Shown: piece after piece, positions 1-58,225 of the stretch
How the letters are laid out: the number at the start of each line of letters is the position of its first letter
How positions within the stretch are numbered: the first letter of the stretch is position 1
Assembly: GCA_045222195.1 (NCBI GenBank)
Contig: JBGUXN010000019.1
Coordinates: forward strand, 1 to 58,225
Direction: 5' to 3'
DNA: 58,225 bases
From: Bacilli bacterium
GTDB taxonomy: Bacteria > Bacillota_I > Bacilli_A > RFN20 > CAG-826
Notes under the pieces: model-generated
Databases searched by the model: none
Told to the model about the DNA's origin: nothing
What the model saw: only the letters and a program-made list of their open reading frames with translations
Position numbers and translations under genes: made by a program

Positions 1-2918
1 ATTTGACCGATGTTCATACGAGATGGAACGCCTAATGGGTTGAGCATGATGTCAACTGGGGTACCATCTGGAAGGAATGGCATATCGCATTCTGGTAAGA
101 TACGGGAGATAACACCCTTATTACCGTGACGACCAGACATCTTATCACCTTCGGAGATCTTTCTCTTTTGGACGATGTAGACTCTGACGACTTCGTTAAC
201 GCCTGGAGGCAATTCAACGTCTTTAGATTTACCTTCACGTTTGAAGATCTTAACATCTAAGACAATACCCGCACCACCGTGTGGGACTCTTAAGGAAGCA
301 TCTTTACCTTCATTGGTCTTTTCACCAAAGATGGCCATTAATAACTTGCCTTCTGGGGTTGGTTCACTTTGACCACGAGGAGTGACTTTACCGACTAAGA
401 TGTCGCCTTCTTTCACTTCAGCGCCAGGAACGATAATACCTCTTTCGTCTAAGTTAGCTTTAGCGGCTTCAGAGACATTAGGAATATCACGGGTGATTTC
501 TTCATCACCTAATTTAGGAATGCTACGGCATTCTAATTCGTATTTTTCAATGTGAATTGATGTATAGACGTCATCTTTCACTAATCTTTCAGACATGATG
601 ACAGCGTCTTCATAGTTATAGCCGTTCCAAGTCATGAAGGCGATTGTGACGTTTTGACCAAGGGCTAAATCACCATGATCCATGGCAGGACCATCAGCGA
701 TGATTTGACCTTTCTTAACTTTTTGACCAACTTTAACAATTGATGTTTGGTTAATGCAGGTACCTTGGTTACTTCTTTCGAATTTTTGTAATTGATAAAT
801 TCTTGGTTCAACGTTGCCAGCCTCTAAGATTTCAATGGTGCGGGAATCTGTATAAGTGACTGTACCATCTTCCACTGCTACCACGGCTAAACCTGAGTCA
901 CGGGCAATTTGATGTTCTAGACCAGTACCGACAAATGGGGCGTGTGGTCTAAGAAGTGGTAAGGCTTGACGTTGCATGTTAGAACCCATAAGAGCTCTCA
1001 TGGTATCGTCGTTTTCTAAGAATGGAATACAACCAGCGGCGATAGAAACGATTTGTTTTGGAGAAACGTCAACATAGTCAACATCTTCTCTACTCGCCAT
1101 GACGTTTTCGCCTTTATATCTCGCGATAACTTGTTCATCAAGGATTTCACCTTCTGGGGAAAGATTGATGTTGGCTTCAGCGATGACATAGTCCCATTCT
1201 TCGTCCGCGCTTAAGTAAACGGAATCTTCCGCTTCGCTTAAGACACGGCATGTCGCCTTATCTACGCGTCTATATGGTGTTTCAATAAATCCATATTTAT
1301 TTATTTTCGCGTATGAGGCGAGGTTATTGATTAAGCCGATGTTTTGACCTTCTGGAGTTTCAATTGGACAGATTCTCCCGTAGTGAGAAACGTGAACGTC
1401 ACGGACTTCAGTAGAAGCTCTATCTCTTGTTAAACCACCAGGACCTAAAGCGGATAATCTACGCTTATTGGTTAATTCGGCTAATGGGTTTGTTTGATCC
1501 ATGAATTGGCTTAATTGAGAAGACGCGAAGAATTCTCTAATTGAAGCGCTTAATGGACGTGGGTTGATTAAGGCTTTTGGTTTGACATTACCTAAATCGG
1601 AAATGGACATCTTTTGTTGGACGGTTTTGACCATTTTGGCTAAACCTAATCTGAATTGATTTTGAATTAATTCACCAACGCATCTGATTCTTCTATTACC
1701 TAAGTGATCGATATCATCGGTATCACCGAAGCCGTCCATAACGTTAAGGAAGTAGGAGAAACAAGCGAGGATGTCACAAATTGTGACATAAGAAGCTGTG
1801 CTATTTAAGTCAGTACCGATGATATGGCAGACCTTCTTTTCTCGATCATTGTTATAAACTTTGACGAGATTGATGACACCATGGTCGTCGAGTTTTTCAT
1901 TGACTTTAAGCTTCTTCATGTGAGCGCCTTTTTCAAAGAAGTCTTCATCTCTTAAAGCATCGACATCCGCGGCTGTAAGAGTATAGCCTTTTTTGAAACG
2001 CACTTCACCATCACTATCGACTAAGTTTTCCGCGAGGGTACGACCGGTCAAACGGTTATAGACGCCTAATTTCTTGATGTATTTAAAGCGACCAGCTCTA
2101 CCAAGGTCATAGTGTTTCGCATCGAAGAATTTTTGCACTAAGAAGTTGATTGTGCCTTCTTCGGTGACTGGTTCACCTGGTTTCATCTTCTTAAAGATTT
2201 CAACTAAAGCGAGCTTGCTAGATTTGATCTTTTGATCATCATCCTTGGCTAATGTATTTCTAAGAGCTTCAGAATCACCAAAGAGTTTGATGATATCGTT
2301 AGTTTCTTCTAAACCTAAAGCTCTTAAAAGAGTTGTGGCATTGAGTTTTCTTTGTCTATCGATACGGACACTTAATAAATCTTTAGTGCCGCTTTCGAAT
2401 TGTAACCATGTGCCACGGCCAGGAATTAAATCAGCTTCGTAAGTAACTTTACCGGTTTTGATGTCTTTTGTTAAAGACATATAAGCGCCTGGAGAACGAA
2501 CTAATTGACTAACGATGACACGTTCCGCACCATTGACGATGAATGTACCAGACTTGGTCATTAATGGGAATTCACCCATGTAGACTTCAGATTCTTGGAT
2601 TTCACCGGTATCATGGTGAGTTAAACGCAACATCACGTAAATAGGCGCACTATAGGTGAGGTCTTGAGCTTTACATTGTAAGAATGTATGCTTTGGTTCA
2701 CCAAAACGGATTGAGACGTAATCAATTGATAACGTATTTGTGTAGTTAACAATTGGGAAAGATTCTCTAAAGACTTCGTCTAATCCTTTTTCTTTAAACT
2801 CAGCGTATGATTTGGTTTGGATTTCAACTAAGTTTGGTAAAGGTAATTTACCGGAGATTTTGCTGTAATCGTAACGATCATTGTTAAGTTTATTTAAGTT
2901 CTCAATATTTCTAATCAT
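1..2918 (-). CDS. rpoB: RNA polymerase beta subunit (3' end outside the window)
   Basis: Manual translation: starts [34 protein letters not shown]; contains [68 protein letters not shown]; AAAGGAG RBS. Absent from the ORF track because it runs off the edge. Confidence 0.98.
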
Positions 2919-2938
2919 TATAATGGCTCCTTTATTTG

Positions 2939-3544
2939 CTAGATTTTGCTCTTTATAGCTTGATAGATGTGATAGCCCTTGTGTCTATCGAGGAGTGTGA
3001 TATTACCAAATATCGATTCGATGTATTTTGAAGCACTGTCTGCTCCTTGGGCTTTTCTGATGACAATATATAAAGAGCCGCCATCAATTAAGTATTGTTT
3101 ACTCTCCTCATACATGCGGTAAGTGACTGCCTTACCCGCACGAATTGGGGGATTCACAACAATTGAATCATATGGTCCTTCAATCTTTTCATAGATGTCA
3201 CTTTGAAGGATAGTGACTCGTTGGCTTAAGTTTAATAATTCAGCGTTCCTCCTGCACATATTGAGGGCGCGCGGATTAATATCAGCAAGGGTGACCCTTG
3301 CCTCTTTTTTAGCCATAGCAAGCGTTAAGCCAAGCGTGCCATAGCCACATCCTAAATCGAGGATGTTATTCCCAAGATCGAGGGGTAGCAAGACCCTTAA
3401 AAAGGCCAAACTACCCTCATCTACTTTATTCTTGGAAAAGACACCATTATCGGTGAGTAATTGCATAGAGAGACCGTTAACTTCGAAGTTGATCTGTTTA
3501 ATATTTGAAGCAAGATTAGGATCGTCTTTAAAGTAATGGCTCAT
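2939..3544 (-). CDS. Class I SAM-dependent methyltransferase, RsmC/YbxB-like
   Basis: [12 protein letters not shown] and NPPIRAGK motifs; conserved position between rplL and rpoB in Bacillota. Confidence 0.9.
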
Positions 3545-3595
3545 TAGGCGAAATTACCCCCTATAGATAATGGATTAATGTTTGAAATTTGGAAC

Positions 3596-3970
3596 TTATT
3601 TAATTTCGAGTTCTGCACCAGCGGCTTCGAGAGCTTTCTTATGTTCTTCAGCTTCGACTGGGGAGATGTGTTCTTTGACGGCGACTGGAGCGCTGTCGAC
3701 TAATTTCTTAGCATCCATTAAGCCTAAACCTGTGATGGCTTGGACGGCTTTGATGACTTGAACTTTGGAAGCACCACAGCTCTTTAAGATTAAAGAAACT
3801 TCTGTTGGTCCTTTTTGTTCTTCTTCTTCAACTGGGGCAGCGGCAACACCCACTGGGGCGGCTGCTGTGACGCCGAATTCTGCTTCGACGGCTTTGACTA
3901 ATTCGTTTAATTCCACTACTGTCATTTCTTTTAATGCAGCAATGATTTCTTCATTTGTTAATTTTGCCAT
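3596..3970 (-). CDS. rplL: 50S ribosomal protein L7/L12
   Basis: [42 protein letters not shown]. Confidence 0.98.
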
Positions 3971-3994
3971 GATAATAATCCTCCTAGATTGGCA

Positions 3995-4480
3995 TTACTT
4001 GTCCGCTACTGCCTTGACAGCGCAAGCGAAGGAGCGGATTGGTGCTTGTAAGCACGATAAGAACATGGAAATGAGACCTTCTTTGCCTGGAAGTTTCGCA
4101 ACTTCGAGCATGCCTTTGGCGTCGACGAATTTACCTTCGACGATGCCGCCTTTGACGATAAGAACATCTCTGTGTCTTTTAGCATATTTGGCGATGACCT
4201 TGGCACCAGCGATGACGTCAGTAGAGAAAACAATAGCGTTTGGACCACTTAAGATGTCGTTTAATTCGTTATAGCCTAATTCGTCAACAGCACGTTCAAC
4301 AAGAGAGTTCTTGTAGACGTTCATTTCAGCGTTTTCTTTACGGAGAGCGCGTCTAACTTCTTGAATTTGGGCAACGGTTAAACCACGGTATTCACAAACG
4401 ATAATGGTTTGGCTCTTTTTCGCTTTTTCACTGATTTCCTTAACGGTCTCGGATTTAGCGGCTAAGACTGCTTGATTCAT
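3995..4480 (-). CDS. rplJ: 50S ribosomal protein L10
   Basis: EYRGLTVAQIQEVRRALR, VYKNSL, LSGPNAI, KGGIVEG. Confidence 0.98.
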   Translation of the reverse strand: MNQAVLAAKSETVKEISEKAKKSQTIIVCEYRGLTVAQIQEVRRALRKENAEMNVYKNSLVERAVDELGYNELNDILSGPNAIVFSTDVIAGAKVIAKYAKRHRDVLIVKGGIVEGKFVDAKGMLEVAKLPGKEGLISMFLSCLQAPIRSFACAVKAVADK

Positions 4481-4509
4481 ATTCTTGACCTCCTTTTTCT
4501 AAAATTTTG

Positions 4510-4600
4510 ATTTTTGAGGCTCCAATATACGGTGGGCATTTATGCATACGCCTCGGTAACATTATTAAGACTATGTCGTCCGTTACTGTCTTAGGTATAT
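4510..4600 (-). promoter_or_regulatory. L10 leader (autoregulatory RNA)
   Basis: Minus strand reads CCTAAGACAGTAAC...TTAA...GTTACCGAGG, matching the AAGAC...TTAA...CGAGG core of the L10 leader, directly upstream of rplJ; boundaries approximate. Confidence 0.85.
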
Positions 4601-4615
4601 TGTGCTTTTTAATAA

Positions 4616-5299
4616 TTAACGACCAGCAAATGTGAATTGAATGGCTGGACCCATGGTCGTATGGATGACAGCTTTCTTGAAGAAGACGCCTTTAACTGCG
4701 GCTGGTTTAGCTTTGATAACTGCTTCAACTAAAGCCTTTAAGTTTTCAACGACTTTTTCAGTGTCGAAACTAACGCGGGCGATACAAACGTGCATGTTTG
4801 CTTCCTTGTCAACACGGTATTCGACTTTACCGGCTTTGATTTCTTTAATCGCTTTGGCGATATCTGGGGAGACGGTACCAGTCTTTGGGTTTGGCATTAA
4901 GCCTTTAGGACCTAAGACTCTACCTAATCTACCGATTAAACCCATCATGTTTGGTGTGGCAACGATTGTATCGTAATCAAACCAGTTTTCCTTTTGGATT
5001 TTATCGAGCATTTCTTGGCCACCAGCGAAATCAGCACCAGCGGCTAAAGCATCATCAACTTTGTCGGTAATGGCTAACACTCTTTTTGTTTTACCATTGC
5101 CATGTGGGAGAATGAGAGTTCCTCTGACTTGTTGATCAGCTTGCTTTGGATCGACATTGAGTCTGAAGCTAACGTCAATTGTGGCATCGAACTTCACGGT
5201 GGAAGTTTCTTTCACTAACGCACAAGCTTCTTCGATTGTGTAAAGTTTGTTGGCATCGACTTTTTCAGCGACGGCTCTGTATTTTTTGCTTCTAACCAT
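4616..5299 (-). CDS. rplA: 50S ribosomal protein L1
   Basis: [43 protein letters not shown]. Confidence 0.98.
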
Positions 5300-5310
5300 T
5301 GCTAATTACC

Positions 5311-5721
5311 TTAGTCAACGACCACAACGCCCATATTGTTGGCGCTGCCTTCAACGATCTTCATAGCTGCCTCAATGTCATCGCAGTTGAGATCTGGGAG
5401 CTTATATTCAGCGATTTGTCTGAGTTGAGCTCTTGTGATTTTGCCAACTTGGGTTTTTCTACCAGTGGCAGAACCTTTTTGAATGCCAGCAGCTTTTAAG
5501 ATTAAACCCGCTACTGGAGAGGTTTTGATGACGAAGTCGCAGGACTTGTCTTCATAAGCTGTGATAATGACTGGAACGATTTCGCCTTTTCTATCAGCGG
5601 TCTTAGCATTGAAATCTGTGCAGAATTTACCCATGTTAACACCAGCAGAAGCGAGTTTTGGACCTGGTTTTGCTTCACCACCAGGAAGTTCCATCTTCAC
5701 GACTTTTGCGATTTTCTTCAC
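5311..5721 (-). CDS. rplK: 50S ribosomal protein L11
   Basis: GTG start after AAGGAGG; GVNMGKFCTDFNAKT, KLPDLN, GSANNMG. Confidence 0.97.
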   Translation of the reverse strand: MKKIAKVVKMELPGGEAKPGPKLASAGVNMGKFCTDFNAKTADRKGEIVPVIITAYEDKSCDFVIKTSPVAGLILKAAGIQKGSATGRKTQVGKITRAQLRQIAEYKLPDLNCDDIEAAMKIVEGSANNMGVVVVD

Positions 5722-5758
5722 GTGACTTTCCTCCTTGTATGTGTAGATTTGTCAGTGC

Positions 5759-5792
5759 CGTGGTTTATTGAGTGATCGCCACTCTTCCACGG
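5759..5792 (-). promoter_or_regulatory. Probable L1-binding leader hairpin upstream of rplK
   Basis: Minus strand CCGTGGAAGAGTG-GCGAT-CACTCAATAAACCACGG: two stems with a purine-rich asymmetric internal loop, like L1 operators. Confidence 0.7.
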
Positions 5793-5953
5793 AACAACTT
5801 GTTTTCCCATGTGCGTATACGCTCTCTCATAGCGCAAGGCAACATGCTTTAATAGATTATCAAAATACGTATGTGCGTGGCAAGAACTTTTTTAAAAATG
5901 TTTCTATTTGTGTGTTACATGTAACTTTCAAATCATTAATGATTTGTTTATAT

Positions 5954-5982
5954 TTGACTTTTATATTTAGCAAGTGTATTAT
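5954..5982 (+). promoter_or_regulatory. Sigma-A promoter for trkH-trkA
   Basis: TTGACT-N17-TATTAT ending 13 nt before ATG 5996. Confidence 0.65.
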
Positions 5983-5995
5983 ATCGGCAGCAATT

Positions 5996-7429
5996 ATGGT
6001 CAAAAAACAGTTCCAACTCAATCCATATTTACTATTGATTATTTCCTTCTTAGGCATTACCTTAGTCGGTTCATTTTTACTCAGTATGCCTTGGGCATTT
6101 AGAAATAACCCATCACATGAATGGTGTCATGTCGGTAATTATTTGGATGCCTTCTTTACTTCCTTAGCATCGATGAGCTTGACTGGTTTTGTCACCTATC
6201 CAGAAGGTTTAGCAAATACCCTTTCATTAGCGGGACAAATCGTTGTCTTAGTCTTAATGCAAATCGGTGGATTAGGGGCGATTACAATTTTAACCTTCTT
6301 ATTCACTACATTTAAGAGAAAGTTACAGTTCAAAGATCGACTCTTTATTTCACAAGCTATCGCCTTTAATGATTTCAGTGAAATCGCAAGATTTGTCCGT
6401 CGTATGATGATCATTACCGCGGTATGTGAATTATTAGGATTTGGTTTAGGTATCCCTGTTTTCTTACAGGTATTTCCTAACGATATATTAAAAGGATTGT
6501 ATTTTTCCTTATTCCATAGCATCAGCGCTTTTAACAATGTTGGCTTTACTTTATTCAACGCGAATGAAGGCTTATTAGAAGGTATTAACGCGGCGGGTGG
6601 AACGATGATTGGCGCTGATAACTGGTTATACTACTATTTCACAATTTATCTAGCGGTTTTATCCCTCATTGGTGGCGTTTCATTCTTAGTTATTATCGAT
6701 GTCGTCTTTGGTAGAAAACCACCACGTCGTTGGTCCGTCATTACCAAGATTTGTTTATCGATGACATTAATTATGATTGTCTTCTTCACTGGTTGTTTAT
6801 TCTTAACCGATGGTTTGAAGAAAGAAAATCCAATGAATTTATATGAAGCTTTGATGCAAGTTGTTAACTGTAGAACCGCCGGATTTAGCATGTATCCTCA
6901 AAGCGATATCTCTTTACCAGGCAGAATGCTTTGCTGCTTAATGATGTTTATTGGTGGCGCACCACTTTCCACTGCTGGTGGAATTAAGTTAACAACGTTA
7001 TTCGTTATCGTTTTATCCATCATCTCTTATTTTAGAGGTAAAAGAGTAGCGGTCTTTAAACGTTACTATTCTGAAAGTATGACCGCGAAATCATTATCAT
7101 TAGTGTTTATCGTTTTATTACTTCTTGTTTTAGCGTTCATCTCTTTGAACTTATTTGGTTTAAAAGAAACGGCTGAACCACTTAACGATAAAATTGAAAA
7201 TGAATTAATTACCTATTACTTATACGAAGTATTTTCCGCATTTAGTAATGTTGGTTTCTATACTGGACTTGAATCTCACCTCTCAACAGGTTCATTAATT
7301 GTTTTATGTTTATTAATGCTTTTAGGTCACTTGGGACCTATGACATTCTTCCAATTATTCCAAAATCATTTAGACAAAAAGGCCAATGTGCATTATAGTT
7401 TTGTTGAAGAAGATTTCTTAATTGGCTAA
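5996..7429 (+). CDS. trkH: Trk/Ktr K+ uptake membrane subunit (TrkH/KtrB family)
   Basis: Four pore loops (SLTGF, FNNVGF, RTAGF, SNVGF), MQIGGLG, STAGGIK, C-terminal EEDFLIG; start moved from 5768 to ATG 5996 downstream of the promoter. Confidence 0.93.
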   Translation: MVKKQFQLNPYLLLIISFLGITLVGSFLLSMPWAFRNNPSHEWCHVGNYLDAFFTSLASMSLTGFVTYPEGLANTLSLAGQIVVLVLMQIGGLGAITILTFLFTTFKRKLQFKDRLFISQAIAFNDFSEIARFVRRMMIITAVCELLGFGLGIPVFLQVFPNDILKGLYFSLFHSISAFNNVGFTLFNANEGLLEGINAAGGTMIGADNWLYYYFTIYLAVLSLIGGVSFLVIIDVVFGRKPPRRWSVITKICLSMTLIMIVFFTGCLFLTDGLKKENPMNLYEALMQVVNCRTAGFSMYPQSDISLPGRMLCCLMMFIGGAPLSTAGGIKLTTLFVIVLSIISYFRGKRVAVFKRYYSESMTAKSLSLVFIVLLLLVLAFISLNLFGLKETAEPLNDKIENELITYYLYEVFSAFSNVGFYTGLESHLSTGSLIVLCLLMLLGHLGPMTFFQLFQNHLDKKANVHYSFVEEDFLIG

Positions 7430-7448
7430 CTAAAGGAGGATATTCCCT

Positions 7449-8132
7449 ATGGCTCAATCCAAAAAATCATTCGCTGTTATCGGTTTAGGACAATTCGGTA
7501 TTTCCGTTGTTGAAGAATTAGTCGGTAACGGCATGGACGTCATCGCGATTGATAACGATGAAGAAGCAGTTAAAAAGATTTCTAGCTTGCTTCCGACTGT
7601 CGCTGTCGCTAACGCTACTGACGAAGAAAGTTTAAAAGAATTAGGCATCAAAGATGTCGATAGCGCCATTGTCGCTTTCGGTTCTCATATCGAAGCTTCT
7701 ATTTTAACTACCGTTATTCTCAAAGAATTAGGTGTTAAATCTATCGTTGTTCGTGTCGATGATCCTTACTATTTATCCATTCTTAAAAAATTAGGCGCTA
7801 CTGAAGTTATCATGCCACAAAAAGCGGCAGGTATTGCTTTAGCAAATAGATTAGGTAACGAAGACTTTAAAGACTTCTATAAGTTAGATGATAAGTATTC
7901 TGTCGTTTCTATCGTCATTAATAGCGCTTATGTGCCACAACAATTAAAGAACTTAGCCACTAAAGATAAATATGGCGTCAACGTTGTTTTAATCAATAGA
8001 AACGGCCGTTCTTTCGTTCCAGGTGGTAATGACTCATTACTTCCAGATGACACTATCTTCGTTGTCGGTGGCAACAAAGAAATTAGAGACTTCAGAGAAG
8101 CCATCAATGGCAACAAGAAGAAAAAGAAATAA
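7449..8132 (+). CDS. trkA: Trk/Ktr regulatory RCK subunit (TrkA/KtrA family)
   Basis: FAVIGLGQFG Rossmann motif, RCK_C tail, AAAGGAGG RBS, adjacent to trkH. Confidence 0.93.
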   Translation: MAQSKKSFAVIGLGQFGISVVEELVGNGMDVIAIDNDEEAVKKISSLLPTVAVANATDEESLKELGIKDVDSAIVAFGSHIEASILTTVILKELGVKSIVVRVDDPYYLSILKKLGATEVIMPQKAAGIALANRLGNEDFKDFYKLDDKYSVVSIVINSAYVPQQLKNLATKDKYGVNVVLINRNGRSFVPGGNDSLLPDDTIFVVGGNKEIRDFREAINGNKKKKK

Positions 8133-8152
8133 TCTCCCTCAAAGATTAAAAC

Positions 8153-8177
8153 AAAACCAGCTATAAGCTGGTTTTTT
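8153..8177. terminator. Bidirectional intrinsic terminator
   Basis: AAAACCAGC-TATAA-GCTGGTTTTTT between convergent genes. Confidence 0.85.
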
Positions 8178-8688
8178 AAATGATTCTAATCTTATCTTTA
8201 TCAAGTTGTTCTTTGAAATATGGATGCATCTGCGAACCAAAAGTCACTATATCAACTTTTTTATTTAATGCATTTTCAAGTTCTTCTTGAAATCCAACCA
8301 AATCTAACAAAGATGCAACATCACCATTGTCGCAAAATAAATCCACATCACTATGGTCAGTTGCTTCCCCTCTAGAGTAACTACCAAATAAATACACATC
8401 ATTAATTTTATGCTTTTTCATGACGGGTTTGATTCTCTCTCTAATCTCATCAATTGTGTATATGGCAAAAGATATATTAGGGTCACCAAAAAGGACTTCT
8501 TGAGCATCAAGCTTTAATGCTTCAGCATACTTAAAAAGCGTCTCAATTGTAATGTCGTTTTTACCGGTTTCAACTTTCGCTATAGTGGAGTGATCTTTAT
8601 AACCCATTCGTTTAGCGAGTTCACTTTGTGATAAACCTTTTTGAATTCTAATGGTTTTCAATCTATTACCAAATTCTTTTTTGTTCAT
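8176..8688 (-). CDS. XRE-family HTH fused to a minimal nucleotidyltransferase (MNT) domain
   Basis: N-term RLKTIRIQKGLSQSELAKRMG...IAKVETG; C-term YLFGSYSRGEATDHSDVDL and KKVDIV. Confidence 0.88.
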   Translation of the reverse strand: MNKKEFGNRLKTIRIQKGLSQSELAKRMGYKDHSTIAKVETGKNDITIETLFKYAEALKLDAQEVLFGDPNISFAIYTIDEIRERIKPVMKKHKINDVYLFGSYSRGEATDHSDVDLFCDNGDVASLLDLVGFQEELENALNKKVDIVTFGSQMHPYFKEQLDKDKIRII

Positions 8689-8706
8689 AATTTCATTCCT
8701 TTCTTT

Positions 8707-8736
8707 ATTATATGTGATTATTAATCAATATGTTAA
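8707..8736 (-). promoter_or_regulatory. Promoter with palindromic operator for the XRE-MNT gene
   Basis: Minus strand TTAACA-N18-TATAAT; the spacer contains the TGATTA-N-TAATCA palindrome (8715-8727). Confidence 0.55.
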
Positions 8737-8741
8737 GTTTT

Positions 8742-8768
8742 AAAAAACCAGCATTGTCGCTGGTCTTT
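8742..8768 (-). terminator. Intrinsic terminator after nusG
   Basis: ACCAGC-N6-GCTGGT stem followed by a T-run on the minus strand. Confidence 0.75.
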
Positions 8769-8786
8769 GTTAATTGCTTTAAGTAA

Positions 8787-9404
8787 TTAGATCTTATCGA
8801 TTTCTGAGAAGTCGACTTCGACTTTAGTGGCTCTACCGAAGAAGATTGTTTCGAGTTCCACCACTTTGGTATCTCTATTGATAGAAAGGATTCTACCTTC
8901 GGTACCTTCAAGTGGTCCATGGATAACTTTGACATAGTCATCAATGTTATATCTTTCGAACATATCAGCGTCGATTTCACCCATTCTCTTAAGAACTGGT
9001 TCAATTTGTTCTCTTGGAATTGGGAATGGTTTTGTACCTTTACCAGAACTACCGACGAAACCGGTAACGCCTGGAGTATTACGGACAACATACCAAGCAT
9101 AGTCTGTCATGATCATTTCTACGAAGACATAACCAGGATATAAGTTTTTCATTCTGGTTTTATCAGTTGGCATACCATCTTTCATGACTGGTACTTCTTG
9201 TTCGGCAACGATAATACGGAAAATAAGATCTTGTAAGCCCATAGATTCAACACGACGTTGAAGATTGACTTTGACTTTATTTTCGTGGGTGGAATATGTG
9301 TTAACCACGTACCACGCTTTTTCGCCTAACGTAGCGGTACTTTCGCCTTCACTTAAATCAGTGGTACTATCAGTAAATTTTATTTCTTTTGCTTCATCTG
9401 CCAT
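8787..9404 (-). CDS. nusG: Transcription termination/antitermination factor NusG
   Basis: WYVVNTYS, YPGYVFVEM, VRNTPGVTGFVG, KOW motif GPLEG. Confidence 0.98.
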   Translation of the reverse strand: MADEAKEIKFTDSTTDLSEGESTATLGEKAWYVVNTYSTHENKVKVNLQRRVESMGLQDLIFRIIVAEQEVPVMKDGMPTDKTRMKNLYPGYVFVEMIMTDYAWYVVRNTPGVTGFVGSSGKGTKPFPIPREQIEPVLKRMGEIDADMFERYNIDDYVKVIHGPLEGTEGRILSINRDTKVVELETIFFGRATKVEVDFSEIDKI

Positions 9405-9419
9405 TGTTAGTACCTCCGA

Positions 9420-9605
9420 TTAGAACGCTTTCTTTAAAACATCGATTAAGGCTTTGCCTAAAGCATCTTCGCCCATAAGGATAAGACCTGTTAAAGCGGC
9501 GATAATAACGACAACGATAATTGATGGAATTAATACTTCTCTTTTAGGCCAACGAACACGTTTGCCTTCTTTGATGACATCTTGAGCGAACTTTTTAACA
9601 CCCAT
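9420..9605 (-). CDS. secE: Preprotein translocase subunit SecE
   Basis: EGKRVRWP plus one TM helix, between rpmG and nusG. Confidence 0.93.
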   Translation of the reverse strand: MGVKKFAQDVIKEGKRVRWPKREVLIPSIIVVVIIAALTGLILMGEDALGKALIDVLKKAF

Positions 9606-9622
9606 AATGACTTCCTCCTAGA

Positions 9623-9769
9623 TTACTTACTTATTTTATGTAAGGTCATCTTGTTACAATGCTTACAATACTTTTTGATTTGAAGGTTTTTAGCACCTTC
9701 CTTTTTAATTGTGGTTGTGTAGTTACGAGAGAGGCACTCTTCGCAAATCAAAAGAACTTTTTCTCTCAT
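9623..9769 (-). CDS. rpmG: 50S ribosomal protein L33 (Zn-binding type)
   Basis: Manual translation [48 protein letters not shown] (48 aa, below the ORF-track cutoff). Confidence 0.95.
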
Positions 9770-9807
9770 CTCCTGACCCCCTATTACAATTAACTTTCAA
9801 TAACATA

Positions 9808-10113
9808 TCAAATTGCTAATATTTTGTAAAGAAAATTAATTATCTTTACAGTAATTTGGCTGTTTGAAGTAGCAGGATCTTCTGGTCCAAGGACCATGAT
9901 AACAATGAAGCAAGCGATGATCAAAAGCATCAAAACACCAATGATAATAGCGATGGCCCAAGGGAAGTGCATTGTCTCTTTTCTTTCATCGACAGGCACT
10001 ACTTCTGTTTCATCTAATTCTTTGTCTTTTAGAGTCTTTTGGAGCTCATCTTTTTCATCGTATTGATGATCATCTTCAATATTTTCAATATTGTTGTTCT
10101 TTTCTTCTAACAT
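9808..10113 (-). CDS. Hypothetical single-pass membrane protein with acidic N-terminus
   Basis: 2 nt after the folT stop, GAGGT RBS, one strong TM helix. Confidence 0.7.
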   Translation of the reverse strand: MLEEKNNNIENIEDDHQYDEKDELQKTLKDKELDETEVVPVDERKETMHFPWAIAIIIGVLMLLIIACFIVIMVLGPEDPATSNSQITVKIINFLYKILAI

Positions 10114-10115
10114 AA

Positions 10116-10889
10116 CTACCTCACAAAATACTTCTTAGTGAATCTCATAAATGTAGAGATAAATAACGTATCTAGCATGACGTTAACAAACATCACCATC
10201 GCTTGACAGAGAATAATCGCTAAAAAGGTGGCAAAACCAAAAGCCCAAGCTTTCATCACTGAACCAAATAAAACGATGATTGATATATCGCATAGTAACG
10301 ATGCGAAACATATGTGTAATGGGCTCATGTATGGATTCTCATCTTTACTCTTCACTAGTAAGGAGAAGAGAATTACGCCTATAAACATCACCCCTAAGAT
10401 GCTAGGAATGAGAATTTTACTTAATAATGGAACATCATAAGTGGAGGAGAAAAGAGTGATTTTTTCACTCAAAATAACGAATAAAGAAACCCCCACCCAG
10501 ATGAGTGATAAAGTAGCGATTTCGATACCGGCGATGGCCTTACGATTTTTGACACTGAACACGAGTGAAAAAATAAAATAAGCAAGGAAACCAAGAAGGG
10601 TATAAATTGCAGTAATTTGAAGGTATGGCGGATACATTCTTGGATCGAAAATTAAATAGCCCAAAAGATCGCTTCCCATACCGATGAGCGCTCCATAAAT
10701 TGGGCCTAATAAAACAGAGGCAAAAATGATTAAAGCAGGACCCCCAAATGAGATACGAACAAAGGGCGCAAAAGCGAGATAATTAACCGCGACAACTTTT
10801 TGAAGAATAACGATGAGCGCCATAAAAAGACCAGAGAGGCAAATCTTCTGGATGACGGTCAAATTAGTCTTAAAAAATTGCAGTTTCAT
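10116..10889 (-). CDS. ECF transporter S component, probably folate-specific (FolT-like)
   Basis: VRISFG, LLGPIYGALIG..SDLLG pattern; multi-TM; follows folC. Confidence 0.8.
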   Translation of the reverse strand: MKLQFFKTNLTVIQKICLSGLFMALIVILQKVVAVNYLAFAPFVRISFGGPALIIFASVLLGPIYGALIGMGSDLLGYLIFDPRMYPPYLQITAIYTLLGFLAYFIFSLVFSVKNRKAIAGIEIATLSLIWVGVSLFVILSEKITLFSSTYDVPLLSKILIPSILGVMFIGVILFSLLVKSKDENPYMSPLHICFASLLCDISIIVLFGSVMKAWAFGFATFLAIILCQAMVMFVNVMLDTLFISTFMRFTKKYFVR

Positions 10890-10896
10890 TTTAACC

Positions 10897-12114
10897 TCAT
10901 TTAATTAAGTTTTTCATATAAGCCGCAAAAGCTAAAGAGCCAGTCACTAAGATGGCATCTTCAGGATATTGAGCCTTTAATTCCTCTAATGCAGCAAGGG
11001 CATCATCTTTGAATGGATAGTCTTCAATGAATAAGAAATAATCTTCCATTTGTCTGGCTCTTCTATTTGGGAAAGTAGTAAGAGTAATATCGCTAGCATA
11101 TTCCCCTAAATAAGAGAGCATTCTTTCAATATTCTTGTCGGTGAAACAGGCAAATAAGACATGCACGGGTCTACTTTCTGCCACTGATGGTATGGATTTG
11201 ACCATGTTTTGCACACCTTCTGGATTATGTGATCCATCGATGATAATTAATGGGGAGGTGGATGCAATTTCCATACGAACAGGCATGAAGGTATTGATTA
11301 AACCTTCTTTGATTTGTTCTTCGTTAACTGGATATTTATCAAGTAAGGCATTTACTGTTTCAATTGCGATGCAAGCATCTTTTAAAGAATAGAAAGCTGC
11401 ACTATTGATACGTAAATCTTTATAAGTCATATAATTAAATGAATAGCCAAAATTGCTATACACTACATTTGCAGGTTCAACTGATGAGCGTAAAGAACAC
11501 TTTTTATCCTTAGTAACTTCGACAATTGTGTTAATTGCTTCTTCATCTAAGATGCCAGTAATGACTGGAACTTCATCCTTAATAATGCCTGCTTTTTGAT
11601 AGGCAATTTCACATAAAGATCTGCCTAAATAAGCAGTGTGTTCAAGGCTTATTGAAGTGATGATTGAAGCGATTGGTTTAAAGACATTTGTGGCATCAAT
11701 TTCGCCACCCATTCCGCATTCAATAATTGCTAAATCGACACCTTGTTTTTGGAAGTAATTTAAAGCAATAAATGTTTGAATTTCAAATGGTGATAATGAG
11801 TACTTTTTGAAGAGTTTTTCGTTATCGTTAATGGCCTTAATAAAGTCATCGTCAGAGATGTCATTTCCATTGATATTAATCATCTCATTTACCTTGTTTA
11901 AAGCAGGGGAAGTAAAGAGGCCAACTTTAAGCCCAAAAGCTCTATAAATATTCGCTAAATAATTAGCGGTACTGCCTTTGCCGTTGCTACCCGCAATATG
12001 GATGGAAGGGACGTTATATTTAAAGCCTACTTTCTTAAGAAAATCATCAAAGTTTTCCCTTTGATAATCGTCCTTATAAAGCTCATCAAAATACTTGTTT
12101 AAATCGATGTTCAT
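10897..12114 (-). CDS. folC: Folylpolyglutamate synthase / dihydrofolate synthase
   Basis: IHIAGSNGKGST, GLFTSP, ECGMGGEIDATNV, KAGIIK, DGSHNPEG, VTGSL. Confidence 0.95.
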   Translation of the reverse strand: MNIDLNKYFDELYKDDYQRENFDDFLKKVGFKYNVPSIHIAGSNGKGSTANYLANIYRAFGLKVGLFTSPALNKVNEMININGNDISDDDFIKAINDNEKLFKKYSLSPFEIQTFIALNYFQKQGVDLAIIECGMGGEIDATNVFKPIASIITSISLEHTAYLGRSLCEIAYQKAGIIKDEVPVITGILDEEAINTIVEVTKDKKCSLRSSVEPANVVYSNFGYSFNYMTYKDLRINSAAFYSLKDACIAIETVNALLDKYPVNEEQIKEGLINTFMPVRMEIASTSPLIIIDGSHNPEGVQNMVKSIPSVAESRPVHVLFACFTDKNIERMLSYLGEYASDITLTTFPNRRARQMEDYFLFIEDYPFKDDALAALEELKAQYPEDAILVTGSLAFAAYMKNLIK

Positions 12115-12115
12115 A

Positions 12116-12571
12116 TTAGACTTCCTTCCCTTCTTTTAATCCGCGTTTAATATCTCTTTGTTTGATAGATTCGCGCTTATCATAGAGTTTCTTGCCTTTG
12201 GCAAGAGCAATCTCCATTTTGGCCTTACCTTTATGTAAGTAAACGCGTGTAGGTACGATAGTGTAGCCACCACGTTTGACCTTATCTTCGAACCATTTAA
12301 TTTGCTTTTTGTGGAGTAATAATTTTCTGGTTCTTAAAGGATCATGATTAAAGATGTTTCCTTTATCAAAAGGATTGATGTGCATGTTTAAAACTTCCAT
12401 TTCGCCGTTTCTAATAACGATATAACTATCGTTTAAGGAACATCCATGCCATCTTAATGATTTTATTTCAGTGCCCACTAAAACGAGGCCACATTCGGTA
12501 AAATCGCTTAAAAAGTAATTGAAATGGGGTTTCTTATTGGTAGTGATTATCTTAATGCCATCACCGTTCAT
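12116..12571 (-). CDS. smpB: SsrA-binding protein
   Basis: GLVLVGTEIKSLR, NHDPLRTRKLLLHKKQI, GKKLYDKR; ATG 12571 follows an AAGGAG RBS. Confidence 0.97.
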   Translation of the reverse strand: MNGDGIKIITTNKKPHFNYFLSDFTECGLVLVGTEIKSLRWHGCSLNDSYIVIRNGEMEVLNMHINPFDKGNIFNHDPLRTRKLLLHKKQIKWFEDKVKRGGYTIVPTRVYLHKGKAKMEIALAKGKKLYDKRESIKQRDIKRGLKEGKEV

Positions 12572-12710
12572 CAAATACTCCTTTATTAATACCAAGAAAA
12601 AATCTCAGTATTAAAACTATAGAGCAAAAATAAATCAAAAGCAAAGCTTGATTTATCAAATAGACTATTAGTTGTTATACAAAGTTAATAAATGTTGCTA
12701 AAATAAGACT

Positions 12711-13439
12711 ATGAAAAACCCATACGAAGAACTTAAAAAAATAATTAACGAATCAAATAGTATTGTAGTATTCACTGGTGCTGGTATTTCTGTACCAAGT
12801 GGTATTCCAGATTTTAGAAGCGCGGATGGAATCTACAATCAAAAAACCAAAATTCACGCTTCTCCCGAAGAAATCATCTCTCATTCTTTCTTCATGCATA
12901 ACCCAGAAGACTTCTATGAATTCTACAAAGAGAAAATGTGCTACCCAAAAGCTCAGCCAAATGCCGCACATAAATACTTTGCAGATTTAGAAAAGAAGGG
13001 TAAAAACGTAATTGTCGTAACTCAAAACATTGACGGACTCCATCAAAAAGCTGGAAGCAAAATTGTTTATGAATTGCACGGCACCATTCACCAAAATTTC
13101 TGCATGAAGTGCGGAAGACTTTTTGGTCTTGATTATGTCTTAAATTCTAAAGGTGTTCCTCACTGTGATAAGTGTGGCGGCATTGTCAAACCGGATGTCG
13201 TTTTGTACGAGGAAGGCTTAGACGAAAACACGATTGGCAGAAGCATCAACGCCATCATGACTTGCGACACAATGATCGTAATCGGAACCTCACTTAGAGT
13301 TTATCCAGCCGCTGGATTCATCCGTTATTTCAAAGGACGTAATTTAGTCGTCATCAATAAAGAATCTACATCATACGATAACATGTGCGATCTCGTATTT
13401 AATGAAGATGTTATAAATGTTATCAACCACATCAAGTAA
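12711..13439 (+). CDS. cobB: NAD-dependent protein deacylase (Sir2 family)
   Basis: TGAGISVPSGIPDFRS, TQNIDGLHQKAG, ELHG, two CxxC, KPDVVLY, GTSLRVYPAA. Confidence 0.95.
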   Translation: MKNPYEELKKIINESNSIVVFTGAGISVPSGIPDFRSADGIYNQKTKIHASPEEIISHSFFMHNPEDFYEFYKEKMCYPKAQPNAAHKYFADLEKKGKNVIVVTQNIDGLHQKAGSKIVYELHGTIHQNFCMKCGRLFGLDYVLNSKGVPHCDKCGGIVKPDVVLYEEGLDENTIGRSINAIMTCDTMIVIGTSLRVYPAAGFIRYFKGRNLVVINKESTSYDNMCDLVFNEDVINVINHIK

Positions 13440-13442
13440 AAC

Positions 13443-14099
13443 ATGAAAACAGTCATATTCGATTTAGATGGAACCGTTCTAAACACGCTAATTGATTTGA
13501 AAAACGCCGTAAATCACGGATTAAAAACTCGTAATTTGCCGGAAAAAGACCTAGAATTCGTCCGAAAGGCTATTGGAAATGGAACTCAGGTTCTAATCAA
13601 AAGATGTACTCCAGAATACCTAACAGACGAAGAAAGAGCGCTTGTTTTTACAGCGTTTAAAAACTATTACTTAGAACATTATGATGACTATACAAGACCA
13701 TTTGAAGGCATCAAAGAAATGCTTAAATCTCTTAAAGGAAAAGTTCGTTTAGCCTTGGTTTCAAACAAGGATGATGACCTTACAAGAATGCTAATCAAGA
13801 AAGAATTTGATGGTCTATTCGACATCGTTCAAGGAAGCTATTTTGATCAACCAAAAAAGCCTAATCCTTATTTAATTAATAAAATAATAAAAGAGAATAA
13901 GTTAGATAAAAAAGACTGTCTTTATATCGGTGATACCAACATCGATAAAGAGAGCGCAGACAACGCTGGACTACAATATCGACTAGTCAATTATGGTTTT
14001 AGAAACAAAGAAGAGTTAGAAAAAATGTGCCCTAACGACACATCGATTTCTACTGTTGAAGAACTACACAACGCTATAATGTTGTGGGTTAACTCATAA
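13443..14099 (+). CDS. HAD-family phosphatase (phosphoglycolate phosphatase-like)
   Basis: FDLDGT, SNK, KPNP, YIGDT..D motifs. Confidence 0.9.
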   Translation: MKTVIFDLDGTVLNTLIDLKNAVNHGLKTRNLPEKDLEFVRKAIGNGTQVLIKRCTPEYLTDEERALVFTAFKNYYLEHYDDYTRPFEGIKEMLKSLKGKVRLALVSNKDDDLTRMLIKKEFDGLFDIVQGSYFDQPKKPNPYLINKIIKENKLDKKDCLYIGDTNIDKESADNAGLQYRLVNYGFRNKEELEKMCPNDTSISTVEELHNAIMLWVNS

Positions 14100-14585
14100 T
14101 TTGGAAATTTTCTTTTCTACGTATTCTTTAATCTCTTCTCTAGGAACACTATAAGTTAACGAAAGTTCATCCATTAACATGTTTTCTGCAAAGCTCAACA
14201 TGTCAATATCGACTGGTCCTAACTTGATTTCAGTGTTGTTCTCTCCACCAATCAAATTATAAAAATAAAGTTGTCTGTATAAATAGGCGATTTCTTTAAC
14301 ATCACCTGAAGACAACTTTCTTTTATATGCATCTCTTCTTTGCTTGGTATTAGAGTTAAACTCTTTATTGATATCTTTGATATATCGCAGCAAATCATCT
14401 GCTTCTTTCTTGCTCATTAAAGGACGGATGATACTGCTGGCAGTATCAACTGGAACATAGATTGTTTCCCCACTATTGTGCTTAACACTCACGAGAAAAT
14501 AATCTTTACCGTTCATGTCTTTAATTCCGACAACTGTCGAAAGACCTTCGCGGCAATGTATAACGTTGTCGCTTATCTTAAACAT
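14094..14585 (-). CDS. CarD/CdnL-family transcription factor
   Basis: FKISDNVIH..EG, IYVPV, IRPLMSKKEA, KLSSGD, ELS pattern of CarD. Confidence 0.85.
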   Translation of the reverse strand: MFKISDNVIHCREGLSTVVGIKDMNGKDYFLVSVKHNSGETIYVPVDTASSIIRPLMSKKEADDLLRYIKDINKEFNSNTKQRRDAYKRKLSSGDVKEIAYLYRQLYFYNLIGGENNTEIKLGPVDIDMLSFAENMLMDELSLTYSVPREEIKEYVEKKISKL

Positions 14586-14631
14586 ACACCTTAATTATCA
14601 CATTTTTTGTCGATTTTTGTAAGTAGAAAAG

Positions 14632-14661
14632 AAAAAGACTTTCGTTTTTGAAAGCCTCTTT
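14632..14661 (-). terminator. Intrinsic terminator after the glmM operon
   Basis: Minus strand AGGCTTTC-N6-GAAAGTCT followed by a T-run. Confidence 0.7.
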
Positions 14662-14675
14662 ATCTATTGAATTAG

Positions 14676-15347
14676 TTATCGAATTTCCTTATTAACTACT
14701 TCGTTTTGATTTTTATAAATGCTGTTTTCTGGAACAACACCTCTAACCAAGCTTAATGGATAGACTTGACTATGGGATCCAATGATACTTCCTGGATTAA
14801 GAACTGCCTGACAACCGATGTCAGCGTAGTCGCCTAAAATAGCGCCGACTTTTCTTAAACCTGTATCTATTTCAACATCGCCATGAATGACCACGTTCTT
14901 TCCATCGCTCTTTAAATTAGAGCAGATGGAACCTGCGCCCATGTGCGCGTAATTTCCTAAAATTGAGTCTCCAACATAGTTATAATGTGGAGCTTGAACA
15001 TGGTGTAAAAGAATGCAGTTTTTGAACTCTGATGAATTACCTAATACACAGTTATCACCACAGATAAAATTACCTCTAATGAAGCAGCCTGGTCTAATCT
15101 CTGTGTTACTACCAATAATGGCTGGACCAATAATTGTTGCTGTATCTGCAATTGAAACATTCTCCCCAACGAGAACATCTTCTTTGAGGAGCTTATATCC
15201 AGGAATACCTTTGGCTAATAATTCTTTGACTAAGGCTTTAATTTGAGGAATCATCTCCCAAGGATATTCATATTTATCAAAGAAGTCCTTTACGTGAGAG
15301 ATGTCACACTTTATGAGGTCTTTTGTTAATATTACTTTCTTATTCAT
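14676..15347 (-). CDS. Left-handed beta-helix acyltransferase resembling the GlmU C-terminal domain
   Basis: Hexapeptide repeats, HYNYVGDSILG, GAGSICSN, GLRKVGAILGD; overlaps the glmM stop; no nucleotidyltransferase domain. Confidence 0.8.
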   Translation of the reverse strand: MNKKVILTKDLIKCDISHVKDFFDKYEYPWEMIPQIKALVKELLAKGIPGYKLLKEDVLVGENVSIADTATIIGPAIIGSNTEIRPGCFIRGNFICGDNCVLGNSSEFKNCILLHHVQAPHYNYVGDSILGNYAHMGAGSICSNLKSDGKNVVIHGDVEIDTGLRKVGAILGDYADIGCQAVLNPGSIIGSHSQVYPLSLVRGVVPENSIYKNQNEVVNKEIR

Positions 15348-16980
15348 TAATGAGATATCCTCTTTTCTTCAATAGAAGAACCATTTTTTCAATATAGCCT
15401 TCGCACTTAGTAGCGTTTTGGTGTTCAACCATAATACGAATCATTGGTTCTGTGCCACTTTTACGTAATGAGATACGACCGTCATTTCCAATCTCAAGAT
15501 TAATCTCGTTATATTTTTCAAGAACCTCACGATCTTCCATGACAGCATTCTTGTCAGTGACATAAACACTCTTGAGTCTTTGTGGGAACTCTTTGACTGG
15601 AGCGACGAGTTTGGAAAGCGATTCTTTTCTTTCTAACATTTCTTCAGTGACCATGATGGCGGTCAAGATGCCATCACCTGTTGTGGCGTATTTCTTGATG
15701 ATGATGTGACCAGATTGTTCACCGCCTAGAGAGTAGCCTTCTTCGTTCATTCTTTCTAAAACGAAACGGTCACCGACATCAGTTCGAACTGTTTTGATAC
15801 CGATGTTTTTAAGAGCCTTGACCAAACCTGAGTTAGACATGATTGTGGCTACGACAGTGTCTTTATCAAGTGAGCCTTCATTCTTAAGTTTGCTAGCGAG
15901 AAGATATAAGATTTTATCGCCATCAACAACCTTGCCATTTTCATCAATGGCTAAGCAACGGTCACTGTCTCCATCAAAGGCAAAACCGACATCTAATTTA
16001 TTTTCTTTGACTAATTTTATTAATCCTTCAATATGAGTGGAACCAGCGTTTAAATTTATATTTAAACCATCTGGATTATTGTTAATGATGTAAACTTGAG
16101 CGCCTAAAGCTTCAAAAACACTCTTAGCAATCATCCAAGAAGCCCCATTAGCGGTATCTAAACCAATTCTAAGTTTCTTCATAGAGTGTCTTGCTAAAGA
16201 GATGAGATAAGCAATGTATCTATTTCTACCAGAAGAGTAATCGGAAATGATGCCGATATTTTCTCTTTTCGCAAATGGTAAATCATTTTCTCCTTCTAAA
16301 CCCAAGGTTTTGAAGTCTCCATCAATATAAGCTTCCGCTAAGTAGGCAACAGCGTCCTCTAATTTTTCACCATGAGAATTGATGACTTTAATGCCGTTAT
16401 CATAGAAAGGATTATGTGAAGCAGTAATCATGACACCACAGTCAAAGCAGTCTTGTCTTACAATGTAAGAAACTGATGGAGTTGTGGTCACGTGGAGCAA
16501 ATCAACATCTGCGCCTGAAGCAGACGCTCCAGCCGCGACAGCGTATTCAAACATATAGGAAGATCTTCTCGTATCTTTACCGATAACAATCTTTGGTCGA
16601 TAGCCTGGCTTTTGCATGTTGTATTTTGGATTAGAATAGAACCAACCTAAGAAACGACCAATCTTATAAGCATTATCAGCGTTTAATAAATCATTAGCTT
16701 CCCCTCTAAAACCATCAGTGCCAAAGTATTTAGTCTTGATGTTTTCATTAGGTAATTTAATCTTCTTGCCGCGATGAATGACGATGTTATCATCAATCAT
16801 TTCATCCGCGCTGATTTTGAAAATAGAACAGAGTTCTCTTGTTTTATCTAATGGAGGCAAAACATCACCGTTTTCCCATTTAGATAATGATTGACGAGAG
16901 ACTTTTAAAATGTTTGATAACTCTTCTTGCGATATGCCGTTAACAATACGAAGATGAGTAATTTTCTCACCAATTGTCAT
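15340..16980 (-). CDS. glmM: Phosphoglucosamine mutase with an N-terminal XRE HTH
   Basis: KYFGTDGFRG, GKDTRRS, TASHNP, FDGDSDR, GGEQSGH, RKSGTEP; the first ~65 aa (MTIGEKITHLR...SQEELS...SRQSLSKWENG) are an XRE HTH; ATG 16980 follows TAAGGAG. Confidence 0.93.
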   Translation of the reverse strand: MTIGEKITHLRIVNGISQEELSNILKVSRQSLSKWENGDVLPPLDKTRELCSIFKISADEMIDDNIVIHRGKKIKLPNENIKTKYFGTDGFRGEANDLLNADNAYKIGRFLGWFYSNPKYNMQKPGYRPKIVIGKDTRRSSYMFEYAVAAGASASGADVDLLHVTTTPSVSYIVRQDCFDCGVMITASHNPFYDNGIKVINSHGEKLEDAVAYLAEAYIDGDFKTLGLEGENDLPFAKRENIGIISDYSSGRNRYIAYLISLARHSMKKLRIGLDTANGASWMIAKSVFEALGAQVYIINNNPDGLNINLNAGSTHIEGLIKLVKENKLDVGFAFDGDSDRCLAIDENGKVVDGDKILYLLASKLKNEGSLDKDTVVATIMSNSGLVKALKNIGIKTVRTDVGDRFVLERMNEEGYSLGGEQSGHIIIKKYATTGDGILTAIMVTEEMLERKESLSKLVAPVKEFPQRLKSVYVTDKNAVMEDREVLEKYNEINLEIGNDGRISLRKSGTEPMIRIMVEHQNATKCEGYIEKMVLLLKKRGYLINE

Positions 16981-17044
16981 ATGCTTGCTCCTTATGCTGT
17001 GTACTACCATCATACCGAAATATATGGTTGTTTGAAACACAAAT

Positions 17045-17060
17045 GTAAAGAATTCTTTAC
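17045..17060. promoter_or_regulatory. Perfect 16-bp palindrome in the glmM promoter region (candidate operator)
   Basis: GTAAAGAATTCTTTAC, lying within minus-strand TTGCCA-N17-TACATT and upstream of TTTCAA-N17-TATGAT. Confidence 0.5.
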
Positions 17061-17243
17061 TTAATGGCAAGTTAGTTATTTATTATAACTTTGTTATAAC
17101 TATAGTCGTTACTATTAGTAATTTCTGTTTACATCCCCTATTCTGCTTCATGCGAATGCGATATGTTTATCGTACATAATATGTTTTATACTAAAAACAT
17201 TGTGCATTTTATTGTTCGCTGAAATAGAATAATAAGTGGCGAA

Positions 17244-20042
17244 ATGAAAAAGTATAGCAAGAAGTATTGGGCTTTAAGGATTCTTTTCCTCGTTGCATAT
17301 TGTGCGGCTTCCGCAGTTTTAATTGTCGAATCTTGTTTACCAGTTGCGGAATCAGCGAAAAAATCCAATGCAGTCGGTGCCGTTGTCGGTGGTCTTGTTA
17401 ACGACATGAACGGTGACCAGGCAAAAGAAGTCTTGCCAACTAAAGTAATTATCAATAACAAGCAAACAGAATTTAAAGTTGGCGAAGAAGTCCAAATTGA
17501 TGTCACAACTGAACCAGAAGATGCAACATATCGTTCATATACATACTCATCCAACAATGAGGAAGTTGCCTCGATTGATGAAACTGGTCTTGTTAGTTTC
17601 TTAAGTGCGGGTACCGCAGTGATTACCGCGACCAACACTAAAGTTCCTGAAGTACTAGATACAATCACATTTACTGTTTCTAATATCGAAGTCACATCGA
17701 TGGCTTCTAGCATTAACGCTGAACTAAAAGACGATGTTTATATTCTTGAGGTCTATAAGACCTATGTCATTTCTAATATCATTGAGCCTGAAAGCGCCAC
17801 TGATAAATCAGTGACCTATGATTACGAAGTTAATTCATTCTTTGAAATCGTTGATGACACTATTCAAGTGAATGAGGATTCTGGAGATACTGTTTTCCCA
17901 ATTAATATTACCTGTGGTTCAATCACTAACACATTGAATGTAAAGACATATGCTCCTGCCCCTGTCGTTGAAGATTATCCAATTGAAGGATTAAAGGCTA
18001 GTAATACCACTAAGTATGTGGATCAAACATCAGCGTTCACACCAACAATTAGTTATATTCCAAGCTACACCTCAGCGAAATATAAGGGCTATACATTAAC
18101 AAGCGACAATGAATCAGTTGTCACTGTTCAATCAAATAAACTAAAACCAACTGGAACAGCGGGTTCCGCGAACATTACAGCGACGTCCACTTACGATGAA
18201 TCAATCACAACGACATTTAAGGTGACTGTCCAAAATAGACCAGGCATTACTAGCATTAAGCTTGGTAAGTATTCATCAGTTATGTATGTCGGTGCTTCTC
18301 AAACTGTCTCTGTCAGTGTCACACCAAGTACAGCGAAAGTCACTAAGACATTCTCTTCTAATAATACATCAGCGATTACCGTTACCAATGCGGGTAAATT
18401 GACCGCTAAAGCATTAGGTACGTCAACGATTACCGTCAAAGTAAAAGACTCATATGGTACGGAAAAAACCACAACGTTTAGCGTAGAAGTTGTTGAAAAA
18501 CCACTTAACTGTGCTTCTGATTTTGAAATTAATTATAAGCAAGGCGAAAATCCAGTGGTCTTTGCTGATGAAGAAATTAACTTAGATAGCTATTTCGGTA
18601 TTAAGAGCTTTGTGGGTAATACTGGCACACTTGATAACACAAAATACGAATTTAGCTTTGCTGTGAATCCTGAAGATGGTGAATACTCTAGTCATAAATA
18701 TACCGCTCATAAGGTCGGTGAAGTATCAGGCTTGATCACGTTTACCAATGAAGATGATAGCGTGATCTCTAAGGAGATTAGCTTCATGGTTATGGATAGA
18801 TTCTCTATCTATAAAGGAGAAGAAGAAATCTCCTCTCTCGATTTAGTGGTCTACACCACTGAGATTTTAACTATTAAAGATAATGGCTTAACTGGTCAAT
18901 CCTATAGGATTATTAATGAAAATAACCGCGCTATTATTGCAAGTTATGCTTCTAAGAGCATTACTATCACCGGTAAAGATGCTGGTAACGCGACATTAAA
19001 GGTTGTGCCTGTTATTAAACAAGAAGGCTTAGATGATATTGAATTAACTGAATACGCTAAAGAAGTCACATTTGTGGTTAGTGATATCATCTCATCTAAA
19101 TTAGATGTCACCATCTTTAAAGGTGATAATCCAATCGAAAACTTAGAAGAAACCATTCTCCTATATATGAATGAAACATTAAAAGTGGAATACGCTTTAG
19201 ATGAAAAAGTCACCAAGAGTAAAGTGACAATGCAACTAAATAACTCTAACGCTAAGATTAGAAATGGCGTTATTACACCATATAAGATTGGTAATACGAG
19301 ATTAACAATCACTGAAAGTGTTTCTGGTATTGTTAAAGAATACGACATTGCTGTCAGACATAAAGTCGCCTTAAAAGATGGCGTAGGACCATTCTCCTTA
19401 TCAGGTTTATTTGAATATGATGGAGAAACTAACACGATTACAATGACTAATGGTGATTCAGCGAAGATGGCTATTAACTTTACCGCTGATAGTTCATATA
19501 AGAAAGTTAACTATGAAGTTGATGATGAACATATCGTCTTAGTGGGTGATGATGGCACCATCACACCTTTAAAAGCGGGTTCCACTATGATCCATGTTTC
19601 TGTTAAAGATAGTAACTACACTTATATTGAATTTGATGTAAACATCACCATTAATAAACGTCCATTTATTACCGATATGAAGTCATTCTTCTTAAAGGTC
19701 AGAAAAGCACTTGGCCACTTTGGTGCTTTCGCGGTTGTTGGTTTATTAGGGGCAATCACTTGGTTCTTGTGGTTAAGAGGTAAGAAATGGTTCCCAGTCG
19801 GAGTATTTGCTAACTTTGCTTTAGGTTTTGGCTTATCTTGGTTAACCGAAGATATTCAAAAGTATGTACCGGGTAGATGTGGCTTATGGAGTGATGTCTG
19901 GCTCGACTTTGCGGGGTTCTCGTTACTCGCGGGTATTACCACTTTAACGATTGTCATTGTTTGGTTAACAAGATTAATCATCCGTTTAGTCAAAAAGAAA
20001 AAGGCTAATCAACAAATCAATGAGCAAAATAACGAAAACTGA
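17244..20042 (+). CDS. VanZ-like membrane protein with multiple bacterial Ig-like (Big_2-type) domains
   Basis: N-terminal TM; repeats such as YSSNNEEVASIDETGLVSFLSAGTAVITAT; C-terminal VRKALGHF...TEDIQKYVPGR....DVWLD VanZ signature. Confidence 0.85.
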   Translation: MKKYSKKYWALRILFLVAYCAASAVLIVESCLPVAESAKKSNAVGAVVGGLVNDMNGDQAKEVLPTKVIINNKQTEFKVGEEVQIDVTTEPEDATYRSYTYSSNNEEVASIDETGLVSFLSAGTAVITATNTKVPEVLDTITFTVSNIEVTSMASSINAELKDDVYILEVYKTYVISNIIEPESATDKSVTYDYEVNSFFEIVDDTIQVNEDSGDTVFPINITCGSITNTLNVKTYAPAPVVEDYPIEGLKASNTTKYVDQTSAFTPTISYIPSYTSAKYKGYTLTSDNESVVTVQSNKLKPTGTAGSANITATSTYDESITTTFKVTVQNRPGITSIKLGKYSSVMYVGASQTVSVSVTPSTAKVTKTFSSNNTSAITVTNAGKLTAKALGTSTITVKVKDSYGTEKTTTFSVEVVEKPLNCASDFEINYKQGENPVVFADEEINLDSYFGIKSFVGNTGTLDNTKYEFSFAVNPEDGEYSSHKYTAHKVGEVSGLITFTNEDDSVISKEISFMVMDRFSIYKGEEEISSLDLVVYTTEILTIKDNGLTGQSYRIINENNRAIIASYASKSITITGKDAGNATLKVVPVIKQEGLDDIELTEYAKEVTFVVSDIISSKLDVTIFKGDNPIENLEETILLYMNETLKVEYALDEKVTKSKVTMQLNNSNAKIRNGVITPYKIGNTRLTITESVSGIVKEYDIAVRHKVALKDGVGPFSLSGLFEYDGETNTITMTNGDSAKMAINFTADSSYKKVNYEVDDEHIVLVGDDGTITPLKAGSTMIHVSVKDSNYTYIEFDVNITINKRPFITDMKSFFLKVRKALGHFGAFAVVGLLGAITWFLWLRGKKWFPVGVFANFALGFGLSWLTEDIQKYVPGRCGLWSDVWLDFAGFSLLAGITTLTIVIVWLTRLIIRLVKKKKANQQINEQNNEN

Positions 20043-20057
20043 TAATATATTTGATAT

Positions 20058-21344
20058 ATGAATTACCGCTTACTATTTAATCTCTTTATTAATATTATTG
20101 GCGCATTCGTGCTCGTGGTTTTAATTCTTATTTCTGTTTTCTCTAACGTTGAAAAAAGAAAGACCGCTTATTTCTTCTTATGGTCTTTAGTGTCCGCGTT
20201 AATACCAACCTTAATTGCGGTTGCTTGTTACGCTGTGAGGTTTTCTCCTGACACACCATCATTTGTATTAAAGTTATTGGGCTCCTTATTATTTATTTCG
20301 CTTTATGGTGCCGCATATGCCTTTATGTTATATGCCTTAGACTTCAGTGGCATCTCAAAAAAGCTTAAGCGCGTTATTTATATCATCAACGCTATTATCG
20401 GAGTTGGCTTTACCGTTACTGTTGTAGTTGGAACATTCACCAACCTATTCTTTAACACTGATACTGAAAATGGCATTAGTTTATTAAAAACCAGTGTTTC
20501 ATTCATTCCTTATATTTATATTTGGTATTTATTCCTAGTAGAGATAGTTTTCCTTATCATCGCTAAGGGGCTTAAAGCTGGTGAAAAGATTGCTTTCTTA
20601 TCATTTATTAGCATTCCGACTGTCGCATTAGTGTTCCACGTTATTTATCCAGAATTATCAATATTTACATTCGCGATTATCGCTTCTTTCTTATCCTTGT
20701 TCTTATATTTCTATGTCCAAAGAGGTCTTATGATTCAACAACAAGAAAAAGAATTATCCGAGAAACAGATTGAATTAACTATTTCTCAAATTAGACCTCA
20801 TTTCATTTATAACTGTTTATCATCAATCTCGTACTTGTGTACGAAAGACCCGGAGCAAGCGGTTGAGGCTATCGATGATTTCTCCCAGTTCTTACGAGTC
20901 AACTTCTCTAATATTTCGCAAAATAAGATTGTGCCATTCACTCAAGAATTAGAGCACACGATGAAATACTTAAAATTAGAGAAGATGAGATTTGAAGAAC
21001 GAGTTAGAGTTTATTTTGATATTAAAGCGAATGACTTTGAAATCCCTTCATTAACATTACAACCACTTGTGGAGAACGCTGTTAAGCATGGTATATGTAA
21101 AAGAGCGGAAGGTGGCACTATTGTTGTTAAGACAAGTGAAACAGATAAAGAATATCTTGTTGAAGTGACTGATGACGGTGTCGGTTTTGATCCTAAAGTT
21201 CCACCAGATGATGGTAGAGTCCATGTTGGTCTTACTAACGTTGAAAGACGTTTAAAGAGTATGGTTAACGGTAAATTAGAAATTTATAGTAAAATAGGTA
21301 AAGGAACAAGGATGTCCATCCATATTCCTAAAAAAGGAGAATAG
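20058..21344 (+). CDS. Membrane sensor histidine kinase, LytS/YesM-type
   Basis: About 7 TM helices, SQIRPHFIYNCL H-box, LQPLVENAVKHG, DDGVGF, GLTNV, GKGT. Confidence 0.93.
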   Translation: MNYRLLFNLFINIIGAFVLVVLILISVFSNVEKRKTAYFFLWSLVSALIPTLIAVACYAVRFSPDTPSFVLKLLGSLLFISLYGAAYAFMLYALDFSGISKKLKRVIYIINAIIGVGFTVTVVVGTFTNLFFNTDTENGISLLKTSVSFIPYIYIWYLFLVEIVFLIIAKGLKAGEKIAFLSFISIPTVALVFHVIYPELSIFTFAIIASFLSLFLYFYVQRGLMIQQQEKELSEKQIELTISQIRPHFIYNCLSSISYLCTKDPEQAVEAIDDFSQFLRVNFSNISQNKIVPFTQELEHTMKYLKLEKMRFEERVRVYFDIKANDFEIPSLTLQPLVENAVKHGICKRAEGGTIVVKTSETDKEYLVEVTDDGVGFDPKVPPDDGRVHVGLTNVERRLKSMVNGKLEIYSKIGKGTRMSIHIPKKGE

Positions 21345-21347
21345 AAG

Positions 21348-22109
21348 ATGTTATTTCTCGCTGTTGATGATGAAAACCTCCAACTTAATAAGCTCGTTGA
21401 TGCTTTAAAAGAAGCTGATCCAAGTGCTGAGATCTTATCTTTTAATAATCCTCTAGTGGCCTATGAAGCAGTTAAGAAAGCTAAAATTGATGTTGCTTTC
21501 TTAGACATTGAAATGGGTGGTATGAACGGCGTTGAATTAGGCAAGAAGTTAAAACAACTTAATCCAAATATCAATATCATCTTTGTAACTGGTTATGACC
21601 AATACGCGATTGATGCTTATTCAATGCACGCTTCTGGTTATTTAACTAAACCTGTGAGCGCCGATCGCATCAAAGCGGAACTCGCTAATTTAAGATATCC
21701 AATGCCTGCTACTAATGACCAAAATAAGCTTAGAGCGCAGTGTTTTGGACAATTTGAAGTATTTTATAATAATAAGCCAATTAAGTTCTCTAGAAGCAAA
21801 ACAAAAGAGATGTTAGCGTACTTAATTGATAGAAGAGGTGCGATGGTTTCTGTTAAAGAATTATCAGAAGCATTATTCGGGGAAGATAAGGGTTCATATA
21901 TCAGAAATTTAGTCGCAGATTTAAGCAATGCTTTGAAGGAATTAAATATCGAAGATGCCTTCGTTAAACGCTTCAATTCTTATGGTATAGATATCACTGT
22001 TATTTCCTGTGATTATTATGATTATTTAAAGGGTGAGGCGTACGCTGTTAAGGCATATCGTGGCACCTACATGGAGCAATACTCCTGGAAAAAGATTGCC
22101 ACTTTTTAA
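21348..22109 (+). CDS. Response regulator (receiver + SARP-like winged-helix output)
   Basis: VDDE, FLDIEM, FVTGY, YLTKP; C-term CFGQFEV...KTKEMLAYL...CDYY...YRGTYM. Confidence 0.9.
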   Translation: MLFLAVDDENLQLNKLVDALKEADPSAEILSFNNPLVAYEAVKKAKIDVAFLDIEMGGMNGVELGKKLKQLNPNINIIFVTGYDQYAIDAYSMHASGYLTKPVSADRIKAELANLRYPMPATNDQNKLRAQCFGQFEVFYNNKPIKFSRSKTKEMLAYLIDRRGAMVSVKELSEALFGEDKGSYIRNLVADLSNALKELNIEDAFVKRFNSYGIDITVISCDYYDYLKGEAYAVKAYRGTYMEQYSWKKIATF

Positions 22110-22134
22110 AAAATAAATTCCACTACCAAAAAGA

Positions 22135-22168
22135 AAATGACCGGCCATCAAAGGTCGGTTAATTTTTA
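22135..22168 (+). terminator. Intrinsic terminator after the two-component genes
   Basis: TGACCGGCC-ATCAAA-GGTCGGTTA followed by ATTTTT. Confidence 0.75.
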
Positions 22169-22216
22169 TTAAAGGTCTAAAATTGCAAAAAACCTGCCAA
22201 AAGGCCATAAAAAAGT

Positions 22217-22269
22217 GCAACACAACCGCAACAAACATGCAACAAATAGGAAATCACTTTGTTGCGGTT
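22217..22269. repeat. Three GCAACA direct repeats at 11-bp spacing plus a 12-bp inverted copy (candidate operator array)
   Basis: GCAACA at 22217, 22228, 22239; AACCGCAACAAA (22224-22235) is inverted as TTTGTTGCGGTT (22258-22269). Confidence 0.7.
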
Positions 22270-22359
22270 TTTCTTTAATTCCCACTATTGTAGGTTGGTA
22301 TTTTTTGTAAATATTGTTATTAATAACAAGAAAAGCATTTTTTTAGTGTTACAAAACGC

Positions 22360-22388
22360 TTGATTTTATCTTGTTGCGCTTTTATATT
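22360..22388 (+). promoter_or_regulatory. Candidate promoter of the 11-gene operon
   Basis: TTGATT-N17-TATATT with another TTGTTGCG in the spacer; AAGGAGG RBS before ATG 22422. Confidence 0.55.
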
Positions 22389-22421
22389 ATATAGGCATGC
22401 ATATAAGGAAGGAGGAAATTT

Positions 22422-23111
22422 ATGAATTTAAAAAAGAAAAGTGGTTTAATTAGCGCTGTTATCGCGCTTTCCTGTGCATCATTAGTCTCTGTTGGCTTTG
22501 CTTCCTGGGTTATTTCCCAAGGTGATGCCAAGACAGTTGACGGAAGCATTGTTGTTGATACTGTTCAAACAAAACAACACACAATCACTGTTTCTCCAAC
22601 AACTGGCACACAAATCTGCTTCACAAGACCAGAAACTCCAAGTGCTACAACTTATTCTTGGTTAAGTGAAACAACATCTACTTATGAAAACTTAGTTGCT
22701 TCATTTAATGTTAGCGTTGCCAATGTTGACGGAACTGCTGCTGCCGCGAAAGCCAAATTCAGTGCCACACTCAAATCTGGCGTTGTCAGTGGTGAAAACT
22801 TCACTGAAGACGCTTCTAATGCAGGATATCTTGGTGCTGCCGCCGCTACATATGTTGGCGCTTTACCAACACCAGTCGTTGCTGATGGTTCAGTTTCAGA
22901 TGGCGCATGGTCAACAACCGTGACAGTCACATTCACTTGGGGCGCATACTTTGGAAATCAAAACCCATATTATTTCTATAACGCTCATAAGGCTACTGAC
23001 ATTAAGACCGGCTCAACAACATATGCCGCTGATGCAAACACAGCTTTATCTGCTCTCAATACTTTCTTGAGCGGAATCAGCTACAGATTGTCCTTAAGCT
23101 TTGCTGATTAA
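22422..23111 (+). CDS. Secreted protein with SipW-class-like signal peptide (candidate major fibre subunit)
   Basis: Basic N-terminus, hydrophobic stretch, then SVGFA-SWVIS; Ser/Thr/Ala-rich; FTWGAYFGNQNPYYFY motif shared with the next gene. Confidence 0.7.
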   Translation: MNLKKKSGLISAVIALSCASLVSVGFASWVISQGDAKTVDGSIVVDTVQTKQHTITVSPTTGTQICFTRPETPSATTYSWLSETTSTYENLVASFNVSVANVDGTAAAAKAKFSATLKSGVVSGENFTEDASNAGYLGAAAATYVGALPTPVVADGSVSDGAWSTTVTVTFTWGAYFGNQNPYYFYNAHKATDIKTGSTTYAADANTALSALNTFLSGISYRLSLSFAD

Positions 23112-23123
23112 TAGGAGTTTTTC

Positions 23124-23843
23124 ATGTCAAAAATTACAAGAAGATCCTACAAACGTAAAAAAATCGTAATGGGCATTGCCCTATTAGGTGCTATTGGTTT
23201 AGTATCCACAGGTTTTGCGGCTTGGGTTCTTTCTTCAAATGCCAGTAAAGAACAATCTACTGGTATCAAAGTTGGTGTTGTCGCCGAAAACTCAATGACA
23301 ATTACAAATATCAAAGTTAAAGGCCTCGATACCAAAAGAAGTAGTCCAACATTAGGTGAAGAAATCGAAACCAATGATTTCTCATTCAACCCAAAATGGA
23401 ACGACAATACAGGTCGTGTCCGTTTCGGTGCTGAAGGTGATGATTGCGGTGAACGCTTATCATTAACTATCTCCGGTACTATTACAGAAGCACAAAACCT
23501 CGGTTCATTAACCATTGGACCAAAATCTGTCCCAGATAAAGTTGGCCAAGCAAAAGAAGCGAACTATATCACAGTTCCAGCATGCTTGCTTGATACAGTC
23601 ACTTTAGTGGAAAACACAGATTATCAAATCAAAGTTAACGATGGAATTACTACTGCTGATTTCTCATTCAAAGTGGAATTTGGTTGGGGTTCCTTATTTA
23701 ACGGTATGAATCCAGCGGAATATTATGACGATATGTCTGAAACAGATGTTCCAACTTCTGAGATCAACGACACATTAACCGCGATGCACGGTTTACTCGA
23801 TGGTTTAGAAGTTTCCGTGGAGATTATCGCTCACGTTAACTAA
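23124..23843 (+). CDS. Paralogous secreted protein with SipW-class-like signal peptide (candidate fibre subunit)
   Basis: STGFA-AWVLS junction; FGWGSLFNGMNPAEYY motif. Confidence 0.7.
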   Translation: MSKITRRSYKRKKIVMGIALLGAIGLVSTGFAAWVLSSNASKEQSTGIKVGVVAENSMTITNIKVKGLDTKRSSPTLGEEIETNDFSFNPKWNDNTGRVRFGAEGDDCGERLSLTISGTITEAQNLGSLTIGPKSVPDKVGQAKEANYITVPACLLDTVTLVENTDYQIKVNDGITTADFSFKVEFGWGSLFNGMNPAEYYDDMSETDVPTSEINDTLTAMHGLLDGLEVSVEIIAHVN

Positions 23844-23878
23844 TTATTAAAAACCACAAAATTGATTAATTTATAAAC

Positions 23879-24907
23879 ATGTCCTCAACAGATATTATTG
23901 CACTCATAGTTACAATTATCGGTGTTGCCTCGTTTGCCACAGTCGTCACGATTCTCTTTCGTAACTATATAAGGTCACAGATCAAGGAAATTAATCTTGG
24001 TAATCGCGATATTGAGATTATTGATTTGATGATTTATGAAAGAGATCCAAACGTCATAAAGAAAAGGAAAGCAGGTTCAATAGCGAAAAACGTTATTTAC
24101 TATGCTTTCTTAGCCATTGTTATTCCAGTATTTGGTTTATCCATCTATAGCAGGATTAAAAACAATGTCACTAAGTTTGGTGAAAACTTCGTGATGGTTG
24201 TGGCATCCGGTTCAATGTCACAAAGAAATGAGGCTAATGAATATCTCGTTGAGCATAACTTAACTAATCAATTTAACACGTACGACCTTATTGTCTTATC
24301 AGGCGTTAAGGAAAGTACTACGCTCGCTACCTACGATGTAATTGCCTATAAGAATGACAAACATGTCAACGTCATTCATAGGATTATCGGTATCGATTAT
24401 ACAGAGGGTGAACCCCGCTATATCACGAGAGGGGATTCAAACTCCGCGACAGATACCTACCATCCAAAAAGGAGCGATGTGATTGGTAAATATACGGGAA
24501 AGAGAATTCCAGGAATCGGTATATTTATCATGTTCTTCCAAAGTTACGCTGGAATTGTGACAATCCTCTCTGTCGTCTACTGTTCATTTATGATTTCCCA
24601 CTTTACAAGAAAAATGGACGAAGCCACCGAAGAGAGAAAAGAAATGCTATTACAGCTATTCAATGTTGATGACATGACGGAAAGCGATCCGAAAGTCATG
24701 TCCCTTAGACAACATAACACCATCTTCTATAAAGGCTACGCCTATATCGTTGATCCCGATGGGACGCCATCGAAAAGAGAGATGAACGAGGAAGAGAAAG
24801 AAAAATATGGTGTTAGTGAAGAGCTAATAAAAGTCAACGACTTAGAAGAACAAAAAGAAAATGAAAATGAAAACACCGAAGAAAATATCGGTGAGCAAGG
24901 AGAATAA
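23879..24907 (+). CDS. Signal peptidase I, SipW/ER-type (S26B)
   Basis: VVASGSMS (Ser), VIHRII (His rather than Lys), YITRGDSN...D; flanking TM helices. Confidence 0.88.
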   Translation: MSSTDIIALIVTIIGVASFATVVTILFRNYIRSQIKEINLGNRDIEIIDLMIYERDPNVIKKRKAGSIAKNVIYYAFLAIVIPVFGLSIYSRIKNNVTKFGENFVMVVASGSMSQRNEANEYLVEHNLTNQFNTYDLIVLSGVKESTTLATYDVIAYKNDKHVNVIHRIIGIDYTEGEPRYITRGDSNSATDTYHPKRSDVIGKYTGKRIPGIGIFIMFFQSYAGIVTILSVVYCSFMISHFTRKMDEATEERKEMLLQLFNVDDMTESDPKVMSLRQHNTIFYKGYAYIVDPDGTPSKREMNEEEKEKYGVSEELIKVNDLEEQKENENENTEENIGEQGE

Positions 24908-24911
24908 GATT

Positions 24912-26717
24912 ATGATTAGACCTTATATTACAAGAAAGAACTTAATTGCCATCGCAATTGCGTCCTTATATGCAGTTTTATTTGTCTTTGTCGGTTTATG
25001 TTTAACCGCGACCGAAGACACAGTAATTGCAGAAACAAATATGTTCTTAGGCATGGCTAAAGCCATGGGATTTACAATGATTACTTTCAGTGGACCAAAT
25101 GGGGTGATATCGCTCATTTTGACCGCCATTTACATTGTCGTTTTAGTATTTGGTTTGATCTATGTAAGAAGATTCCAAGTCATTAATAACGTCAAGTGGA
25201 AGAATCCTAAATTATGGTTAGCCTATATCGGAGTGGTCGTAGTCTCCGTTGGTTTATCCATTGGTTTATCTTTATTATTCACACTTGATGATATTGGTAG
25301 TTTCGGCATGATGATGACTTTAATTGGTGAGTCCCTTGCTATCACCTCAATTGCCGCGTTAGGAATTACCGCGATTGTCTTACCAATCTGCATGTTATTC
25401 GTTAACTTCCGTAAAGTTGATAAGCCTTATGCTTTCTTCCATAGTGATAAGTTTGATGACTTAGGCGAAAGAGAAGAAGAACAAGAAGGCGACGTCATTT
25501 CTTCTTTTGAAGGCGAAGAAGAAAAGAACACCACTGTCCAAAACTATATTCAAGGTGCAGTTGGTGATGGCTCAGGCCAAGCGATTGCCTTAGATGGCAG
25601 AGCCAGAGAATTAGATGATAGAGAAAAAGTCTTCCCAGGTCTTTCTAAGATTGACGTTGACTATGATGGTTATTCTATCGACACTATTCCAAGCGATGAC
25701 ATTAACTTGGAACAATTAGTCAATAGATTCAGAAACTATTTAGCCAAAGAAGAAAAACTCTATTACGACATCGATACCATTCGTATCTTTGTTTCTGGGC
25801 TTAACGCTACTAGATTAAGTATTTTAGAAGGTTTATCTGGTACAGGTAAATCATCTTTACCAAGATACTTTGCTAAGTTCATTAACGCTAACGTTACATT
25901 CTTACCTGTCCAAGTTACTTGGAGAGATAAGACCTCTATCTTAGGTTACTTTAATGACTTCTCAAAGATTTATAACGAAACCGACTTCTTACTTAAACTC
26001 TATGAAGCTTCCTATAATCCAGACGCTATCCATATCTTCGTTTTAGATGAAATGAACATCTCTCGTATCGAATACTACTTTGCGGACTTCTTAAGCGTTC
26101 TTGAGTATCCAAGCGATCAATGGAAGATCAGAATTATGCAACTTCCATTTGGTTTCGTCCCACCAGCGAAGTTAGAAGGTGGTTATATCACCATTCCAGA
26201 AAACTGTTTCTTTGTTGGTACAGCGAATAAAGACGATTCTACATTCAGTATCGCAGACAAAGTCTACGATAGAAGTACCGTCATTAGCTTTGATAATAGA
26301 AACGAACCATTCGAAGTCACTGGTGACGCTGGTAGCATCAGAATGTCCTATAGCAAATTAAAAGGTTTATTCGAGGGTGCCACTAAGGATGAGAAATATC
26401 AAATGAGCCAAAGAGATTATGAAAAGCTCTATCAAATCACAGATTACATCTATGAACAATTTGAAGTGGCCTTTGGTAACCGTGTCATGAATCAAATTAA
26501 CGCTTTAGTGCCAATCTTCGTGGCCTCAGGTGGTAAGAAAGAAAACGCTTTAGACTTTATCTTAGCAAGAAAAGTCTTAATTAAATTAGAGGGTCGATTT
26601 GAAGAATTCGTCAAACCAGCCTTAAAGAATATCTTAGACTTATTAGACAAAGTCTATGGGGAAAAGGAATTCCCAATTAGTAGAAAGTTCATCAATAGCT
26701 TAATTAAAAAACTCTAA
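24912..26717 (+). CDS. McrB-like AAA+ NTPase with an N-terminal multi-pass membrane domain
   Basis: About 4 TM helices, acidic linker, Walker A GLSGTGKS, Walker B FVLDEMNISRIEYYFADFLS, GTANKDDST, KVYDR; ATG 24912 after AAGGAG. Confidence 0.88.
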   Translation: MIRPYITRKNLIAIAIASLYAVLFVFVGLCLTATEDTVIAETNMFLGMAKAMGFTMITFSGPNGVISLILTAIYIVVLVFGLIYVRRFQVINNVKWKNPKLWLAYIGVVVVSVGLSIGLSLLFTLDDIGSFGMMMTLIGESLAITSIAALGITAIVLPICMLFVNFRKVDKPYAFFHSDKFDDLGEREEEQEGDVISSFEGEEEKNTTVQNYIQGAVGDGSGQAIALDGRARELDDREKVFPGLSKIDVDYDGYSIDTIPSDDINLEQLVNRFRNYLAKEEKLYYDIDTIRIFVSGLNATRLSILEGLSGTGKSSLPRYFAKFINANVTFLPVQVTWRDKTSILGYFNDFSKIYNETDFLLKLYEASYNPDAIHIFVLDEMNISRIEYYFADFLSVLEYPSDQWKIRIMQLPFGFVPPAKLEGGYITIPENCFFVGTANKDDSTFSIADKVYDRSTVISFDNRNEPFEVTGDAGSIRMSYSKLKGLFEGATKDEKYQMSQRDYEKLYQITDYIYEQFEVAFGNRVMNQINALVPIFVASGGKKENALDFILARKVLIKLEGRFEEFVKPALKNILDLLDKVYGEKEFPISRKFINSLIKKL

Positions 26718-26726
26718 TACTCTTTT

Positions 26727-28055
26727 ATGAAAAGAAGTGAACAAGTCAATTTAACTAACCAGATTGAGACTATTCAAGCTTTTAGCAAAAAGCATAGTGA
26801 CTTATCTAGTTTCTATAAAGAAATCGATAATGTGCCACTGGTGTCGATTCAAGATTTATCATTTGAAAAAGACATTGCTTTATTTAACGAACTCTCATTC
26901 ATTCTTTCGGTTGTCTTATCAATTATCGCTAAGCCACATTTAAACACTAAGAGTGATGAAGTCATCGCTAGAAGCGGCGAAGTCAGCGCGTTAAGCGAAG
27001 AAGATTTTCAAAAGACTCTAAGAGATTCTTCCATATGGAGAAATCAAGGTAACGGTAAGTTATTACCAGAATACCTCTATTACCATAAGCACGAAGATGA
27101 GATTAGAATCTATGAAAATATTTTCATCGTTTATTTAGTCAATGAGATTAACGCGTTAGCGCATCAATATAGTGCTCTTTACGTTTCTTTATTAAGCGTC
27201 GCGGACCATGAAACTAATGTCTTATTAATTGATGATACCTATCAAATGAAAGCGATGGATGAAGTCAATAATGTTCTTCATCGTATTGAGCAAATTAAGA
27301 ACACTTATTTCTATAAAGAAGTGAGTAAAGCTAAATCTAGACCAAAGGTCTTTAGTCCAACGAACATCTTACTTAAAGATAGACTCTATAATATTTGCTT
27401 TAAGTTCTATAAGAAGTTCTTCATCCATCAAGAAGAAGGCTCCTTAGATCAAGACTTATTTATATATTATTATGTTTTAATTTTAAGAAAGTTACGCGAG
27501 AACGACTTTAGACTTAAAGAAGGTAAAGAAAAGATCTTCTCTAATGGTAAGTTAGCCATTCCAGAAAAGATTGCTTTAGCTAATAACAACTATCAAATCG
27601 AAGTGGAATCTAGAATCGATAAGAATTTATTCATCTTTAACTATAGTGAACATGATGGGTCTAATAAGGCCACTCACTTACTCTATATTAGAAGTGATGA
27701 TAATGCTCCATTTGAATATGAAGATATTGGTCCAGATTACTTCGTAGTATCTATTGAAACATTATCATTATGGTATTTATCAATGCTCTTAAATGAAAAA
27801 CTCGTGAAGATTAATAAGACCTTCAAGAGTGAAATGGAAATGATGCGTACATTTGTGGATTCTCACCACTACGTCGTATCAGCTTCCGAAAAGATCTATT
27901 CATCATATTGCCCATCTTGTAAAGGCAAAGATTTATCAGAAACGAATGGTTTCTATGTCTGCGCTGATTGTGGCGCAGTCTACCGTTTTGTTAAAGACAA
28001 ACAAAATAGAGGTCATATCGTATTTAGTAACTTAATCAATTATGGAAGAAAATAA
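26727..28055 (+). CDS. DUF2357/McrC-like protein with C-terminal Zn ribbon; nuclease motif not evident
   Basis: IYENIFI and PTNILLKDRLYNICFKFY resemble DUF2357 motifs; follows the McrB-like gene; CPSC...CADC at the C-terminus. Confidence 0.7.
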   Translation: MKRSEQVNLTNQIETIQAFSKKHSDLSSFYKEIDNVPLVSIQDLSFEKDIALFNELSFILSVVLSIIAKPHLNTKSDEVIARSGEVSALSEEDFQKTLRDSSIWRNQGNGKLLPEYLYYHKHEDEIRIYENIFIVYLVNEINALAHQYSALYVSLLSVADHETNVLLIDDTYQMKAMDEVNNVLHRIEQIKNTYFYKEVSKAKSRPKVFSPTNILLKDRLYNICFKFYKKFFIHQEEGSLDQDLFIYYYVLILRKLRENDFRLKEGKEKIFSNGKLAIPEKIALANNNYQIEVESRIDKNLFIFNYSEHDGSNKATHLLYIRSDDNAPFEYEDIGPDYFVVSIETLSLWYLSMLLNEKLVKINKTFKSEMEMMRTFVDSHHYVVSASEKIYSSYCPSCKGKDLSETNGFYVCADCGAVYRFVKDKQNRGHIVFSNLINYGRK

Positions 28056-29232
28056 ACTAGTTAAAGAAGCTCCACAAGAGGAAGCTCAGGAAGAAAAGAA
28101 AAAGAAAACAATATTAATCGTCGAAGACGAAGATATTTCTTATGAAATCTTAGCCACGATGCTCAAGGATGATTATGAAATATTGCGCGCTAATAACGGC
28201 GATGAAGGTCTCCGCATTTTAAGAGCGCAAGCTAAAGACATCTCTTTAGTGTTGCTCGATATTTTAATGCCGGTCATGGATGGCTTAGAAATGCTCAAAG
28301 TCAAAGTCGGAGAAAGAAGAATCGCTAATATTCCTGTCATTGTTTTAACTAGTGAAAAAGCCATGGAAGTCGAAGCTATCAGAATGGGCGCTTTGGACTT
28401 CATTAAAAAACCATTTGAAAGCCAAGAAGTCATCAGAGCGAGAGTTTGGAGAATTGTTGATTTATATGAAAGACATAAAATCCAAACTACAGACCCAAGT
28501 GAAGATATTCCAGCGATTAAGATTGTGGACCTTTATAAATCATATGGTCCAAAAGAAGTCTTAAAAGGTTTAAACCTTGAAGTCTTTAAAGGCGAATTAT
28601 TCGGTTTTATTGGTCGAAATGGTATTGGTAAAAGTACCACTATCGATTGCATGATTGGTGTTAAGAGATTTAACTCTGGCACGATTGAAATTGAAGGCTA
28701 TGACATTACAAAAGAACCTTTAATTGCCAAGTCTAGATTTGGATATGTCGCTAGCGAACCAACGTGCTATGAAACGATGACTGGTTATGAGTATTTAGAA
28801 TTCATCGCTTCCGTTTATCAAATCAGCGAAGCGGAATTTGCCTCTAACGTCGAATATTTAACTAAACGTTTAGTGCTTACAGATGAAGATTTAAGCAAAT
28901 ATATTTCTTCCTATTCTCATGGTATGAAGCAAAAACTATGTTTAGTGGCTTCATTACTCAATAATCCAGACTTATGGATTTTAGATGAACCAACCGTCGG
29001 TCTTGATATTATGGCGGTTGAAGAACTCAAAAAGATGATGAGAGAATACGCGAATCATGATAAGTGCGTCTTTATTACCTCTCATAACATCGATATCATC
29101 GCCAAGATCTGCGATAGAGTGGCCATCATCAATGATGGTAAAGTCGTCGAATTAATGGACTTAAATAGAGATCCAAATAAGAGATTACAACTCGGTCGTA
29201 TCTTCTTAAACATTTTTGGAGCTAATCAATAA
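28042..29232 (+). CDS. Receiver domain fused to an ABC transporter ATPase
   Basis: ILIVEDE, LLDILMPVMDG, FIKKP; then GRNGIGKST, YSHGMKQK, ILDEPTVGLD, ITSH. Confidence 0.92.
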   Translation: MEENKLVKEAPQEEAQEEKKKKTILIVEDEDISYEILATMLKDDYEILRANNGDEGLRILRAQAKDISLVLLDILMPVMDGLEMLKVKVGERRIANIPVIVLTSEKAMEVEAIRMGALDFIKKPFESQEVIRARVWRIVDLYERHKIQTTDPSEDIPAIKIVDLYKSYGPKEVLKGLNLEVFKGELFGFIGRNGIGKSTTIDCMIGVKRFNSGTIEIEGYDITKEPLIAKSRFGYVASEPTCYETMTGYEYLEFIASVYQISEAEFASNVEYLTKRLVLTDEDLSKYISSYSHGMKQKLCLVASLLNNPDLWILDEPTVGLDIMAVEELKKMMREYANHDKCVFITSHNIDIIAKICDRVAIINDGKVVELMDLNRDPNKRLQLGRIFLNIFGANQ

Positions 29233-30827
29233 TGTTATCTTTAATCTTCAAAGACTTTAAATTAATCTTTGCAGGTACCCAACAAAATAAGTTAGGTAAG
29301 TATTTAAGCTTGCTCTTCACTATCGTGGTGGGAATTTTATTTATTGTCATTGAAGTGTATTTATTCCAAGCAATCTTTACCAAGATGGAAGCGGTTAAGG
29401 GTGCGAGTAGTTCTTACTTCACTTTGTTCCTATTTATCATTTCTACCTTGTTAACTATCTTCTGCACATTCACGGCGATGAAGTTATTCTTTAACTCCGT
29501 TGATAACGTGAAGTTAAGTGCTTTACCAGTTAGTGAATCAAAGATTGTCTTATCTAAATTAATATTCTTATTCATCACCATGTATGCGATGAATTTAACA
29601 TTCAACTTACCGTTATTTATCACCTATGGTGTGATCTATAGGAAGATGTTCTCTTTCTACTTTAATGCGGTATTTTATCCAGCCTTCCTCTTCTTCTTCC
29701 AAGCAGGGGTGGCCTTATTACTTGTTTATCCAGTGAAGTTATTACTTAACTTCTTAAAGAAGCATATCATTGTGCAGTTTGTGGTCGTCTTCATTCTTGC
29801 CTTTGGTTTAGCCTTCCTTTATTCACAAGCTTTGAACTTATTTATCAATTTAGTGGCTAATAACAATATTTCGCAGTTATTCACCACTGATACGATTAAC
29901 GCGGTTAATTCAGCATCTAAATTTATGGTTCCTGTTAACTTCTTAGTGGAAGCATTTGTGAATAACGTTAGAACGGCGATATTCCCATCAATCGCTATTT
30001 CTATTGGTGTATTTATCATCGGTTTATCAGTAGCGATCTACTTCTATAACAAGTTCTTACAAAACTTCACTAACGATACAAGAAGTATTAAAAAAGAATC
30101 TTTAAAGATGGTAAGTCCTACAAAAGCACTTATTAAAAAAGAATTAGTGTTACTTCTTAGAAACTCTAACTTCATCTTTAGCTTTACTGGTTTATTAATG
30201 GTTGAACCATTCTTAAGCTATTTAATCATCAAATCAATGAACACTATTTTCACATCTGGTTCTCTTGCTTACTATTTAGCCAGTGTGCCAAACATCATCG
30301 CTTTTTTAGATGTCATGTTAATGATGTTAATTAGTGCGATTATCTATCAAGGCGCGAACGCTTATATCACTAATGAAGATAAAGCGGTGAGATTAATGAA
30401 ATCCATGCCAGTATCTTCCTACAAGCAATTAGCAATTAAAGTTTTAATCCCACTATCGATGTCTTTAGCGGCTTTACTCATTAGCTATATCTTATTAGCG
30501 GCCACTCAGACATTATCAATCATTCCAACATTATACGGATTATTAATGAACATTATCTTTATAGTTACATTATCTATAGTTTCTTTATTTGAAGAATTAC
30601 ATGTTAAACGCTACCAAGAAAAGAATACCTTATTAAGTGGTATCTATACTTACGCTGTTCCAGTAGTCTACTTCTTATTAGCGTTATTACTTTGCTATTT
30701 CCAAGTGAACTATCACTTCATTTTCCTCATCGGTTTAGGAGTGGTTATTCTTTCACTTGTTCCATATATGATTAAGTTTAAAGAGAGGGTGGACAATGAT
30801 TTCCTTTCTTTGGAGGTCGCTAACTAA
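29232..30827 (+). CDS. ABC-2-type exporter permease (about 12 TM)
   Basis: Two hydrophobic halves with LSALPV..SKIVLSK and LMKSMPV...QLAIK motifs; translationally coupled to the ATPase. Confidence 0.85.
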   Translation: MLSLIFKDFKLIFAGTQQNKLGKYLSLLFTIVVGILFIVIEVYLFQAIFTKMEAVKGASSSYFTLFLFIISTLLTIFCTFTAMKLFFNSVDNVKLSALPVSESKIVLSKLIFLFITMYAMNLTFNLPLFITYGVIYRKMFSFYFNAVFYPAFLFFFQAGVALLLVYPVKLLLNFLKKHIIVQFVVVFILAFGLAFLYSQALNLFINLVANNNISQLFTTDTINAVNSASKFMVPVNFLVEAFVNNVRTAIFPSIAISIGVFIIGLSVAIYFYNKFLQNFTNDTRSIKKESLKMVSPTKALIKKELVLLLRNSNFIFSFTGLLMVEPFLSYLIIKSMNTIFTSGSLAYYLASVPNIIAFLDVMLMMLISAIIYQGANAYITNEDKAVRLMKSMPVSSYKQLAIKVLIPLSMSLAALLISYILLAATQTLSIIPTLYGLLMNIIFIVTLSIVSLFEELHVKRYQEKNTLLSGIYTYAVPVVYFLLALLLCYFQVNYHFIFLIGLGVVILSLVPYMIKFKERVDNDFLSLEVAN

Positions 30828-33322
30828 TGGCTTCTAAGAAGAATCTCGTTGTATTACTTATCATGCCTTTTGCCATCTCTATTCTTTCGTTTACCGCGAT
30901 TAATATGACTTTTAATTTAATCGATAACGATATTTTGAATATTGATTGGGATTATAAAGACAATGAGTCCTTCGCTTTAACCGATAATCAATACGCGCAT
31001 AAATTAAAAGCCACAGCGATTAACGATAGAAATTATCCAACCGCTCAAACATTAGTGTGGTCAGTTTATAACGCTGATGCAGCGGACTTAGGCAATCACG
31101 CTGAAATCGTCACTAAAGGTAGCGAATCATATTTACATACCTTAAGCGTGGGCAATGTTGTTATTACAGTATCTAACGATAAAGGCAATGTCCAAAAGAA
31201 GATGAACGCCATTATCTATAACAATAACGTTATTCTCTTTAATACCACCACTAAGGGATCGCAATCTAATGTTGATTCAACAATGTACTACGGCGAATAC
31301 GATGTGAACGATAGAGGCACTAAAGTATTATCTTCATTTGGTTATACCTTAGAGAGTGATTGCTTGAACCATGATTCTAAAGTCATCTTAATTGATAACT
31401 CCACGAATGTCAGTGTGGACACCGTTAAGAATGTCGTCTCATTTAAGTCCGCAGGTGATGCCTACTTAACATTTGGTTTTGATAGTCCAGCGTACACTGA
31501 TACATATACCTATAACTTCAAAATTGTGGAAGATGGTGTCAATGTTTATGATTACGATGATTTGCTCTTCTGCACCAATAAATCACAAAATGGCGAAATC
31601 GCCGTTTTAAGACGTCATTTTGAATCTTTAAGCAATACATATGTCTTAGATAGTAATGGCCGTCCTACAAGCCAAAAAAAGAACAATGAGACCGAACTAT
31701 TTGGTAAGTATAGCAACGGCAAGTATTCTTTCAAGAATGAGATCTATCAATTTGAAACAAAATACAATCAAGAATTCATTAAACAGTGGAATGAATTCGC
31801 TAAGAATAATTCTGGATACGAACCAGTCACTGATAAGGTCAATGTTGGTTTACATGTGCAAAAAGACTTCTACGGTAATGGCTTCACACTCAATTTACAT
31901 AACTTAACTTATCCATATCAAACGATGTCCGTTATTGACCAAGACGGCAATACACAAATTGTGCCTAAGTTAAGTGAAGATAACTTATTTAGAGGACCAT
32001 TACCTTACTATACCTTAGGGGATCCAAATAACATGCCACTTGTGACCGCTTATGGACAAGACAATATTGGTATGTACGTCGAAGGTGAAGATATCACCAT
32101 CAACGATGTCAATATCAAGAACTGTGACTTTGGTAATAACTTAGCGAACTTAGATACCGTTGGTACAGTCATGGAAGTTTATGGTTCTAACATCACTGTT
32201 AAGAACTCAAGATTATCAAACGGCAAGACAGTATTTAGAAGCTTTGGTGATAAAACCAGGGACAACGCTAATATCGTATTAGATAACTGTATGCTCTCTT
32301 ATTCCAGAAACTTCTTAGTCAGTTCAGGCAACTATAACTTCAACAAAGTTGATGGTTCTAGAACATATCAATTCGTCCATGAAGATGGAAAGAGAGAAAT
32401 GCATAAGATTGATGACTATCTATCCGACACTAAAGTGGATGGCAAGAAGTCATTAGGCGACCAAGCCCTTGAAGATTACTTGATGGGCGTCGACAAAGGC
32501 TACTTATTAGAAACCATGAGATCAATCCAAAATGGCTTAGACCTCGCTAGAACACCTGGTAATAGATACTATGGAGACTTAACCATTAATGACACATTGT
32601 TCTACCGCTCAGGTATCTCAAGCATCGCACTAGAAAGCTTGTTCAATGGTCCATTCCTCTATAACGCCACTCCAACACTTGTTGGCGAGATCTTTGCTAA
32701 AGCGGAAGGCCTATTAGACAATACAAGCCTTGTACCATTGCTTCCAAGACAAGTTGGAGGTATCTCATTCCCAGTTGAGATAAAACTCTCTGGAGAAACA
32801 AAGTTCTACGATTACAAGACATCAAACTTATTTGATATCAATGGCCTCGTAGGCGAACACATCTCAAATATCATTGGAACATACGCGCCCGAATATGCCG
32901 GTCTAATTAGTTTAGATAGGATATTCCCAATCAAAGATGTCTTGTTAGAAGACGGAGGCAAGTTAGGCGCAGTCCTCAAGGCTGATGGATCAAACAACCT
33001 TAATGTTCCAATCGCCTTCTACGGAGGTGGCATTAACATCTCTAGAGTGACTTGCGATGAAACATTCACTTATAGAGAGCACTTAATCGATTTGGATAGC
33101 GATGATTCCAATGTTGACGCAATGGATGTCGACTTCCTGAAGGCCTACGCCAAGATTCCACAAGCAGGTGATGGCATTATGGCTAACGCGGCAAACATCG
33201 TTCTCAAATGTGTCACCATCGTCTCAGGATTCAACCCATTTAAATTCACATTAGCCAAAGGTGATGGCTACTTATACAACGAGGCACCAAAGGTGCAAGA
33301 CTTAATCAATAACGCCAAGTAA
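30827..33322 (+). CDS. Large membrane-anchored or secreted protein, probable Ig-like plus beta-helix regions
   Basis: N-terminal hydrophobic anchor; FYGNGFTLN, ITINDVNIKNC, NITVKNSRLSNG, IVLDNCMLS parallel beta-helix-like repeats. Confidence 0.65.
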   Translation: MASKKNLVVLLIMPFAISILSFTAINMTFNLIDNDILNIDWDYKDNESFALTDNQYAHKLKATAINDRNYPTAQTLVWSVYNADAADLGNHAEIVTKGSESYLHTLSVGNVVITVSNDKGNVQKKMNAIIYNNNVILFNTTTKGSQSNVDSTMYYGEYDVNDRGTKVLSSFGYTLESDCLNHDSKVILIDNSTNVSVDTVKNVVSFKSAGDAYLTFGFDSPAYTDTYTYNFKIVEDGVNVYDYDDLLFCTNKSQNGEIAVLRRHFESLSNTYVLDSNGRPTSQKKNNETELFGKYSNGKYSFKNEIYQFETKYNQEFIKQWNEFAKNNSGYEPVTDKVNVGLHVQKDFYGNGFTLNLHNLTYPYQTMSVIDQDGNTQIVPKLSEDNLFRGPLPYYTLGDPNNMPLVTAYGQDNIGMYVEGEDITINDVNIKNCDFGNNLANLDTVGTVMEVYGSNITVKNSRLSNGKTVFRSFGDKTRDNANIVLDNCMLSYSRNFLVSSGNYNFNKVDGSRTYQFVHEDGKREMHKIDDYLSDTKVDGKKSLGDQALEDYLMGVDKGYLLETMRSIQNGLDLARTPGNRYYGDLTINDTLFYRSGISSIALESLFNGPFLYNATPTLVGEIFAKAEGLLDNTSLVPLLPRQVGGISFPVEIKLSGETKFYDYKTSNLFDINGLVGEHISNIIGTYAPEYAGLISLDRIFPIKDVLLEDGGKLGAVLKADGSNNLNVPIAFYGGGINISRVTCDETFTYREHLIDLDSDDSNVDAMDVDFLKAYAKIPQAGDGIMANAANIVLKCVTIVSGFNPFKFTLAKGDGYLYNEAPKVQDLINNAK

Positions 33323-33331
33323 AGGAGAGAA

Positions 33332-34411
33332 ATGATTATGAAGAAATTAGCAAAAGTATTAGTATTAACCACAATGTGCTTAGGCATGCCACTACTCAAT
33401 GCATGTTCATTCTTTAGAAGTAACAACAATGGTGAAAATGGTATTAAAAACATTGAAGTTACTCAAGATGAATTAGGTAATGCCATTATTACCATTCACT
33501 ATACCGATAGCACTAAGAAACCAGTAACCTTTACTCTTCCAAAAGGCGAGAACGGTCAAGATGGCGCCGGTATTAAAAGAGTGGATTACACCTCTGATGA
33601 ATATGGCGTCACCACAGTCACCATTACATTCACCAATTCTTTAGATCCAGTTTCATTCACCTTACAACCTGGTAAGAGCATTGCGGACGTTAAATTCGAA
33701 AAAGACGAATCAGATAACACTTTGATTATCTTTATCGATAGCGATGGTAATGAATTATCACCAATCACAGTTTTCAAAGGCGATACAGGTGAACAAGGCG
33801 TAGGCATTATTTCCATCATTTCTAACTATAACGCCGATGGTAGCGCCACATTAACTCTCACCTTAACCGATGAATCGGAATATAACGTTGATATTCCTGC
33901 ACCAAAGGAAGGCAGAGGCATTGAATCAATCATCACTAGAAAAGAAGGCACAAAAGTGTTCTTAGTGATTACATATACTGACGATACATCTGAAGAAGTT
34001 TCCTTCGATGCTGCACCATCATGGACAACAGGCAATGCTAAACCTGGTGATGGTTTCGGATACGACGGAGATTATTACTTCGATATTTCCCATGACATCA
34101 TTTACATCAAAGAAAACGGCATTTGGACAGTCGCAGTCGACTTTAATACAAACTCCGCTGAATACTCAGTCATCTTCGAATTAAATGACACCACAGCTGA
34201 ACCAGCTACATTTGCAGTTGGACAACGCTCATATGTCATTCGCAAAGGTGAAACATTCTATTCATCCAATTTAGACATGCCAGTTCCAACAAGATCTGGA
34301 TATACATTCGGTGGATGGTACACATCCTCAACTCCAAATGTCACACATGGTGCTTTCAATAACTTAACACCAGTTTTGAGTGATATGACTCTATACGCTA
34401 AATGGAATTAA
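33332..34411 (+). CDS. Lipoprotein with short Gly-X-Y/beta repeats and a C-terminal InlB B-repeat-like domain
   Basis: Lipobox LNAC; recurring G..G.GI..I...G...TI.(Y/F)T(D/N) units; PVPTRSGYTFGGWY...DMTLYAKWN. Confidence 0.8.
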   Translation: MIMKKLAKVLVLTTMCLGMPLLNACSFFRSNNNGENGIKNIEVTQDELGNAIITIHYTDSTKKPVTFTLPKGENGQDGAGIKRVDYTSDEYGVTTVTITFTNSLDPVSFTLQPGKSIADVKFEKDESDNTLIIFIDSDGNELSPITVFKGDTGEQGVGIISIISNYNADGSATLTLTLTDESEYNVDIPAPKEGRGIESIITRKEGTKVFLVITYTDDTSEEVSFDAAPSWTTGNAKPGDGFGYDGDYYFDISHDIIYIKENGIWTVAVDFNTNSAEYSVIFELNDTTAEPATFAVGQRSYVIRKGETFYSSNLDMPVPTRSGYTFGGWYTSSTPNVTHGAFNNLTPVLSDMTLYAKWN

Positions 34412-34443
34412 TTAAGATTAATTAGATTATAGAAAGGATACAC

Positions 34444-35085
34444 ATGAGAGGTAAGCCAATTAGAAACAAAAATAAGATTCTAGTCGCATTAGTGGCTCTT
34501 TTCACCATGCTCATGTGTACATCTGTCGGCTTTGCCGCTTGGATCACTACTGGTGGTAGTAACGCTACTGCTAACGGCACTATTGATGCCGATACAGTTG
34601 AAGGTGGAGGCGGTAGCCACACTCCACAAAATCTTGATGTCGTGACCATCACAAACGTTGATGAATATCAATACTATGCTGGTAATGGTTTCGTCAATAA
34701 TGGCGTTTATGATGACGAATGCTATCTCACCGGTTCTTGTTCTTTCAATGCCACTAATGGCAAAAAGTGTTTTACAAGTTTCAGAGACAGCAACTCATTC
34801 AAGCTTGATGTTGAACTATCAACAACAGCAAGCGGTGGATTATCTGGCTTGAACATCACTTCTAGTGAAATCTCTTTGACAAGCACAAACTTCACTGTCG
34901 GAAGTCAAAATCCAACTGATTCAACAACGATTACCACCACATTCACCATTACTTGTGGCAGTAACGAATCAGATTTCACTTTTGATTTTTCTGTGAAACT
35001 AGTATATGGCGAAACATTATCAAGCTTCCCAGATTTAAGTTCCGCACCAATCAGCATTAAATTTACACCAAAGGAGAACGCATAA
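34444..35085 (+). CDS. Third secreted protein with SipW-class-like signal peptide (candidate minor subunit)
   Basis: SVGFA-AWITTGGSNATANGTIDADTV parallels SVGFA-SWVISQGDAKTVDGSIVVDTV of 22422. Confidence 0.7.
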   Translation: MRGKPIRNKNKILVALVALFTMLMCTSVGFAAWITTGGSNATANGTIDADTVEGGGGSHTPQNLDVVTITNVDEYQYYAGNGFVNNGVYDDECYLTGSCSFNATNGKKCFTSFRDSNSFKLDVELSTTASGGLSGLNITSSEISLTSTNFTVGSQNPTDSTTITTTFTITCGSNESDFTFDFSVKLVYGETLSSFPDLSSAPISIKFTPKENA

Positions 35086-35086
35086 C

Positions 35087-37966
35087 ATGAGAGCGATTAA
35101 ACGTATTGCGTCTATATTCATGTTCATGGCGTTCGCTATTGGTGGAGTAGCAGAACTCGCTAAAGCAAGTTGGACAACTGGCGATGGAAACGGAAATGAT
35201 AACGCCAATCCTGTCAGTGAAGCCTTTACAAGTTCAGCGCAAGAACCTATCTGCTATAACGCTTCCACAAACGTTAAATATCCAACCATTTATGGTGCTT
35301 TAAATGCAGCAACAAGTGGTCAAACAATCTATGTATATCCTTCACTACATCAGAATTCCACAGTTGTCAGCGGTTCTCCAACTTTAACAACATATGTAAC
35401 AGAGACTAACAATCTTGTTATTAAAAACGGTGTTACACTTGCCCTACCATTCAGTGGCACTTCTGTATCAGAAATGAATACAAGCACCATGCATAACTTT
35501 AGTAACAAATCGAGAATTGATACCAACCTAACTAATGTCCATAAAAATAGAAAAATCTGTTTGAACATGAGAGAAGGCGCGGACATTACCATTCAACAAG
35601 GTGGTACCTTAACCATTGGTGGTAAGTTCTATCAAACTGGTGTCTGTTTAGAATACTGTGAAATTAATTTAGGTTCAGGTTCTTCTATTGCGTGTAACGG
35701 AACTATTAACTGTTATGGCGTTATTAAAGAGCAAAAAGATAGTACAAACACCACATATGACACCACAACATACGGAAACACAAATGACTCAGGCAGAAGC
35801 GTCATCATTTATAGTGGAAGCACACTTAAAACTTACATCTGCTTAAAAGACGCTAAATCAGGTGCCACCATTTTGTCATATAACGATGAGGGCATTTGTC
35901 CATTTAATACGTATGACTTCCCTGGCATTCAAACCTTTATGTCTGTTAAATACGGTGCAACAGTTACTGCCTATGCAGTCATGTTCATTTCTTCTACAAC
36001 TGTTTGCGAATCATTTACCGTCATCAACAATGGATCTTCCGATAGTATGTTCCAATTAAGCAGCGGAGCATCCATTGATGTTGAATACGTGCCTAAGGAT
36101 GCTGAATACTTCACAGGTGCTACTAACACCTGCACCAAGATTTGTATCAATGGTACCGTTAGCCTTGGCAGAATCAAGATTACTGTTAGCGGTCAAAGCG
36201 TTGACACAAATAACTTCTTCTTACCAATCGGCTACAATATTAAGATTGCCGTTTTATCCGGTGGTAATTTACAAACTTCAAAGAGAGTTAAATTCCTCCC
36301 AGGTAGCGAACTCCACGTTAGAAACAATGGTACATTTACTTTCAGCAACCAAGTAACATTCTATAGAGTCGACAGACTTCCATCATCATGGTCATATGGA
36401 AACAAGACCAATGATGCAGTTTTAGAAGTTAATGGTAGCTTAGTGGCTAGTGGTACTTCCGCTGCTATCGGTGCAAGAATCACTCACTCCAGTACCGGTG
36501 GTACAGGTTCTCTTAATTTATCCGCTATTTCTGCCCAAAGTAAATTAACTGTTTCTACAATTGAAGAAGTTAATGGCGCGGATATCAGCGTAACATCAAT
36601 CGGCTTATTCAACATGAATGGCGAATATGTTAACGCTCAATTCAAGAGTGGCCAAACATATACAAGTGGCTATGCAAGCAATAACTACTATTGGAATGGC
36701 GAATACATCGATTCAAGCGATATCACATTCATCATTGCTGAAGCAAGCTTCACACGCAAACTCATTTCTTATAGTGTCTATCAAGGCACCACAAATAATG
36801 CTTCTAACCAAGAAGTGATTGCTGAAGATGTCACAGAAGCTAGATCTTATCCATTCAAGACAAGCAACTACATCCACATCACAACCAAGTATGGCTGTAC
36901 ATTTACTGCAACCGATAGCGCTGGTAACCCAATCACTATCACTAATGGTTGGATTAGATTCTCCGGTGATATCACAGTGACAATTAACCCAGTTGAAGCG
37001 GTTAACTTCCAAATCTCCACAGAGTCTAAGAGTGGCGCTGGTTATTTGACATACAACGTGAAACTCGGTCCAACAAGCGCGGTAAGTGAAACCACTATAG
37101 ATACTTCTAGTGCTAACCAAACCATCACAATGCCAAAAGGCTATTACATTAGAGTCAAGATGCAAGGTTCTGGTGGTTCATATTCATCGCACACCATTAA
37201 ATCAGGAAGTGAGAACTTACCAGATGGCTTCACACACGACAAAGCCGTTCGTGTTAACGGTGATGTCCATGTCCACTTCGACTTCACTGCGGGCTGTATT
37301 ACCGCTGATGCTTTGGTGTTACTCCCAGATGGCACAACCACAAAAGCGGAAAATCTCCATATTGGTGATTTAGTGAAGACATGGAGTTTTGAAACTGGTG
37401 GCTGGGTCGTTGAACCTATCATCTTCTTAGAAGAAATTATAGATGTTCATACAAGAGTTATTACATTGACATTTGATGACAATAGTTCTATTGATGTCTG
37501 TTGGAAACAAGGATTCTTTGATACCGACTTACTAGACTACTTCGTCGTCAACGACGATAACTATCAAGATGCGGTCGGAAGAAATGTCCTCGCGTTCGAC
37601 GGAGATACTCCAGTTACCAAGAGAATCGTCTCCGCAACAAGCGAAGTGAAATTAACATCGACGTATGAAATTCACTCAGGCCATGGCTATCAAATCGTCG
37701 CTAACGATATCTTAACTATCGAACCATTAATTAACGAACATGTCTGGTTCACCGTTAATGAAGATTACAAGTATGACGAAGAACTCATGAGACAAGATCT
37801 TGAAACATATGGTGTCTTATCATACGAAGCATTTGCTGATTATGTCACTGAAGAACAATACGATCTCTTCAATGGTCAATACTTAGCGGTACCAATTGGT
37901 AAAGGCTACTTCACTCTTGAAGAATTGATGGAAATCATCAAACACTTCTTACCAGGTAATACCTAG
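35087..37966 (+). CDS. Large adhesin-like secreted protein with a C-terminal Hint domain
   Basis: Signal ending LAKA-SWTT; Ser/Thr/Gly-rich beta-solenoid-like body; G-CITADALVLLPDG...AENLHIGDLV...YEI...IVANDILT Hint pattern from Cys737 (nt 37295). Confidence 0.8.
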   Translation: MRAIKRIASIFMFMAFAIGGVAELAKASWTTGDGNGNDNANPVSEAFTSSAQEPICYNASTNVKYPTIYGALNAATSGQTIYVYPSLHQNSTVVSGSPTLTTYVTETNNLVIKNGVTLALPFSGTSVSEMNTSTMHNFSNKSRIDTNLTNVHKNRKICLNMREGADITIQQGGTLTIGGKFYQTGVCLEYCEINLGSGSSIACNGTINCYGVIKEQKDSTNTTYDTTTYGNTNDSGRSVIIYSGSTLKTYICLKDAKSGATILSYNDEGICPFNTYDFPGIQTFMSVKYGATVTAYAVMFISSTTVCESFTVINNGSSDSMFQLSSGASIDVEYVPKDAEYFTGATNTCTKICINGTVSLGRIKITVSGQSVDTNNFFLPIGYNIKIAVLSGGNLQTSKRVKFLPGSELHVRNNGTFTFSNQVTFYRVDRLPSSWSYGNKTNDAVLEVNGSLVASGTSAAIGARITHSSTGGTGSLNLSAISAQSKLTVSTIEEVNGADISVTSIGLFNMNGEYVNAQFKSGQTYTSGYASNNYYWNGEYIDSSDITFIIAEASFTRKLISYSVYQGTTNNASNQEVIAEDVTEARSYPFKTSNYIHITTKYGCTFTATDSAGNPITITNGWIRFSGDITVTINPVEAVNFQISTESKSGAGYLTYNVKLGPTSAVSETTIDTSSANQTITMPKGYYIRVKMQGSGGSYSSHTIKSGSENLPDGFTHDKAVRVNGDVHVHFDFTAGCITADALVLLPDGTTTKAENLHIGDLVKTWSFETGGWVVEPIIFLEEIIDVHTRVITLTFDDNSSIDVCWKQGFFDTDLLDYFVVNDDNYQDAVGRNVLAFDGDTPVTKRIVSATSEVKLTSTYEIHSGHGYQIVANDILTIEPLINEHVWFTVNEDYKYDEELMRQDLETYGVLSYEAFADYVTEEQYDLFNGQYLAVPIGKGYFTLEELMEIIKHFLPGNT

Positions 37967-37973
37967 AAAAAAT

Positions 37974-38002
37974 AAATCCACTCAGCAATGGGTGGATTTT
38001 TT
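37974..38002. terminator. Bidirectional intrinsic terminator
   Basis: AAATCCACTCA-GCAA-TGGGTGGATTT with A/T runs on both sides, between convergent genes. Confidence 0.85.
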
Positions 38003-39860
38003 ATTCTTCTTTTTGTTTTGGTTTATAAAAGAATATTAATACGAGGAACACTAGAGTGATAAGTGTTGGTCCTAGATAATCAATAAATATATCTTTAAAA
38101 CCAAAATATCTTTCTGGAACGAATAATTGAATAACTTCTGATAATGTAGCGAGCATAAAAGCTAATACACCAGTAATCAAAAGAATATATAACTTATCTT
38201 TCTTTGCTTTAGGTTCTAAATATGTATAGAAGAACAAAATTAAGAATAATGTACTTAATAGATGTAAGAAAGCATGACCCACGATTTTTCTAACTGATAC
38301 TGGATCGACGTCCGCTAATTCCGATTTAGTGGGATCCACGACATTAAAGATAATTCTATTTTGACAATATGTTCCTTCATATCTAAAAGAGAAACTTAAA
38401 GATAGCTCACCACTTCCCACGAATCTAAAGTTATAAACACCATTTTCTACTTTAGATAATGAATAGTAATTAGCGATTAATGTACATGATACATAATCAG
38501 GATGTTCTTCTATACCTGTATCACGATGTCTAATAATGATATCTAAACGATAATCATGATTATTAACTAATTCTTGTTTTAAATATGAGACGCCTTCAAA
38601 TAAGAGATCAACATCAATATTGAATTGATTAGAAAATGTATCACATAGTATAGAGTGGTTATTTAACTTTATTGATGGATCATCTAATAAATGAACATCT
38701 AAAGAAGTATTACCAGCATTATTACCTCTAATAAAGAGTTCGTTATTAAATGCGAAAACACCGTTTTTAAGCGACTTTTTGATTTGGGCATGACAAATAC
38801 CTTCATCGTTGCTTTTCACCATGAGAGCGTGCTCCGAAAGCTCATTTCCCCCTAGCTTTATAGTTTGACCGATGTAGGAAGAGATGATTTGTTCTGGACA
38901 AACAATATCTTTAACGGATTCTATAGTTAATTCACTTATTGAGAGAGGAGAACATGTTTCATTTAAGACAGTGAAAGACACGGAACTTCCATATGTAGAT
39001 GTAATTACGTGTTCTCCTGGAGATGTAGCTTCGCCTATTTTCACTATTTCGTTTTCTTCATCGATGATGATATTAGAGTCATCACTTATATAATGGTGAT
39101 TTGATAAGTCTAAAGCATCGCGGAATCTAGTTTCTGAAAATGGAGAATAATAAAGACCATTCTTTTCTAAAGCGTTATAGTAAACACCACCTCTAATATA
39201 GTCTTCTTGTTTAGAGATATTGTAGCCATCTTTAACAATATCTTCTTCATATGGTTCTAAGAATAATGATGAGATATAGAAACTACTTCCTAACTTAGGA
39301 GATGTATTACTAACGTATATATTCTCTTTAGTGGGTACTTGTTTATCCACGACATCAAAGTTAATAGTTAATAATCTATTCGTGGATGGCACACTTAAGG
39401 TGATGAATTGATTAGAAGCAGCTTTCTTACCATAGATGGTGAGATTTTGTTTGCCTATATCATAGTCACAAATGAAATAGTTATCAGAACCTTTAGAGGT
39501 TTTGATATTGACCGTCTTTTCTTTTAGTGATTCATCAGTGCCTTCAGGAAATATCTCTTTTATTTCCATTTGAAATGAATCGCCCACAAATACTTTGTAG
39601 CGGTCATCATCAAATAGATATGAATAGTATTTATGACTATATTCCCCGATTTCTAATCTTTCTGGTCTAACTGGTTTAACACCTTTAAGGGTATTCACTA
39701 TAGAGTTCACTATGAGACTTCCAACATCATTGACCCATAATGTCGCGGTTCTTGGCAAAGTGGAACCCACGATGATAAGAGATGCGAAAATAATATGAAG
39801 ACCTAAAAATAGATACATCCTAAAAGGTCTATGTTTAAATGATGGAAGATTACTCAACAT
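38001..39860 (-). CDS. Second VanZ-like membrane protein with a large extracellular insertion
   Basis: N-terminal TM; C-terminal VRKIVGHAF...SEVIQLFVPERY....DIFID VanZ signature. Confidence 0.8.
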   Translation of the reverse strand: MLSNLPSFKHRPFRMYLFLGLHIIFASLIIVGSTLPRTATLWVNDVGSLIVNSIVNTLKGVKPVRPERLEIGEYSHKYYSYLFDDDRYKVFVGDSFQMEIKEIFPEGTDESLKEKTVNIKTSKGSDNYFICDYDIGKQNLTIYGKKAASNQFITLSVPSTNRLLTINFDVVDKQVPTKENIYVSNTSPKLGSSFYISSLFLEPYEEDIVKDGYNISKQEDYIRGGVYYNALEKNGLYYSPFSETRFRDALDLSNHHYISDDSNIIIDEENEIVKIGEATSPGEHVITSTYGSSVSFTVLNETCSPLSISELTIESVKDIVCPEQIISSYIGQTIKLGGNELSEHALMVKSNDEGICHAQIKKSLKNGVFAFNNELFIRGNNAGNTSLDVHLLDDPSIKLNNHSILCDTFSNQFNIDVDLLFEGVSYLKQELVNNHDYRLDIIIRHRDTGIEEHPDYVSCTLIANYYSLSKVENGVYNFRFVGSGELSLSFSFRYEGTYCQNRIIFNVVDPTKSELADVDPVSVRKIVGHAFLHLLSTLFLILFFYTYLEPKAKKDKLYILLITGVLAFMLATLSEVIQLFVPERYFGFKDIFIDYLGPTLITLVFLVLIFFYKPKQKEE

Positions 39861-39898
39861 ATTTTAATTATATCTTTTAGATAGCACAGAAGATGTAA

Positions 39899-40444
39899 TT
39901 ATTGATATATCTCATTAAGAGCGATGTTCCAATCTTCTTGCTTGTAGAAGCGGAAGCCATAAACATATTTGGTTTTATTTGTTAAATGATTGTGACCCAC
40001 TATTTTTAGTAAGGCTTGATAAGCATTTTTACTATTAGCAATCAAAACAATATTAGGATTGATATCCTTAAAGGCGTCATAATCCAATTTAATGTTTTCT
40101 AAATCATTATCTAATGAAGAATTATGAGGGTTATCACATGATTCTATAACATCAATAAAGGCAATGCCCTTTTCTTTTAACTCATCCATGATAGCGGATA
40201 TCTTGCCCGCTTTTTTGTTAATAACAAAATGTGTTGTCTTAAAATAGGCATCTAATATACGATACATTGGATTATATGGACTCATATAATAGAAGTCTTT
40301 ATTGATGCCTCTCCCTTGAGGGGAAGTGATGGTTCCTACAATAACGACTTTCGTATTTTCATTAACTAAACGATAGTCTTTATTAAAACTATGATAAGAA
40401 CCACCACGACCATCTTTTTCTATTGTTTTTAAGAAAGTGCTCAT
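39899..40444 (-). CDS. Uracil-DNA glycosylase superfamily-like protein (divergent)
   Basis: VVIVGT, FYYMSPYNPMYRIL, GIAFIDVIESC, SSLD resemble deoxyinosine/MUG-type glycosylases; the C-terminal PS motif is not seen. Confidence 0.55.
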   Translation of the reverse strand: MSTFLKTIEKDGRGGSYHSFNKDYRLVNENTKVVIVGTITSPQGRGINKDFYYMSPYNPMYRILDAYFKTTHFVINKKAGKISAIMDELKEKGIAFIDVIESCDNPHNSSLDNDLENIKLDYDAFKDINPNIVLIANSKNAYQALLKIVGHNHLTNKTKYVYGFRFYKQEDWNIALNEIYQ

Positions 40445-40540
40445 CTTCTTTTTTTATACCTTCTAATGGACTCTTTGTAAACACTGATCAAAATGTTTTT
40501 TATCGAGAGTAATTAAATCACGCTTCATTGAAGCGCCCTC

Positions 40541-40723
40541 TTAGAACAAATATTCTTTCATTTGCTCATTAGCAGATAATTTTTGCTTATCATACTTATA
40601 AAATCTATTCCTTCTGCACCACGGACAAGAGCCATGACTACGGCAAGTTATATCAACCGCACGACTGTCATAGTATTCTTTTCTATGCTCTTTTCCAGAT
40701 TTGATTGCTTTTATTAATGACAT
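40541..40723 (-). CDS. Small basic Cys/His protein (putative Zn-binding)
   Basis: MSLIKAIKSGKEHRKEY...CRSHGSCPWCRRNR; GAAGGA RBS before ATG 40723. Confidence 0.7.
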   Translation of the reverse strand: MSLIKAIKSGKEHRKEYYDSRAVDITCRSHGSCPWCRRNRFYKYDKQKLSANEQMKEYLF

Positions 40724-40810
40724 CAGTTTAATTCCTTCTATTATTATCAACTTTGTTTCTCTTCGGGTTTAATGCCTTGCCTTTGATGTATAGAATGCTA
40801 TAATGTAACC

Positions 40811-40871
40811 ATAAGAACGGAGCCTCCATAACTCGACTAAGCGGTTACTCAGTCATGGGCTCTGCTTTTTA
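40811..40871 (+). ncRNA. Candidate type I antitoxin sRNA
   Basis: TTGCCT-N16-TATAAT with extended -10 TG (40777-40804), no ORF, GAGCC...GGCTC stem followed by TTTTT; antisense to the 3' UTR of the small hydrophobic ORF. Confidence 0.55.
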
Positions 40872-40958
40872 TTTGAATAAGCATATAATCAAACAAAGCA
40901 AGAGGCACAAAAGGGTGATTTTGAGAAGTTTTAATACTTCTTTGGTATCTTCTTTCAT
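40869..40958 (-). CDS. 29-aa hydrophobic peptide, candidate type I toxin
   Basis: MKEDTKEVLKLLKITLLCLLLCLIICLFK after a perfect AAAGGAGGT RBS; not in the ORF track. Confidence 0.7.
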   Translation of the reverse strand: MKEDTKEVLKLLKITLLCLLLCLIICLFK

Positions 40959-41059
40959 GCAGCATTACCTCCTTTCAAAACGAATAGGAAATCCTATTGT
41001 TATGGAGGTATTCCGTTCCGAGTTTTAGCGTCTTGTCTTTGACGTGTTAACAAATATTC

Positions 41060-41410
41060 TTATTTTGCGGGAGCGAGTTTTGTTTTTTGAATAGGTGCCT
41101 CTTCTTCCGCTTGCACATTAGAGAAATCAGGTTCTAATATCTCTTCGTGCATTTCAATAAATAAATTGACTAATGATGGGTCTCTATTAAATAGGACCAT
41201 CGCTACGGCGTTGCCATTAGTGACTGGGTTAGCGCCTTGTTCCCATTTTTCCACCGTTTTGTTTGACACTCTCATCAAGGTAGCAAAGAGTGTTTGAGAT
41301 AAGCCTAGTTTCTTTCTTAAAGCTTTAACGTAATTAGCATCAATCTTTGGAAAGCTTTTAATAATGTATGAGATACCATTTTTTGCTTTATATTCACTGT
41401 TTTCGATCAT
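41060..41410 (-). CDS. XRE-family HTH regulator (HigA/YiaG-like)
   Basis: VKALRKKLGLSQTLFATLMRVSNKTVEKWEQG. Confidence 0.85.
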   Translation of the reverse strand: MIENSEYKAKNGISYIIKSFPKIDANYVKALRKKLGLSQTLFATLMRVSNKTVEKWEQGANPVTNGNAVAMVLFNRDPSLVNLFIEMHEEILEPDFSNVQAEEEAPIQKTKLAPAK

Positions 41411-41453
41411 TGTTTAGTCCCCCTTATAACTTCACGTTGATTGTGGTTATTAC

Positions 41454-41499
41454 TCCTATTTAATAGGATATTTATATTATTGCACTATTTAATAGGGCA
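41454..41499. promoter_or_regulatory. Two copies of the palindrome CTATT-T-AATAG (candidate operators)
   Basis: TCCTATTTAATAGGA at 41454-41468 and TGCACTATTTAATAGGGCA at 41481-41499 in a divergent promoter region. Confidence 0.65.
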
Positions 41500-41590
41500 T
41501 TCAATATAAAAGGAATAAAAGAAAATATGCATTTTATTAATAAATAACAAGAAAAGTTTGATACAATGTTATTAAAAGGAGCATATATTA

Positions 41591-41761
41591 ATGTCAACAT
41601 TAGAACAAATCAAGGTTGCCTATGAAACTTTCGTGGAAGAAAACCAAAAGTTCGTCGAAAAAGGTAACAAAGCCGCTGCTGGTAGAGCTAGAAAAGCTTT
41701 AGCCGAATTAGCTAAACTCTGCAAAGCTCGCCGTGCTGAAATCTTAGAAGAAAAAAAGTAA
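41591..41761 (+). CDS. Histone H1-like (Hc1 family) small DNA-binding protein
   Basis: Manual translation MSTLEQIKVAYETFVEENQKFVEKGNKAAAGRARKALAELAKLCKARRAEILEEKK; AAAGGAG RBS, TG-N-TACAAT promoter, own terminator. Confidence 0.88.
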   Translation: MSTLEQIKVAYETFVEENQKFVEKGNKAAAGRARKALAELAKLCKARRAEILEEKK

Positions 41762-41775
41762 TCTAAACAAACAAT

Positions 41776-41807
41776 AAAAATTCCCCCACGATTGTGAGGG
41801 ATTTTTA
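41776..41807. terminator. Bidirectional intrinsic terminator
   Basis: AAAAATTCCCCCAC-GATT-GTGAGGGATTTTT. Confidence 0.75.
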
Positions 41808-41824
41808 TTTGGCAATAAATAGTT

Positions 41825-43216
41825 TTACTTAATAATTACAGTTGTATCAAGTTTAATGCCTATATTGATGTATTCATCTTTATTGGCGATTTGATTAATA
41901 CCATTATAAATCTTATTGCCGACTTCTACTGCTTTTGAAGTGTTATTAATAACCTGATCTAATTGTTGGCTTGTCATATCTAATTTTTGGCCTAGATATG
42001 AGAATCCAGAAATTAAAGTAGAATTGATTCTTCCTAGATTGGAATTGATTGAACTTAAACTACCAAGAACGGTTGCTTGGAATTTGTCGGTTTCGTACAA
42101 GTTCATCGCCTCTTTCCAAGTATCGGCTCTTCCGATATAAAGTAGCTCTGCTAAAGCGGAAATCGCTTGAGTTGTTTGATATTTCCCTGGTAAATCAAAC
42201 ATTTTCATGTAAATGTCTTTTTGTTCTAAAAGTGAAATAAACGTTTTCTTAATATCAGGCACTAGACTATTAAGATATTCATACTGCTCTTTCTGAAAAT
42301 CCATTATTGATTTTGCAAAATCATATATTTTCTTACAATACCCTAAAATCAAAGAAGCATACTGAAATGGGTATTCTCTATCTGTTGACTTTTCCACCGA
42401 TCTATATGTTGGTTTTGAAAACAAACCTCTTTTTTCAGCGACCATCTCTGTGGTGTTTATTCTTTCTCTAACGACAACTTCTATATCTTCAAAAGGAACA
42501 CCATCAGTAATGGCTCTCATAATGTTTGTTCCAAGTAATGGCATATCTTCTCTAACTTGATAATAAATTGTGCCAGTCTTTTTTGATTTAACGACTACTT
42601 CAGTAGTTGTGGTTTTGTGCTTTGTATAATCTCGGTTATTTTCAGACTTATATGTATTAAATTTCTTGAGTTCGTCTCGCATTTTAAAACACACATTATT
42701 CATGTATTCGCTATTTATTGCATCTGAATAATGCCTTAATGCCAAGTGAGGTGATAGTGCCCTTTGATAATTGCCGTTTCGATCCTTAAATTGGAATCTA
42801 ATATATTTTTCATCCACTTTAGCATCATAAGGTTTATTAACAAAATCTTGAGGAGTTAATTCTGGGAAGAATTTAAGTTTTAAACTATTAATTGCTTCTG
42901 GGGAATAGTCATTTGTTCTATTTCCGTCTTCCCCCACTAAACAGTTGTAGATGAAACTGGTGACCTTTTCGAAGGAAAATGCATATTCATACCAAGCGTG
43001 TAAAACGTTGATGAGTTGTTCTTTATTTTGTGGCGAATCAGTTTTTTCTTCAGCCTTTTTCTCCACCGCAGCATTAGAGGCATTATCTTCTACTTCAACT
43101 AATAGGCCTCTAGCTTCTTCCAAACTATATTCTGTTCCGCATTCTTTACAGACAAAAACACCATTTTCTTTTTTAATTTGTGAAGAGCCACAAATTTGGC
43201 ACATCATTTTCTTCAT
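41825..43216 (-). CDS. Hypothetical protein with N-terminal Zn ribbon and helical C-terminus
   Basis: CQICGS...CKECGTEYS; GRADTWKEAMNLY; AAGGAG RBS. Confidence 0.75.
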   Translation of the reverse strand: MKKMMCQICGSSQIKKENGVFVCKECGTEYSLEEARGLLVEVEDNASNAAVEKKAEEKTDSPQNKEQLINVLHAWYEYAFSFEKVTSFIYNCLVGEDGNRTNDYSPEAINSLKLKFFPELTPQDFVNKPYDAKVDEKYIRFQFKDRNGNYQRALSPHLALRHYSDAINSEYMNNVCFKMRDELKKFNTYKSENNRDYTKHKTTTTEVVVKSKKTGTIYYQVREDMPLLGTNIMRAITDGVPFEDIEVVVRERINTTEMVAEKRGLFSKPTYRSVEKSTDREYPFQYASLILGYCKKIYDFAKSIMDFQKEQYEYLNSLVPDIKKTFISLLEQKDIYMKMFDLPGKYQTTQAISALAELLYIGRADTWKEAMNLYETDKFQATVLGSLSSINSNLGRINSTLISGFSYLGQKLDMTSQQLDQVINNTSKAVEVGNKIYNGINQIANKDEYINIGIKLDTTVIIK

Positions 43217-43326
43217 AAAAAAGTCTCCTTACTTTTAAAGCAAAAATATGTGATTATATCACCATCATTTTATTTAAAAATAACTTCTTAATAAAGAACA
43301 AATAAAACTTTCTTATAAATAATATC

Positions 43327-43351
43327 AACGGCCGCTTTATACACGGCCGTT
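43327..43351 (-). terminator. Hairpin, probable terminator
   Basis: AACGGCCG-N9-CGGCCGTT just downstream of the 43386 stop. Confidence 0.6.
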
Positions 43352-43385
43352 ACTATCTTTTTTTATTTAGAAATATGTCTATTAA

Positions 43386-44120
43386 TTATTGGGCTAATAA
43401 TCCTCGATAATAATCGTATAAAGGAGAATCGTTACTAATCTTCTGATCTCCTACTCCATTGAATGGATCATTGCCTTCGCTTATTAATCTTTTTTGATAA
43501 ATAAAGAAACTATTTTCTTCATAAGTGAATCCAGATAGATATTTATTATCACCAACATCTTTAGAGATAACTGCTTTATAAGATGATTTAGATGTATTAA
43601 ATGAAGCATTTGCTTTATCTAATACACTTAAAGAGATATCACCATCTAAGATATGATTATTATCTTCTTTTAATAAATATGATACGAAGTTATCGTATCC
43701 ATTTTTATCACTAGGATAATTAACATCACTTGCATAATAGTAATAAACTTTAGATTCACTACTAATAACAATATTTAAATTAAATATAGATGGATAGTTA
43801 TCTTCATAAGCCACAACATTAACGGTTTTTAATGTATCAGCGTCATATCCATCAAATGTCATTTGTTTATTTACTATATCAATAAATACATCCGTAATCT
43901 TATTATTTCTTTCAGTATCTATTGGTAACTCACTATTACTATTACTTTTATTATTAGAAGAAGAACATTTCTTTAAACCTAATAAAGTTAATAAAAGAAT
44001 CATAGCGACAATTAATAAAGTAGATATCACACTGATAATGACCACTTTAATAGTCGAGTGCTTTTTCTCTTTATTATCTTCTAAATATTCTTTCTTATTC
44101 TCTTTATTATCGTTATCCAT
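43386..44120 (-). CDS. Hypothetical single-pass membrane protein
   Basis: Charged N-terminus MDNDNKENKK, one TM helix, Asn/Ser linker; very AT-rich; start moved to ATG 44120. Confidence 0.7.
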   Translation of the reverse strand: MDNDNKENKKEYLEDNKEKKHSTIKVVIISVISTLLIVAMILLLTLLGLKKCSSSNNKSNSNSELPIDTERNNKITDVFIDIVNKQMTFDGYDADTLKTVNVVAYEDNYPSIFNLNIVISSESKVYYYYASDVNYPSDKNGYDNFVSYLLKEDNNHILDGDISLSVLDKANASFNTSKSSYKAVISKDVGDNKYLSGFTYEENSFFIYQKRLISEGNDPFNGVGDQKISNDSPLYDYYRGLLAQ

Positions 44121-44233
44121 ATTAGTTATTCGGCGAGCAACGCACACTACGATGTGTTGCGAGCCATGTACTGTTTTGAATCCTTGTCTAAATTGTATAA
44201 ACGAAATGAACAAAAATCAATTGCAGTAAAGAA

Positions 44234-45274
44234 CTATAGAGGAAGAGAAATCTTTTTAGGTCTGAGTTTTAAGGTATTGCCAACAATTACTGTTTTCATG
44301 ATAAAAACTTCTATCCCTTTTTTAAATGCAATGTCAGTAATTGCTTTTTTATCATATTCGCTAATCTTTTCTCCTAAATAAATGGCTTTCGGAACTATTT
44401 TGCCAACGTTTACGAAAACATCATTTACCTGGCCTATAAATACATTGTTGTTATAACAAACGAGTCTCCATTCATTTTCATAACTCCAAGGCATCTTTTT
44501 TCTACAATAAACGTTCTGCATAAAGAAGTTTATTTTTTCCATACTACGATTCTTCGCAGACATTTCGAGCACAATGTTTAAAGGATTATATGTTTCTCCT
44601 TTACTAACTTTGTCTAGAAAGACATCAATTATTTCAATGTATATATCAGATGCATCATACTTTTCATTAGTGTAAACAACCGGTAATAAAGGATGCTCTA
44701 TTATTTCAGCTTCATCTAAATAGCCTTTCAAAAAATCTAGTTGTTGAACAAGGCTGTTCATCATCATCTGATGATCTTTGCTTAGCTCGCACAAATCATA
44801 ATAGTCATATTCAAGCGCAAAGCCAGTTGCCATATCAGCGTAATGGGCCCACATTATTTCTTGCGTAACATCGGTTGAAAAACATGCGAGTGCATAAACG
44901 TTATTATCAAACTTAATACTAGGAGCCAAAACGTTTGAATATAGTAAATCAACCAATTTATCAATCTGGTTTTTGTTTAGACCACTATCGATTAATAGAC
45001 TTTCTAACAAAGAACCATCTTTTAGGAGCCTGTTCTTAATGTGGCTTTTAATTTTCTTGGAAGAAAACCTAATGGTTGCATCATATGGGTCGTTAAAGGC
45101 GGAAGTGCAAGTAGCGAAAAGATCGTCGTTGAGAAACTGCTGAATAGTATGTTTGTTGATAGGCCTATATCTAAAAAGAGAGAAATCCTCATCGGGAATA
45201 GTAATGTGTAAATTGATACTATCTCCATTACGAACTTTTTCAACTTTATAGTGTTTGTTTTTAGCAATCCTCAT
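44234..45274 (-). CDS. DUF2971-family protein
   Basis: LFRYR, FNDPYD, ACFS...MWAHYAD...GFALEY, KKMPWSYENEWR, AIYLG. Confidence 0.85.
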   Translation of the reverse strand: MRIAKNKHYKVEKVRNGDSINLHITIPDEDFSLFRYRPINKHTIQQFLNDDLFATCTSAFNDPYDATIRFSSKKIKSHIKNRLLKDGSLLESLLIDSGLNKNQIDKLVDLLYSNVLAPSIKFDNNVYALACFSTDVTQEIMWAHYADMATGFALEYDYYDLCELSKDHQMMMNSLVQQLDFLKGYLDEAEIIEHPLLPVVYTNEKYDASDIYIEIIDVFLDKVSKGETYNPLNIVLEMSAKNRSMEKINFFMQNVYCRKKMPWSYENEWRLVCYNNNVFIGQVNDVFVNVGKIVPKAIYLGEKISEYDKKAITDIAFKKGIEVFIMKTVIVGNTLKLRPKKISLPL

Positions 45275-45304
45275 AACTAATTAATCTCGTTGCTTGCTTA
45301 ATGC

Positions 45305-45697
45305 TTATTTGAAAAACTCAAAGACATTAATAATTGGCAAAACATATGCATGAATGTTTGACGCACCAGTAATTGTCGAGATTAGTTGTCTCAAATATGG
45401 AAAGAGAACTTGCACAGAAGTGAATTTAATAAAGCTTTGCCCTTCTGGTGATTGCTTCCAAGATTCACAAATAAATGATCCACAAACAGTGGCATTAACG
45501 CCAAAAGGAACTTCGCCTTCTTTGCAGATTTTGATGGAAAGTTTTACAATCGCTTTATCTGCATCAACTTCAACGATATCTCTCTTGAGCTCGGGATTAA
45601 TGTTTATTTTTTTCCCTGAAAAAGAAGAATATGTATCAATATCAAGTGTGTAGTTGATATTTTCAACCCAATACTTTTCAAGTCTCATATTAAGCAT
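45305..45697 (-). CDS. SecB-like chaperone
   Basis: PFGVNATVCGSF, VLFPYLRQLISTIT, LPIINV; GAAGGAGG RBS; overlaps the antitoxin stop. Confidence 0.88.
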   Translation of the reverse strand: MLNMRLEKYWVENINYTLDIDTYSSFSGKKININPELKRDIVEVDADKAIVKLSIKICKEGEVPFGVNATVCGSFICESWKQSPEGQSFIKFTSVQVLFPYLRQLISTITGASNIHAYVLPIINVFEFFK

Positions 45698-46229
45698 TGC
45701 AATTGACCTCCTTCAATTTATATGCTCTTTGTTTAAAAGTCGTTTCAATAGATTGTTTTTGGCTTTCTTCTTGGTAAATGGAATTTAAAACAATCCAGCC
45801 AGCAGAAATATATTCGTATCTGTGTAAGCCAAATAATTCTGGGTGTTTATCCAATAGCACAATAAGCAAATTAATCGTTTTATCTTGAATCGCGCAGTTC
45901 TCATATCTCGCGATATTCTTTTCTCCGCAATTAATTAATTTTGCGAGTTTCTTTTGTGTAAGGTGATATTTTTCTCTGATTGCAATTATTTCATCGCTAG
46001 TCAGAAGACCAACTTTTTTCTTGTATGCGTCATAGATTCTTCTTTGGTTGTCTTTCTCAATTTCGTATACGAACACCTTATTTCCGCATTCATCACAAAA
46101 AGCCTCTGTTATGAGTTCTTTAATCTTTACATCTTTCACAACATATTCCTTTAAAAGGCTTCTTGTTGAATAATGTGTTTCTTTGTCGCAATTTACGCAA
46201 TAAATCTTTGTCATAATCATACGCTCCAT
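45690..46229 (-). CDS. MqsA-like antitoxin (Zn finger + XRE HTH + C-terminal extension)
   Basis: CVNC...CDECG, YDAYKKKVGLLTSDEIIAIREKYHLTQKKLAKL..CGEKNIARYE; about 45 extra C-terminal residues; true start may be 46220 or 46214. Confidence 0.88.
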   Translation of the reverse strand: MERMIMTKIYCVNCDKETHYSTRSLLKEYVVKDVKIKELITEAFCDECGNKVFVYEIEKDNQRRIYDAYKKKVGLLTSDEIIAIREKYHLTQKKLAKLINCGEKNIARYENCAIQDKTINLLIVLLDKHPELFGLHRYEYISAGWIVLNSIYQEESQKQSIETTFKQRAYKLKEVNCNA

Positions 46230-46580
46230 TTACCTGTCTTCATGAAAACTAATTACTGCAATATATCTGTTTTTATTGTATGGTAGAACTTTAATGTAAA
46301 TTCTCAAACCGAAAGCGCTCTTTTTAAAAATCCATAATTTGCGCTCTTTACGATTGCTGTCATAGTGCGTCACAGGACCAGCAACATAATCTGCGGCTGT
46401 CAAACTGTTCACTATTGCTTCAGCATCTTCCCACTCTTTTCCAATGCGGACTAGAAACTCTAGAGTATCTATCCTAGGTTCATCGGTTCCAAACGAATCG
46501 AAAGTCATGCTATGATCCGCAAGTTTTGCACGAGAACAAATGGCTATTACATCATTAAGTTCTAATTCACCATTGTTCAT
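46230..46580 (-). CDS. MqsR-like (RelE superfamily) toxin
   Basis: LTAADYVAGP, LWIFKK, IYIK, ISFH terminal motif; directly upstream of the MqsA-like gene. Confidence 0.85.
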   Translation of the reverse strand: MNNGELELNDVIAICSRAKLADHSMTFDSFGTDEPRIDTLEFLVRIGKEWEDAEAIVNSLTAADYVAGPVTHYDSNRKERKLWIFKKSAFGLRIYIKVLPYNKNRYIAVISFHEDR

Positions 46581-46595
46581 GTGCTCACCTCCTTA

Positions 46596-46640
46596 GGTAT
46601 CATTTGATACCATTATACTTATATAACCATAACTATTCAA
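46596..46640 (-). promoter_or_regulatory. Promoter and palindromic operator of the toxin-antitoxin-chaperone operon
   Basis: TTGAAT-N17-TATAAT immediately followed by GGTATCA-N2-TGATACC (46596-46611) and AAGGAGGT RBS. Confidence 0.8.
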
Positions 46641-46677
46641 CAAGAAGATAGGTAACGAACAGCTCAAGAACATTTAT

Positions 46678-46700
46678 AAAAAAAGCGCTATCACTAGCGC
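46678..46700 (-). terminator. Intrinsic terminator of the polysaccharide locus
   Basis: Minus strand GCGCTA-GTGA-TAGCGC followed by T7. Confidence 0.8.
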
Positions 46701-46730
46701 CATATGATAACTTGGTGTTATTAATAATCC

Positions 46731-47714
46731 CTAACGATATAGCCTGATAGTTTGTTTAAAGCTCTCTTCAAAAGCAATCTTTGGATTCCAGCTAAGCTCT
46801 TTCTTAATTTTGGAACAATCTAAAGCGTACCTTAGATCATGCCCTTTTCTATCAGGAACAAAAGATATTAATGATTCTGGTTTATTAAGTTCTTTTAATA
46901 TAGTTCTTACTATTTCTAAATTGCTCTTTTCGATATTAGAACCGATATTGTATATTTCACCATCTTTGCCTTTTTCTAATATTGCTAATAAAGCGGAGCA
47001 ATGATCTTCTACATATATCCAATCTCTAATGTTAAGACCACTACCATAGATTGGTAATGGTTTATCATTTAATGCATTTCTAATCATCAGTGGTATTAAC
47101 TTATCTACATATTGATGTGGGCCATAGTTATTACCGCTTCTAGATATGGTGACAGGTAATCCATATGTACGATGATAAGAGAGCACTAATAAGTCTGCAT
47201 TAGCTTTAGAAGCGCTATATGGAGATGATGGTTTTAAAGGTGAATTCTCATTAAATAACAAATCTGGTCTATCTAATGGCAAATCGCCATATACTTCATC
47301 TGTGCTTATTTGATGGAAACGTTTAATACCATATTTAAGACAAGCATCTAATAATACTTGTGTACCTAATACATTTGTTTCAAAGAAGATATTTGGTTCT
47401 TCTATTGATTTATCCACTGATGATTCAGCGGCAAAGTTAACAACGATATCTGGTTTTTCTTTTTCAAATATCTTATTTATACCTTCTTTGTTTCTTATGT
47501 CTTCCTTATAAAACACAAAATTAGGATTATTGATTGCTTCATCCAAATTGCGCATATCAGCGGCATATGTTAAAGCATCAACGCACACCACTTTCCAGTT
47601 AGGTCTTTCTTTTAAAATAAAAGATACAAAATTGGAGCCGATAAAACCAGCTCCACCCGTAATTAGAATAGTAATTGAAGAGTTTAAAATATTACTCACC
47701 TTTGCCAATCCCAT
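46731..47714 (-). CDS. rfbB: dTDP-glucose 4,6-dehydratase
   Basis: ITGGAGFIGSNF, DALTYA, NFAAES, STDEVYGDL, PSSPYSASKA, RDWIYVEDH, DRKGHDLRY; true start may be GTG 47699. Confidence 0.95.
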   Translation of the reverse strand: MGLAKVSNILNSSITILITGGAGFIGSNFVSFILKERPNWKVVCVDALTYAADMRNLDEAINNPNFVFYKEDIRNKEGINKIFEKEKPDIVVNFAAESSVDKSIEEPNIFFETNVLGTQVLLDACLKYGIKRFHQISTDEVYGDLPLDRPDLLFNENSPLKPSSPYSASKANADLLVLSYHRTYGLPVTISRSGNNYGPHQYVDKLIPLMIRNALNDKPLPIYGSGLNIRDWIYVEDHCSALLAILEKGKDGEIYNIGSNIEKSNLEIVRTILKELNKPESLISFVPDRKGHDLRYALDCSKIKKELSWNPKIAFEESFKQTIRLYR

Positions 47715-49021
47715 TCATATTTTTGAATATCATCTTCAAGAAGATCGTCACCCATTTGAACTTCAATGATGTGCAACACTTCATCTAAGGCTCTTATAGA
47801 GTATTTATCTTCTTTTCCAATAGAAACGCTGTCGCCAGCATTAATCATTCTCACAACGTCGTTTATAAGTAATTGACCACTACCTTTAACAACTGTCCAG
47901 GTTTCGAATCTATGTTCGTGGCTTTGATAACTAATATTCTTATTCGGCAAGATTACTAATTCTTTTGTTAAACATTTAGAACCATCTGGATAAGATTGGT
48001 AATCTAAAACTCTATATTCGCCCCATTCTTTCTTTTCAAACATAGGACGATTCTTTGGTACGTATTTTTTCAGTTGAGTACTAGCGATTTTATCTGATAC
48101 CAAAATGCCGTCTGGAGATGCCGCTACGACAACATCTTTTAGACCTAGCGCAACGATTGGAATTTGTAGTTCGTTAACAACATGAACATTTTGGCAGTTC
48201 TCGCCCAAAATGGCGTCGCCACCAACAGCGTCTTCCATAGCTTCAGTAAACGTGTTCCAAGTGCCTAAGTCTTTCCATTCTCCATCATACTCAACAACTT
48301 TGATACTGTTTTCTTTTTCCGCAACAGCATAGTCAAAGCTAATCTTGTTTAGGCTGGAGTAATTGTCAAATAAATCTTTATACAAATTAAAGCCACACAA
48401 TTCTTTTGCTTTATTTAATATGTAAGAGATTTTAAGAGCAAAGACACCACCGTTCCATAAGGCGCCTTGTTTAATATATTCTTCTGCTTTTTTGGTGTCT
48501 GGTTTCTCTTTAAATTCAACGCTATCTTTTTTCGGAATGATATAACCATATTTTTCAGATGGGTATGTTGGTTTAATTCCCATCAAAGTTAGATTGCTCT
48601 GGCCCGCAATGTCATACATCTTTTTAATAGCTTTGAAGTATCCAATCTCCACAAGAGGGTCAACAGGGCAAATAACCACAGAGTCATCTTCTGAAGCTCC
48701 TAAAACATCATGCAAATATGCTACTGATAATGCAATAGCAGGGAAGGTGTCTCTTCTGCATGGTTCAATCGATATTTCAACTTTTTCTCTCAATTGTCTC
48801 TTGATGGAAGCAACTTGTGTTTCGGAAGTCGCAACAATAATTCTTGCATCAAACGATACTTCTTTAATCATTCTATAGACTCTCTGGACCATTGATTCAT
48901 GCTGCCCATCAGGTCTTTTTAGAATTTTTAAGAACTGTTTTGAGCGGACTTCATTAGAAAGAGGCCAAAGTCTAGTTCCTGATCCACCAGACAATAAAAC
49001 CACATTCATTCTAGATTTCAT
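47696..49021 (-). CDS. manC: Mannose-1-phosphate guanylyltransferase-like nucleotidyltransferase with C-terminal cupin
   Basis: LLSGGSGTRLWPLS...KQF, EP..RDT, YGYI, FKEKP, ISFDYAV.EK, WKDLGTW, WGEY, SYQSHEHR.E.W. Confidence 0.88.
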   Translation of the reverse strand: MKSRMNVVLLSGGSGTRLWPLSNEVRSKQFLKILKRPDGQHESMVQRVYRMIKEVSFDARIIVATSETQVASIKRQLREKVEISIEPCRRDTFPAIALSVAYLHDVLGASEDDSVVICPVDPLVEIGYFKAIKKMYDIAGQSNLTLMGIKPTYPSEKYGYIIPKKDSVEFKEKPDTKKAEEYIKQGALWNGGVFALKISYILNKAKELCGFNLYKDLFDNYSSLNKISFDYAVAEKENSIKVVEYDGEWKDLGTWNTFTEAMEDAVGGDAILGENCQNVHVVNELQIPIVALGLKDVVVAASPDGILVSDKIASTQLKKYVPKNRPMFEKKEWGEYRVLDYQSYPDGSKCLTKELVILPNKNISYQSHEHRFETWTVVKGSGQLLINDVVRMINAGDSVSIGKEDKYSIRALDEVLHIIEVQMGDDLLEDDIQKYEWDWQR

Positions 49022-49032
49022 AATAACACCAA

Positions 49033-50235
49033 CTAATCTCTTCTAAACAAATCTCTTGTATATACTTTTTCTTCAACATCATCTAAACAGCTATCATATC
49101 TATTCGCGATAATACAATTACATTGTTGCTTGAACTTATCTAAATCATTAACCACTAATGAGCCAAAGAATTCAGAGCCATCTTCCAAAGTTGGTTCATA
49201 AATAATCACTTTAACACCTTTGGCCTTAATCCTTTTCATAACACCTTGAATAGAAGATGCTCTAAAATTATCACTATTGGATTTCATAGTTAATCTAAAA
49301 AGACCAATGGTTATCTTGTTAGCTTTCTTTTCGGTAAATCCCGCTTTTACTAATACTGCGTCAGCGATATGATCTTTTCTTGTTCTATTTGATTCAACAA
49401 TTGCAGATATTAAGTTTTCTGGAACATCGTTGAAATTTGCTTTCAATTGTTTTGTGTCTTTTGGCAAACAATAGCCACCATATCCAAATGATGGGTTATT
49501 GTAATGAGTACCAATTCTTGGATCTAAGCAAACACCATCGATAATATCTTCAGTGTTTAATCCTTTCATTTCTGCATATGTGTCCAATTCATTAAAATAA
49601 GACACTCTGAGGGCCAAATAAGTATTAGCAAATAGTTTTACTGCTTCTGCTTCTGTTAAACCCATAAAAAGAACTGGAACGTCCTTTTTGATGGCGCCGT
49701 CTTTTAACAAATTAGCAAACGTTTCTGCTTTATCTTTTTGTTCTGGTTCACACCCAACAATGATTCTAGACGGGAAAAGATTGTCTTCCAATGCTTTAGA
49801 TTCTCTAAGAAATTCGGGTGAAAACAAAATGTTGTTTGTGTTGTATTTCTTTCTAATTGACTTGGTATAACCGACTGGAATAGTTGATTTGATTACCATT
49901 ACAGCATTTTTGTTAACCGACAATACTAATTCAATTACCTGTTCAACATATCTTGTGTCAAAGAAGTTTTTGACTGGATCGTAGTTTGTGGGGGCAGCAA
50001 TAACGACAAAGTCTGCATCTTTGTATGCGCCAGCACCATCTAGTGTTGCCACAAGATTTAATTTTTCTTCTCTAAAATACTTTTCAATATAGTCGTCTTG
50101 AATAGGACTAATTCGGTTGTTCACCTTATCAACCTTTTCAGGAATAACATCCACTAAAGTAACTTCATTATTTTGCGAAAGCAATGTCGCGATTGATAAA
50201 CCAACATAGCCAGCACCAGCAACAGCAATTTTCAT
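49033..50235 (-). CDS. ugd: UDP-glucose 6-dehydrogenase
   Basis: [42 protein letters not shown]. Confidence 0.96.
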
Positions 50236-50294
50236 TTCAATCTCCTCCTAGGAAAACAACATTTAAAAAGATATGTATACTCACGCCAAACAAA

Positions 50295-51830
50295 TTAAGG
50301 CTGATCTCCTTCTGGCTTTTTTTTAGTAAATTTAGAACGAATTTTAGCAAAAGCGCTCATTACAAACATTTCTTTAAAAATGATTAAGCACATTCCATAA
50401 ACAAAGACGCCAACAACAACTATTAAAAGTGTATTAACGATTGATGGTTGCAACAATTGCCCCATAAAAAAGCAAGGCACAAACATAATTGCAGCTGAAA
50501 CAAGATATTTCCAACAACAGCCAATAACCTTAAGAGGATTAAAAACTTTCCTAAGCATGATGATTTGAATCAAAAGAATAAAAAACTCAGCAGACACTGA
50601 GGCAATTGTTGCACCGACTGATTTGAAATAATAAATAAGTATTAGATTTAGCAGAAGATTCAGCGCTGCACCACAAGTAACTGAAATAGTATATTTGGTG
50701 TCTTGGCCGGATGGTATAAGATACTGAATACCAAAAACGTTATTTAAACCAATTGCTAGAATCAATGGTGAAAACAACATCATCAAAATAGGAACCGGCT
50801 CATAACCATCACCAAAAAACCATGGTGCAAAAATTCTAGCCACGCAAAGAACGCCTGCCATCATAGGCAGCGCCAGCAAGTAAGCAAACTTCAAGGCCTT
50901 CCAAACATTATCTTTTGCTTTGTCTTCTTGACCGTTCGCAAAATAATAAGCATTTCTTGGAATCATTACAGTGCCTAAAGCAGTAATTGTAGTAACAAAT
51001 ACTTTAATAATCTTCTCTGCTTGATTGTAAAAGCCATTTTCAATATCGGCGATTTTTTTAACAACTTCTTCTCCGCCAACTTCCACTACTGTTTCTCCAG
51101 GAATCATAATACCAATCATTGTTTTATCAAGCATCGTATAAATTGAAACGGCAATTGTCGGAATAAACAATCTTAAACAAGGACCCAAGTGTTTAAGAGG
51201 TTTCAAATCTGAGATTTTTACCTTCACCAAATATTTTCTTAAAAACGGTATCATCATAAGAGCAGTAAAAACTGGGCTCAAACCTTGAATAAGTGTGTAG
51301 ATCCATAAATCGTTTCTGGTTTTTACAAAGATAAAAATGCAGCATATTGTTATAGTTTTTGAAATAACATTTCTAATTGATATTTGTTTAAAATCTTCGT
51401 TGCCTTGAAAGATAAAAGTCGTATCAATGGCTATTGCCAAAACGTTGGCGCTCAATATCAACAAAAGATATTTGTAGCTAGATAATTTTGGGATTAAAAA
51501 AGCCAAAGCAAGAAGCAGCAAAAAAGAAAAAACAGTAGAAAAAACACGAATAATACATATTTCCCAAAAGATTTTAGATTGTTCGTCTTTATTATTTTGG
51601 TGTTTAGCTATTGCTCTTTGAGCGTAATAAGAAAAGCCTAGAGCAGCAAACAAAGTGAAATAAGATACTACCGAACTCGAAAAAGAAAATTGTCCAATTC
51701 CATCTGACTGAAGAACTCTTGAAAGATAAGGTGTAACAACAACGGGAACAACAATCAAAAATATTTGATAGATTAGATTGTAAACAAAATTCTTTTTGAT
51801 GCTCTTACTTTTTTTAGAATCTTTTTCCAT
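50295..51830 (-). CDS. wzx: Wzx flippase
   Basis: SIKKNFVYNLIYQI, TPYLSRVL, FQGNEDFK, YTMLDKTMIG, VMIPR; multi-TM. Confidence 0.92.
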   Translation of the reverse strand: MEKDSKKSKSIKKNFVYNLIYQIFLIVVPVVVTPYLSRVLQSDGIGQFSFSSSVVSYFTLFAALGFSYYAQRAIAKHQNNKDEQSKIFWEICIIRVFSTVFSFLLLLALAFLIPKLSSYKYLLLILSANVLAIAIDTTFIFQGNEDFKQISIRNVISKTITICCIFIFVKTRNDLWIYTLIQGLSPVFTALMMIPFLRKYLVKVKISDLKPLKHLGPCLRLFIPTIAVSIYTMLDKTMIGIMIPGETVVEVGGEEVVKKIADIENGFYNQAEKIIKVFVTTITALGTVMIPRNAYYFANGQEDKAKDNVWKALKFAYLLALPMMAGVLCVARIFAPWFFGDGYEPVPILMMLFSPLILAIGLNNVFGIQYLIPSGQDTKYTISVTCGAALNLLLNLILIYYFKSVGATIASVSAEFFILLIQIIMLRKVFNPLKVIGCCWKYLVSAAIMFVPCFFMGQLLQPSIVNTLLIVVVGVFVYGMCLIIFKEMFVMSAFAKIRSKFTKKKPEGDQP

Positions 51831-51838
51831 TGGTACAA

Positions 51839-52597
51839 TTAAAAAACAAGCACTTTTGCTTGGATAGAATTACTTTCAAAAATGTTGACAACTCTTTCAA
51901 TCTCGTTGTCAGACATGGTTTGAAATGGAACATAATCGATGCCCAAATCCTTGTATTTTTCTGATCCAATATTGTGAACAGAAAAAATCTCAATGGTTTG
52001 CAAATTGTATTCTTTTAGAATACGAACCAAACTATTAATATTATCTTCATCGTCAGTAAATCCAGGGACCAAAGGAAAGCGCGGATGAATCTTGTGAAGC
52101 ATATTTCTCGCTTTTAAACAGTCGAGGTTTTGTAAAAAAAGATCCAAATCAGCAGAGAGAATGCTGGAAGCGCGTTCATTCAATAGAATCTTGAAGTCAA
52201 CATATAAAGAGTCAATATTTTCAATGACTGATTCTAAATGCTGTGTCGGGACAAACAACGAAGTCTCTACGGCAATGTTCACGCCATTATTTTTCAAACA
52301 GCCTATCAAGTATTTGGTTTTTGGCAAGGTAAGCAAGCATTCTCCACCAGAAAAAGTAACGCCACCATCTGGATAATAATAATGTTTATCTCTCAGAATC
52401 AAACTAGCAATTTCTTCTTCTGACATTAATCGTCCATAAACATTACCACTTTTGCCTAAGACAACATCATTCCTTAAATTTTCTGGGTTGCAACACCAAG
52501 GGCAACAAATTGAGCATCCTTTAAAAAAAACTGTTGTACGAATGCCCGGCCCATCAGTAAGACAAAATCTTTGAATGCTACCTACTAATACCTTCAT
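51839..52597 (-). CDS. Glycyl-radical enzyme activating enzyme (radical SAM)
   Basis: DGPGIRTTVFFKGCSICCPWCCNPE, GGVTFSGGE, ETS, RFPLVPGFTD; overlaps the GRE stop. Confidence 0.93.
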   Translation of the reverse strand: MKVLVGSIQRFCLTDGPGIRTTVFFKGCSICCPWCCNPENLRNDVVLGKSGNVYGRLMSEEEIASLILRDKHYYYPDGGVTFSGGECLLTLPKTKYLIGCLKNNGVNIAVETSLFVPTQHLESVIENIDSLYVDFKILLNERASSILSADLDLFLQNLDCLKARNMLHKIHPRFPLVPGFTDDEDNINSLVRILKEYNLQTIEIFSVHNIGSEKYKDLGIDYVPFQTMSDNEIERVVNIFESNSIQAKVLVF

Positions 52598-54536
52598 TTA
52601 TTTCTGCTCTTTTAATTAACAGCATCTTATATTCTTTTGGCAAGTCATTAAAATATGCGGAGAAGCCCCACACTCTAACAATTAAATCCTTATGGCTTTC
52701 TGGATGAAGCAAAGCGTCTCTAAGAACCTTGCTCGATAAAACATTAATTTGAATCTCAAAAAAACCATTTGAAACAGAAAGCATCATAAAATTAGTCAAT
52801 TTATCAATGTTCATTTCGATGAAACGCGGAGAAACAATGGCGTCTATTACATTTCCATCGATGTTATGATTCGAATAGTCGATTCTAGCTCCGAAATTAA
52901 CCAATTCCGTTAAAGGAAGTTGCTTGTTTGAAGAAATATGAACTCCGAATGGATCGCCATTTCTGCGCCCATCAAACGAAGCAGGAGAACGATGACTTGA
53001 AGTAATGTAAGAAGGAGAAGAAAGACCAAATTTATAATTGTGCCCATATTTATTCTTGTTGTTATCACAAAACTCATCAAGGCACGCAACAATCTGGTTG
53101 ACTAAGGCAATCACTTCATTGCTGTCCTCTCCAAACATTTCACCTGTATTTGACAACTCAGAATAGTCTTTATCGATAAAATTGTTTTTCCTGGCCTCGT
53201 TGAACTCGCTCAAAGAAAATACGTGTTTTTCGAAAACAAGTCTCTTAATGTTAATCAAAGAATTTATGCCATTCGAAAAACCAGGATTCAAAATACCAAA
53301 CGAATTATAAACAACAGATCCATCAGACAAATCGGATTTATCTTCAAAAGAATTATGAAGGAACAAAGACTGAATAGGGTCTTTCTCAAATTCAATCAAA
53401 TCAGCCTTGATAACACTACGCTTCAAATCTTCTATAACAAAAAGGCGAAATGAAGCCATAAAATCTTCAAAGGTTGAAAAAACAATACTGTGTTCTAAAG
53501 ATGAATCAACGAAGCGAGAAACGCTTTCCGACAAAATGAAACTAAACACATTGTTTTGATCGGTAGATTTTCCTGGAATCAGAGGCTCCCAACAAGCTGA
53601 AGTGCCATAATTGTATGCATCATCTTCGCAGTAATTGTTATTAATCAGGCCTGGAATAATGACATTATCGTTAGAAAGAAGCGGGCTGCCAATTCCGGTT
53701 GATATGCAAAGAAGTGATTTTTTCATTAGCCCGATTGGCATATTGTCAGAACAACGAACAAGTATTTTTGGATCTGGTAATTTGAGTTCGGCAATTGCAT
53801 CAACAAACATATACGTTAACTGAGAACAAAAGTATTGTCCTGCCAGTTGCTTTCCCCCGAGCACAATAATTTGACCAGTATCTCCAAGTAAAGTGTTGCT
53901 CTTATATTTATAGTGTCTATGCAAGCATGTCAAAAAATCCTTTACAGCAAGGTATGCTTCTTCAAAAGATATGAAACCATTTGCTAAATCGCTTTCCAAA
54001 ATAGGAGAAAGAATATAATCAAGCCTGCCTAAACCAACTAACGTGTGATTTGTTTGCCAAAGTAGCTGATTAACTAAAAGAATTCTTTGAAGCGACTCCT
54101 CAAAATGAGTAGATTCTTTATTTTTAAAATCAATTAAATACTTGGAGAACTTTTCTTCTTTATTTTTTCTGACGATGTTGTTGATAGAATTGATAATGAT
54201 GTCTATCGTATCGCTATTGTAACTGTTTCTCAGCTCTTCAAGAGACTTTGAAAGAGCAACCGAATAATCAATTGGAATGTTACCAATAATCAATCCTTTG
54301 TTAGCAAAAGCCACCTTTTCATCTATAAAATAAAAAAATCTTCCTGTTTGCTTTGGATAATGTATTTTTGAAAAAAGTCTTGTTAAGTCTTTCCCAGAGA
54401 TACAGTTATACTTTTTAACCGCAAAAGCCTCAAGCAAAATCTTAATCTTAGAGTTAGTTCTTTTGTTTTTTTTCACTTGAGAACACGCAGTTTTGTACTT
54501 AAATAATTCGTTTTTTAAAAAAGATTTAATTCCCAT
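52578..54536 (-). CDS. Glycyl-radical enzyme (PFL superfamily), short form of unknown substrate
   Basis: LGRLDYIL, Cys loop YGTSACWEP, ASFDGRRNGDP, Gly loop DLIVRVWGFSAYF; ATG 54536 preferred over TTG 54551. Confidence 0.9.
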   Translation of the reverse strand: MGIKSFLKNELFKYKTACSQVKKNKRTNSKIKILLEAFAVKKYNCISGKDLTRLFSKIHYPKQTGRFFYFIDEKVAFANKGLIIGNIPIDYSVALSKSLEELRNSYNSDTIDIIINSINNIVRKNKEEKFSKYLIDFKNKESTHFEESLQRILLVNQLLWQTNHTLVGLGRLDYILSPILESDLANGFISFEEAYLAVKDFLTCLHRHYKYKSNTLLGDTGQIIVLGGKQLAGQYFCSQLTYMFVDAIAELKLPDPKILVRCSDNMPIGLMKKSLLCISTGIGSPLLSNDNVIIPGLINNNYCEDDAYNYGTSACWEPLIPGKSTDQNNVFSFILSESVSRFVDSSLEHSIVFSTFEDFMASFRLFVIEDLKRSVIKADLIEFEKDPIQSLFLHNSFEDKSDLSDGSVVYNSFGILNPGFSNGINSLINIKRLVFEKHVFSLSEFNEARKNNFIDKDYSELSNTGEMFGEDSNEVIALVNQIVACLDEFCDNNKNKYGHNYKFGLSSPSYITSSHRSPASFDGRRNGDPFGVHISSNKQLPLTELVNFGARIDYSNHNIDGNVIDAIVSPRFIEMNIDKLTNFMMLSVSNGFFEIQINVLSSKVLRDALLHPESHKDLIVRVWGFSAYFNDLPKEYKMLLIKRAEINEGISR

Positions 54537-54599
54537 AAATACCTTTGCCAAAAAATATTCAATTCAAATCGATGGAGATAATAATCGCGCAATAAAAAA

Positions 54600-55316
54600 C
54601 TAAAGCAGATTGAATGGCGGTTTATCGAGTTGATAATCGAGATTTTTATTTCTCTTTTTCAAAAATCTTGCTGGTATACCGCCATAAATAGAAAATGGCT
54701 CAATGTCCTTTGTGGCTATTGAACCGCAAGCAAGAACCGCACCTTCGCCAACACTAACATTAGGAAGGATAGTAGAATTTGAACTAACCCAGGAATGTTT
54801 TTTTATAACAACGGCCCCACCATTGCAAGAAAAAGAACTGCTTTGAGTGTCATGCTGCAATGTGTAAACCTGAACATTTGATGAGATGTTGACGTTGCTT
54901 TCAATAGTAATGCTGTTTCTTCCATCCAACAAGCAATTATCACCTATGATGGAATTGTCACCGATAGTAATTTTGAATCCATCCCTAATTTCCAGTCCAT
55001 GACATATTCTAACTTTTTTTCCTATCTTTAAATGAAAAAGATGTTTGTAGAAAAACAAACGGATAAATTCAAAAGGCATATAACCAATCTTAAATTGAAG
55101 ATACTTGTAGAAGCTCTCATACATAGAACGAATAATCGACTGTTTATTAACAGACTTCACGGAATTAGATGGACTATTTTTAGAAGAATTGTATTTTTTC
55201 TTTCTTCTCAAATCTACAAAATAAACGAAAACAACCATTAGAATAAAAACTATTATCTTAATGGCTAAAATAGAAGAAAAGACTACAACAACAATAAAAG
55301 TAAACAAATCCATCAA
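54600..55316 (-). CDS. Polysaccharide O-acyltransferase (LbH, WcaF/maltose acetyltransferase-like)
   Basis: Hexapeptide repeats, YTLQHD, ILPNVSVGEGAV, YGGIPAR; N-terminal TM. Confidence 0.88.
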   Translation of the reverse strand: MMDLFTFIVVVVFSSILAIKIIVFILMVVFVYFVDLRRKKKYNSSKNSPSNSVKSVNKQSIIRSMYESFYKYLQFKIGYMPFEFIRLFFYKHLFHLKIGKKVRICHGLEIRDGFKITIGDNSIIGDNCLLDGRNSITIESNVNISSNVQVYTLQHDTQSSSFSCNGGAVVIKKHSWVSSNSTILPNVSVGEGAVLACGSIATKDIEPFSIYGGIPARFLKKRNKNLDYQLDKPPFNLL

Positions 55317-56380
55317 TCAATAATCTCCTTATACAATTCCGTATATTTTGCTAGCAAAACATTGGGATCCAACTCAGATTTACGTAGCTGAAGGGCTTGA
55401 GAAAAATTGTAAGAAGTAGTGAAAGTAGAATTGATGACAAAACTTAACGAATTGATGTCTTCCGCTTTGAAAACGAGACCAATCCCATATTCTTTTATTT
55501 CAAATCCTATGCTATTGCAATCCGGACCTATAATTGGGATTTCTAATTGAATTGCTTCAATCATCGGCCCCGAAATCCCATTGAAAGTTTTTCGATATGG
55601 CAAAACCAAGTAATCGGCCGCACAAATACATAGAAAAAACTCTTCATCAGTCAAAACTCTATTAAGGCAGAAAAGTTTACCATTAAACTTTTCTGAAAAC
55701 CCATTGACGAAAGAGAAGTCAAAATCAGTAAATTTGCCAGCAATTAAAGCATCACACTCGTGCTCAAACGAAGATGAAGATTCTAAAAATAAATCAAGAC
55801 CTTTATAATATGAGGTCGCGCCAATCATAAGAAAAAGTTTATTATCAGTGACAATATTTAGTCTTTTCCTTGCTTCATCTTTGCTAACCTTTGTATACTG
55901 AAGGCAAGAAGGATAAGGAATGAGTTTAAGATTATTAATCCCCCTCATTTTTAACTTATTAAAAAGATAATCTGTCAAGACAATCCCACAATCAATTCTC
56001 TTACAAATCTGTTTTATTGAAAAAAGACCCAGCTTTGATTCGTTAACCCGATGGAATGTAACTATGGATTTGATTTTTCTTAAATAGGAAAGACCAAACC
56101 CAAAAAAAGGATACAGCTCGTCGCCGAAAAGAAAATGAACGATATCAGGTTTTACTTTTTTAATGATTTGTTTAATGTTTCGCATCCATCTCAAATACAC
56201 AAAAAAACTGCGATGCTTGAAACTGCCAAGTTCAAAGCATTCGAAATCTTTAAACTCATTAGGGAGACTTGGAAGGACAAGAATACTTTTCTGCTTGCTG
56301 TTAGACTTTGCCAAGATAGAACGCAAGTACGGAATATGATGACCAGTCAAAGAAAAATCAACATATAAAACAATATTCAT
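55313..56380 (-). CDS. GT-B glycosyltransferase (GT4-like)
   Basis: GHH..Y, PDIVHF, VTFH, YKGLD, ADYLVLPY....SGPMIEA; start moved to ATG 56380. Confidence 0.88.
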   Translation of the reverse strand: MNIVLYVDFSLTGHHIPYLRSILAKSNSKQKSILVLPSLPNEFKDFECFELGSFKHRSFFVYLRWMRNIKQIIKKVKPDIVHFLFGDELYPFFGFGLSYLRKIKSIVTFHRVNESKLGLFSIKQICKRIDCGIVLTDYLFNKLKMRGINNLKLIPYPSCLQYTKVSKDEARKRLNIVTDNKLFLMIGATSYYKGLDLFLESSSSFEHECDALIAGKFTDFDFSFVNGFSEKFNGKLFCLNRVLTDEEFFLCICAADYLVLPYRKTFNGISGPMIEAIQLEIPIIGPDCNSIGFEIKEYGIGLVFKAEDINSLSFVINSTFTTSYNFSQALQLRKSELDPNVLLAKYTELYKEIID

Positions 56381-56381
56381 A

Positions 56382-57749
56382 CTAGGCATCTCTCTTTCTA
56401 ATAACATTCCCTAGGAAAATGATACAGTAATAAACAATAAACGGGAGCAAGAAGCCGAACAATCGCAAAACAGTCGGAGCCAAACTTCCTCTTAAGATAA
56501 AAATCCAATATCCAAATAAGAAGAAATATAGTTTTGAAGTTATTCCGTTTTTTGATTTGCAAGCTCTTTTATCAATTGAGCAAGTAATTAGAGCGAACAA
56601 AAACGAATACAAAATGACACCAGCAACTCCGAAATCAATGAGGCCCTCCCCAATTAAAGGACAAGAGACATTAGAATATGCTGATGGGTAAAAATAGGTA
56701 ACAACCACTTCTCCAGAATTTATACCTTTGATTGGGAGAATAGCTCTAGGAACAAAGAAAAAAATGGAAGAAATGATTTGCTTCCCATACAAAACACCAT
56801 GGGCATCAACATATCTAATGGTTTGGCACAACATTGAATAAGCATCATAGTCAACGGCATTAAAAACGGAAGACAAATCAATGGTTAGTGAAAAGGTGTT
56901 GGTTGTATTAAAAAATTTAAATTGAGAAAAGAGAGGGTAAATGATTACGATTCCAACAACAAGAAGCAAGTCAAAAATGCCGTTTTTTCCAAGCTTTGTA
57001 AATGTTACACACAAAAGCCCACAATATGCAGACAAAGCCAAAAACCTATTGTTGGCAACGGGATTGTTTATCAAAAGGGCTAAAAGCAAAACAATTAAGG
57101 CAAAGGCTTTATTTTTCTTAGACGATTTTAAATAACAATAGTAAAAGCATGGAAAAGCTTTAAGGAAATAATCAATAGCAATATCAAAAATTGTGCCTCT
57201 ATTAAATTCAAAGCCATGTCTAATAAAAACATTTTGGAAACCAATGAATAATTGTATTGAGGCAATAATAAAAACAAAAAGGACAAGCAGAACAACATCA
57301 GTAGTTTTGGATCCAACTGGTGTTTTGTTTGATGTTTCTCTTATCCGGTGGTTAGGGCCAAAACACTTTACTACTACGAAAATGCAAAGGAAAAGCATTA
57401 TCAAAATGTTAGATCGGACGATTAAATTATCCTCAAACGCAAAGCCCCACGGACTATATGAGCCATAGATTTGAGACAAAGGAGATAATATGAAGAAGAT
57501 TAAGACGAAATACAGTGTAACCTTGTATAGACTGAAGGTTCTGTTCTTTTCTAAAACGATGGCAAAACAACATAAAAATAAATTAATGGCAAATGTAACT
57601 TTGGAAAGACCTGAAGCGGAGCATAAACCAAGAAGTCTAACTATAGGAACCAACAGCACAAGTAAAGCAACAAAAACTAATGGAATCAGATTGATTTCTC
57701 TTGTTTCTTTCCTGTGTGGAACATTAATTGTTGAATCAATTATATTCAT
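56382..57749 (-). CDS. wzy: Wzy-like polysaccharide polymerase
   Basis: About 11 TM helices with a loop YDAY...YGKQI...FFVPRA..P.K...SG and RGSL; same locus as wzx. Confidence 0.8.
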   Translation of the reverse strand: MNIIDSTINVPHRKETREINLIPLVFVALLVLLVPIVRLLGLCSASGLSKVTFAINLFLCCFAIVLEKNRTFSLYKVTLYFVLIFFILSPLSQIYGSYSPWGFAFEDNLIVRSNILIMLFLCIFVVVKCFGPNHRIRETSNKTPVGSKTTDVVLLVLFVFIIASIQLFIGFQNVFIRHGFEFNRGTIFDIAIDYFLKAFPCFYYCYLKSSKKNKAFALIVLLLALLINNPVANNRFLALSAYCGLLCVTFTKLGKNGIFDLLLVVGIVIIYPLFSQFKFFNTTNTFSLTIDLSSVFNAVDYDAYSMLCQTIRYVDAHGVLYGKQIISSIFFFVPRAILPIKGINSGEVVVTYFYPSAYSNVSCPLIGEGLIDFGVAGVILYSFLFALITCSIDKRACKSKNGITSKLYFFLFGYWIFILRGSLAPTVLRLFGFLLPFIVYYCIIFLGNVIRKRDA

Positions 57750-58225
57750 TTTGCTTTTCTAAATATCCAGTAGAACTTGAAATTAAACGCTCTAAGAAGT
57801 TTGAACTTAAAACTGCACAAACCATATTGTTTAGGAAACCTTCTTTTTAATTCGTCATTAAAAGATTTCAGTTCATTTAATGACACGGTTGATTCAGGAT
57901 ATCTGAACAAAACTCTATACGACATGTTCATAATGCGGGTCGTTCTTCTCAAGTAAAAAAGTCGAGTCTGCTTTTGAATGAACGATTGATTATCGTTGTA
58001 ATATGATAAGAGAGAAAATAAAACCTTAATCAATTGCTGTCTATTTTTGAATAAACTCTGAAGGCTAACGCTTTGTTCAGAGATTCCTTGTCGATAATTG
58101 TATAAATATCCATCATAAAAATAGATGGTTTTTGCATGAATAACAGGAAAGAGAATATATTCGGTGTCAACATAAAAACATTTTTCATCCAGTGGTTTGA
58201 AAACATTTTTTAGAAAAGATGAATT
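57746..58225 (-). CDS. GT2-family glycosyltransferase, C-terminal part (5' end outside the window)
   Basis: Frame open to the edge: ...LDEKCFYVDTEY...LYNYRQG..EQSVS... Confidence 0.75.
   Translation of the reverse strand, partial: NSSFLKNVFKPLDEKCFYVDTEYILFPVIHAKTIYFYDGYLYNYRQGISEQSVSLQSLFKNRQQLIKVLFSLLSYYNDNQSFIQKQTRLFYLRRTTRIMNMSYRVLFRYPESTVSLNELKSFNDELKRRFPKQYGLCSFKFKLLRAFNFKFYWIFRKAK

Follow-up and report, generated by a model that had tools for sequence, protein, structure and literature searches.

Type IV pilus gene sets combine presubunits anchored in the membrane with a peptidase dedicated to them, a hexameric NTPase in the cytoplasm and polytopic membrane proteins as partners. The tapA-sipW-tasA operon of Bacillus subtilis and the sipW-bsaA-bsaB-bsaC operon of Clostridium perfringens place a dedicated SipW-type peptidase gene beside several small secreted proteins, and their products polymerise by donor-strand exchange (PMC9674648, PMC10151520, PMC7395162, PMC11580942). 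In the accessible parts of these reports, the fibres assemble extracellularly, without a cytoplasmic motor. Archaeal bundling pili and thread filaments are donor-strand filaments of Sec-exported subunits with an archaeal-type signal peptidase, and the accessible accounts describe neither McrBC nor ABC partners (PMC9245690, PMC9715654). The name 'CoCoPALM' has been given to McrBC systems associated with signal peptidases and with the assembly of pili (Bell et al., 2024; PMC11090510). In the accessible text of that paper, CoCoPALM is given two sentences, with the remainder deferred and the pilus role a prediction (PMC11090510); a literature search on the name returned Bell et al. (2024) and the preprint, and no follow-up.

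The window, a stretch of 58,225 nucleotides, comes from an uncultured small-genome gut bacterium of the class Bacilli that is probably wall-less. Its region 22422-37966 contains 11 tightly packed ORFs (g1–g11), all on the plus strand, with a terminator and a promoter-like site on the 5′ side and a terminator on the 3′ side:

20058..22109, + strand: LytS-type histidine kinase (His_kinase E 3e-22, with HATPase_c) and response regulator (Response_reg E 1e-22).
22138..22161, + strand: terminator-like hairpin, a consensus match; 9-bp stem with 5 GC pairs, T-rich tail.
22360..22388, + strand: promoter-like site TTGATT-17-TATATT, 9/12 consensus matches, inside the 312-nt gap 5′ of g1.
22422..23111, + strand: g1, 229 aa, candidate secreted subunit; signal end SVGFA/SW, one N-terminal TM helix.
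23124..23843, + strand: g2, 239 aa, second candidate subunit; signal end STGFA/AW.
23879..24907, + strand: g3, 342 aa, SipW/archaeal-type (S26B) signal peptidase; additional TM helices, conserved tail in the cytoplasm.
24861..26717, + strand: g4, 618 aa, McrB-like AAA+ NTPase; about 4 N-terminal TM helices, acidic linker, NTPase domain.
26727..28055, + strand: g5, 442 aa, McrC-like partner; DUF2357 N-domain, C-terminal 4-Cys zinc ribbon.
28042..29232, + strand: g6, 396 aa, receiver (REC) domain (Response_reg E 5e-20) fused to a DrrA/GldA-like ABC ATPase (ABC_tran E 2e-25).
29232..30827, + strand: g7, 531 aa, polytopic permease; about 12 hydrophobic segments, no family match.
30827..33322, + strand: g8, 831 aa, predicted N-terminal TM anchor and large conserved extracytoplasmic body, of no known family in profile searches.
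33332..34411, + strand: g9, 359 aa, lipoprotein (lipobox LLNAC) with G-x-x-G-x-G-I repeats, Listeria-Bacteroides repeat (Flg_new).
34444..35085, + strand: g10, 213 aa, third of the small proteins sharing this signal end (SVGFA/AW); subunit profile E 2.9e-23.
35087..37966, + strand: g11, 959 aa, large secreted protein; signal end AKA/SW, C-terminal Hint-like module from C737, conserved tail of about 90 aa.
37974..37999, + strand: terminator-like hairpin ending the cluster; 11-bp stem then T run, 8 nt past the last stop.

The ORFs agree with an earlier, sequence-only reading of 11 co-oriented genes between a promoter region and a terminator, the promoter and terminator calls being consensus matches only. 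Gaps between neighbouring ORFs measure 12, 35, 9, 9, 32 and 1 nt, and overlaps 47, 14, 1 and 1 nt. An in-frame ATG at 24912 (residue M18), close to the orthologue starts, is probably the true start of g4, and with it the 47-nt g3/g4 overlap vanishes. The promoter-like site is weak evidence, because shuffled sequence yields more such sites than the region (59 expected, 33 observed). A terminator-like site separates the two-component genes from g1; the hairpin at 22138-22161 would mark the end of their unit, and these genes are possible regulators of the cluster. Two sheep-gut RNA libraries yielded contigs, 90-99% alike, that match parts of 22453-30899 and span the g4/g5, g6/g7 and g7/g8 borders. 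These contigs give a weak hint of expression and may stem from DNA, and from relatives rather than this strain.

The proteins of the cluster keep their order and are strictly co-inherited. Among the 80 best public loci, each position being counted where a locus had enough flank, order was kept for an upstream subunit gene in 65/71, g3 in 70/75 (SipW gene adjoining the McrB-like gene), g5 in 77/78, g6 in 72/75, g7 in 67/70 (following g6), g8 in 64/67 and g9 in 59/62. The same gene order was found in 6/6 relatives from other genera. Of 61 related genomes, the same 7, representing 6 genera and 4 families, contain full-length g4 and also match the subunit profile and g8 strongly; within the genus, the window's own genome is the only one of 23 searched to carry the window-type cluster. 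The sequence-only reading had staked itself on the McrB/McrC-like pair travelling with SipW and its substrates. Both order and genome co-occurrence hold: the complete set behaves as a single conserved unit, and the co-occurrence data thus do not refute that reading. In three loci (L089, L090 and L097) the order is altered to g3-g4-g5-g9-x-x-g6-g7-g8, so that g6-g7-g8 shifts as a block. In ten loci, close g4/g5 relatives have neither a SipW gene nor substrates of this kind within about 10 kb, and some of these nest within the window clade.

Assignment of g3 as a Ser/His SipW-type peptidase was supported by a TIGR02228 score of 67.7 bits (cut-off 51.85) and by residues S112, M113, H167, R168, G185, D186 and D192, which include the catalytic ones and are invariant in 42/42; against the SipW equivalog NF046067 it scored 65.4 bits, below the cut-off of 190. 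A housekeeping bacterial signal peptidase is encoded elsewhere in the same genome, and g3 is therefore an extra, dedicated peptidase. The four proposed A-[SA]-W substrates likewise stood, with signal ends VGFASW (g1), TGFAAW (g2), VGFAAW (g10) and AKASW (g11). These resemble the canonical SipW-type ends GGTFAAW and GGTYALF found beside other SipW genes and, like the B. subtilis and C. perfringens signals in the accessible accounts, combine a small residue at -1 with an aromatic residue at P2′. In g1, cleavage would fall at A27/S28. The G-F-A-[SA]-W motif is not a chance match, because no other part of the subunit family (n=76) is as well conserved: positions 23-32 hold 3.12 bits/column, compared with 1.4-1.7 in the mature body, and G25, F26 and W29 are each at least 90% conserved.

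Each locus encodes several small paralogues, in which the N-terminal stretch of the mature protein and a C-terminal motif are strongly conserved, and a g10-type gene is usually paired with a g11-type gene. The g1 family comprises 2755 clusters at 50% identity; g1 is 25% identical to g2 and had no match in Pfam, NCBIfam or PDB. The cytoplasmic n-region of g2, KITRRSYKRKK, is kept in one subclade only, its motif occurring in 25/60 genes directly 5′ of SipW and in 0/50 g1-type genes. For the term 'TasA-like', previously applied to the cluster, we found no sequence support. The Peptidase_M73 profile matched 0/76 family members and nothing in the genome, the subunit-family profile did not match canonical TasA-like proteins of relatives, and the family showed no similarity to pilin, TasA or any other family. 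The cluster differs from the tapA-sipW-tasA and sipW-bsaABC operons in that g1, g2 and g10 have no sequence similarity to Peptidase_M73/TasA, and those operons, as far as the accessible reports describe them, lack a McrBC-like pair, an ABC transporter and a Hint protein.

The identification of the AAA+ pair as McrB/McrC-like held. g4 carries Walker A (GLSGTGKSS), Walker B (VLDEMN) and the signature N456-K-D-D; of its 4 PDB matches (E up to 1), the top three are McrB chains (6hz4, E 8e-4) and the fourth is FlhB (E 0.15). The PADLOC model PDC-M26A matches over the GTPase domain only (E 7e-40). g5 reached 22.6 bits for DUF2357 (cut-off 23.3), which 2/6 orthologues match (best E 1.1e-8); C395, C398, C412 and C415 are invariant, and no position between 248 and 394 is. 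A nuclease motif was not found in the g5 orthologue alignment, PADLOC gave no match for g5, and domain searches of g1–g11 found no other nuclease domain. The pair shares with E. coli McrBC (type IV restriction; 6hz4, 6ut6, 7vsr) the Walker A, Walker B and N-x-x-D regions and the McrC N-terminal DUF2357 domain, but has TM helices where McrB has its DNA-binding N-domain, is without a PD-(D/E)xK nuclease, and neighbours secreted proteins, not methyltransferases or nucleases. The g4 NTPase domain is predicted to be cytoplasmic, behind about 4 TM helices. g5 is probably cytoplasmic; of a pair once described as membrane-borne, therefore, only the McrB-like g4 is membrane-bound.

The short published description of CoCoPALM agrees with the window cluster in its TM-bearing McrB-type NTPase, nuclease-less McrC homologue, adjoining signal-peptidase-family gene and predicted pilus-assembly role, and the N-K-D-D of g4 agrees with the published 'NxD followed by a second D' (PMC11090510). 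Measured against the same brief text, the cluster differs in the roughly 4 TM helices and acidic linker of g4, with no coiled coil (by eye), in the zinc ribbon that g5 has in place of a coiled coil, and in the ABC ATPase and permease, g8, g9 and Hint protein, which that text does not include. The window cluster is a variant of CoCoPALM with several TM helices, no coiled coils, and an extra ABC module and Hint protein. The earlier statement that no such system had been described must accordingly be narrowed: CoCoPALM had been named, though, in its accessible description, without being explored (PMC11090510).

Among the remaining proteins, g6 scored 179 bits for TIGR01188, under its cut-off, and its REC-ABC fusion occurs in just 1/80 other loci. 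g8 and g9 had been proposed as anchors, in keeping with the N-terminal TM helix of g8 and the lipobox of g9; in g9 orthologues (4/4 inspected; L014, L017-L019) a Cys directly follows the signal. g9 matches Flg_new (E 4e-11) and TIGR02543 (31.4 bits). g8 has at least 791 homologues, and the 120 listed all lack a Pfam domain and are called no more than 'hypothetical protein'; its PDB search returned nothing significant. g11 matches Hint (E 0.006) and intein_Nterm (E 0.011), both under cut-off, while an orthologue (L062) scores 32.2 bits for Hom_end_hint (cut-off 32.1). g11 and 6 orthologues resemble Hedgehog/Hog-type Hint proteins: the module begins with [GST]-C, contains Hint-like blocks and is followed by a conserved tail of about 90 aa. 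The module Cys is invariant in 7/7 and the His present in 6/7, but replaced by Q in the window copy; with this and family scores under or just at cut-offs, processing is putative.

A second contig of the same genome (C56) carries a paralogous set of SipW-like peptidase, substrates, TM-McrB and McrC. Its substrate signals end ...GTFAWYQY, its McrB has one TM helix and a charged helical stretch, and its McrC a long charged helical region; McrB, McrC and peptidase closely fit the brief published wording on CoCoPALM. This arrangement recurs in 7/12 further loci, with no ABC genes adjacent, and the paralogous gene is present in 21/22 other genomes of the genus. The two substrate families of the genome are alike in the signal peptide only (hhalign probability 47.5%, 29 columns). 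A CBM26 starch-binding protein on another contig (C29) also bears a SipW-type signal and is a non-fibre client of such signals. A genome search found no sortase and no PBP transpeptidase, which fits membrane anchoring.

By a slim preference, we interpret the cluster as an accessory machine with which a small-genome, seemingly wall-less Bacilli gut bacterium assembles a surface structure, most likely a fibre or an appendage bearing an adhesin; fibre formation, and the NTPase and ABC transporter steps in assembly, are what we infer from the gene set. g1, g2, g10 and g11 would be exported by Sec and then retained in the membrane by a signal peptide of special type. g3, as the Ser/His peptidase dedicated to them, would cleave after G-F-A, leaving an aromatic residue (W) at P2′ as in TasA, and the freed N-terminal stretch W-V-I-S ... 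G-N-I-x-V-x-T-V could link subunits via strand complementation. g4 may form a membrane-anchored McrB-type NTPase ring at the cytoplasmic face, with the nuclease-less g5 driving hydrolysis; together with the peptidase, they might constitute an assembly or hand-over motor, comparable to the ATPase, platform protein and prepilin peptidase of type IV pili. This likeness is a functional analogy only, a comparable parts list without homology; the window peptidase is of S26B type at the outer face and the signal Sec-type rather than class III. The ABC pair, tethered g8 and lipoprotein g9 could provide a base or an export/mechanotransmission module, and g11 the large functional (adhesin) component, whose C-terminus the Hint module would cut or transfer. 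The g6 REC domain, like the two-component genes further upstream, suggests signal control. If a fibre is made, archaeal bundling pili and thread filaments, as far as their accessible descriptions go, would be its broad class.

Assembly of a surface structure is supported by the peptidase type, the shared signal ends, the nuclease-less McrB/McrC pair and the conserved gene order described above, by the C56 set, a second and independent instance within this genome, and by Bell et al. (2024), whose brief text independently places signal peptidases and pilus assembly alongside this McrBC clade. A fibre is made less probable by the motor-free assembly of TasA-type fibres, the SipW-less g4/g5 loci and the dissimilar mature parts of the two substrate families, and the mechanism by the missing Hint His and the subclade-limited g2 n-region (25/60). 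The CBM26 client and the want of pilin or TasA similarity also weaken the fibre. Together with the Flg_new or Big_2 binding-type repeats in g9 and in the orthologues of g11, and the failure to find PBP transpeptidase or sortase genes, they would suit a cluster that makes no polymer and exports, processes and displays a number of individual surface proteins (adhesins, binding proteins, enzymes) on a cell without a wall. In that case SipW would be their dedicated peptidase, and the McrBC-like pair and ABC proteins would serve membrane quality control, release or signal-anchor clearing. We regard this as possible but rather unlikely, given that several small paralogues per locus with conserved N-terminal stretch and C-terminal motif are what is usually found for major and minor subunits; the pilus link in the short text of Bell et al. 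(2024) also opposes it, although likewise a prediction.

The cluster might also comprise two co-travelling units, a SipW-McrBC-substrate unit (g1–g5) and a separate ABC-g8-g9 unit exporting or remodelling, for example, glycan or lipid, as the ABC-free C56-type systems and the block movement of g6-g7-g8 would allow; we consider this improbable, since g8 and the subunit family are strong in exactly the same 7/61 genomes as full-length g4, and g6–g9 are present in 59-72 of 62-75 loci. That g4/g5 are an anti-phage or conflict system of McrBC/CoCoNuT type, merely lying within or guarding a surface-protein island, seems very improbable: PDC-M26A is a defence-candidate model, McrB is the sole meaningful solved relative of g4 and the cluster is patchy in the genus, but no nuclease was detected in the domain searches of the cluster, g4 is membrane-anchored, g4/g5 are fixed between the SipW and ABC genes, and the C56-type paralogue, unlike a defence island, was found in 21/22 other genomes of the genus.

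Overall, the sequence-only reading is partly supported. The cluster, which would assemble a fibre or adhesin-bearing appendage at the cell surface, represents a kind of system that has so far only been named in the literature.

The 11 open reading frames of the cluster, numbered g1 to g11 in gene order, form a compact unit that is bounded by predicted transcription signals.

22422-37966 (+): 11 open reading frames, g1-g11, with intergenic gaps of 1-35 nt and overlaps of 1-47 nt
22138-22161 (+): terminator-like hairpin after the upstream gene, consensus match
22360-22388 (+): promoter-like site in the 312-nt gap 5' of g1, consensus match
37974-37999 (+): terminator-like hairpin 3' of g11, consensus match
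4491-4613 (-): ribosomal protein L10 leader RF00557, 49 bits against a gathering score of 44; Rfam gave no other match in the window

Based on the list of open reading frames and the consensus signals, this is the layout described in the sequence-only reading, with 11 genes between a promoter region and a terminator. The 47-nt overlap between g3 and g4 vanishes if g4 starts at the ATG at 24912, which is approximately where its orthologues start. A riboswitch or leader before g1 was sought in Rfam, which gave no match anywhere in the cluster. The window is contig C19 of a genome bin that comprises 1.45 Mb in 61 contigs and is rated 77% complete, with a G+C content of about 36%. On both flanks, large proteins end in a VanZ-like membrane domain (17244-20042, +; 38001-39860, -); the former also contains three Big_2 domains and a hyaluronate-lyase N-terminal beta domain. 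Genes for a histidine kinase and a response regulator lie directly upstream of the cluster. Together with the REC domain fused to the ABC ATPase g6, a rare feature found in 1 of 80 other loci, these adjoining genes suggest local signal control.

The conservation of the cluster was analysed in a set of 61 related genomes. Some relative of the McrB-like protein g4 occurs in 43 of them, and a full-length match in seven, including the genome of the window. The six foreign full-length loci belong to other genera from four families. All of them carry subunit genes and g3-g7 in the same order, and g8, g9, and a g11-like gene are present wherever the contig extends. Profiles of the g1/g2 subunit family and of the membrane-anchored protein g8 each matched eight genomes; seven are exactly those with full-length g4, while the eighth match (G043 for the subunits, G060 for g8) is weak and partial. 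The peptidase, its substrates, the McrBC-like pair, and the ABC pair are strictly co-inherited with g8 and g9.

An alignment-based pattern scan using one genome per species yielded at least 599 stretches, 587 of which were confirmed; a scan with the g4 sequence alone gave no match. This puts relatives of g4 at 587 or more loci of public genomes, most of them gut metagenome-assembled genomes (MAGs). The best 80 of these come from records titled uncultured Bacilli, Mollicutes, Acholeplasmatales, Anaeroplasmataceae, and similar gut MAGs. Where these 80 loci had enough flank, a subunit gene was located upstream of the g4-type gene in 65 of 71, and g3 directly upstream of g4 in 70 of 75; g5 was present in 77/78, g6 in 72/75, g7 in 67/70, g8 in 64/67, and g9 in 59/62. 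Similarity to g4 was the basis for choosing these loci, which are also mutually related; the counts therefore characterise a single subtype rather than independent trials, and the profile test across the 61 genomes is more telling. The sequence-only reading had called for a check of whether the genes co-occur elsewhere; the gene order in the 80 loci and the profile match in seven genomes speak in its favour. The link between SipW and McrBC is strong and not absolute, since close relatives of g4/g5 occur at 10 loci where neither a SipW gene nor substrates lie within ~10 kb. Across the phylum, g4 relatives were found in 90 of 399 sampled genomes, concentrated in small-genome families. Among 23 genomes searched in the genus of the window, only the genome of the window itself carries the cluster, which is therefore an accessory, patchily distributed unit.

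Two variations of the layout were seen in other genomes. In two members of one genus (G042 and G058; L016 5172-7841 and L017 15738-18392, - strand), the SipW and McrB-like genes are separated by an insertion that encodes a secreted protein of 884-889 aa weakly resembling g11. Genome G045 has an apparent second copy of the window-type module on another contig (C1, ~100904-110395), with a g8-like gene (E = 3e-194) and a subunit-family gene.

The signal peptidase g3 reached 67.7 bits against TIGR02228 (64.4 bits in the genome search; cut-off 51.85), which places it in the archaeal/SipW-type (S26B) family. All 42 aligned sequences share S112 (in the motif SGSM), H167, D186, and D192, and g3 is of the Ser + His type (not Lys) with a conserved Asp. 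From work on SipW, we take S112 and H167 to be catalytic. The score of g3 against the equivalog model of Bacillus SipW, NF046067, was 65.4 bits, below the 190 required. Judged by its sequence, g3 is the same type of enzyme as Bacillus SipW, but not its orthologue. It is an additional enzyme, because a bacterial-type signal peptidase I is present on contig C37 (60.3 bits, cut-off 47). A 143-aa S26-like match on contig C2 was set aside, as it has no transmembrane (TM) helix and lies beside other genes. A third SipW-like peptidase (348 aa) is located on contig C29 (L101, 2615-6889, -) between two substrates with the ends GGTFAAW and GSVFAAY, and no McrBC-like genes are found near it. One C29 substrate (386 aa, SipW-type signal) bears a CBM26 starch-binding module, so this type of signal is not reserved for fibres.

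The three small subunit candidates g1, g2, and g10 (213-239 aa) and the Hint-bearing protein g11 (959 aa) each start with a charged n-region followed by one hydrophobic helix. Their signals end in VGFASW, TGFAAW, VGFAAW, and AKASW, respectively. The identity between g1 and g2 is 25%. In their family, conservation is highest at the signal end, with 3.12 bits per column compared with 1.4-1.7 in the body, and another conserved block towards the C-terminus reads F-x-W-G...N-P..Y-Y. By eye, the G-F-A-[SA]-W end of the window looks like the canonical GGTFAAW, and canonical SipW-type ends (GGTFAAW, GGTYALF) adjoin other SipW genes in this genome and its relatives. If the cluster substrates are cut after G-F-A, their P2' residue is Trp; according to PMC10269814, TasA carries Phe at P2' and requires SipW on this account. 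The model for SipW-cognate signal peptides, TIGR04088, did not match g1, g2, g10, or g11, and its sole match in a search of the whole genome was the C29 substrate, at 14.7 bits and below the cut-off of 19. A genome-wide regular expression for the signal motif is crude, and several of its 14 matches are plainly false. The conserved n-region of g2 was considered as a general handle for the motor and downgraded, because it is limited to 25 of 60 loci. The g1/g2 family comprises 2755 clusters at 50% identity, in which no protein has an assigned function.

The sequence-only reading had inferred a TasA-like pilus, for which our profile searches gave no support. The TasA/camelysin family Peptidase_M73 (PF12389) matched 0 of 76 members of the subunit family, and a search of the genome at E up to 1 was likewise negative; among 301 sampled genomes, nine gave matches, all confined to the first 50-90 positions of the profile. 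The subunit-family profile missed the canonical TasA-like genes at 15 loci and found no relative among PDB sequences. PDB sequence searches with profiles of g5, the subunits, the substrates of a paralogous system on contig C56, and g8 returned zinc-ribbon or chance matches only. Beyond the signal, these searches found no link between the cluster substrates and TasA, and the substrate family appears to be new, without known relatives. That the cluster displays separate surface proteins and forms no polymer is somewhat unlikely, yet a serious alternative to the fibre-building role that we propose below.

The McrB-like protein g4 starts with about four hydrophobic helices (residues 1-185), followed by an acidic linker and an AAA+ domain. 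Its motifs GLSGTGKSS (Walker A), VLDEMN (Walker B), and N456-K-D-D are invariant in seven of seven sequences, and N-K-D-D aligns gap-free to N-T-A-D of E. coli McrB, with equal spacing to the next conserved D. A profile of seven g4-type proteins matched four PDB chains at E up to 1. The best three are E. coli McrB (E = 8e-4 to 2e-3), and the fourth, FlhB (E = 0.15), was taken as a chance match; against Pfam AAA_5, g4 reached an E of only 0.099. No DNA-binding family matched the N-terminal part of g4, where TM helices occupy residues 1-185. Its partner g5 scored 22.6 bits against DUF2357, the McrC N-terminal domain (cut-off 23.3), and two of six orthologues match this family (best E = 1.1e-8). 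In the search for a PD-(D/E)xK nuclease in g5, no invariant residue was found at positions 248-394 among the six orthologues; the C-terminus is an invariant four-Cys zinc ribbon.

A second system with a McrBC-like pair is encoded in the same genome.

~1554-17459 of contig C56 (L100): paralogous system

It contains a c_272-type protein and four secreted proteins with signal ends ...GSISGTFAWYQY or similar (...GT[FI]AWYQY) and a W-L-E-G-W/E-D motif near the C-terminus. These four are followed by a McrB-like protein (505 aa), which has one TM helix and a charged helical stretch and is 41% identical to g4 in the NTPase domain, a McrC-like protein (922 aa) with a long charged helical region, a SipW-like peptidase of 283 aa, and two EAL-domain proteins that flank a PNP_UDP_1 protein. 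McrB of the C56 type is found in 21 of 22 other genomes of the genus, and the make-up of the system recurs in 7 of 12 further loci. A common mature fold of the window-type and C56-type substrates was rejected as unshown, because the profile alignment covers the signal peptide only. The C56 system has a small 3-TM protein, and an origin of the g4 multi-TM domain by fusion of this protein was likewise rejected (BLASTP E = 1.1). In a tree of the NTPase domain, the C56 and window types group together with a support of 100/100, apart from a third type. This third type combines a TM-fused McrB-like protein of ~900 aa with a McrC-like protein of 496-509 aa (L109, L110, and L111 in G003, G053, and G008), and its three loci have no SipW gene or SipW-type substrates within ~10 kb.

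The sequence-only reading knew of no described system with this combination of genes, a claim that holds for parts of the cluster and not for its kind. Bell et al. (eLife 2024; PMC11090510) describe a McrB GTPase clade fused to an FtsB-like TM and coiled-coil domain and linked to signal peptidases and pilus assembly, name it CoCoPALM, and defer it to a later paper. In the literature searched, nothing further was found on CoCoPALM, on McrBC in connection with pilus assembly and signal peptidases, or on SipW together with McrB. The N-K-D-D motif of g4, which aligns to E. coli McrB as described above, is also compatible with the 'NxD followed by D' given for CoCoPALM. Both CoCoPALM and the window- and C56-type loci have an adjacent signal-peptidase-family gene, with SipW-like genes in the C56 type. 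CoCoPALM carries an FtsB-like TM segment and coiled coil on the GTPase and a coiled coil on McrC, whereas the window proteins have about four TM helices with an acidic linker and a zinc ribbon. By eye, the C56 paralogues resemble CoCoPALM in their one TM helix and long charged helical stretches. The window system fits best as a variant of CoCoPALM, a kind named but unexplored, combined with the familiar theme of SipW plus substrates. Its new features are an McrB-like protein with several TM helices and no coiled coil visible by eye, a McrC with a zinc ribbon, the module of ABC pair, g8, and g9, and the Hint-bearing protein, along with the substrate family.

The ABC ATPase g6 matches ABC_tran (E = 2e-25) and reaches no subfamily cut-off; the gene adjoins that of g7, a polytopic permease with about 12 hydrophobic segments and no family match, and the two pass as an ABC transporter. 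The 831-aa protein g8 has one N-terminal helix and at least 791 homologues; among the 120 listed, none has a Pfam domain or a name other than 'hypothetical protein'. Protein g9 is a lipoprotein with a Listeria-Bacteroides repeat. The ABC, g8, and g9 genes have changed place together at three loci, and C56-type systems lack them, as would be expected of a separate unit, but their genome profile equals that of g4, and we regard such independence as improbable. A defence function of g4/g5 is very improbable: in g4, the NTPase domain is matched by PDC-M26A, a candidate model of PADLOC (E = 7e-40), but the pair lacks a nuclease, g4 has a membrane anchor and a fixed place inside the cluster, and the C56 type is near-universal in the genus.

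The last protein of the cluster, g11, has a weak Hint match at residues 734-788 (Hint, 16.5 bits, cut-off 29.7; intein_Nterm, 16.7 bits, cut-off 24.5). Of six orthologues, one reaches Hom_end_hint with 32.2 bits (cut-off 32.1) and three show weak Hint matches. The Hint-like module starts at Cys737, which is invariant in 7/7 sequences, and is followed by a conserved tail of ~90 aa. The block-B His is present in 6/7; in g11 of the window it is replaced by Q, and this copy may therefore be less active.

No sortase was found in the genome, which is 77% complete. The PBP transpeptidase domain (PF00905) was found neither in this bin nor in 22 other genomes of the genus. It was detected in 16 of the 61 genomes searched; within the family, 34 of 36 other genomes gave no match, while the domain is present in other families of the order. 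This pattern across the genus and nearly all of the family points to a wall-less lineage. With neither sortase nor PBP transpeptidase, anchoring in the membrane rather than the wall would make sense.

Two sheep-gut RNA libraries contain contigs of 90-99% likeness that overlap g1 and g3-g8 in part and bridge three gene boundaries; such libraries can include DNA, and a contig that spans two genes is no proof of a single transcript. In a bovine-gut DNA run (X2, 90% likeness), contigs cover g2-g8 at 90-99% and join across most of g1 (22525-23109) and across g10-g11 (34517-37360). This suggests that related strains differ in their exposed components, although such joints are unreliable in metagenomes. 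No conclusion follows from the stretches without RNA-library contigs, which include most of 30900-38500, or from the sparse coverage that X2 gives for g1 and g9-g11, and the small word shares of runs X7-X18 have no bearing on habitat.

The cluster combines a dedicated S26B peptidase, four neighbours with a common signal, a membrane-anchored McrB-type NTPase with a nuclease-less McrC, and an ABC pair. Both fibre formation and the role of the NTPase are what we infer from here. In the mechanism that we consider most likely, the substrates would be exported by Sec, tethered by their signals, and then cut by g3, and the freed N-terminal stretch would join the subunits. A g4 ring beneath the membrane, with g5 as its stimulator, would act with g3 in assembly or hand-over; the order g3-g4-g5 is fixed and recurs in two divergent system types, which argues that g4/g5 work with g3. 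The ABC pair, g8, and g9 could form a base or an export/mechanotransmission module, and g11 a functional end piece. We tentatively extend this into a complete picture, which we consider rather unlikely to hold in full. A McrBC restriction motor would have turned into a new kind of membrane-embedded assembly engine for Sec/SipW fibres, which acts on signal-anchored presubunits from the cytoplasmic side, with an ABC-driven base, while the Hedgehog-like Hint module and tail of g11 would covalently transfer its C-terminus to a membrane lipid or to the fibre, replacing sortase and wall in wall-less gut bacteria.

The literature has so far given the link no more than a name, CoCoPALM; the window adds a concrete case, an 11-gene variant with full synteny, alongside a paralogous system elsewhere in its genome. 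Residues that lend themselves to experiments are S112 of g3, the Walker A lysine of g4 (K of GLSGTGKS), the putative A27|S28 site of g1, and C737 of g11. If the complete picture holds, the cluster would represent a further route to bacterial pili besides the chaperone-usher, sortase, type IV, and curli-type routes. If our reading is right, the cluster would clearly exemplify how an NTPase of the defence type was taken over for work in the cell envelope, and it would be the way in which many uncultured, often wall-less Bacilli of gut and rumen make adhesive surface structures.

Follow-up and report, generated by a model that had tools for sequence, protein, structure and literature searches.

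In this study we have identified, in an uncultured rumen bacterium, a tightly packed operon of 11 genes (22422-37966 of the 58,225-nucleotide stretch of DNA analysed, hereafter the window) encoding four exported proteins, pA, pB, pC and a protein of 959 amino acids, that share a cleavage junction at the end of their signal peptides. We give an even chance to the hypothesis that these proteins are substrates of the SipW-type signal peptidase encoded in the same operon and that they and the other products of the operon assemble a multi-subunit surface fibre of the CoCoPALM kind, in which a signal peptidase and pilus-like proteins are associated with an McrBC-like GTPase. The 11 genes, all on the forward strand, are separated by gaps of -47 to +35 nt and flanked on both sides by terminator-like hairpins. 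The upstream hairpin (22138..22161), which would end the preceding unit, and a promoter-like site at 22360-22388 are pattern matches only from a consensus scan; the hairpin ending the operon (37974..37999), from the same kind of scan, has 11 pairs and a T run. The first gene, that of pA (22422..23111, 229 aa), has a strong ribosome-binding site, AAGGAAGGAGG. Directly upstream lie the genes of a two-component pair, which, from its position, possibly regulates the operon: the histidine kinase (20058-21344) is of the LytS type and matches Pfam His_kinase (78.9 bits) and HATPase_c (49.6 bits), and its response regulator (21348-22109) matches Response_reg (80.7 bits). Contigs from four ruminant RNA-labelled libraries (three studies) span parts of the genes for pA, pB, the peptidase, the GTPase, the McrC-like protein and the ABC ATPase, such matches recording presence in a library, not transcription.

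An earlier note on this DNA had proposed that four proteins share a cleavage junction with tryptophan at position +2, and the translated reading frames (starting at 22422, 23124, 34444 and 35087) bear this out for all four. Each has a basic n-region and one hydrophobic segment, followed by a Sec-type signal peptide end, G-F-A in pA, pB and pC and A-K-A in the 959-aa protein, and then [S/A]-W. With the cut (slash) placed by the rule of small residues at -1 and -3, which all four proteins have, the junctions read ...SLVSVGFA27/S28-W29-VISQGDAKTVDGSIVVDTV in pA, ...LVSTGFA32/A33-W34-VLSSNASKEQSTGIKVGVV in pB, ...CTSVGFA31/A32-W33-ITTGGSNATANGTIDADTV in pC and ...VAELAKA27/S28-W29-TTGDGNGN in the 959-aa protein. 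Such a junction is uncommon in the genome, and its sequence hardly varies among relatives: tryptophan makes up 0.88% of residues in 1072 genome ORFs, A-x-W just behind an N-terminal hydrophobic segment occurs in eight of the 291 ORFs having such a segment, and a stricter six-frame regular-expression scan of the 1.45-Mb assembly gave six matches, namely these four ORFs, within 13 kb, a SipW-type substrate on contig C29 and a false match inside a membrane protein. Among the best-scoring 150 rows of a profile search, all 120 new pA-family representatives carried [VTAI]-G-[FY]-[AS]-x-W. Classical SipW substrates of sister genomes have similar junctions (GGTYA/LF and GTTYA/WF). Loci found by other routes differ in the hydrophobic core and have only about eight constant residues, those around the cut; the very high signal-peptide identity of the pA and pC alignments (A1 and A2; 76% in A1) is partly an artefact, because a word-seeded search had supplied both sets.

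A-x-A-type cut sites are common, and the match of the 959-aa protein extends to only three residues, so that chance likeness of ordinary signal peptides has to be considered. We regard it as extremely improbable, given that four of the six genome-wide matches lie in one operon, that tryptophan is kept throughout the new representatives and that pB-, pC- and giant-type proteins of other genomes, which were not selected for the junction, have it as well. For pA, pB and pC a chance junction is refuted; for the 959-aa protein, its giant homologues encoded after a pC-like gene in three other genomes carry [AS]/x-W-[ILF]-I-[ST] in six of six cases.

Comparison of the sequences indicates that pA and pB (23124..23843, 239 aa) are paralogues, with 25% identity over their full length (BLASTP E 6e-10), and that pC (34444..35085, 213 aa) is a remote relative. 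By BLASTP only the first ~26-48 residues align in the comparisons of pA and of pB with pC (E 4e-7 and 3e-4, respectively), and the pA/pB profile matched the pC profile over 94 columns (97.9% probability, E 4.7e-13). The segment G-x(0-1)-I-x-[VA]-[DG]-[TV]-V is present in these three proteins, as previously described, and absent from the 959-aa protein, which showed no significant similarity to the pA/pB and pC profiles (E 0.29 and 0.33). The divergent Trp-variant family envisaged in the earlier note thus holds for pA, pB and pC and does not extend to the 959-aa protein, which shares the junction alone. The motif F.WG..F...NP..[FY]Y is indeed common to pA and pB, W173 and P182 being invariant in A1, while G29, F30, W33, G45 and D50 are invariant in the pC alignment. 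None of 109 pA homologues or 36 pC homologues has a Pfam domain, and the pA profile search reached 2196 cluster representatives at E<=1e-3.

Behind its signal peptide (aa 1-27), pA has a conserved N-terminal extension (aa 28-50; 22503-22571) and a globular domain (aa ~51-229); in pC the extension (aa 32-~66) precedes a beta-rich domain (aa 67-210). Mean pairwise identity in A1 is 57% over residues 28-50 against 30% in the globular part. The extension is common to three proteins that are otherwise far apart, and its conserved hydrophobic residues alternate (G-x-I-x-V-D-x-V). In the AF2 model of pA (mean pLDDT 84), averages over blocks of 10 residues reach 91-98 from residue 51 onwards and fall under 50 at residues 1-12 and 14-43; in that of pC (mean 80), residues 29-62 score below 50, and outside the extension domain scores exceed 90 in both. 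TasA has its donor strand at residues 28-38, the first 11 after the cut, and the aromatic F29 makes one of the contacts (Bohning et al., 2022, PMC9674648). Donor-strand polymerization is plausible, as the segment that follows the cut is conserved, disordered in the models and placed where TasA has its donor strand.

Against the donor-strand reading, the extension could have low pLDDT simply as a flexible linker, and the junction may be conserved because the peptidase recognizes it and not because of polymerization. Possible, although we think it rather unlikely, is that the cassette exports proteins that do not exchange strands (a coat, a surface complex or free adhesins), the junction and extension being a sorting or recognition tag for the peptidase and GTPase machinery. 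The cut site itself is the most conserved stretch (mean top-residue frequency 0.98 at residues 23-27 and 0.92 at 28-34), no TasA-like fold or family is detectable, and the 959-aa protein has nothing but the junction in common with the others, all of which would suit such a tag. However, conservation reaches 20 residues past the cut, with alternating hydrophobic residues, in three paralogues, which is longer than a peptidase needs, and the characterized SipW-type substrates TasA, TapA and BsaA are fibre or fibre-initiating proteins.

The structural comparison with TasA that the earlier note proposed gave no significant match. The fold modelled for pA mixes alpha and beta elements and is no jelly roll; it has no PDB structural neighbour at E<=0.001, the TasA fibre (8aur) ranking 46th (E 0.47, TM 0.18). 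Nor did the pC model have a neighbour at this threshold; the matches above E 0.001 (TMq/TMt 0.16-0.41) include the donor-strand fibre subunits CanA (7uii, E 0.0087), FimG (5iqm, 0.02), the PapG pilin domain (2wmp_B, 0.028) and AbpA (7ueg, 0.059), which we treat as a lead only. The SipW-cognate signal-peptide model that had been suggested as a check, TIGR04088, matched none of the four proteins, nor did Pfam Peptidase_M73, and when profiles were compared, 10 classical TasA-like proteins of sister genomes aligned over only 38 N-terminal columns, at 35% probability.

The 342-aa product of the gene adjoining pB (23879..24907) is, as had been assumed, a SipW/archaeal-type signal peptidase I (TIGR02228 67.7 bits, cut-off 51.85), scoring 65.4 bits against a cut-off of 190 with the Bacillus subtilis SipW equivalog model. 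It has three hydrophobic segments, intact motifs SGS112M, IH167RI and GD186SN and a cytoplasmic tail of ~100 aa. A LepB-type peptidase is encoded elsewhere, on contig C37, and the operon's peptidase is therefore an extra enzyme. Conceivably, the hydrophobic segments of the four proteins stay uncut as membrane anchors, with G-F-A-x-W a membrane-surface interaction site and the peptidase homologue serving other substrates or acting as a scaffold. Residues 10-29 of pC are modelled as a helix by AF2, signal-peptide cores are unusually conserved in close subfamilies and tryptophan is common at membrane interfaces. We nevertheless consider anchoring unlikely, as the four proteins and their homologues keep small residues at -1 and -3, the peptidase Ser, His and Asp motifs are retained here and in nine relatives caught by pattern, and cleavage occurs in the classical homologous systems.

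The earlier reading skipped the genes between 23879 and 34411, including those for an McrB-like GTPase and its partner and for an ABC transporter. The GTPase (24861..26717, 618 aa) has four N-terminal hydrophobic segments, a Walker A motif (G324LSGTGKS), a Walker B motif (IFVLDEMN, 392-399) and the signature GTAN456-K-D458-D, an NxD variant, and these motifs recur in 18 homologues at the syntenic position. Among PDB sequences it matched McrB (6hz4, E 0.0016, residues 301-471). PADLOC lists a relative as a candidate defence protein (model PDC-M26A, E 6.8e-40), an observation that runs against the fibre reading. The partner (26727..28055, 442 aa) resembles the McrC N-terminal region (Pfam DUF2357, 22.6 bits, cut-off 23.3) and has a possible C-terminal zinc ribbon (Zn_Ribbon_TF, 20.8 bits, cut-off 29), both below cut-off; no nuclease domain was detected in it with Pfam. 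These McrB, PADLOC and DUF2357-like matches might mean that the pair is an anti-phage restriction module lying among unrelated secreted-protein genes, the four proteins having only the peptidase as common machinery. This is very unlikely, as the GTPase has its membrane segments, the partner no detected nuclease domain, the pair occupies the same slot in 18 of 20 loci with reading frames that overlap or nearly abut, and Bell et al. call the peptidase-linked clade non-canonical (PMC11090510).

Given the GTPase and its partner and the ABC transporter, a plain tapA-sipW-tasA arrangement is a poorer fit than the CoCoPALM class, to which we assign the locus. This class has been named in the literature and is uncharacterized: Bell et al. 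(2024) introduced it in one paragraph, which describes no substrates or junction motif, and deferred its description to a later publication (PMC11090510). As in that account, an NxD-branch McrB-like GTPase (here N456-K-D458-D) is fused to a membrane region and accompanied by an McrC-type partner and a neighbour of the signal-peptidase family, the presumed function being pilus-like assembly. Here, in contrast, there are four hydrophobic segments and no obvious single FtsB-like helix, and the cassette adds the ABC transporter and the pC-giant modules.

The ABC ATPase has an N-terminal receiver domain (28042-29232; ABC_tran 90.4 bits, Response_reg 72.2 bits) and is followed by a permease with 12 hydrophobic segments (29232-30827). 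An 831-aa protein (30827..33322), with an N-terminal hydrophobic segment and no W junction, had no match in Pfam, NCBIfam or PHROGs (best PDB sequence E 0.21, not significant) and is kept at 33-45% identity in the 14 loci reaching that far. The 359-aa product of the next gene (33332..34411) is a probable lipoprotein, with a lipobox read by eye (...LLNA/C) and a C-terminal Listeria-Bacteroides repeat (Flg_new 43.2 bits, TIGR02543 31.4 bits); homologue fragments follow the 831-aa gene in five loci.

All related loci that extend far enough have the same gene order. Of 20 related loci, 17 have a second pA/pB-type gene ahead of the peptidase, 19 have the peptidase downstream, and 18 have the GTPase and McrC-like genes between the peptidase and ABC genes; loci without the peptidase, GTPase or McrC-like gene end before those genes. 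Of 200 scored genomes sampled from the class, 10 had pA-family matches; nine of these 10 had the GTPase, and among the nine genomes other than the source genome it lay within ~6 kb on the same strand in eight. Across loci, pA and pB are 23-36% identical, the GTPase is 42-52% identical and the ABC ATPase part 53-77% (18 loci, no match covering the receiver part). The pA and pB genes are the fastest-changing of the cassette, which would suit exposed structural subunits.

The gene for the 959-aa protein (35087..37966) starts 1 nt after the end of pC. Its product has a weak Hint/intein-like segment at aa ~734-790 (Pfam Hint E 0.0064, TIGR01445 E 0.011, both below cut-off). The junction of the giants would fit a role as initiator and adhesin, by analogy with that proposed for TapA, which shares its N-terminal segment with TasA and starts the fibre (PMC9674648), and for AbpB, proposed to be both initiator and adhesin (PMC9245690).

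As in B. subtilis tapA-sipW-tasA, a dedicated SipW-type peptidase and its putative substrates are encoded in one operon, with an aromatic residue at +2 (F29 in TasA) and, directly behind the cut, a segment that in TasA is the donor strand (PMC9674648). The present operon differs in having 11 genes rather than three, with the GTPase and partner, the ABC transporter and large adhesin-like proteins in addition, in lacking Peptidase_M73, TIGR04088 and detectable jelly-roll similarity, and in having Trp instead of Phe, in the context G-F-A/x-W-V-I-S. The Clostridium perfringens sipW-bsaA-bsaB-bsaC operon likewise combines SipW with several secreted paralogues, and BsaA uses an N-terminal disordered loop like the TasA donor strand; the base-growth model taken up here comes from this system (Kivimaki et al. 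preprint, PMC11580942). However, BsaA subunits are locked by a Glu-catalysed Asn-Lys isopeptide bond and have remote TasA homology (PMC11580942), whereas pA has none detectable, no such residue set is conserved and no lysine is invariant in A1 or A2. Sec-exported subunits are also joined by an N-terminal donor strand in the archaeal bundling pili AbpA/AbpB (Wang et al., 2022, PMC9245690), in the Pyrodictium cannulae (CanA) and in chaperone-usher pili (FimG), to which the sub-threshold pC neighbours 7ueg, 7uii and 5iqm belong; the operon has no chaperone or usher, and AbpA/AbpB use a generic peptidase (PMC9245690).

Our current working hypothesis is that the precursors cross the membrane via Sec and remain tethered by their signal peptides until the operon's peptidase cuts after G-F-A, giving an N-terminus of [S/A]-W and the conserved 20-35 residues, flexible alone. 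The freed stretch would be taken up as a beta-strand by the globular domain in the next-arriving subunit, as in TasA, BsaA and AbpA, and the fibre would therefore grow from its base. The 959-aa protein, which has the junction and an N-terminal strand without a pilin-like domain, would come first as the distal adhesin, with pC as its adaptor and pA and pB as the shaft, while the membrane-anchored GTPase and its McrC-like partner may control when tethered subunits are passed to the peptidase, or supply the energy for this step. Polymerization, like the major, minor and tip roles put forward in the earlier note, is here something that we infer. Probably, the four exported proteins are the components from which a little-described cell-surface fibre is built.

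Translation of the window confirmed the four exported proteins picked out in the earlier note, all on the forward strand, namely pA (22422-23111), pB (23124-23843), pC (34444-35085) and a protein of 959 aa (35087-37966), and in all four a tryptophan stands at +2 of the predicted signal-peptide cut. The junctions read VGFA27|S28-W29 in pA, TGFA32|A33-W34 in pB, VGFA31|A32-W33 in pC and AKA27|S28-W29 in the 959-aa protein. Before the [S/A]-W of each junction come a basic n-region, a single hydrophobic segment and a c-region whose residues at -1 and -3 are small; the cut is placed here by the -3/-1 rule and by analogy. The strand described previously, G-x(0-1)-I-x-[VA]-[DG]-[TV]-V, does lie about 12 residues past the junction in pA, pB and pC, and the motif F.WG..F...NP..[FY]Y is common to pA and pB. 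The junction is rare in this genome: tryptophan makes up 0.88% of the residues in its ORFs, A-x-W behind an N-terminal hydrophobic segment occurs in just 8 of the 291 ORFs bearing such a segment, and when all six frames of the assembly (1.45 Mb) were scanned with a stricter pattern, six matches came back, four of them inside the window.

Judged by their sequences, pA and pB are paralogues, aligning over their full length at 25% identity (E 6e-10). The BLASTP alignment of pC with either is limited to the first ~26-48 residues; comparison of a profile of the pA/pB family (A1, 49 sequences) with one of the pC family (A2, 29 sequences) gave a 97.9% probability match (E 4.7e-13) over 94 columns, which comprise the signal peptide, the conserved stretch behind the cut (hereafter the extension; residues 28-50 of pA) and the first strands of the domain. 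The 959-aa protein had no significant similarity to either profile. Mean pairwise identity within A1, which like A2 was built by word-seeded search and is biased towards shared N-termini, is 76% in the signal peptide, 57% at residues 28-50 and 30% in the domain; in loci reached via synteny the hydrophobic cores vary, and the constant part is some eight residues around the cut. No family in Pfam, NCBIfam or PHROGs covers pA, pB or pC, and in the sources members of the pA family are listed simply as 'hypothetical protein'. Homologues of pA numbered 109 in a word-seeded search, and an exhaustive profile search gave 2196 cluster representatives at E<=1e-3; among the best 150 listed, all 120 new representatives carry [VTAI]-G-[FY]-[AS]-x-W. 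The observation of a shared junction is real and extends well beyond the window. Neighbours of pA and mature pC in the ESM Atlas, which serve as leads only, were unnamed clusters and two annotated ones, the first carrying the automatic name 'putative SipW-cognate class signal peptide' (0.96 with pA and 0.89 with mature pC), the second with 22% Peptidase_M73 members (0.91 and 0.86).

The match of the 959-aa protein to the junction pattern is confined to A|S-W, and its assignment as a true fourth member is supported by large exported proteins in other genomes. Such giants (827-1756 aa), encoded directly 3' of pC-like genes in three other genomes, have the same kind of junction in six of six cases (for example GFS|TW-LIS, GLS|VW-IIT, GLA|TW-FIT and IYA|SW-IIS), and of the eight ORFs of at least 600 aa in those stretches the two lacking it are a homologue of the 831-aa protein of the operon and a membrane protein. 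One genome has three pairs of a pC-like gene and a giant, and another has two. The C-terminal third of the 959-aa protein matches giants of two other genomes at 34-35% identity. This protein also has, at residues ~734-790 (37280-37460), a weak Hint/intein-N-like segment beginning CITADALVLLPDGT (Pfam Hint E 0.0064, TIGR01445 E 0.011, both below the family cut-offs), which could be a self-cleaving module.

The four proteins are encoded in an operon of 11 genes (22422-37966), tightly packed with gaps of -47 to +35 nt and bounded at both ends by terminator-like hairpins, in which pA and pB come first and pC and the 959-aa protein last. Directly behind pB lies the gene for an archaeal/SipW-type signal peptidase (23879-24907), which exceeds the TIGR02228 cut-off of 51.85 bits with a score of 67.7 and has the motifs SGS112M, IH167RI and GD186SN. 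Against the model for B. subtilis SipW itself it reached 65.4 bits where 190 are required, and it is therefore no equivalog. An ordinary LepB-type peptidase is encoded on another contig of the same genome. Substrates of the SipW-cognate class have an aromatic residue just after the alanine of the cut site and are encoded beside a SipW-type peptidase. Classical TasA-like proteins of sister genomes (GGTYA|LF..., GTTYA|WF...), found beside SipW-like genes, fit this description, so that the G-F-A|x-W family forms one sub-branch of a wider set. The four window proteins show the same context, with the peptidase at 23879 adjoining and tryptophan at +2 throughout, and we consider it likely that they are the cognate substrates of the operon's own peptidase.

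Searches for a closer relationship to TasA were negative. None of the four proteins matched the SipW-cognate signal peptide model TIGR04088 (at least 19 bits, 34 positions), even at E<=10, and a search of the whole genome with it recovered only a protein on another contig (C29) at 14.7 bits. Pfam PF12389 (Peptidase_M73; more than 22.5 bits needed) matched neither pA, pB nor pC, nor anything else in this genome (77% complete). With the predicted structure of pA as query, the TasA-like jelly roll 8aur ranked 46th among PDB entries (E 0.47, TM 0.18), and TasA entries (8aur, 5of1) were absent from the 50 structural neighbours listed for pC. When A1 was compared with a profile of 10 TasA-like proteins from sister genomes, the match was limited to 38 columns at the N-terminus (probability 35%), and we make no claim that the globular domains are homologous. 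The four proteins lie outside the TasA family by every test run. That they are subunits of a SipW-type fibre is a reasonable hypothesis. Two other kinds of pilin were also considered. Type IV pilins have a class III signal peptide (G|F-x-x-x-E), in which a brief charged leader is removed ahead of a hydrophobic helix that the pilin retains; here the hydrophobic segment precedes G-F-A and polar residues follow it, and Pfam and NCBIfam gave no match in the operon to a prepilin peptidase or a PilB-type ATPase. Sortase-dependent pilins were rejected on the C-termini of the four proteins, which carry neither LPXTG nor a membrane anchor, and Pfam Sortase had no match in this 77% complete genome.

The AF2 model of pA (from A1) has a confident mixed alpha/beta domain, with pLDDT means of 91-98 per 10-residue block from residue 51, and values below 50 at residues 1-12 and 14-43; in that of pC (from A2) the signal peptide is helical, residues 29-62 are disordered and a beta-rich domain spans 67-210. 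The extension is conserved (in A1) and, in the models of both pA and pC, disordered. Neither model had a PDB neighbour at E<=0.001 (best for pA, E 0.09), and among PDB chain sequences the A1 profile had no match below E 0.25 and the 831-aa and 959-aa proteins no meaningful one; the exported proteins of the operon had no match in PHROGs. The sub-threshold neighbours of pC include the donor-strand subunits CanA, FimG, the PapG pilin domain, AbpA and Ena1C along with many generic beta-sandwiches, and are a lead only. In TasA, the segment that immediately follows the SipW cut (residues 28-38) serves as donor strand, with contacts through F29, I32 and F39, and TapA is thought to give the first strand of the fibre (PMC9674648). 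For BsaA, a disordered N-terminal loop is described as entering the next subunit while this is still held by its signal peptide, SipW cutting afterwards (PMC11580942), and AbpB has been proposed as initiator and adhesin (PMC9245690). From sequence and models, the layout here is like that of TasA-type systems: the cut is followed by an aromatic residue at +2 and by a segment that is conserved, flexible and strand-like. This layout is common to the shaft-like paralogues, the adaptor-like protein and the large adhesin-like proteins. Because this layout matches the TasA, BsaA and AbpB-type systems, we favour by analogy a fibre that would grow from its base and be joined via N-terminal strands, a reading to which we would give slightly less than even chances.

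The peptidase gene overlaps by 47 nt the start of a gene for an McrB-like GTPase (24861-26717; 618 aa, PDB McrB E 0.0016, Walker A and B motifs), which is followed by a gene for an McrC-like protein (26727-28055; 442 aa) with a zinc ribbon and no match among PDB chain sequences. In the text of Bell et al. 2024, a class of systems is named CoCoPALM and its full description deferred to a later paper (PMC11090510); literature searches turned up no later description, and the supplements of that paper may list this sub-branch. Two of the traits given there recur here, a shortened NxD signature in the GTPase (GTAN456-K-D458-D, kept in 18 homologues at the syntenic position in related loci) and association with a protein of the signal-peptidase family, here by gene overlap. 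A further trait is an McrC homologue (DUF2357) as partner; the candidate here is the McrC-like protein, whose N-terminal region scores just below the DUF2357 threshold (22.6 bits, 23.3 required). Also given are coiled coils in both partners and fusion of the GTPase to an FtsB-like transmembrane and coiled-coil region; of these, a membrane fusion is present here, as four hydrophobic segments within residues 28-169. The system is a variant, so far undescribed, of this named but uncharacterized kind.

The same gene order recurs in related loci, of which 20 were examined, all from gut metagenome-assembled genomes (record titles mostly 'Bacilli bacterium', some Coprobacillus or Clostridia): two pA/pB-type genes were present in 17, the peptidase in 19, the GTPase and McrC-like genes in 18, the ABC ATPase in 18 and the 831-aa gene in 14, and the loci without a given gene end before its position. 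The peptidase and GTPase genes are adjacent in 18 of the 20. Of 200 genomes sampled evenly from the class and scored, 10 had members of the pA family and 60 the GTPase; nine of the 10 had both, and in eight of the nine other than the present genome the GTPase gene lies within ~6 kb of a pA-family gene on the same strand. GTPases 58-69% identical to that of the window were confined to pA-positive genomes, and the other ~50 GTPase-bearing genomes had relatives at 21-47% identity. To give the GTPase and its partner a role is speculative and rests on this fixed gene position and on membrane anchoring.

The remaining genes encode an ABC ATPase (28042-29232), a permease with 12 hydrophobic segments (29232-30827), the 831-aa protein (30827-33322), which belongs to no known family, and a probable lipoprotein with a Listeria-Bacteroides repeat (33332-34411). 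The ATPase has an N-terminal receiver (REC) domain; as matches in 18 related loci begin at query residue 141-161, this fusion was not seen there. The operon is directly preceded by genes for a LytS-type kinase and a response regulator. RNA-library contigs, which do not allow the genes to be ranked, were absent from pC and covered only a 25-nt stretch at the downstream end of the 959-aa gene, from which we conclude nothing. Flanking the operon are two large membrane proteins (17244-20042 and 38001-39860, reverse strand), each ending in a VanZ-like domain, and one of them also contains a hyaluronate-lyase N-beta domain and three Big_2 repeats. Both of these Pfam domains recur in a database homologue of pA (P0064, 387 aa), which may reflect a gene fusion or an artefact of gene calling. 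Further out, a phosphoglucomutase ORF (15340-17070, reverse strand) starts with a helix-turn-helix domain (HTH_19, 37 bits), which is either an unusual fusion or the result of an over-long start call.

The same genome has other SipW-like sets. Contig C56 (1554-12105; L063-L065) carries a second cassette like that of the window. Behind four tandem exported paralogues, with the junctions ...SGTFA|WYQYS, ...SGTIA|WYQYS, ...GSLA|WYAYS and ...LTLA|WYGAS, come an McrB-like protein of 505 aa, which shares 42% identity with the GTPase of the window, and a 922-aa protein; its weak SipW-like protein falls below the TIGR02228 cut-off (25.3 bits). A third set (C29, 38617-42888; L024, L062) lies inside a starch locus, where genes for a 386-aa protein (...GGTFA|AW-AVTDN, its C-terminal part starch-binding-like) and a 675-aa protein (...GSVFA|AY-GVTDN) flank a weak SipW-like gene of 347 aa (19.3 bits). 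The dialect of the junction seems to differ from system to system. On contig C2 (30829-34065; L002), the TIGR02228 cut-off is also exceeded by a small S24/S26-like peptidase (143 aa) that has no membrane segment. Its neighbours are a PqqD-like protein, an ABC exporter and an HPr-kinase-like protein, and the cluster looks like one for peptide maturation with no relation to the fibre system.

Searches for murA and for a penicillin-binding-protein transpeptidase found neither in our genome, nor in four of five near-complete cassette-bearing relatives (G057, G160, G195, G174 and G108). The exception, G108, is the closest relative by GTPase identity and has murA and three transpeptidase genes, and the cassette seems to be present in walled lineages as well as in apparently wall-less ones. 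Given this relative and an assembly that is 77% complete, we do not call the host wall-less. If the fibre reading is right, the four relatives without such matches suggest that the system may show how fibres are attached in wall-less bacteria.

A bolder proposal, which we think unlikely to be right in full, is that these genes encode a new way of assembling pili, one that would depend on Sec and do without sortase, chaperone, usher and type IV components. Subunits would be held by their signal peptides and polymerized base-first through system-specific N-terminal donor strands; a membrane-anchored ring of the McrB-type GTPase, with its McrC-like partner, would use GTP to time cleavage by the dedicated SipW-type peptidase; and the pairs of pC-like and giant genes would be exchangeable adhesin cartridges. 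As the cassette is also present in relatives without matches to murA or penicillin-binding-protein genes, wall-less gut Bacilli might in this way build their surface fibres. The pattern [VT]-G-F-A|x-W-[VI]-[IM]-[ST] offers a simple handle for listing all components of the system in a genome, large adhesin-like proteins included, and such lists would allow co-expression experiments to be designed. If the reading as a surface fibre is right, at least 2196 sequence clusters with no Pfam entry would be the structural part of a widespread and unstudied surface-fibre system of gut and rumen Bacillota, donor-strand assembly would be extended to a fold unlike that of TasA, and the non-restriction branch of McrB GTPases, so far merely named in the literature, would gain a concrete cellular job.

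What the first reader, a model, noticed from the sequence alone, without database searches (positions are those of the whole stretch)
37295..37966. Hedgehog-like Hint domain plus ~80-aa tail on a putative tip adhesin
Seen: a Gly-Cys junction (AG|CITAD) and a Hint pattern to ANDILT with no terminal His-Asn, followed by an acidic/aromatic tail (YKYDEELMRQDLETYG...). The usual block-B TxxH position reads CWKQ. Established: Hedgehog Hint domains lack the terminal Asn and use a following region to deliver a nucleophile onto the N-terminal fragment. Inference: the adhesin may self-cleave and be ligated to a lipid, glycan or protein, which would give sortase-independent anchoring. The His-to-Gln change may mean this copy is atypical or inactive.
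Basis: partly seen in the sequence, partly recalled or inferred. Interest (0 to 1): 0.78.

Follow-up and report, generated by a model that had tools for sequence, protein, structure and literature searches.

The report
Self-cleaving Hint-plus-tail cassette on surface protein
The last 223 residues of this 959-residue secreted protein are a genuine Hedgehog/intein-type self-processing domain fused to a small conserved domain of unknown fold, a widespread but apparently undescribed unit that probably cuts itself off the protein and might hand the protein's end to another molecule.

Summary
Residues 737-959 of the ORF at 35087..37966 start with Cys at a Gly|Cys junction. They fold as a Hint domain (AF2 pLDDT 95; best Foldseek hit is Hedgehog 1at0). 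They lack a terminal His-Asn and end in an 80-residue acidic five-helix tail with no Pfam, NCBIfam or PDB match.

Hint and tail form one cassette. It matched 2103 clusters at 50% identity, and it ended 149 of 162 proteins examined. A tail-only profile never hit a place without the Hint.

The block-B Gln is not decay. That column holds only His (108) or Gln (54), and Gln co-varies with Glu861.

The host lineage has no sortase, PBP or SEDS genes. The gene is coupled to a small pilin-like gene in a locus with a SipW-type peptidase.

Most likely the cassette forms a thioester at Gly736-Cys737 and detaches (about 0.7). Whether water or another nucleophile resolves the thioester is open; I put Hedgehog-like transfer at about 0.3.

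This scan has noted the same cassette before on other DNA. I found no paper describing it. It is a new variant of a known kind.

The parts
35087..37966 (+). Whole gene: 959-aa secreted protein made of leader, about 710-aa passenger and Hint+tail cassette
   Evidence: ORF list and translation
35087..35167 (+). N-terminal leader (residues 1-27, ...GGVAELAKA|SW...), SipW/TasA-like; the cleavage site is inferred
   Evidence: Sequence. The same leader type occurs on the coupled small proteins and on 57 of 123 family members by my heuristic. A SipW-type peptidase is in the locus.
35168..37294 (+). Passenger (residues 28-736), no known family; 24-31% identical to the passengers of proteins whose cassettes are 67-80% identical
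   Evidence: Pfam gave nothing; Atlas scores were below 0.9; BLASTP comparison
37292..37297 (+). Gly736|Cys737 junction, the predicted site of N-S acyl shift and cleavage
   Evidence: Codons GGC TGT. Cys is present in 161 of 162 homologues; the -1 residue is Gly 53, Ser 43, Thr 23.
37295..37723 (+). Hint domain (residues 737-879), all-beta, ends ANDILTIE without His-Asn
   Evidence: AF2 strands at residues 1-142 of the module, pLDDT 95. Foldseek 1at0 E=2.9e-9, TM 0.77. Profile against BIL2 6y75 E=5.6e-11.
37508..37510 (+). Gln808 (CAA) at the block-B His position
37667..37669 (+). Glu861, the residue that co-varies with Gln808 (Ser/Thr in the His subfamily)
   Evidence: Among 183 tips: Q+E 52 of 56 Gln tips; H+S/T 99 of 127 His tips
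37724..37963 (+). Tail domain (residues 880-959): acidic, five short helices, near-invariant D904, Y908, G909, Y913, K939, G940
   Evidence: Column counts. Tail-only AF2 pLDDT 86.7. No PDB fold match, best E=7.4. No Pfam or NCBIfam family.
34444..35085 (+). Translationally coupled small protein (213 aa) with a GFAAW leader; its stop TAA lies one base before the ATG of the Hint protein
   Evidence: The same pairing occurs in 14 of 17 loci. 36 homologues were found.
23879..24907 (+). Archaeal/SipW-type signal peptidase I of the locus
   Evidence: TIGR02228 67.7 bits, above the cut-off of 51.85
33332..34411 (+). Lipoprotein with a Listeria-Bacteroides repeat; it keeps its place upstream of the pair in four of the five conserved-operon loci
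   Evidence: Flg_new E=4.3e-11; lipobox-like ...LLNAC; neighbourhood clustering

Best explanation
Residues 737-959 are a two-domain autoprocessing cassette. A Hint domain has its catalytic Cys at a Gly|Cys junction and has no C-terminal Asn, so it can act only on its own N-terminal junction. It is fused to an accessory helical domain that is always present with it. After Sec export and removal of the SipW-type leader, the Hint converts the Gly736-Cys737 peptide bond into a thioester (N-S acyl shift). Resolving that thioester detaches the roughly 25-kDa cassette from the roughly 710-residue passenger. In this copy the usual block-B His is replaced by a Gln808/Glu861 pair, which defines a conserved subfamily rather than a dead copy. 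Shown here: the fold, the conserved nucleophile, the missing C-terminal splice motif, the linkage of the tail to this Hint type, and the subfamily pattern. Inferred: the acyl shift, the cleavage and the role of the tail. On the fate of the thioester I lean slightly to hydrolysis, meaning the cassette is a removable pro-domain or folding and maturation aid (about 0.38), over Hedgehog-like transfer to another nucleophile (about 0.3).
For: Hint fold: AF2 pLDDT 95.3 and pTM 0.90. Foldseek's best hits are Hedgehog 1at0/6tyy, then BIL2, then inteins, with 59 hits at E<=1e-3. A family profile hits BIL2 (6y75) at E=5.6e-11 over the whole domain. An H-type member, P0062, hits Hedgehog chains first (E=3e-4), sharing the opening 'CFTP'.

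Selection on the active site: Cys1 is present in 161 of 162. Column 808 holds only His (108) or Gln (54), although other residues are one base change away from a His codon. F811/D812 are near-invariant. Gln808 co-varies with Glu861, and 7 His+Glu intermediates exist.

Cassette behaviour: it matched 2103 clusters at E<=1e-3. It lies within 10 residues of the C-terminus in 149 of 162 proteins. It is 67-80% identical where the passengers are 24-31% identical.

Tail linked to Hint: the 23 strong tail-only hits in 399 genomes all lie at Hint+tail places. One protein, P0068, carries two internal cassettes, as in a polyprotein.

Precedent: the listing and abstract start of PMC6333167 say the block-B His of an intein can be compensated. 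Review passages say B-type BILs, which lack the C-terminal motif, cleave their N-terminal junction (PMC7765530).
Against: There is no biochemical evidence; cleavage is inferred from homology only. The block-B Thr is missing across the family (column 805: Ile 73, Val 28, Ser 18; Cys here), and the His is missing in this copy. The protein itself scores below the Pfam and NCBIfam thresholds. The -1 residue varies, so the junction context is not strongly conserved. I could not read the model's coordinates, so I do not know whether the conserved tail residues lie near Cys737.
Confidence: 0.7

Rival explanations
1. Hedgehog-like transfer. The tail acts as an adduct-recognition region that brings in a nucleophile other than water: a membrane lipid or glycolipid, a sterol, a glycan, or an amine of a partner or target protein. 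The passenger then ends up covalently joined by its C-terminal Gly. This would give sortase-independent anchoring, fibre cross-linking or covalent adhesion.
For: The layout matches Hog domains, and Hedgehog is the best fold hit. The tail always accompanies this Hint type and carries near-invariant polar residues (D904 159, Y908 161, K939 152 of 162), which is more than a spacer needs. The host and four near-complete cassette-bearing relatives have no sortase, PBP or SEDS genes, and the family f1 has a PBP in 1 of 42 genomes, so these wall-less cells need another way to hold surface proteins. The gene is translationally coupled to a small pilin-like gene in 14 of 17 loci, which offers a candidate protein acceptor. 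Acidic residues E782/E783 (this copy) and H784 (66 of 108 in the His subfamily) lie in the loop that aligns within two residues of Hedgehog's general base Asp46.
Against: The tail is acidic (net charge median -8; negative in 160 of 162) and has no fold match to anything, including sterol-binding regions. The candidate general-base positions are only moderately conserved. The cassette occurs both in genomes with PBPs (7) and without (12), so peptidoglycan cannot be the universal acceptor. By my heuristic, 74 of 123 members carry pilin-type or TasA/SipW-type leaders, and others appear by eye to have N-terminal membrane anchors; these already hold the N-terminus, so self-anchoring is not the general need.
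Confidence: 0.3
2. Catalytically dead Hint kept as a structural or binding domain. The cassette stays attached and serves, for example, as a terminal interaction module.
For: This copy lacks both the Thr and the His of block B. Its Pfam and NCBIfam scores are sub-threshold. Ataxin-1 chains appear among the weak PDB profile hits; that Ataxin-1 AXH is a non-catalytic Hint-like fold is recalled, not tested here.
Against: Cys1 is kept in 161 of 162 proteins, and column 808 is restricted to His or Gln with a co-varying Glu861. A dead domain would be expected to lose the nucleophile and drift at these columns.
Confidence: 0.15
3. Polymorphic-toxin-type pretoxin HINT, in which the 80-residue tail is a small toxin or effector released by the Hint.
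For: HINT peptidases sit just upstream of C-terminal toxin domains in polymorphic toxins (passages of PMC3482391). One of 41 members hits PF07591.
Against: The polarity is reversed: here the tail is the constant part and the N-terminal passenger is the variable part. Without a C-terminal Asn the Hint cannot free the tail from itself. No immunity-like gene follows; the downstream gene is convergent and VanZ-like.
Confidence: 0.03

Closest known systems
Hedgehog / Hog C-terminal autoprocessing domain (Hint + sterol- or adduct-recognition region; PF01079; PDB 1at0, 6tyy, 6td6)
   Same: The catalytic Cys sits at a Gly|Cys junction, there is no C-terminal Asn, and a conserved region of about 80 residues follows the Hint. 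It is the best Foldseek hit (E=2.9e-9, TM 0.77). PF01079 is the Pfam family hit by most members (17 of 41). Member P0062 aligns to Hedgehog from 'CFTP' through the block-B His.
   Different: It is bacterial. The tail has no detectable similarity to a sterol-recognition region and is acidic rather than hydrophobic. The block-B Thr is absent family-wide and the His is Gln in this copy. This protein scores below the PF01079 cut-off. No adduct is known.
Bacterial intein-like (BIL) domains, A-type, including the ciliate BUBL BIL2 domain (PDB 6y75, 6tmm)
   Same: It is the best profile-to-sequence match in the PDB (E=5.6e-11 over 143 residues). Like BILs, the domain sits in variable secreted proteins rather than in conserved enzymes (review passage, PMC7765530).
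   Different: A-type BILs keep the C-terminal His-Asn and cleave or splice there. This family ends ...ILT-x-E/P with no His-Asn and carries the extra tail.
B-type BIL domains (Pfam Hint_2, as I recall the correspondence)
   Same: They lack the intein C-terminal motif and cleave their N-terminal junction (review passage).
   Different: Only 1 of 41 members hits Hint_2. No accessory tail is described in the passages I read. I had no B-type reference sequences to compare directly.
C-type BIL domains with the PPS-1 domain of Bdellovibrio
   Same: This is a BIL type that travels with its own conserved companion domain (passage of PMC9185962 citing Dori-Bachash 2009).
   Different: I did not compare them: no sequences were at hand and I did not read the original paper. 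The host group is different (predatory Proteobacteria).
tapA-sipW-tasA type fibre loci (context of the gene)
   Same: A SipW/archaeal-type signal peptidase is in the locus. Several small secreted proteins and the large protein share a ...GF[AS][AS]W leader.
   Different: The small proteins match no TasA or camelysin family. The host has no wall. The large subunit ends in the Hint cassette.
Self-cleaving C-terminal intramolecular chaperone domains of phage tailspikes and fibres (recalled from memory, not tested here)
   Same: It is a removable C-terminal module on large secreted proteins that cuts itself off after helping assembly. It serves as the model for the hydrolysis or pro-domain reading.
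   Different: The fold and chemistry differ (a Ser-Lys type cleavage, as recalled). No homology was tested or claimed.

Membership tests
Hint (Hedgehog/intein) fold superfamily | Hint beta-fold | tested here: met
   AF2 pLDDT 95.3. Foldseek gave 59 PDB hits at E<=1e-3, all of those listed being Hint, intein or BIL domains.
Hint (Hedgehog/intein) fold superfamily | Nucleophile (Cys/Ser) as first residue | tested here: met
   Cys737; Cys in 161 of 162 homologues
Hint (Hedgehog/intein) fold superfamily | Block-B Thr-x-x-His | tested here: not met
   It reads C-W-K-Q. Family column 805 is Ile/Val/Ser, and column 808 is His 108 / Gln 54.
Hog domain (Hedgehog-type Hint + SRR/ARR) | No C-terminal Asn; a following region needed for transfer | tested here: met
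   The Hint ends ANDILTIE, and a conserved 80-aa tail always accompanies it. A transfer role for the tail is not shown.
Hog domain (Hedgehog-type Hint + SRR/ARR) | Score above the PF01079 gathering threshold | tested here: not met
   16.5 bits against a cut-off of 29.7 for this protein. 17 of 41 relatives hit at E<=1e-3.
Hog domain (Hedgehog-type Hint + SRR/ARR) | General base (Asp46, or His) that activates the incoming hydroxyl | tested here: inconclusive
   E782/E783 here, and H784 in 66 of 108 His-type members, lie within about 2 residues of Asp46 in a gapped HMMER alignment. I could not make a structural superposition.
Hog domain (Hedgehog-type Hint + SRR/ARR) | Hydrophobic sterol-recognition region; covalent sterol adduct | tested here: not met
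   The tail has net charge median -8 and no fold match. Adduct formation is not testable with these tools.
Intein | C-terminal His-Asn plus a downstream nucleophile; insertion in a conserved host protein | tested here: not met
   There is no His-Asn. The cassette sits at the protein's end, and the passenger is variable.
A-type BIL | Conserved C-terminal His-Asn | tested here: not met
   Absent, although BIL2 is the best profile hit
B-type BIL | Intein N-terminal motifs without the C-terminal motif; match to Hint_2 | tested here: inconclusive
   The lack of a C-terminal motif fits. Only 1 of 41 members hits PF13403. There were no reference sequences for a direct test.
Pretoxin HINT of polymorphic toxins | Variable C-terminal toxin after a constant stalk and HINT; an immunity gene next door | tested here: not met
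   The tail is constant and the passenger variable. 1 of 41 members hits PF07591. The downstream gene is convergent and VanZ-like.
TasA/SipW fibre locus (context) | SipW-type signal peptidase in the locus | tested here: met
   TIGR02228 67.7 bits, above the cut-off of 51.85
TasA/SipW fibre locus (context) | Subunit homologous to TasA/camelysin | tested here: not met
   No Pfam or NCBIfam family on the small proteins

The most novel reading that the evidence does not exclude
The Hint+tail cassette is a bacterial counterpart of the Hedgehog Hog domain that works as a built-in, single-turnover ligase. The tail recruits a non-water nucleophile, and the passenger's C-terminal Gly is esterified or amidated onto it. 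In this wall-less, sortase-less bacterium the acceptor would be a membrane lipid, glycolipid or sterol, the coupled pilin-like partner, or a target-surface molecule. That would be a sortase-independent way to anchor, cross-link or covalently stick surface proteins, used by thousands of Firmicute surface proteins.
Probability: 0.3. Interest if true: 0.9.

Novelty: new variant of a known kind. Interest (0 to 1): 0.64.

Why it matters
Hint domains are known as inteins, as BIL domains and as the cholesterol-transferring end of Hedgehog. An abstract I saw (PMC7242414) calls Hedgehog's covalent sterol ligation singular across life.

Here a Hint with the Hedgehog layout, plus a new accessory domain that always accompanies it, closes a very large set of bacterial surface proteins: 2103 clusters at 50% identity. 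No Pfam or NCBIfam model covers the tail, and my searches found no paper on it.

If the cassette only cleaves, it is a major unannotated maturation step for surface proteins of gut Firmicutes, and it explains why these proteins lack C-terminal sorting signals.

If it transfers, it is a new protein-lipid or protein-protein ligation chemistry. That would bear on the origin of Hog domains and could be useful for protein engineering.

The natural His or Gln+Glu alternation at the active site is a ready-made experiment on how the N-S acyl shift is catalysed.

Tried and rejected
1. The search for related loci on genome contigs with alignments A1 and A2 failed, because no stretch was conserved enough. 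With P0002 alone it returned one weak locus in a Spirochaetia MAG (34% over residues 30-102). I therefore have no organism names for the family. The statement in earlier notes that most members are gut Clostridia was not tested here.

2. Complex prediction of the cassette with the mature part of the coupled small protein gave no answer (score 0.02, controls not run). This is neither support for binding nor evidence against it.

3. Cluster look-up of three proteins gave no source names.

4. The Atlas search of the passenger gave only scores below 0.9, pointing to InlB-B-repeat or pectate-lyase-like clusters. These are leads only.

5. phmmer of the cassette alone against the PDB found nothing useful. 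Only the family profile and a His-type member reached BIL2 and Hedgehog.

6. The last word-based search, for stand-alone tails of 44-140 aa, found one 59-aa fragment on a 570-bp contig. It is uninformative beyond showing no evident stand-alone tail among close relatives.

7. The idea that peptidoglycan is the acceptor is rejected as a general explanation: 12 of 19 strongly matching genomes have no PBP.

8. The idea that the cassette is specific to wall-less bacteria is rejected: 7 of those 19 genomes have PBPs.

9. Literature searches found no description of this cassette. Subscription journals and supplements were not searchable.

Full report
**What is there.** The window holds a 959-codon ORF at 35087..37966 on the + strand. 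The finding's coordinates run from the Cys737 codon (TGT, 37295) to the stop codon. The sequence reads ...FDFTAG|CITADALVLLPDGTT..., continues through ...DVCWKQGFFD... and ...YEIHSGHGYQIVANDILTIE, and ends with an 80-residue stretch rich in Asp, Glu, Tyr and Phe.

**Is it a Hint?** Alone, the protein only grazes the curated models: Pfam Hint reaches 16.5 bits against a cut-off of 29.7, and TIGR01445 intein_Nterm reaches 20.2 against 24.5. phmmer against PDB sequences finds nothing useful. With homologues the answer is clear.
- An AF2 model built on a 41-row alignment has pLDDT 95.3 and pTM 0.90. It is all-beta for module residues 1-142, followed by helices.
- Foldseek against the PDB returns the Hedgehog autoprocessing domain first (1at0, E=2.9e-9, TM 0.77; then 6tyy). 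The ciliate BIL2 domain and many inteins follow. There are 59 hits at E<=1e-3, each aligning about 145-150 columns, which is the Hint part only.
- A profile of the family hits BIL2 (6y75, 6tmm) at E=5.6e-11 across the whole domain.
- A His-type family member, P0062, has Drosophila Hedgehog chains as its top PDB sequence hits (E=3e-4). The alignment starts at an identical 'CFTP' and places the family's block-B column on the His of 'TPAH'.

**The cassette.**
- phmmer of the 223 residues against 1.84 billion cluster representatives gave 2103 proteins at E<=1e-3 and 1754 at E<=1e-10. In the 150 listed, the match nearly always spans query residues 1 to about 218, so Hint and tail travel together.
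- I examined 162 proteins (the listed representatives plus the hits). In 149 the cassette ends within 10 residues of the C-terminus. The exceptions are one protein with a linker and membrane helix behind the cassette (P0058), one 3496-residue protein with two internal cassettes (P0068), and a few with extra C-terminal domains.
- The tail is at least as conserved as the Hint. Of 162: G909 162, Y908 161, G940 160, D904 159, Y913 154, K939 152.
- Folded alone, the tail gives five short helices (pLDDT 86.7). It has no structural neighbour in the PDB (best E=7.4, TM 0.28).
- No Pfam or NCBIfam family covers the tail, in this protein or in 41 relatives.
- A tail-only profile searched over 399 genomes of the phylum gave 23 strong hits. 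Every one lies at a place already found with the Hint+tail profile. In that sample the tail never occurs without this Hint.
- Within the closest relatives the cassette is 67-80% identical while the passengers are 24-31% identical.

**The Gln at block B.** Column 808 holds His in 108 and Gln in 54 of the 162 proteins, and nothing else. His (CAY) and Gln (CAR; CAA here) differ by one base. So do several other residues that never appear, which argues for selection.
- Gln goes with Glu at column 861 (52 of 56 Gln tips among 183). His goes with Ser or Thr there (99 of 127 His tips). Further positions co-vary: 832, 834 and 847.
- I built a tree with columns 808 and 861 masked. One clade of 118 is all His. 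The other clade holds all 56 Gln forms with 9 His forms scattered among them, giving about six changes by parsimony. Seven His+Glu intermediates exist.
- The three Gln-type cassettes found in whole genomes show the same pairing.
- This copy is therefore a normal member of a conserved Gln/Glu subfamily, not a decayed one.
- The block-B Thr is absent from the whole family (column 805 is Ile, Val or Ser).
- The search listing and abstract start of PMC6333167 report that the block-B His of an intein can be compensated.

**Host and context.** The assembly is 1.45 Mb, 77% complete, and has one cassette.
- It and four near-complete cassette-bearing relatives have no match to the sortase, PBP transpeptidase or SEDS (FtsW/RodA) families, while the control genomes do match. 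In the host's family only 1 of 42 genomes has a PBP. This is a wall-less lineage, so wall anchoring by sortase is not available.
- The cassette is not tied to wall-lessness. Of 19 genomes with strong matches in the phylum sample, 12 lack and 7 have PBPs. It is patchy: 0 of 22 other genomes of the same genus, and 26 of 399 in the sample.
- In the window the gene follows a 213-codon gene by one base (TAA-C-ATG).
- In 14 of 17 loci examined, a small protein of 137-242 residues with a ...GF[AS][AS]W-type leader sits immediately upstream of, or overlaps, the cassette protein's gene.
- The locus holds an archaeal/SipW-type signal peptidase (TIGR02228, above cut-off) and two more small proteins with that leader.
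- Five loci share a longer conserved gene order: a membrane AAA-like protein, DUF2357, an ABC ATPase, a permease, an 831-residue protein, a lipoprotein, the small protein and the cassette protein.
- By a heuristic of my own, I classed the leaders of 123 full-length-looking family members. 57 are SipW-like, 8 are classic TasA-type (...FAWFTD), 9 are prepilin-type, 30 are other signals or membrane anchors, and 19 show no hydrophobic N-terminus. The cassette thus sits mostly on proteins whose N-terminus is the assembly or anchoring end, with the cassette at the far end.

**Mechanism.** Shown here are the fold, the conserved nucleophile, the missing C-terminal splice motif, the tail that always accompanies the Hint, and constrained active-site alternatives. 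From the established chemistry of Hint domains (inteins, BILs, Hedgehog) I infer an N-S acyl shift at Gly736-Cys737, followed by resolution of the thioester that separates passenger and cassette (confidence about 0.7). What resolves it is open.
- Hydrolysis (pro-domain, folding aid or release) fits the acidic, non-membrane-like tail (net charge median -8), the polyprotein-like P0068, and the many members already held at their N-terminus.
- Transfer to another nucleophile fits the Hedgehog layout, the invariant polar residues of the tail, the lack of any other anchor in a wall-less host, and the coupled partner gene.
- I put hydrolysis at about 0.38 and transfer at about 0.3. A dead domain gets about 0.15 and a toxin-type reading about 0.03.

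**Comparison with known families.** A review (passages of PMC7765530) lists four HINT types: Hog-Hint, inteins, and A- and B-type BILs. Another paper mentions a C-type BIL with a companion PPS-1 domain (passage of PMC9185962).
- The present Hint is closest in fold to Hog-Hint, and in profile score to the A-type-like BIL2.
- It lacks the A-type His-Asn and the intein context.
- It is rarely hit by Hint_2 or PT-HINT (1 of 41 each).
- It carries a new accessory domain.
- I file it as a new variant within the Hint superfamily that works like a B-type BIL or a Hog domain, not as a member of either.

**Earlier notes and literature.** This scan's notebook holds at least eight earlier AI notes on the same cassette or locus type in other genomes. 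They agree with this reading. Their statement that most carriers are gut Clostridia was not tested here. Seven literature searches found no description of the cassette. Subscription journals and supplements were not covered.

Noticed in passing
window 34444-35085 and its 35 aligned homologues (alignment A4): The first ~38 residues of the coupled small protein (MRGKPxRxKNKILVALVALFTMLMCTSVGFAxWITTGG) are almost invariant, even among homologues whose mature parts are only 33-40% identical. This is unusual for a leader that is simply cut off. It suggests a functional N-terminal segment or cassette-like exchange of the mature part.
   Followed up: partly
window 24861-33322: A conserved gene order lies upstream of the pair. 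It comprises a 618-aa protein with N-terminal membrane segments and Walker motifs, a 442-aa DUF2357 protein with a zinc ribbon, a 396-aa receiver-domain/ABC-ATPase fusion, a 531-aa multi-pass permease and an 831-aa secreted protein with no family. The ABC ATPase, permease and 831-aa genes recur in L030, L033, L041 and L042; the 618-aa and DUF2357 genes were seen in fewer of these loci.
   Followed up: partly
window 22422-24907: Two further small proteins (229 and 239 aa) with the GFA[SA]W leader lie directly before the SipW/archaeal-type signal peptidase gene (23879-24907). That gene carries a long acidic C-terminal extension.
   Followed up: partly
window 38001-39860 (-): A convergent 619-aa membrane protein has a large extracytoplasmic region and a C-terminal VanZ-like domain (PF04892, 30.4 bits, just over the cut-off).
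   Followed up: no
G274:C17:50461-51174 (L011, L044): In a PBP-bearing relative, the cassette closes an open frame of 8308 residues.
   Followed up: no
P0068 (3496 aa), P0058 (456 aa): P0068 has two cassettes inside one polypeptide (at about 336-547 and 1787-1996), like a polyprotein. P0058 has a Ser/Thr-rich linker and a membrane helix behind the cassette.
   Followed up: no
G406:C2:20379-20833 (L026); G412:C11:111185-111964: These cassette copies are interrupted by stop codons (1 TGA and 2 TAG in G406; 1 TGA in G412). They are likely pseudogenes or sequencing errors.
   Followed up: no
L033 (G152) 3425-6798; L039 (G331) 5251-10328: These loci hold additional pairs or runs of genes whose products carry the same leader type but were not grouped with the cassette proteins in the neighbourhood clustering. 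If they truly lack the cassette, it is an optional ending within this kind of locus.
   Followed up: no

Follow-up and report, generated by a model that had tools for sequence, protein, structure and literature searches.

A glycyl radical enzyme family of surface-glycan loci, co-inherited with Wzx flippases, is probably biosynthetic and may tailor repeat-unit sugars

A glycyl radical enzyme (GRE) gene and an activase gene lie inside a polysaccharide operon of the window, the whole 58,225-nucleotide stretch of Bacilli DNA analyzed here, and this raises the question of what a radical enzyme does among genes for glycan assembly. The original prediction was that the pair, placed co-oriented between an O-acyltransferase and the flippase with an 8-nt gap to wzx, encodes a biosynthetic GRE acting in polysaccharide assembly. 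The gene order was confirmed on the minus strand, from the acetyltransferase (54600-55316) to the flippase (50295-51830), and exactly 8 nt (51831-51838) separate the activase stop from the wzx start (Table 1). The activase frame overlaps the GRE frame by 20 nt, and the GRE is translationally coupled within the operon.

Table 1. Features of the polysaccharide operon in the window, listed from the contig end
Feature	Position	Strand	Length and matches
GT2-type glycosyltransferase, C-terminal part	57746..58225	-	159 aa; cut by contig end
Wzy-like polymerase	56382..57749	-	455 aa; polytopic
GT4 glycosyltransferase	55313..56407	-	364 aa; Glycos_transf_1, 34.3 bits (cut-off 26.4)
WcaF-like hexapeptide O-acetyltransferase	54600..55316	-	238 aa; hydrophobic N-terminus; Hexapep (Pfam)
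GRE	52578..54536	-	652 aa; short PFL-like barrel and glycyl radical domain
GRE-activating radical-SAM enzyme	51839..52597	-	252 aa; Radical_SAM and Fer4_12 (Pfam)
Wzx-type MOP flippase	50295..51830	-	511 aa; PF01943 (Polysacc_synt), 1.7e-27, 97 bits (cut-off 28.2)
Ugd-like protein, UDP-glucose/GDP-mannose dehydrogenase family	49033..50235	-	400 aa; Pfam
Mannose-1-phosphate guanylyltransferase-like (ManC-like)	47696..49021	-	441 aa; NTP_transferase and C-terminal MannoseP_isomer
NDP-sugar 4,6-dehydratase-like SDR	46731..47714	-	327 aa; GDP_Man_Dehyd 8.7e-81, Epimerase 4.2e-69
Terminator-like hairpin, then T-run	46684..46701	-	directly after the SDR gene

Wzx, the glycosyltransferases (GT4 and the GT2 fragment) and the Ugd-like, ManC-like and SDR genes share this one operon, of which the SDR gene is the last and the terminator-like hairpin is the probable end. 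The acetyltransferase matched NF007797 (WcaF family) at 2.2e-30, under the cut-off. The Wzy-like protein matched PF14296 over residues 32-446 of 455 (E 3.3e-4; 19.9 bits, under the cut-off of 26.6) and demonstrated 32% identity to an ORF in another GRE locus (L018), while for the GT2 fragment, which had no Pfam match, identity to cluster-4 GT2 proteins of GRE loci was 33-37% over their C-terminal halves. No initiating phosphoglycosyl transferase or chain-length regulator was found in 46.7-58.2 kb, and the contig ends inside the locus at 58225. The plus-strand AT skew was +0.06 to +0.18 over 50-58 kb and negative over 40-50 kb, where the Ugd, ManC and SDR genes lie; the T-rich coding style that the GRE was originally said to share with the neighboring glycosyltransferase genes was thus seen, and it extends to wzx and wzy.

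The GRE frame can also be read from a TTG at 54551 (52578-54551, 657 aa). The ATG at 54536 has a Shine-Dalgarno-like AAAGG 5 nt upstream and is the start used in the database copy of the protein (P0001), so that 51839-54536, the interval first given for the pair, covers exactly the activase and the GRE. The protein carries the features expected of it, namely a length near 650 aa, a Cys loop with a single Cys (SACWEP) and a Gly loop (RVWGFS), together with a basic N-terminal extension. The PFL-like barrel (PF02901, 7.6e-52, 177 bits, cut-off 24.3) and the C-terminal glycyl radical domain (PF01228, Gly_radical, 3.6e-11, 44 bits, cut-off 22.2) were both detected, and the AlphaFold model reached a pLDDT of 86.6 and a pTM of 0.89. 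Pseudogenisation, raised at the outset as a point against a functional role, was not found: the reading frame is uninterrupted, and all 83 family copies examined (from the best 80 of 243 relatives) keep the catalytic motifs unchanged.

The window GRE is the only Gly_radical match in its genome, which is 77% complete, and the activase is therefore dedicated to it. The activase contains CX3CX2C and has no ferredoxin-like auxiliary-cluster insert; TIGR02494 matched it in two stretches with the profile's insert skipped (190.3 bits, cut-off 174.35). Among the family activases from the best 80 of 243 relatives, CX3CX2C was present in 71 of 73 and the ferredoxin-type CX2CX2CX3C in none. The enzyme matches PFL-AE in its small size (about 250 aa, single cluster), the activase of PflB in the same superfamily, whereas activases of the GRE 1,2-eliminases carry the ferredoxin insert. 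The best explanation of the two sequences is that they encode a working GRE and a dedicated minimal activase.

The GRE was compared with characterized enzymes. All 12 NCBIfam matches were far under cut-off (for example, 134 against 1050; the top match, TIGR01774, 174 bits against 678), and the curated score was reached for none of GD/PFL2, CutC, HypD, HpsG/HpfG, HPAD and IAD. Identity to solved GREs in Foldseek was 20-22%, and an Atlas search returned only generic PFL and CutC family names; the window GRE thus did not cluster with a characterized catabolic GRE, another outcome that had been named as unfavorable to the prediction. The fold is common to the 1,2-eliminases glycerol dehydratase, 1,2-propanediol dehydratase and CutC (Foldseek TM 0.76-0.78 to 5i2g, 1r8w and 5fau, with PflD within the same range; profile E 1e-72 to 1e-77), as are the C-x-E Cys loop, the RVxG Gly loop and the adjacent radical-SAM activase. 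SACWEP aligned to GCVEP of glycerol dehydratase (Cys433) and of PflD in the profile alignment, and C-W-E is invariant across the family, so that the motif of the CXE class is present. The Cys-Cys pair of PFL is absent (A-C-W); the PFL profile TIGR01255 gave 41.6 bits against a cut-off of 994.2, and the PDB match to PFL only 53 bits. The text of a 2026 GRE review (PMC13450708) agrees with the statement of the original prediction that true PFL has a Cys-Cys pair, and also that C-x-E loops typify eliminases, although the class there takes in isomerases as well.

Unlike the 1,2-eliminases, the family has Trp in both loops (C-W-E and RV-W-G) and signature motifs of its own (GDTGQ, PDPK and GNVxD), and the window GRE is about 110-190 aa shorter than the solved GRE chains. 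The general-acid His164 of glycerol dehydratase (His169 in PflD) is replaced by an invariant Asn in the profile alignment (N86 of P0001), and therefore classical diol dehydration is not a given. The best profile match among solved structures was PflD (8id0; 1.5e-80, 275 bits, 21% identity), which also has a CXE loop. According to the text of PMC13450708, PflD/YbiW convert 1,5-anhydromannitol- and 1,5-anhydroglucitol-6-phosphate to 1-deoxyfructose-6-phosphate, that is, the ring C-O bond of a pyranose-like sugar phosphate is cleaved by a radical route. The nearest sister GREs (L095-L098; 669-784 aa, 31-34% identity) reached 377-433 bits with the family profile, more than any GRE of solved structure, and share the ACWE-like Cys loop and the RVWG Gly loop; their activases are longer (281-301 aa against 252 aa). 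All four examined were located in sugar-catabolic loci with GH2, GH43, GH38, FGGY kinases, sugar transporters and LacI/AraC regulators. The substrate of PflD and the sugar loci of the sister enzymes support sugar chemistry.

The family of the window GRE is distinct, comprises proteins of about 650-690 aa and occurs in 243 species genomes; 243 of 277 motif matches in species genomes encoded its relatives. The hosts include Bacillota, Methanobrevibacter (Methanobacteriota), Thermoplasmata (Thermoplasmatota), Spirochaetota, Pseudomonadota and others. Within Lachnospiraceae, the family was present in 2 of 100 genomes, a count that leaves out the centre genome G301, which was chosen because it carries the GRE. 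Across the 83 copies examined (from the best 80 of 243 relatives), the C, E and G motifs were always present, and only one Cys is invariant. The N-terminal extension has a net charge of +7.5 over 45 aa, compared with -1.2 per 45 aa elsewhere, and +6 or more in 48 of the 67 GREs analyzed (13 of 80 rows were dropped with the anchor motif unmatched).

Genomic context was then counted for the same 83 copies, among which related loci are not independent samples. One or more glycan-synthesis genes occurred within the fetched flanks of 78 copies, so that close homologues lie mostly inside polysaccharide loci and not outside them, the reverse of what would have spoken against the prediction; three of the five remaining loci have very short flanks. 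An activase was near 74 copies and absent nearby from nine, and a conserved Wzx subfamily, to which the window Wzx belongs, was near 61. When only the 42 copies flanked by 5 kb or more on each side were counted, 38 had the activase and 33 the Wzx. This Wzx immediately adjoins the GRE or the activase in 52 of the 83 copies, in three different gene orders, and is absent from the fetched range of 21 of 81 loci. A 322-aa protein (cluster 10) adjoins the GRE or activase in eight loci; it had no Pfam, NCBIfam or PDB match, and the Atlas gave a weak GT2-like lead. No reductase, aminotransferase or other follow-up enzyme recurred among 131 further neighbor families.

These counts bear on the reading that the GRE is a catabolic or salvage enzyme for a free sugar or polyol that merely hitch-hikes in variable glycan loci. 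The characterized PFL-like GREs in the text of PMC13450708 all serve catabolism or primary metabolism, and the four sister GREs sit beside hydrolases, kinases, transporters and regulators. PflD/YbiW likewise serve catabolism ("anhydroglycolysis"), and the 1,2-eliminases stand in catabolic or microcompartment contexts, whereas the present family occurs in glycan biosynthesis loci with Wzx and glycosyltransferases (78 of 83 copies, best 80 of 243). No transporter, kinase or regulator recurs beside the family GREs, GDTGQ, PDPK and GNVxD are absent from the four sister proteins, the window GRE is translationally coupled inside its operon, and the family is inherited along with Wzx and GT2, to which it is in some cases fused. 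A hitch-hiking catabolic enzyme is thus very improbable. With high confidence, the window GRE is a glycan-biosynthetic enzyme, and GRE, activase and Wzx, often with a GT2, are best explained as a mobile cassette in surface-glycan loci of strict anaerobes.

In 48 loci with all three genes, the GRE, Wzx and activase had median pairwise identities of 0.47, 0.44 and 0.48, respectively, and the distance correlation was 0.61 between GRE and Wzx and 0.87 between GRE and activase. GRE-associated Wzx proteins had a median identity of about 43-44%, whereas 20 control Wzx proteins from Lachnospiraceae genomes without the GRE had 0.19 among themselves and 0.18 to the GRE-associated set. An exclusive tie of the Wzx subfamily to the GRE was rejected because 8 of the 20 controls, all from GRE-less genomes, scored 309-602 bits on the subfamily HMM and so belong to or border it; the two of these eight that were examined lie outside glycan loci.

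Physical linkage was also found in single proteins. Wzx-GRE fusions (P0171, 1125 aa; P0204, 1053 aa) and GT2-GRE fusions (P0136, P0137 and P0161, 987-992 aa; a 1017-aa ORF of locus L069 from Thermoplasmata) were identified, with the basic N-terminal extension of the GRE as the linker region. Full-length fusions turned up repeatedly in assemblies independent of one another; the P0137 cluster comprises 146 members, some forms of which occur on up to 16 contigs. Over 479 aa, the window Wzx matched the Wzx half of P0171 at 44% identity. Relatives of the GT2 partner number in the thousands, every one of them annotated simply as "glycosyltransferase family 2", and solved structures offered no useful match to it. 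Among the computational evidence, Wzx co-inheritance and the Wzx and GT2 fusions speak most strongly for participation in glycan assembly, and the original prediction of a biosynthetic enzyme was upheld by them together with the glycan context. They also suggest that the GRE may tailor the lipid-linked repeat unit at the membrane face, a reading we hold at close to even confidence.

The main competing explanation is that a soluble nucleotide sugar is the substrate, from which the GRE makes an unusual donor for a glycosyltransferase. Tailoring genes in such loci usually encode nucleotide-sugar modifiers, the donor could be channeled to its transferase by a GT2-GRE fusion, and the GT-GRE fusions would fit this role equally well. 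GRE active sites are buried according to the text of PMC13450708, so a small soluble substrate fits better than a lipid-linked oligosaccharide. The Wzx-GRE fusions argue instead for a membrane step, and on balance we regard the donor explanation as rather unlikely, though the most credible of the rivals.

The version tested was radical 5,6-diol dehydration of UDP-galactofuranose. The exocyclic 5,6-diol of this nucleotide sugar is glycerol-like. UDP-galactopyranose mutase (Glf) was encoded within 10 kb of 44 of the 83 copies (best 80 of 243), compared with 11 of 146 among the Wzx matches listed from 101 Lachnospiraceae genomes (150 listed of 289, an imperfect control). The Glf assignment beside the GREs is genuine (TIGR00031, 403 bits, cut-off 303.75), the order is often GRE-activase-Glf, and Glf also adjoins the GRE in Methanobrevibacter, Breznakiella, Aeromonadales and Mycoplasmatota loci. 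The link is lineage-bound, however: 20 of 22 copies in unclassified Clostridia had it but only 2 of 20 in Lachnospiraceae, the same rate as the same-family control. On the GRE tree, which covered all of the 83 copies but 3 with fewer than 560 aa, the Glf label was clustered (16 changes against 26.9 in shuffles), and the window's own clade of nine has no adjacent Glf. UDP-galactofuranose was therefore rejected as a general substrate, the enrichment having gone in the taxon-matched comparison and following clades of the GRE tree, and is kept only as a sub-hypothesis for the Glf-adjacent clade. A glf gene was present in five of five further GRE genomes tested and in the window's own genome, there on another contig in a galactose-utilisation neighborhood; 96 of 101 Lachnospiraceae genomes have glf anyway, and because of this its presence in a genome was rejected as uninformative. 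One paper mentions both glf and a glycyl radical in its text (PMC7478625), in an unrelated connection.

The acetyltransferase directly upstream in the window points to another alternative, in which the GRE makes a non-sugar substituent that the neighboring acyltransferase attaches; a small diol or 2-oxo acid could, for instance, be converted to an aldehyde or acyl precursor. A related acetyltransferase is present in two other loci (L054 and L057), Acyl_transf_3 genes occur in some loci, and the characterized CXE GREs in the text of PMC13450708 all act on small molecules. Acyltransferase clusters were nevertheless found in a minority of loci (cluster 31 in four; clusters 15, 19 and 23 in seven, six and five of 83 copies). 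Absence of the Cys-Cys pair means no PFL-type acyl-CoA formation, and a fusion to Wzx or GT2 would be hard to explain. This alternative is improbable.

Taken together, the best reading is a CXE-type radical eliminase or isomerase that would tailor a lipid- or nucleotide-linked repeat-unit sugar at the cytoplasmic face before flipping. From sequence and structural comparison we infer the following course. The activase, with one [4Fe-4S] cluster and SAM, would place a radical on the Gly of RVWG, and the radical would move to the single Cys of SACWEP. The thiyl radical would then take hydrogen from a hydroxyl-bearing carbon of the sugar, and this hydroxyl would lose its proton to the Glu of the C-W-E loop; the resulting ketyl radical could expel the neighboring oxygen substituent or open a C-O bond, yielding a deoxy-keto or isomerised sugar. 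The putative site is the cytoplasmic membrane face, on the polyprenyl-linked repeat unit, after a glycosyltransferase has added the target sugar and before Wzx flips it. Radical removal of a substituent beside a hydroxyl on a nucleotide-bound sugar ring takes place under anoxia in class III ribonucleotide reductase, itself a GRE, and in DesII, the radical-SAM enzyme of TDP-desosamine formation, which is not a GRE. The reductase needs extra Cys residues or formate as reductant, whereas the family has only one invariant Cys; we know of no specific sequence relationship of either enzyme to the window GRE.

No glycan-biosynthetic GRE, or GRE in polysaccharide loci, was found in the main texts of the open literature searched, and the text of PMC13450708 makes no mention of polysaccharide, capsule or UDP; it notes that entire GRE clades, along with every archaeal PFL-like GRE, have no function assigned. 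We tentatively propose, at slightly less than even confidence, that the family is the first biosynthetic GRE branch, performing membrane-face sugar tailoring physically coupled to Wzx, with two separate proteins in the window and a single fused one in other species, and placing a deoxy-keto or rearranged sugar in the surface glycans of strict anaerobes, Methanobrevibacter among them. If true, it would be the first GRE that builds rather than degrades molecules and a new functional class, and in Methanobrevibacter it would for the first time give an archaeal PFL-like GRE an assignable role. Its product would be a glycan modification that oxygen forbids and that only gut anaerobes make, and an oxygen-sensitive sugar modification would be predicted on the surfaces of gut and rumen anaerobes, a matter of relevance to phage receptors, immune recognition and the biology of methanogens. 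The family is carried by the cultured strains Murimonas intestini DSM 26524, Lachnospiraceae bacterium P6A3 and Breznakiella homolactica RmG30, and because such carriers exist, the question is directly testable.

The minus strand between 46.7 and 58.2 kb carries a single co-oriented gene string, in which the glycyl radical enzyme (GRE, 652 aa) and its activase lie among genes for polysaccharide synthesis and export. The frames of the GRE and activase overlap by 20 nt, and 8 nt separate the activase stop from the start of the flippase gene wzx. The original prediction had described every detail correctly, including the position of the pair between an acyltransferase and the flippase, the 8-nt gap and the SACWEP and RVWGFS loops. 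The GRE start codon (ATG at 54536) has AAAGG 5 nt upstream, and the database copy uses the same start. The window spans an entire contig, and in its genome (1.45 Mb, 77% complete) the sole match to Gly_radical was this GRE.

Coordinates of the glycan gene string, of other features of the window and of the features discussed from other loci (L-numbers, fetched loci)
Feature	Coordinates	Strand
Glycosyltransferase family 2 (GT2) fragment, truncated at contig end	57746-58225	-
Wzy-like polytopic protein	56382-57749	-
Glycosyltransferase family 4 (GT4)	55313-56407	-
WcaF-like hexapeptide acetyltransferase	54600-55316	-
GRE	52578-54536	-
Activase of GRE	51839-52597	-
Wzx flippase	50295-51830	-
Ugd-like dehydrogenase	49033-50235	-
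ManC-like nucleotidyltransferase	47696-49021	-
NDP-sugar 4,6-dehydratase-like SDR	46731-47714	-
Terminator-like hairpin, end of gene string	46701-46684	
Block of small/medium ORFs	41060-46580	-
Large predicted surface/membrane protein, VanZ-like domain at end	38001-39860	-
Large predicted surface/membrane protein, VanZ-like domain at end, three Big_2 repeats	17244-20042	+
Receiver/ABC-ATPase ORF	28042-29232	+
Large ORFs without Pfam family	24861-26717; 29232-30827; 30827-33322; 35087-37966	+
Sister GREs	L095:7992-10085; L096:8043-10052; L097:7734-9791; L098:7265-9619	
Cluster 10 protein	L005:12637-13605	
UDP-galactopyranose mutase of the window genome (G000, contig C3)	L083:9887-11209	
Wzx in a genome without GRE (G367)	L120:9874-11322	

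Against Pfam, the GRE matched PFL-like (7.6e-52, starting only at profile position 229 of 647) and Gly_radical (3.6e-11). Among NCBIfam models, the PFL2/glycerol-dehydratase subfamily and eleven further GRE models were matched, every one far under its cut-off (174 vs. 678, 134 vs. 1050), and the true PFL model scored 41.6 against a cut-off of 994. When a profile of 24 family members was used, the best solved relatives were PflD (8id0; 1.5e-80), CutC and glycerol dehydratase, whereas PFL reached merely 53 bits. Propanediol dehydratase, glycerol dehydratase, CutC and PflD superposed on the AlphaFold model built from the 24-member alignment (pLDDT 86.6, pTM 0.89) with TM scores of 0.76-0.78 and identities of 20-22%. 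The alignment contained a single invariant Cys, located in the S-A-C-W-E-P loop, the aligned counterpart of G-C-V-E-P in the eliminases; both CWEP and the Gly loop R-V-W-G-F-S were present in 83/83 family copies. The general-acid His164 of glycerol dehydratase, a His also in PflD, is replaced by an invariant Asn, and His446-Asp447 by an invariant Asn-Asn. Sections 5.6 and 5.7 of a 2026 GRE review (PMC13450708) assign the C-x-E signature to 1,2-eliminases and isomerases. Because the CWE loop is kept and the His164 position is Asn, the GRE carries this signature without the diol-dehydratase acid. The protein thus belongs to the GRE superfamily and, by motif, to its CXE class, but to none of the characterised families.

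The activase scored above the curated cut-off of the GRE-activase subfamily (190.3 vs. 174.35), aligning in two pieces with the ferredoxin-like insert skipped; the CX2CX2CX3C motif was found in 0/73 family activases, whose median length was 256 aa. The N-terminal ~45 residues of the GRE family are strongly basic, with a mean net charge of +7.5 compared to -1.2 per 45 residues elsewhere, and the charge was +6 or more in 48 of 67 GREs analysed. This stretch had low confidence in the AlphaFold model and forms the linker in fusion proteins.

A word-indexed search, in which 8000 candidates were scored, yielded 787 relatives at an E-value no higher than 1e-5. The top 120 of these (566-807 aa, 39-61% identical) were unnamed or called only 'pyruvate formate lyase family'. 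With one genome taken per species, 243/277 motif matches encoded a GRE relative, and the loci of the best 80 among the species-genome relatives were fetched. They came from Bacillota (59), Methanobacteriaceae (14), unplaced taxa (2), and Thermoplasmata, Eggerthellaceae, Aeromonadales, Breznakiellaceae and Mycoplasmatota (one each). When 1.84 billion representatives were searched exhaustively by HMM, ~95-100 representative clusters scored about 470 bits or higher; after a step down came a second group at 300-460 bits, whose matches started only at profile position 85-150. The family was patchy, being encoded by 2/300 genomes of the window's class (plus one sister-type match) and by 2/100 Lachnospiraceae genomes, a count that leaves out the centre genome picked for carrying the GRE.

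To describe the neighbourhood of the 83 GRE copies, 1132 ORFs called in the 80 loci and the window were clustered by BLAST, and the clusters were named by Pfam and NCBIfam. An activase cluster lay within the fetched range of 74 copies, a single Wzx-type flippase cluster near 61, UDP-galactopyranose mutase (Glf) near 44, two GT2 clusters near 33 and 34, and DUF4422 near 22. At least one glycan-synthesis gene accompanied 78/83 copies, and three of the five exceptions had very short flanks. Where both flanks reached 5 kb or more (42 copies), the counts were 38 for the activase, 33 for Wzx and 26 for Glf. The GRE and activase form a complete, conserved CXE-class pair, with a dedicated activase and membership in an operon. 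Wzx was immediately beside the GRE or activase in 52/83 copies, in three arrangements: Wzx-GRE-activase (32 copies and two divergent), GRE-Wzx-(activase) (12 copies), and the window's type, GRE-activase-Wzx (five copies and one inverted). The 131 further neighbour families were a mixed set, with GT2, Wzy_C, pyruvyl transferase and acyltransferases among them, in which no reductase recurred. A 322-aa protein (cluster 10) was found in L005 and 16 further loci, either flanked by the activase and glf or immediately preceding the GRE; it had no Pfam, NCBIfam or PDB match, and a language-model search gave only a weak GT2-like lead. GREs with intact CWEP/RVWGFS, and without an activase in the fetched flanks (up to 10 kb), occurred at L028, L043, L051, L067, L075, L078 and L045, whose genomes may encode one elsewhere; L045 (Eggerthellaceae) had no glycan gene in its fetched flanks either.

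Across 48 loci with one copy each of GRE, Wzx and activase, the conservation of Wzx equalled that of the GRE (median pairwise identities of 0.44 and 0.47, respectively; activase 0.48). GRE distances correlated with those of Wzx (Spearman 0.61) and of the activase (0.87), at a permutation p of 0.002, which shows co-inheritance and not co-evolution, since kin loci are not independent. Twenty control Wzx proteins from Lachnospiraceae genomes without the GRE showed a mutual identity of 0.19 and an identity of 0.18 to the GRE-associated Wzx, and on the joint tree the GRE-associated label required 3 changes compared to 18 in shuffles. A Wzx subfamily exclusive to the GRE was ruled out: 8/20 control Wzx reached 309-602 bits on the subfamily HMM, on which its own members had a median of 697 bits, and the two of these eight that were inspected lay outside glycan loci. 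The Wzx of L120 was 51% identical to the GRE-associated subfamily and lay outside any glycan locus, its neighbours being a 650-aa FAD-binding protein, an SDR, an OYE-like flavoprotein and a PrsW protease.

Natural fusions were also recovered. In the database representatives P0171 (1125 aa) and P0204 (1053 aa), identified by the exhaustive HMM search, an N-terminal Wzx of the subfamily (548-561 bits on its HMM) is followed by a C-terminal GRE; over 479 residues P0171 shared 44% identity with the window's Wzx, and over 601 residues 38% with the window's GRE. An N-terminal GT2 is joined to the GRE in P0136, P0137 and P0161 (987-992 aa) and in a 1017-aa ORF of the Thermoplasmata locus L069. This half is the GT2 of cluster 5. 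In many loci that GT2 immediately precedes the GRE or Wzx, and 25/83 copies have it no more than 3 kb away. P0171 and P0204 each had three full-length copies from different assemblies, and the P0137 cluster comprised 146 proteins, including 988-aa forms seen on as many as 16 contigs; because full-length copies recur in this way, the fusions are no one-off assembly errors. The family sits in a conserved glycan context, is co-inherited with one Wzx subfamily and in some members is fused to this Wzx or a GT2, and these findings supported the predicted biosynthetic role and sharpened it to a Wzx/GT2-coupled cassette.

Both the N- and C-terminus of Wzx are cytoplasmic. The most likely function suggested by the sequences would be radical tailoring of a polyprenyl-linked sugar before flipping, the substrate being presented at the cytoplasmic face just prior to export. 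The radical SAM activase would place the radical on the Gly of RVWG, from which it would be transferred to Cys315 (numbering of P0001, the database copy). The Cys315 radical would take H from a sugar carbinol carbon while Glu317 deprotonates, and the neighbouring C-O bond would be lost by beta-scission to give a deoxy-keto or isomerised sugar. With the acid His replaced by Asn, the leaving group may need no protonation, or the chemistry may be a PflD-type isomerisation.

As the main alternative, which we consider less likely, the GRE could act on a soluble nucleotide sugar whose product is transferred by the fused or neighbouring GT2. Its specific form, dehydration of the 5,6-diol of UDP-Galf, lost most of its support in a taxon-matched comparison: Glf adjoined 20/22 unclassified Clostridia copies but only 2/20 Lachnospiraceae copies, the same rate as in the control from that family (11/146 Wzx, among the matches listed), and was present in 96/101 Lachnospiraceae genomes regardless of the GRE. 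The window's own GRE clade of nine had no adjacent Glf, and the glf of the window genome was on another contig, adjoining a GT2 gene, with galactokinase-like, MFS transporter and GH2 genes close by. This only Glf of the genome (440 aa) has an N-terminal extension of ~70 aa.

The nearest sister GREs, at L095-L098 (669-784 aa, 31-34% identical, 377-433 bits on the family profile), lacked the family signature motifs and had one activase of 281-301 aa per locus. Their loci encoded GH2, GH43 and GH38 hydrolases, FGGY sugar kinases, a xylose-isomerase-like barrel, an aldo-keto reductase, sugar ABC and MFS transporters, and LacI/AraC regulators. From this gene content they appear to be catabolic, carbohydrate-acting GREs without a characterised member. 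Because these sister GREs sit in sugar-catabolic loci, the glycan-locus family appears to be a lineage of carbohydrate-acting GREs that moved from catabolism to biosynthesis, the direction of this move being our inference.

No description of a GRE in a polysaccharide, capsule, O-antigen or flippase context was found in the literature searched. In the full text of the June 2026 superfamily review, the terms polysaccharide, capsul-, UDP, nucleotide sugar and galactofuranose never occur (PMC13450708), and passages of that review describe entire GRE clades and all archaeal PFL-like GREs as without function (PMC13450708). The family would place a known radical platform in a role without precedent, biosynthetic and flippase-coupled.

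Elsewhere in the window, one plus-strand ORF combines response-regulator receiver and ABC-transporter ATPase domains, and the large ORFs without a Pfam family belong to the plus-strand run around it. The small and medium ORFs that lie as a block between this remainder and the glycan operon have 30-33% GC; some of them were HTH- or zinc-ribbon-like by eye, and they may form a mobile or defence-related region.
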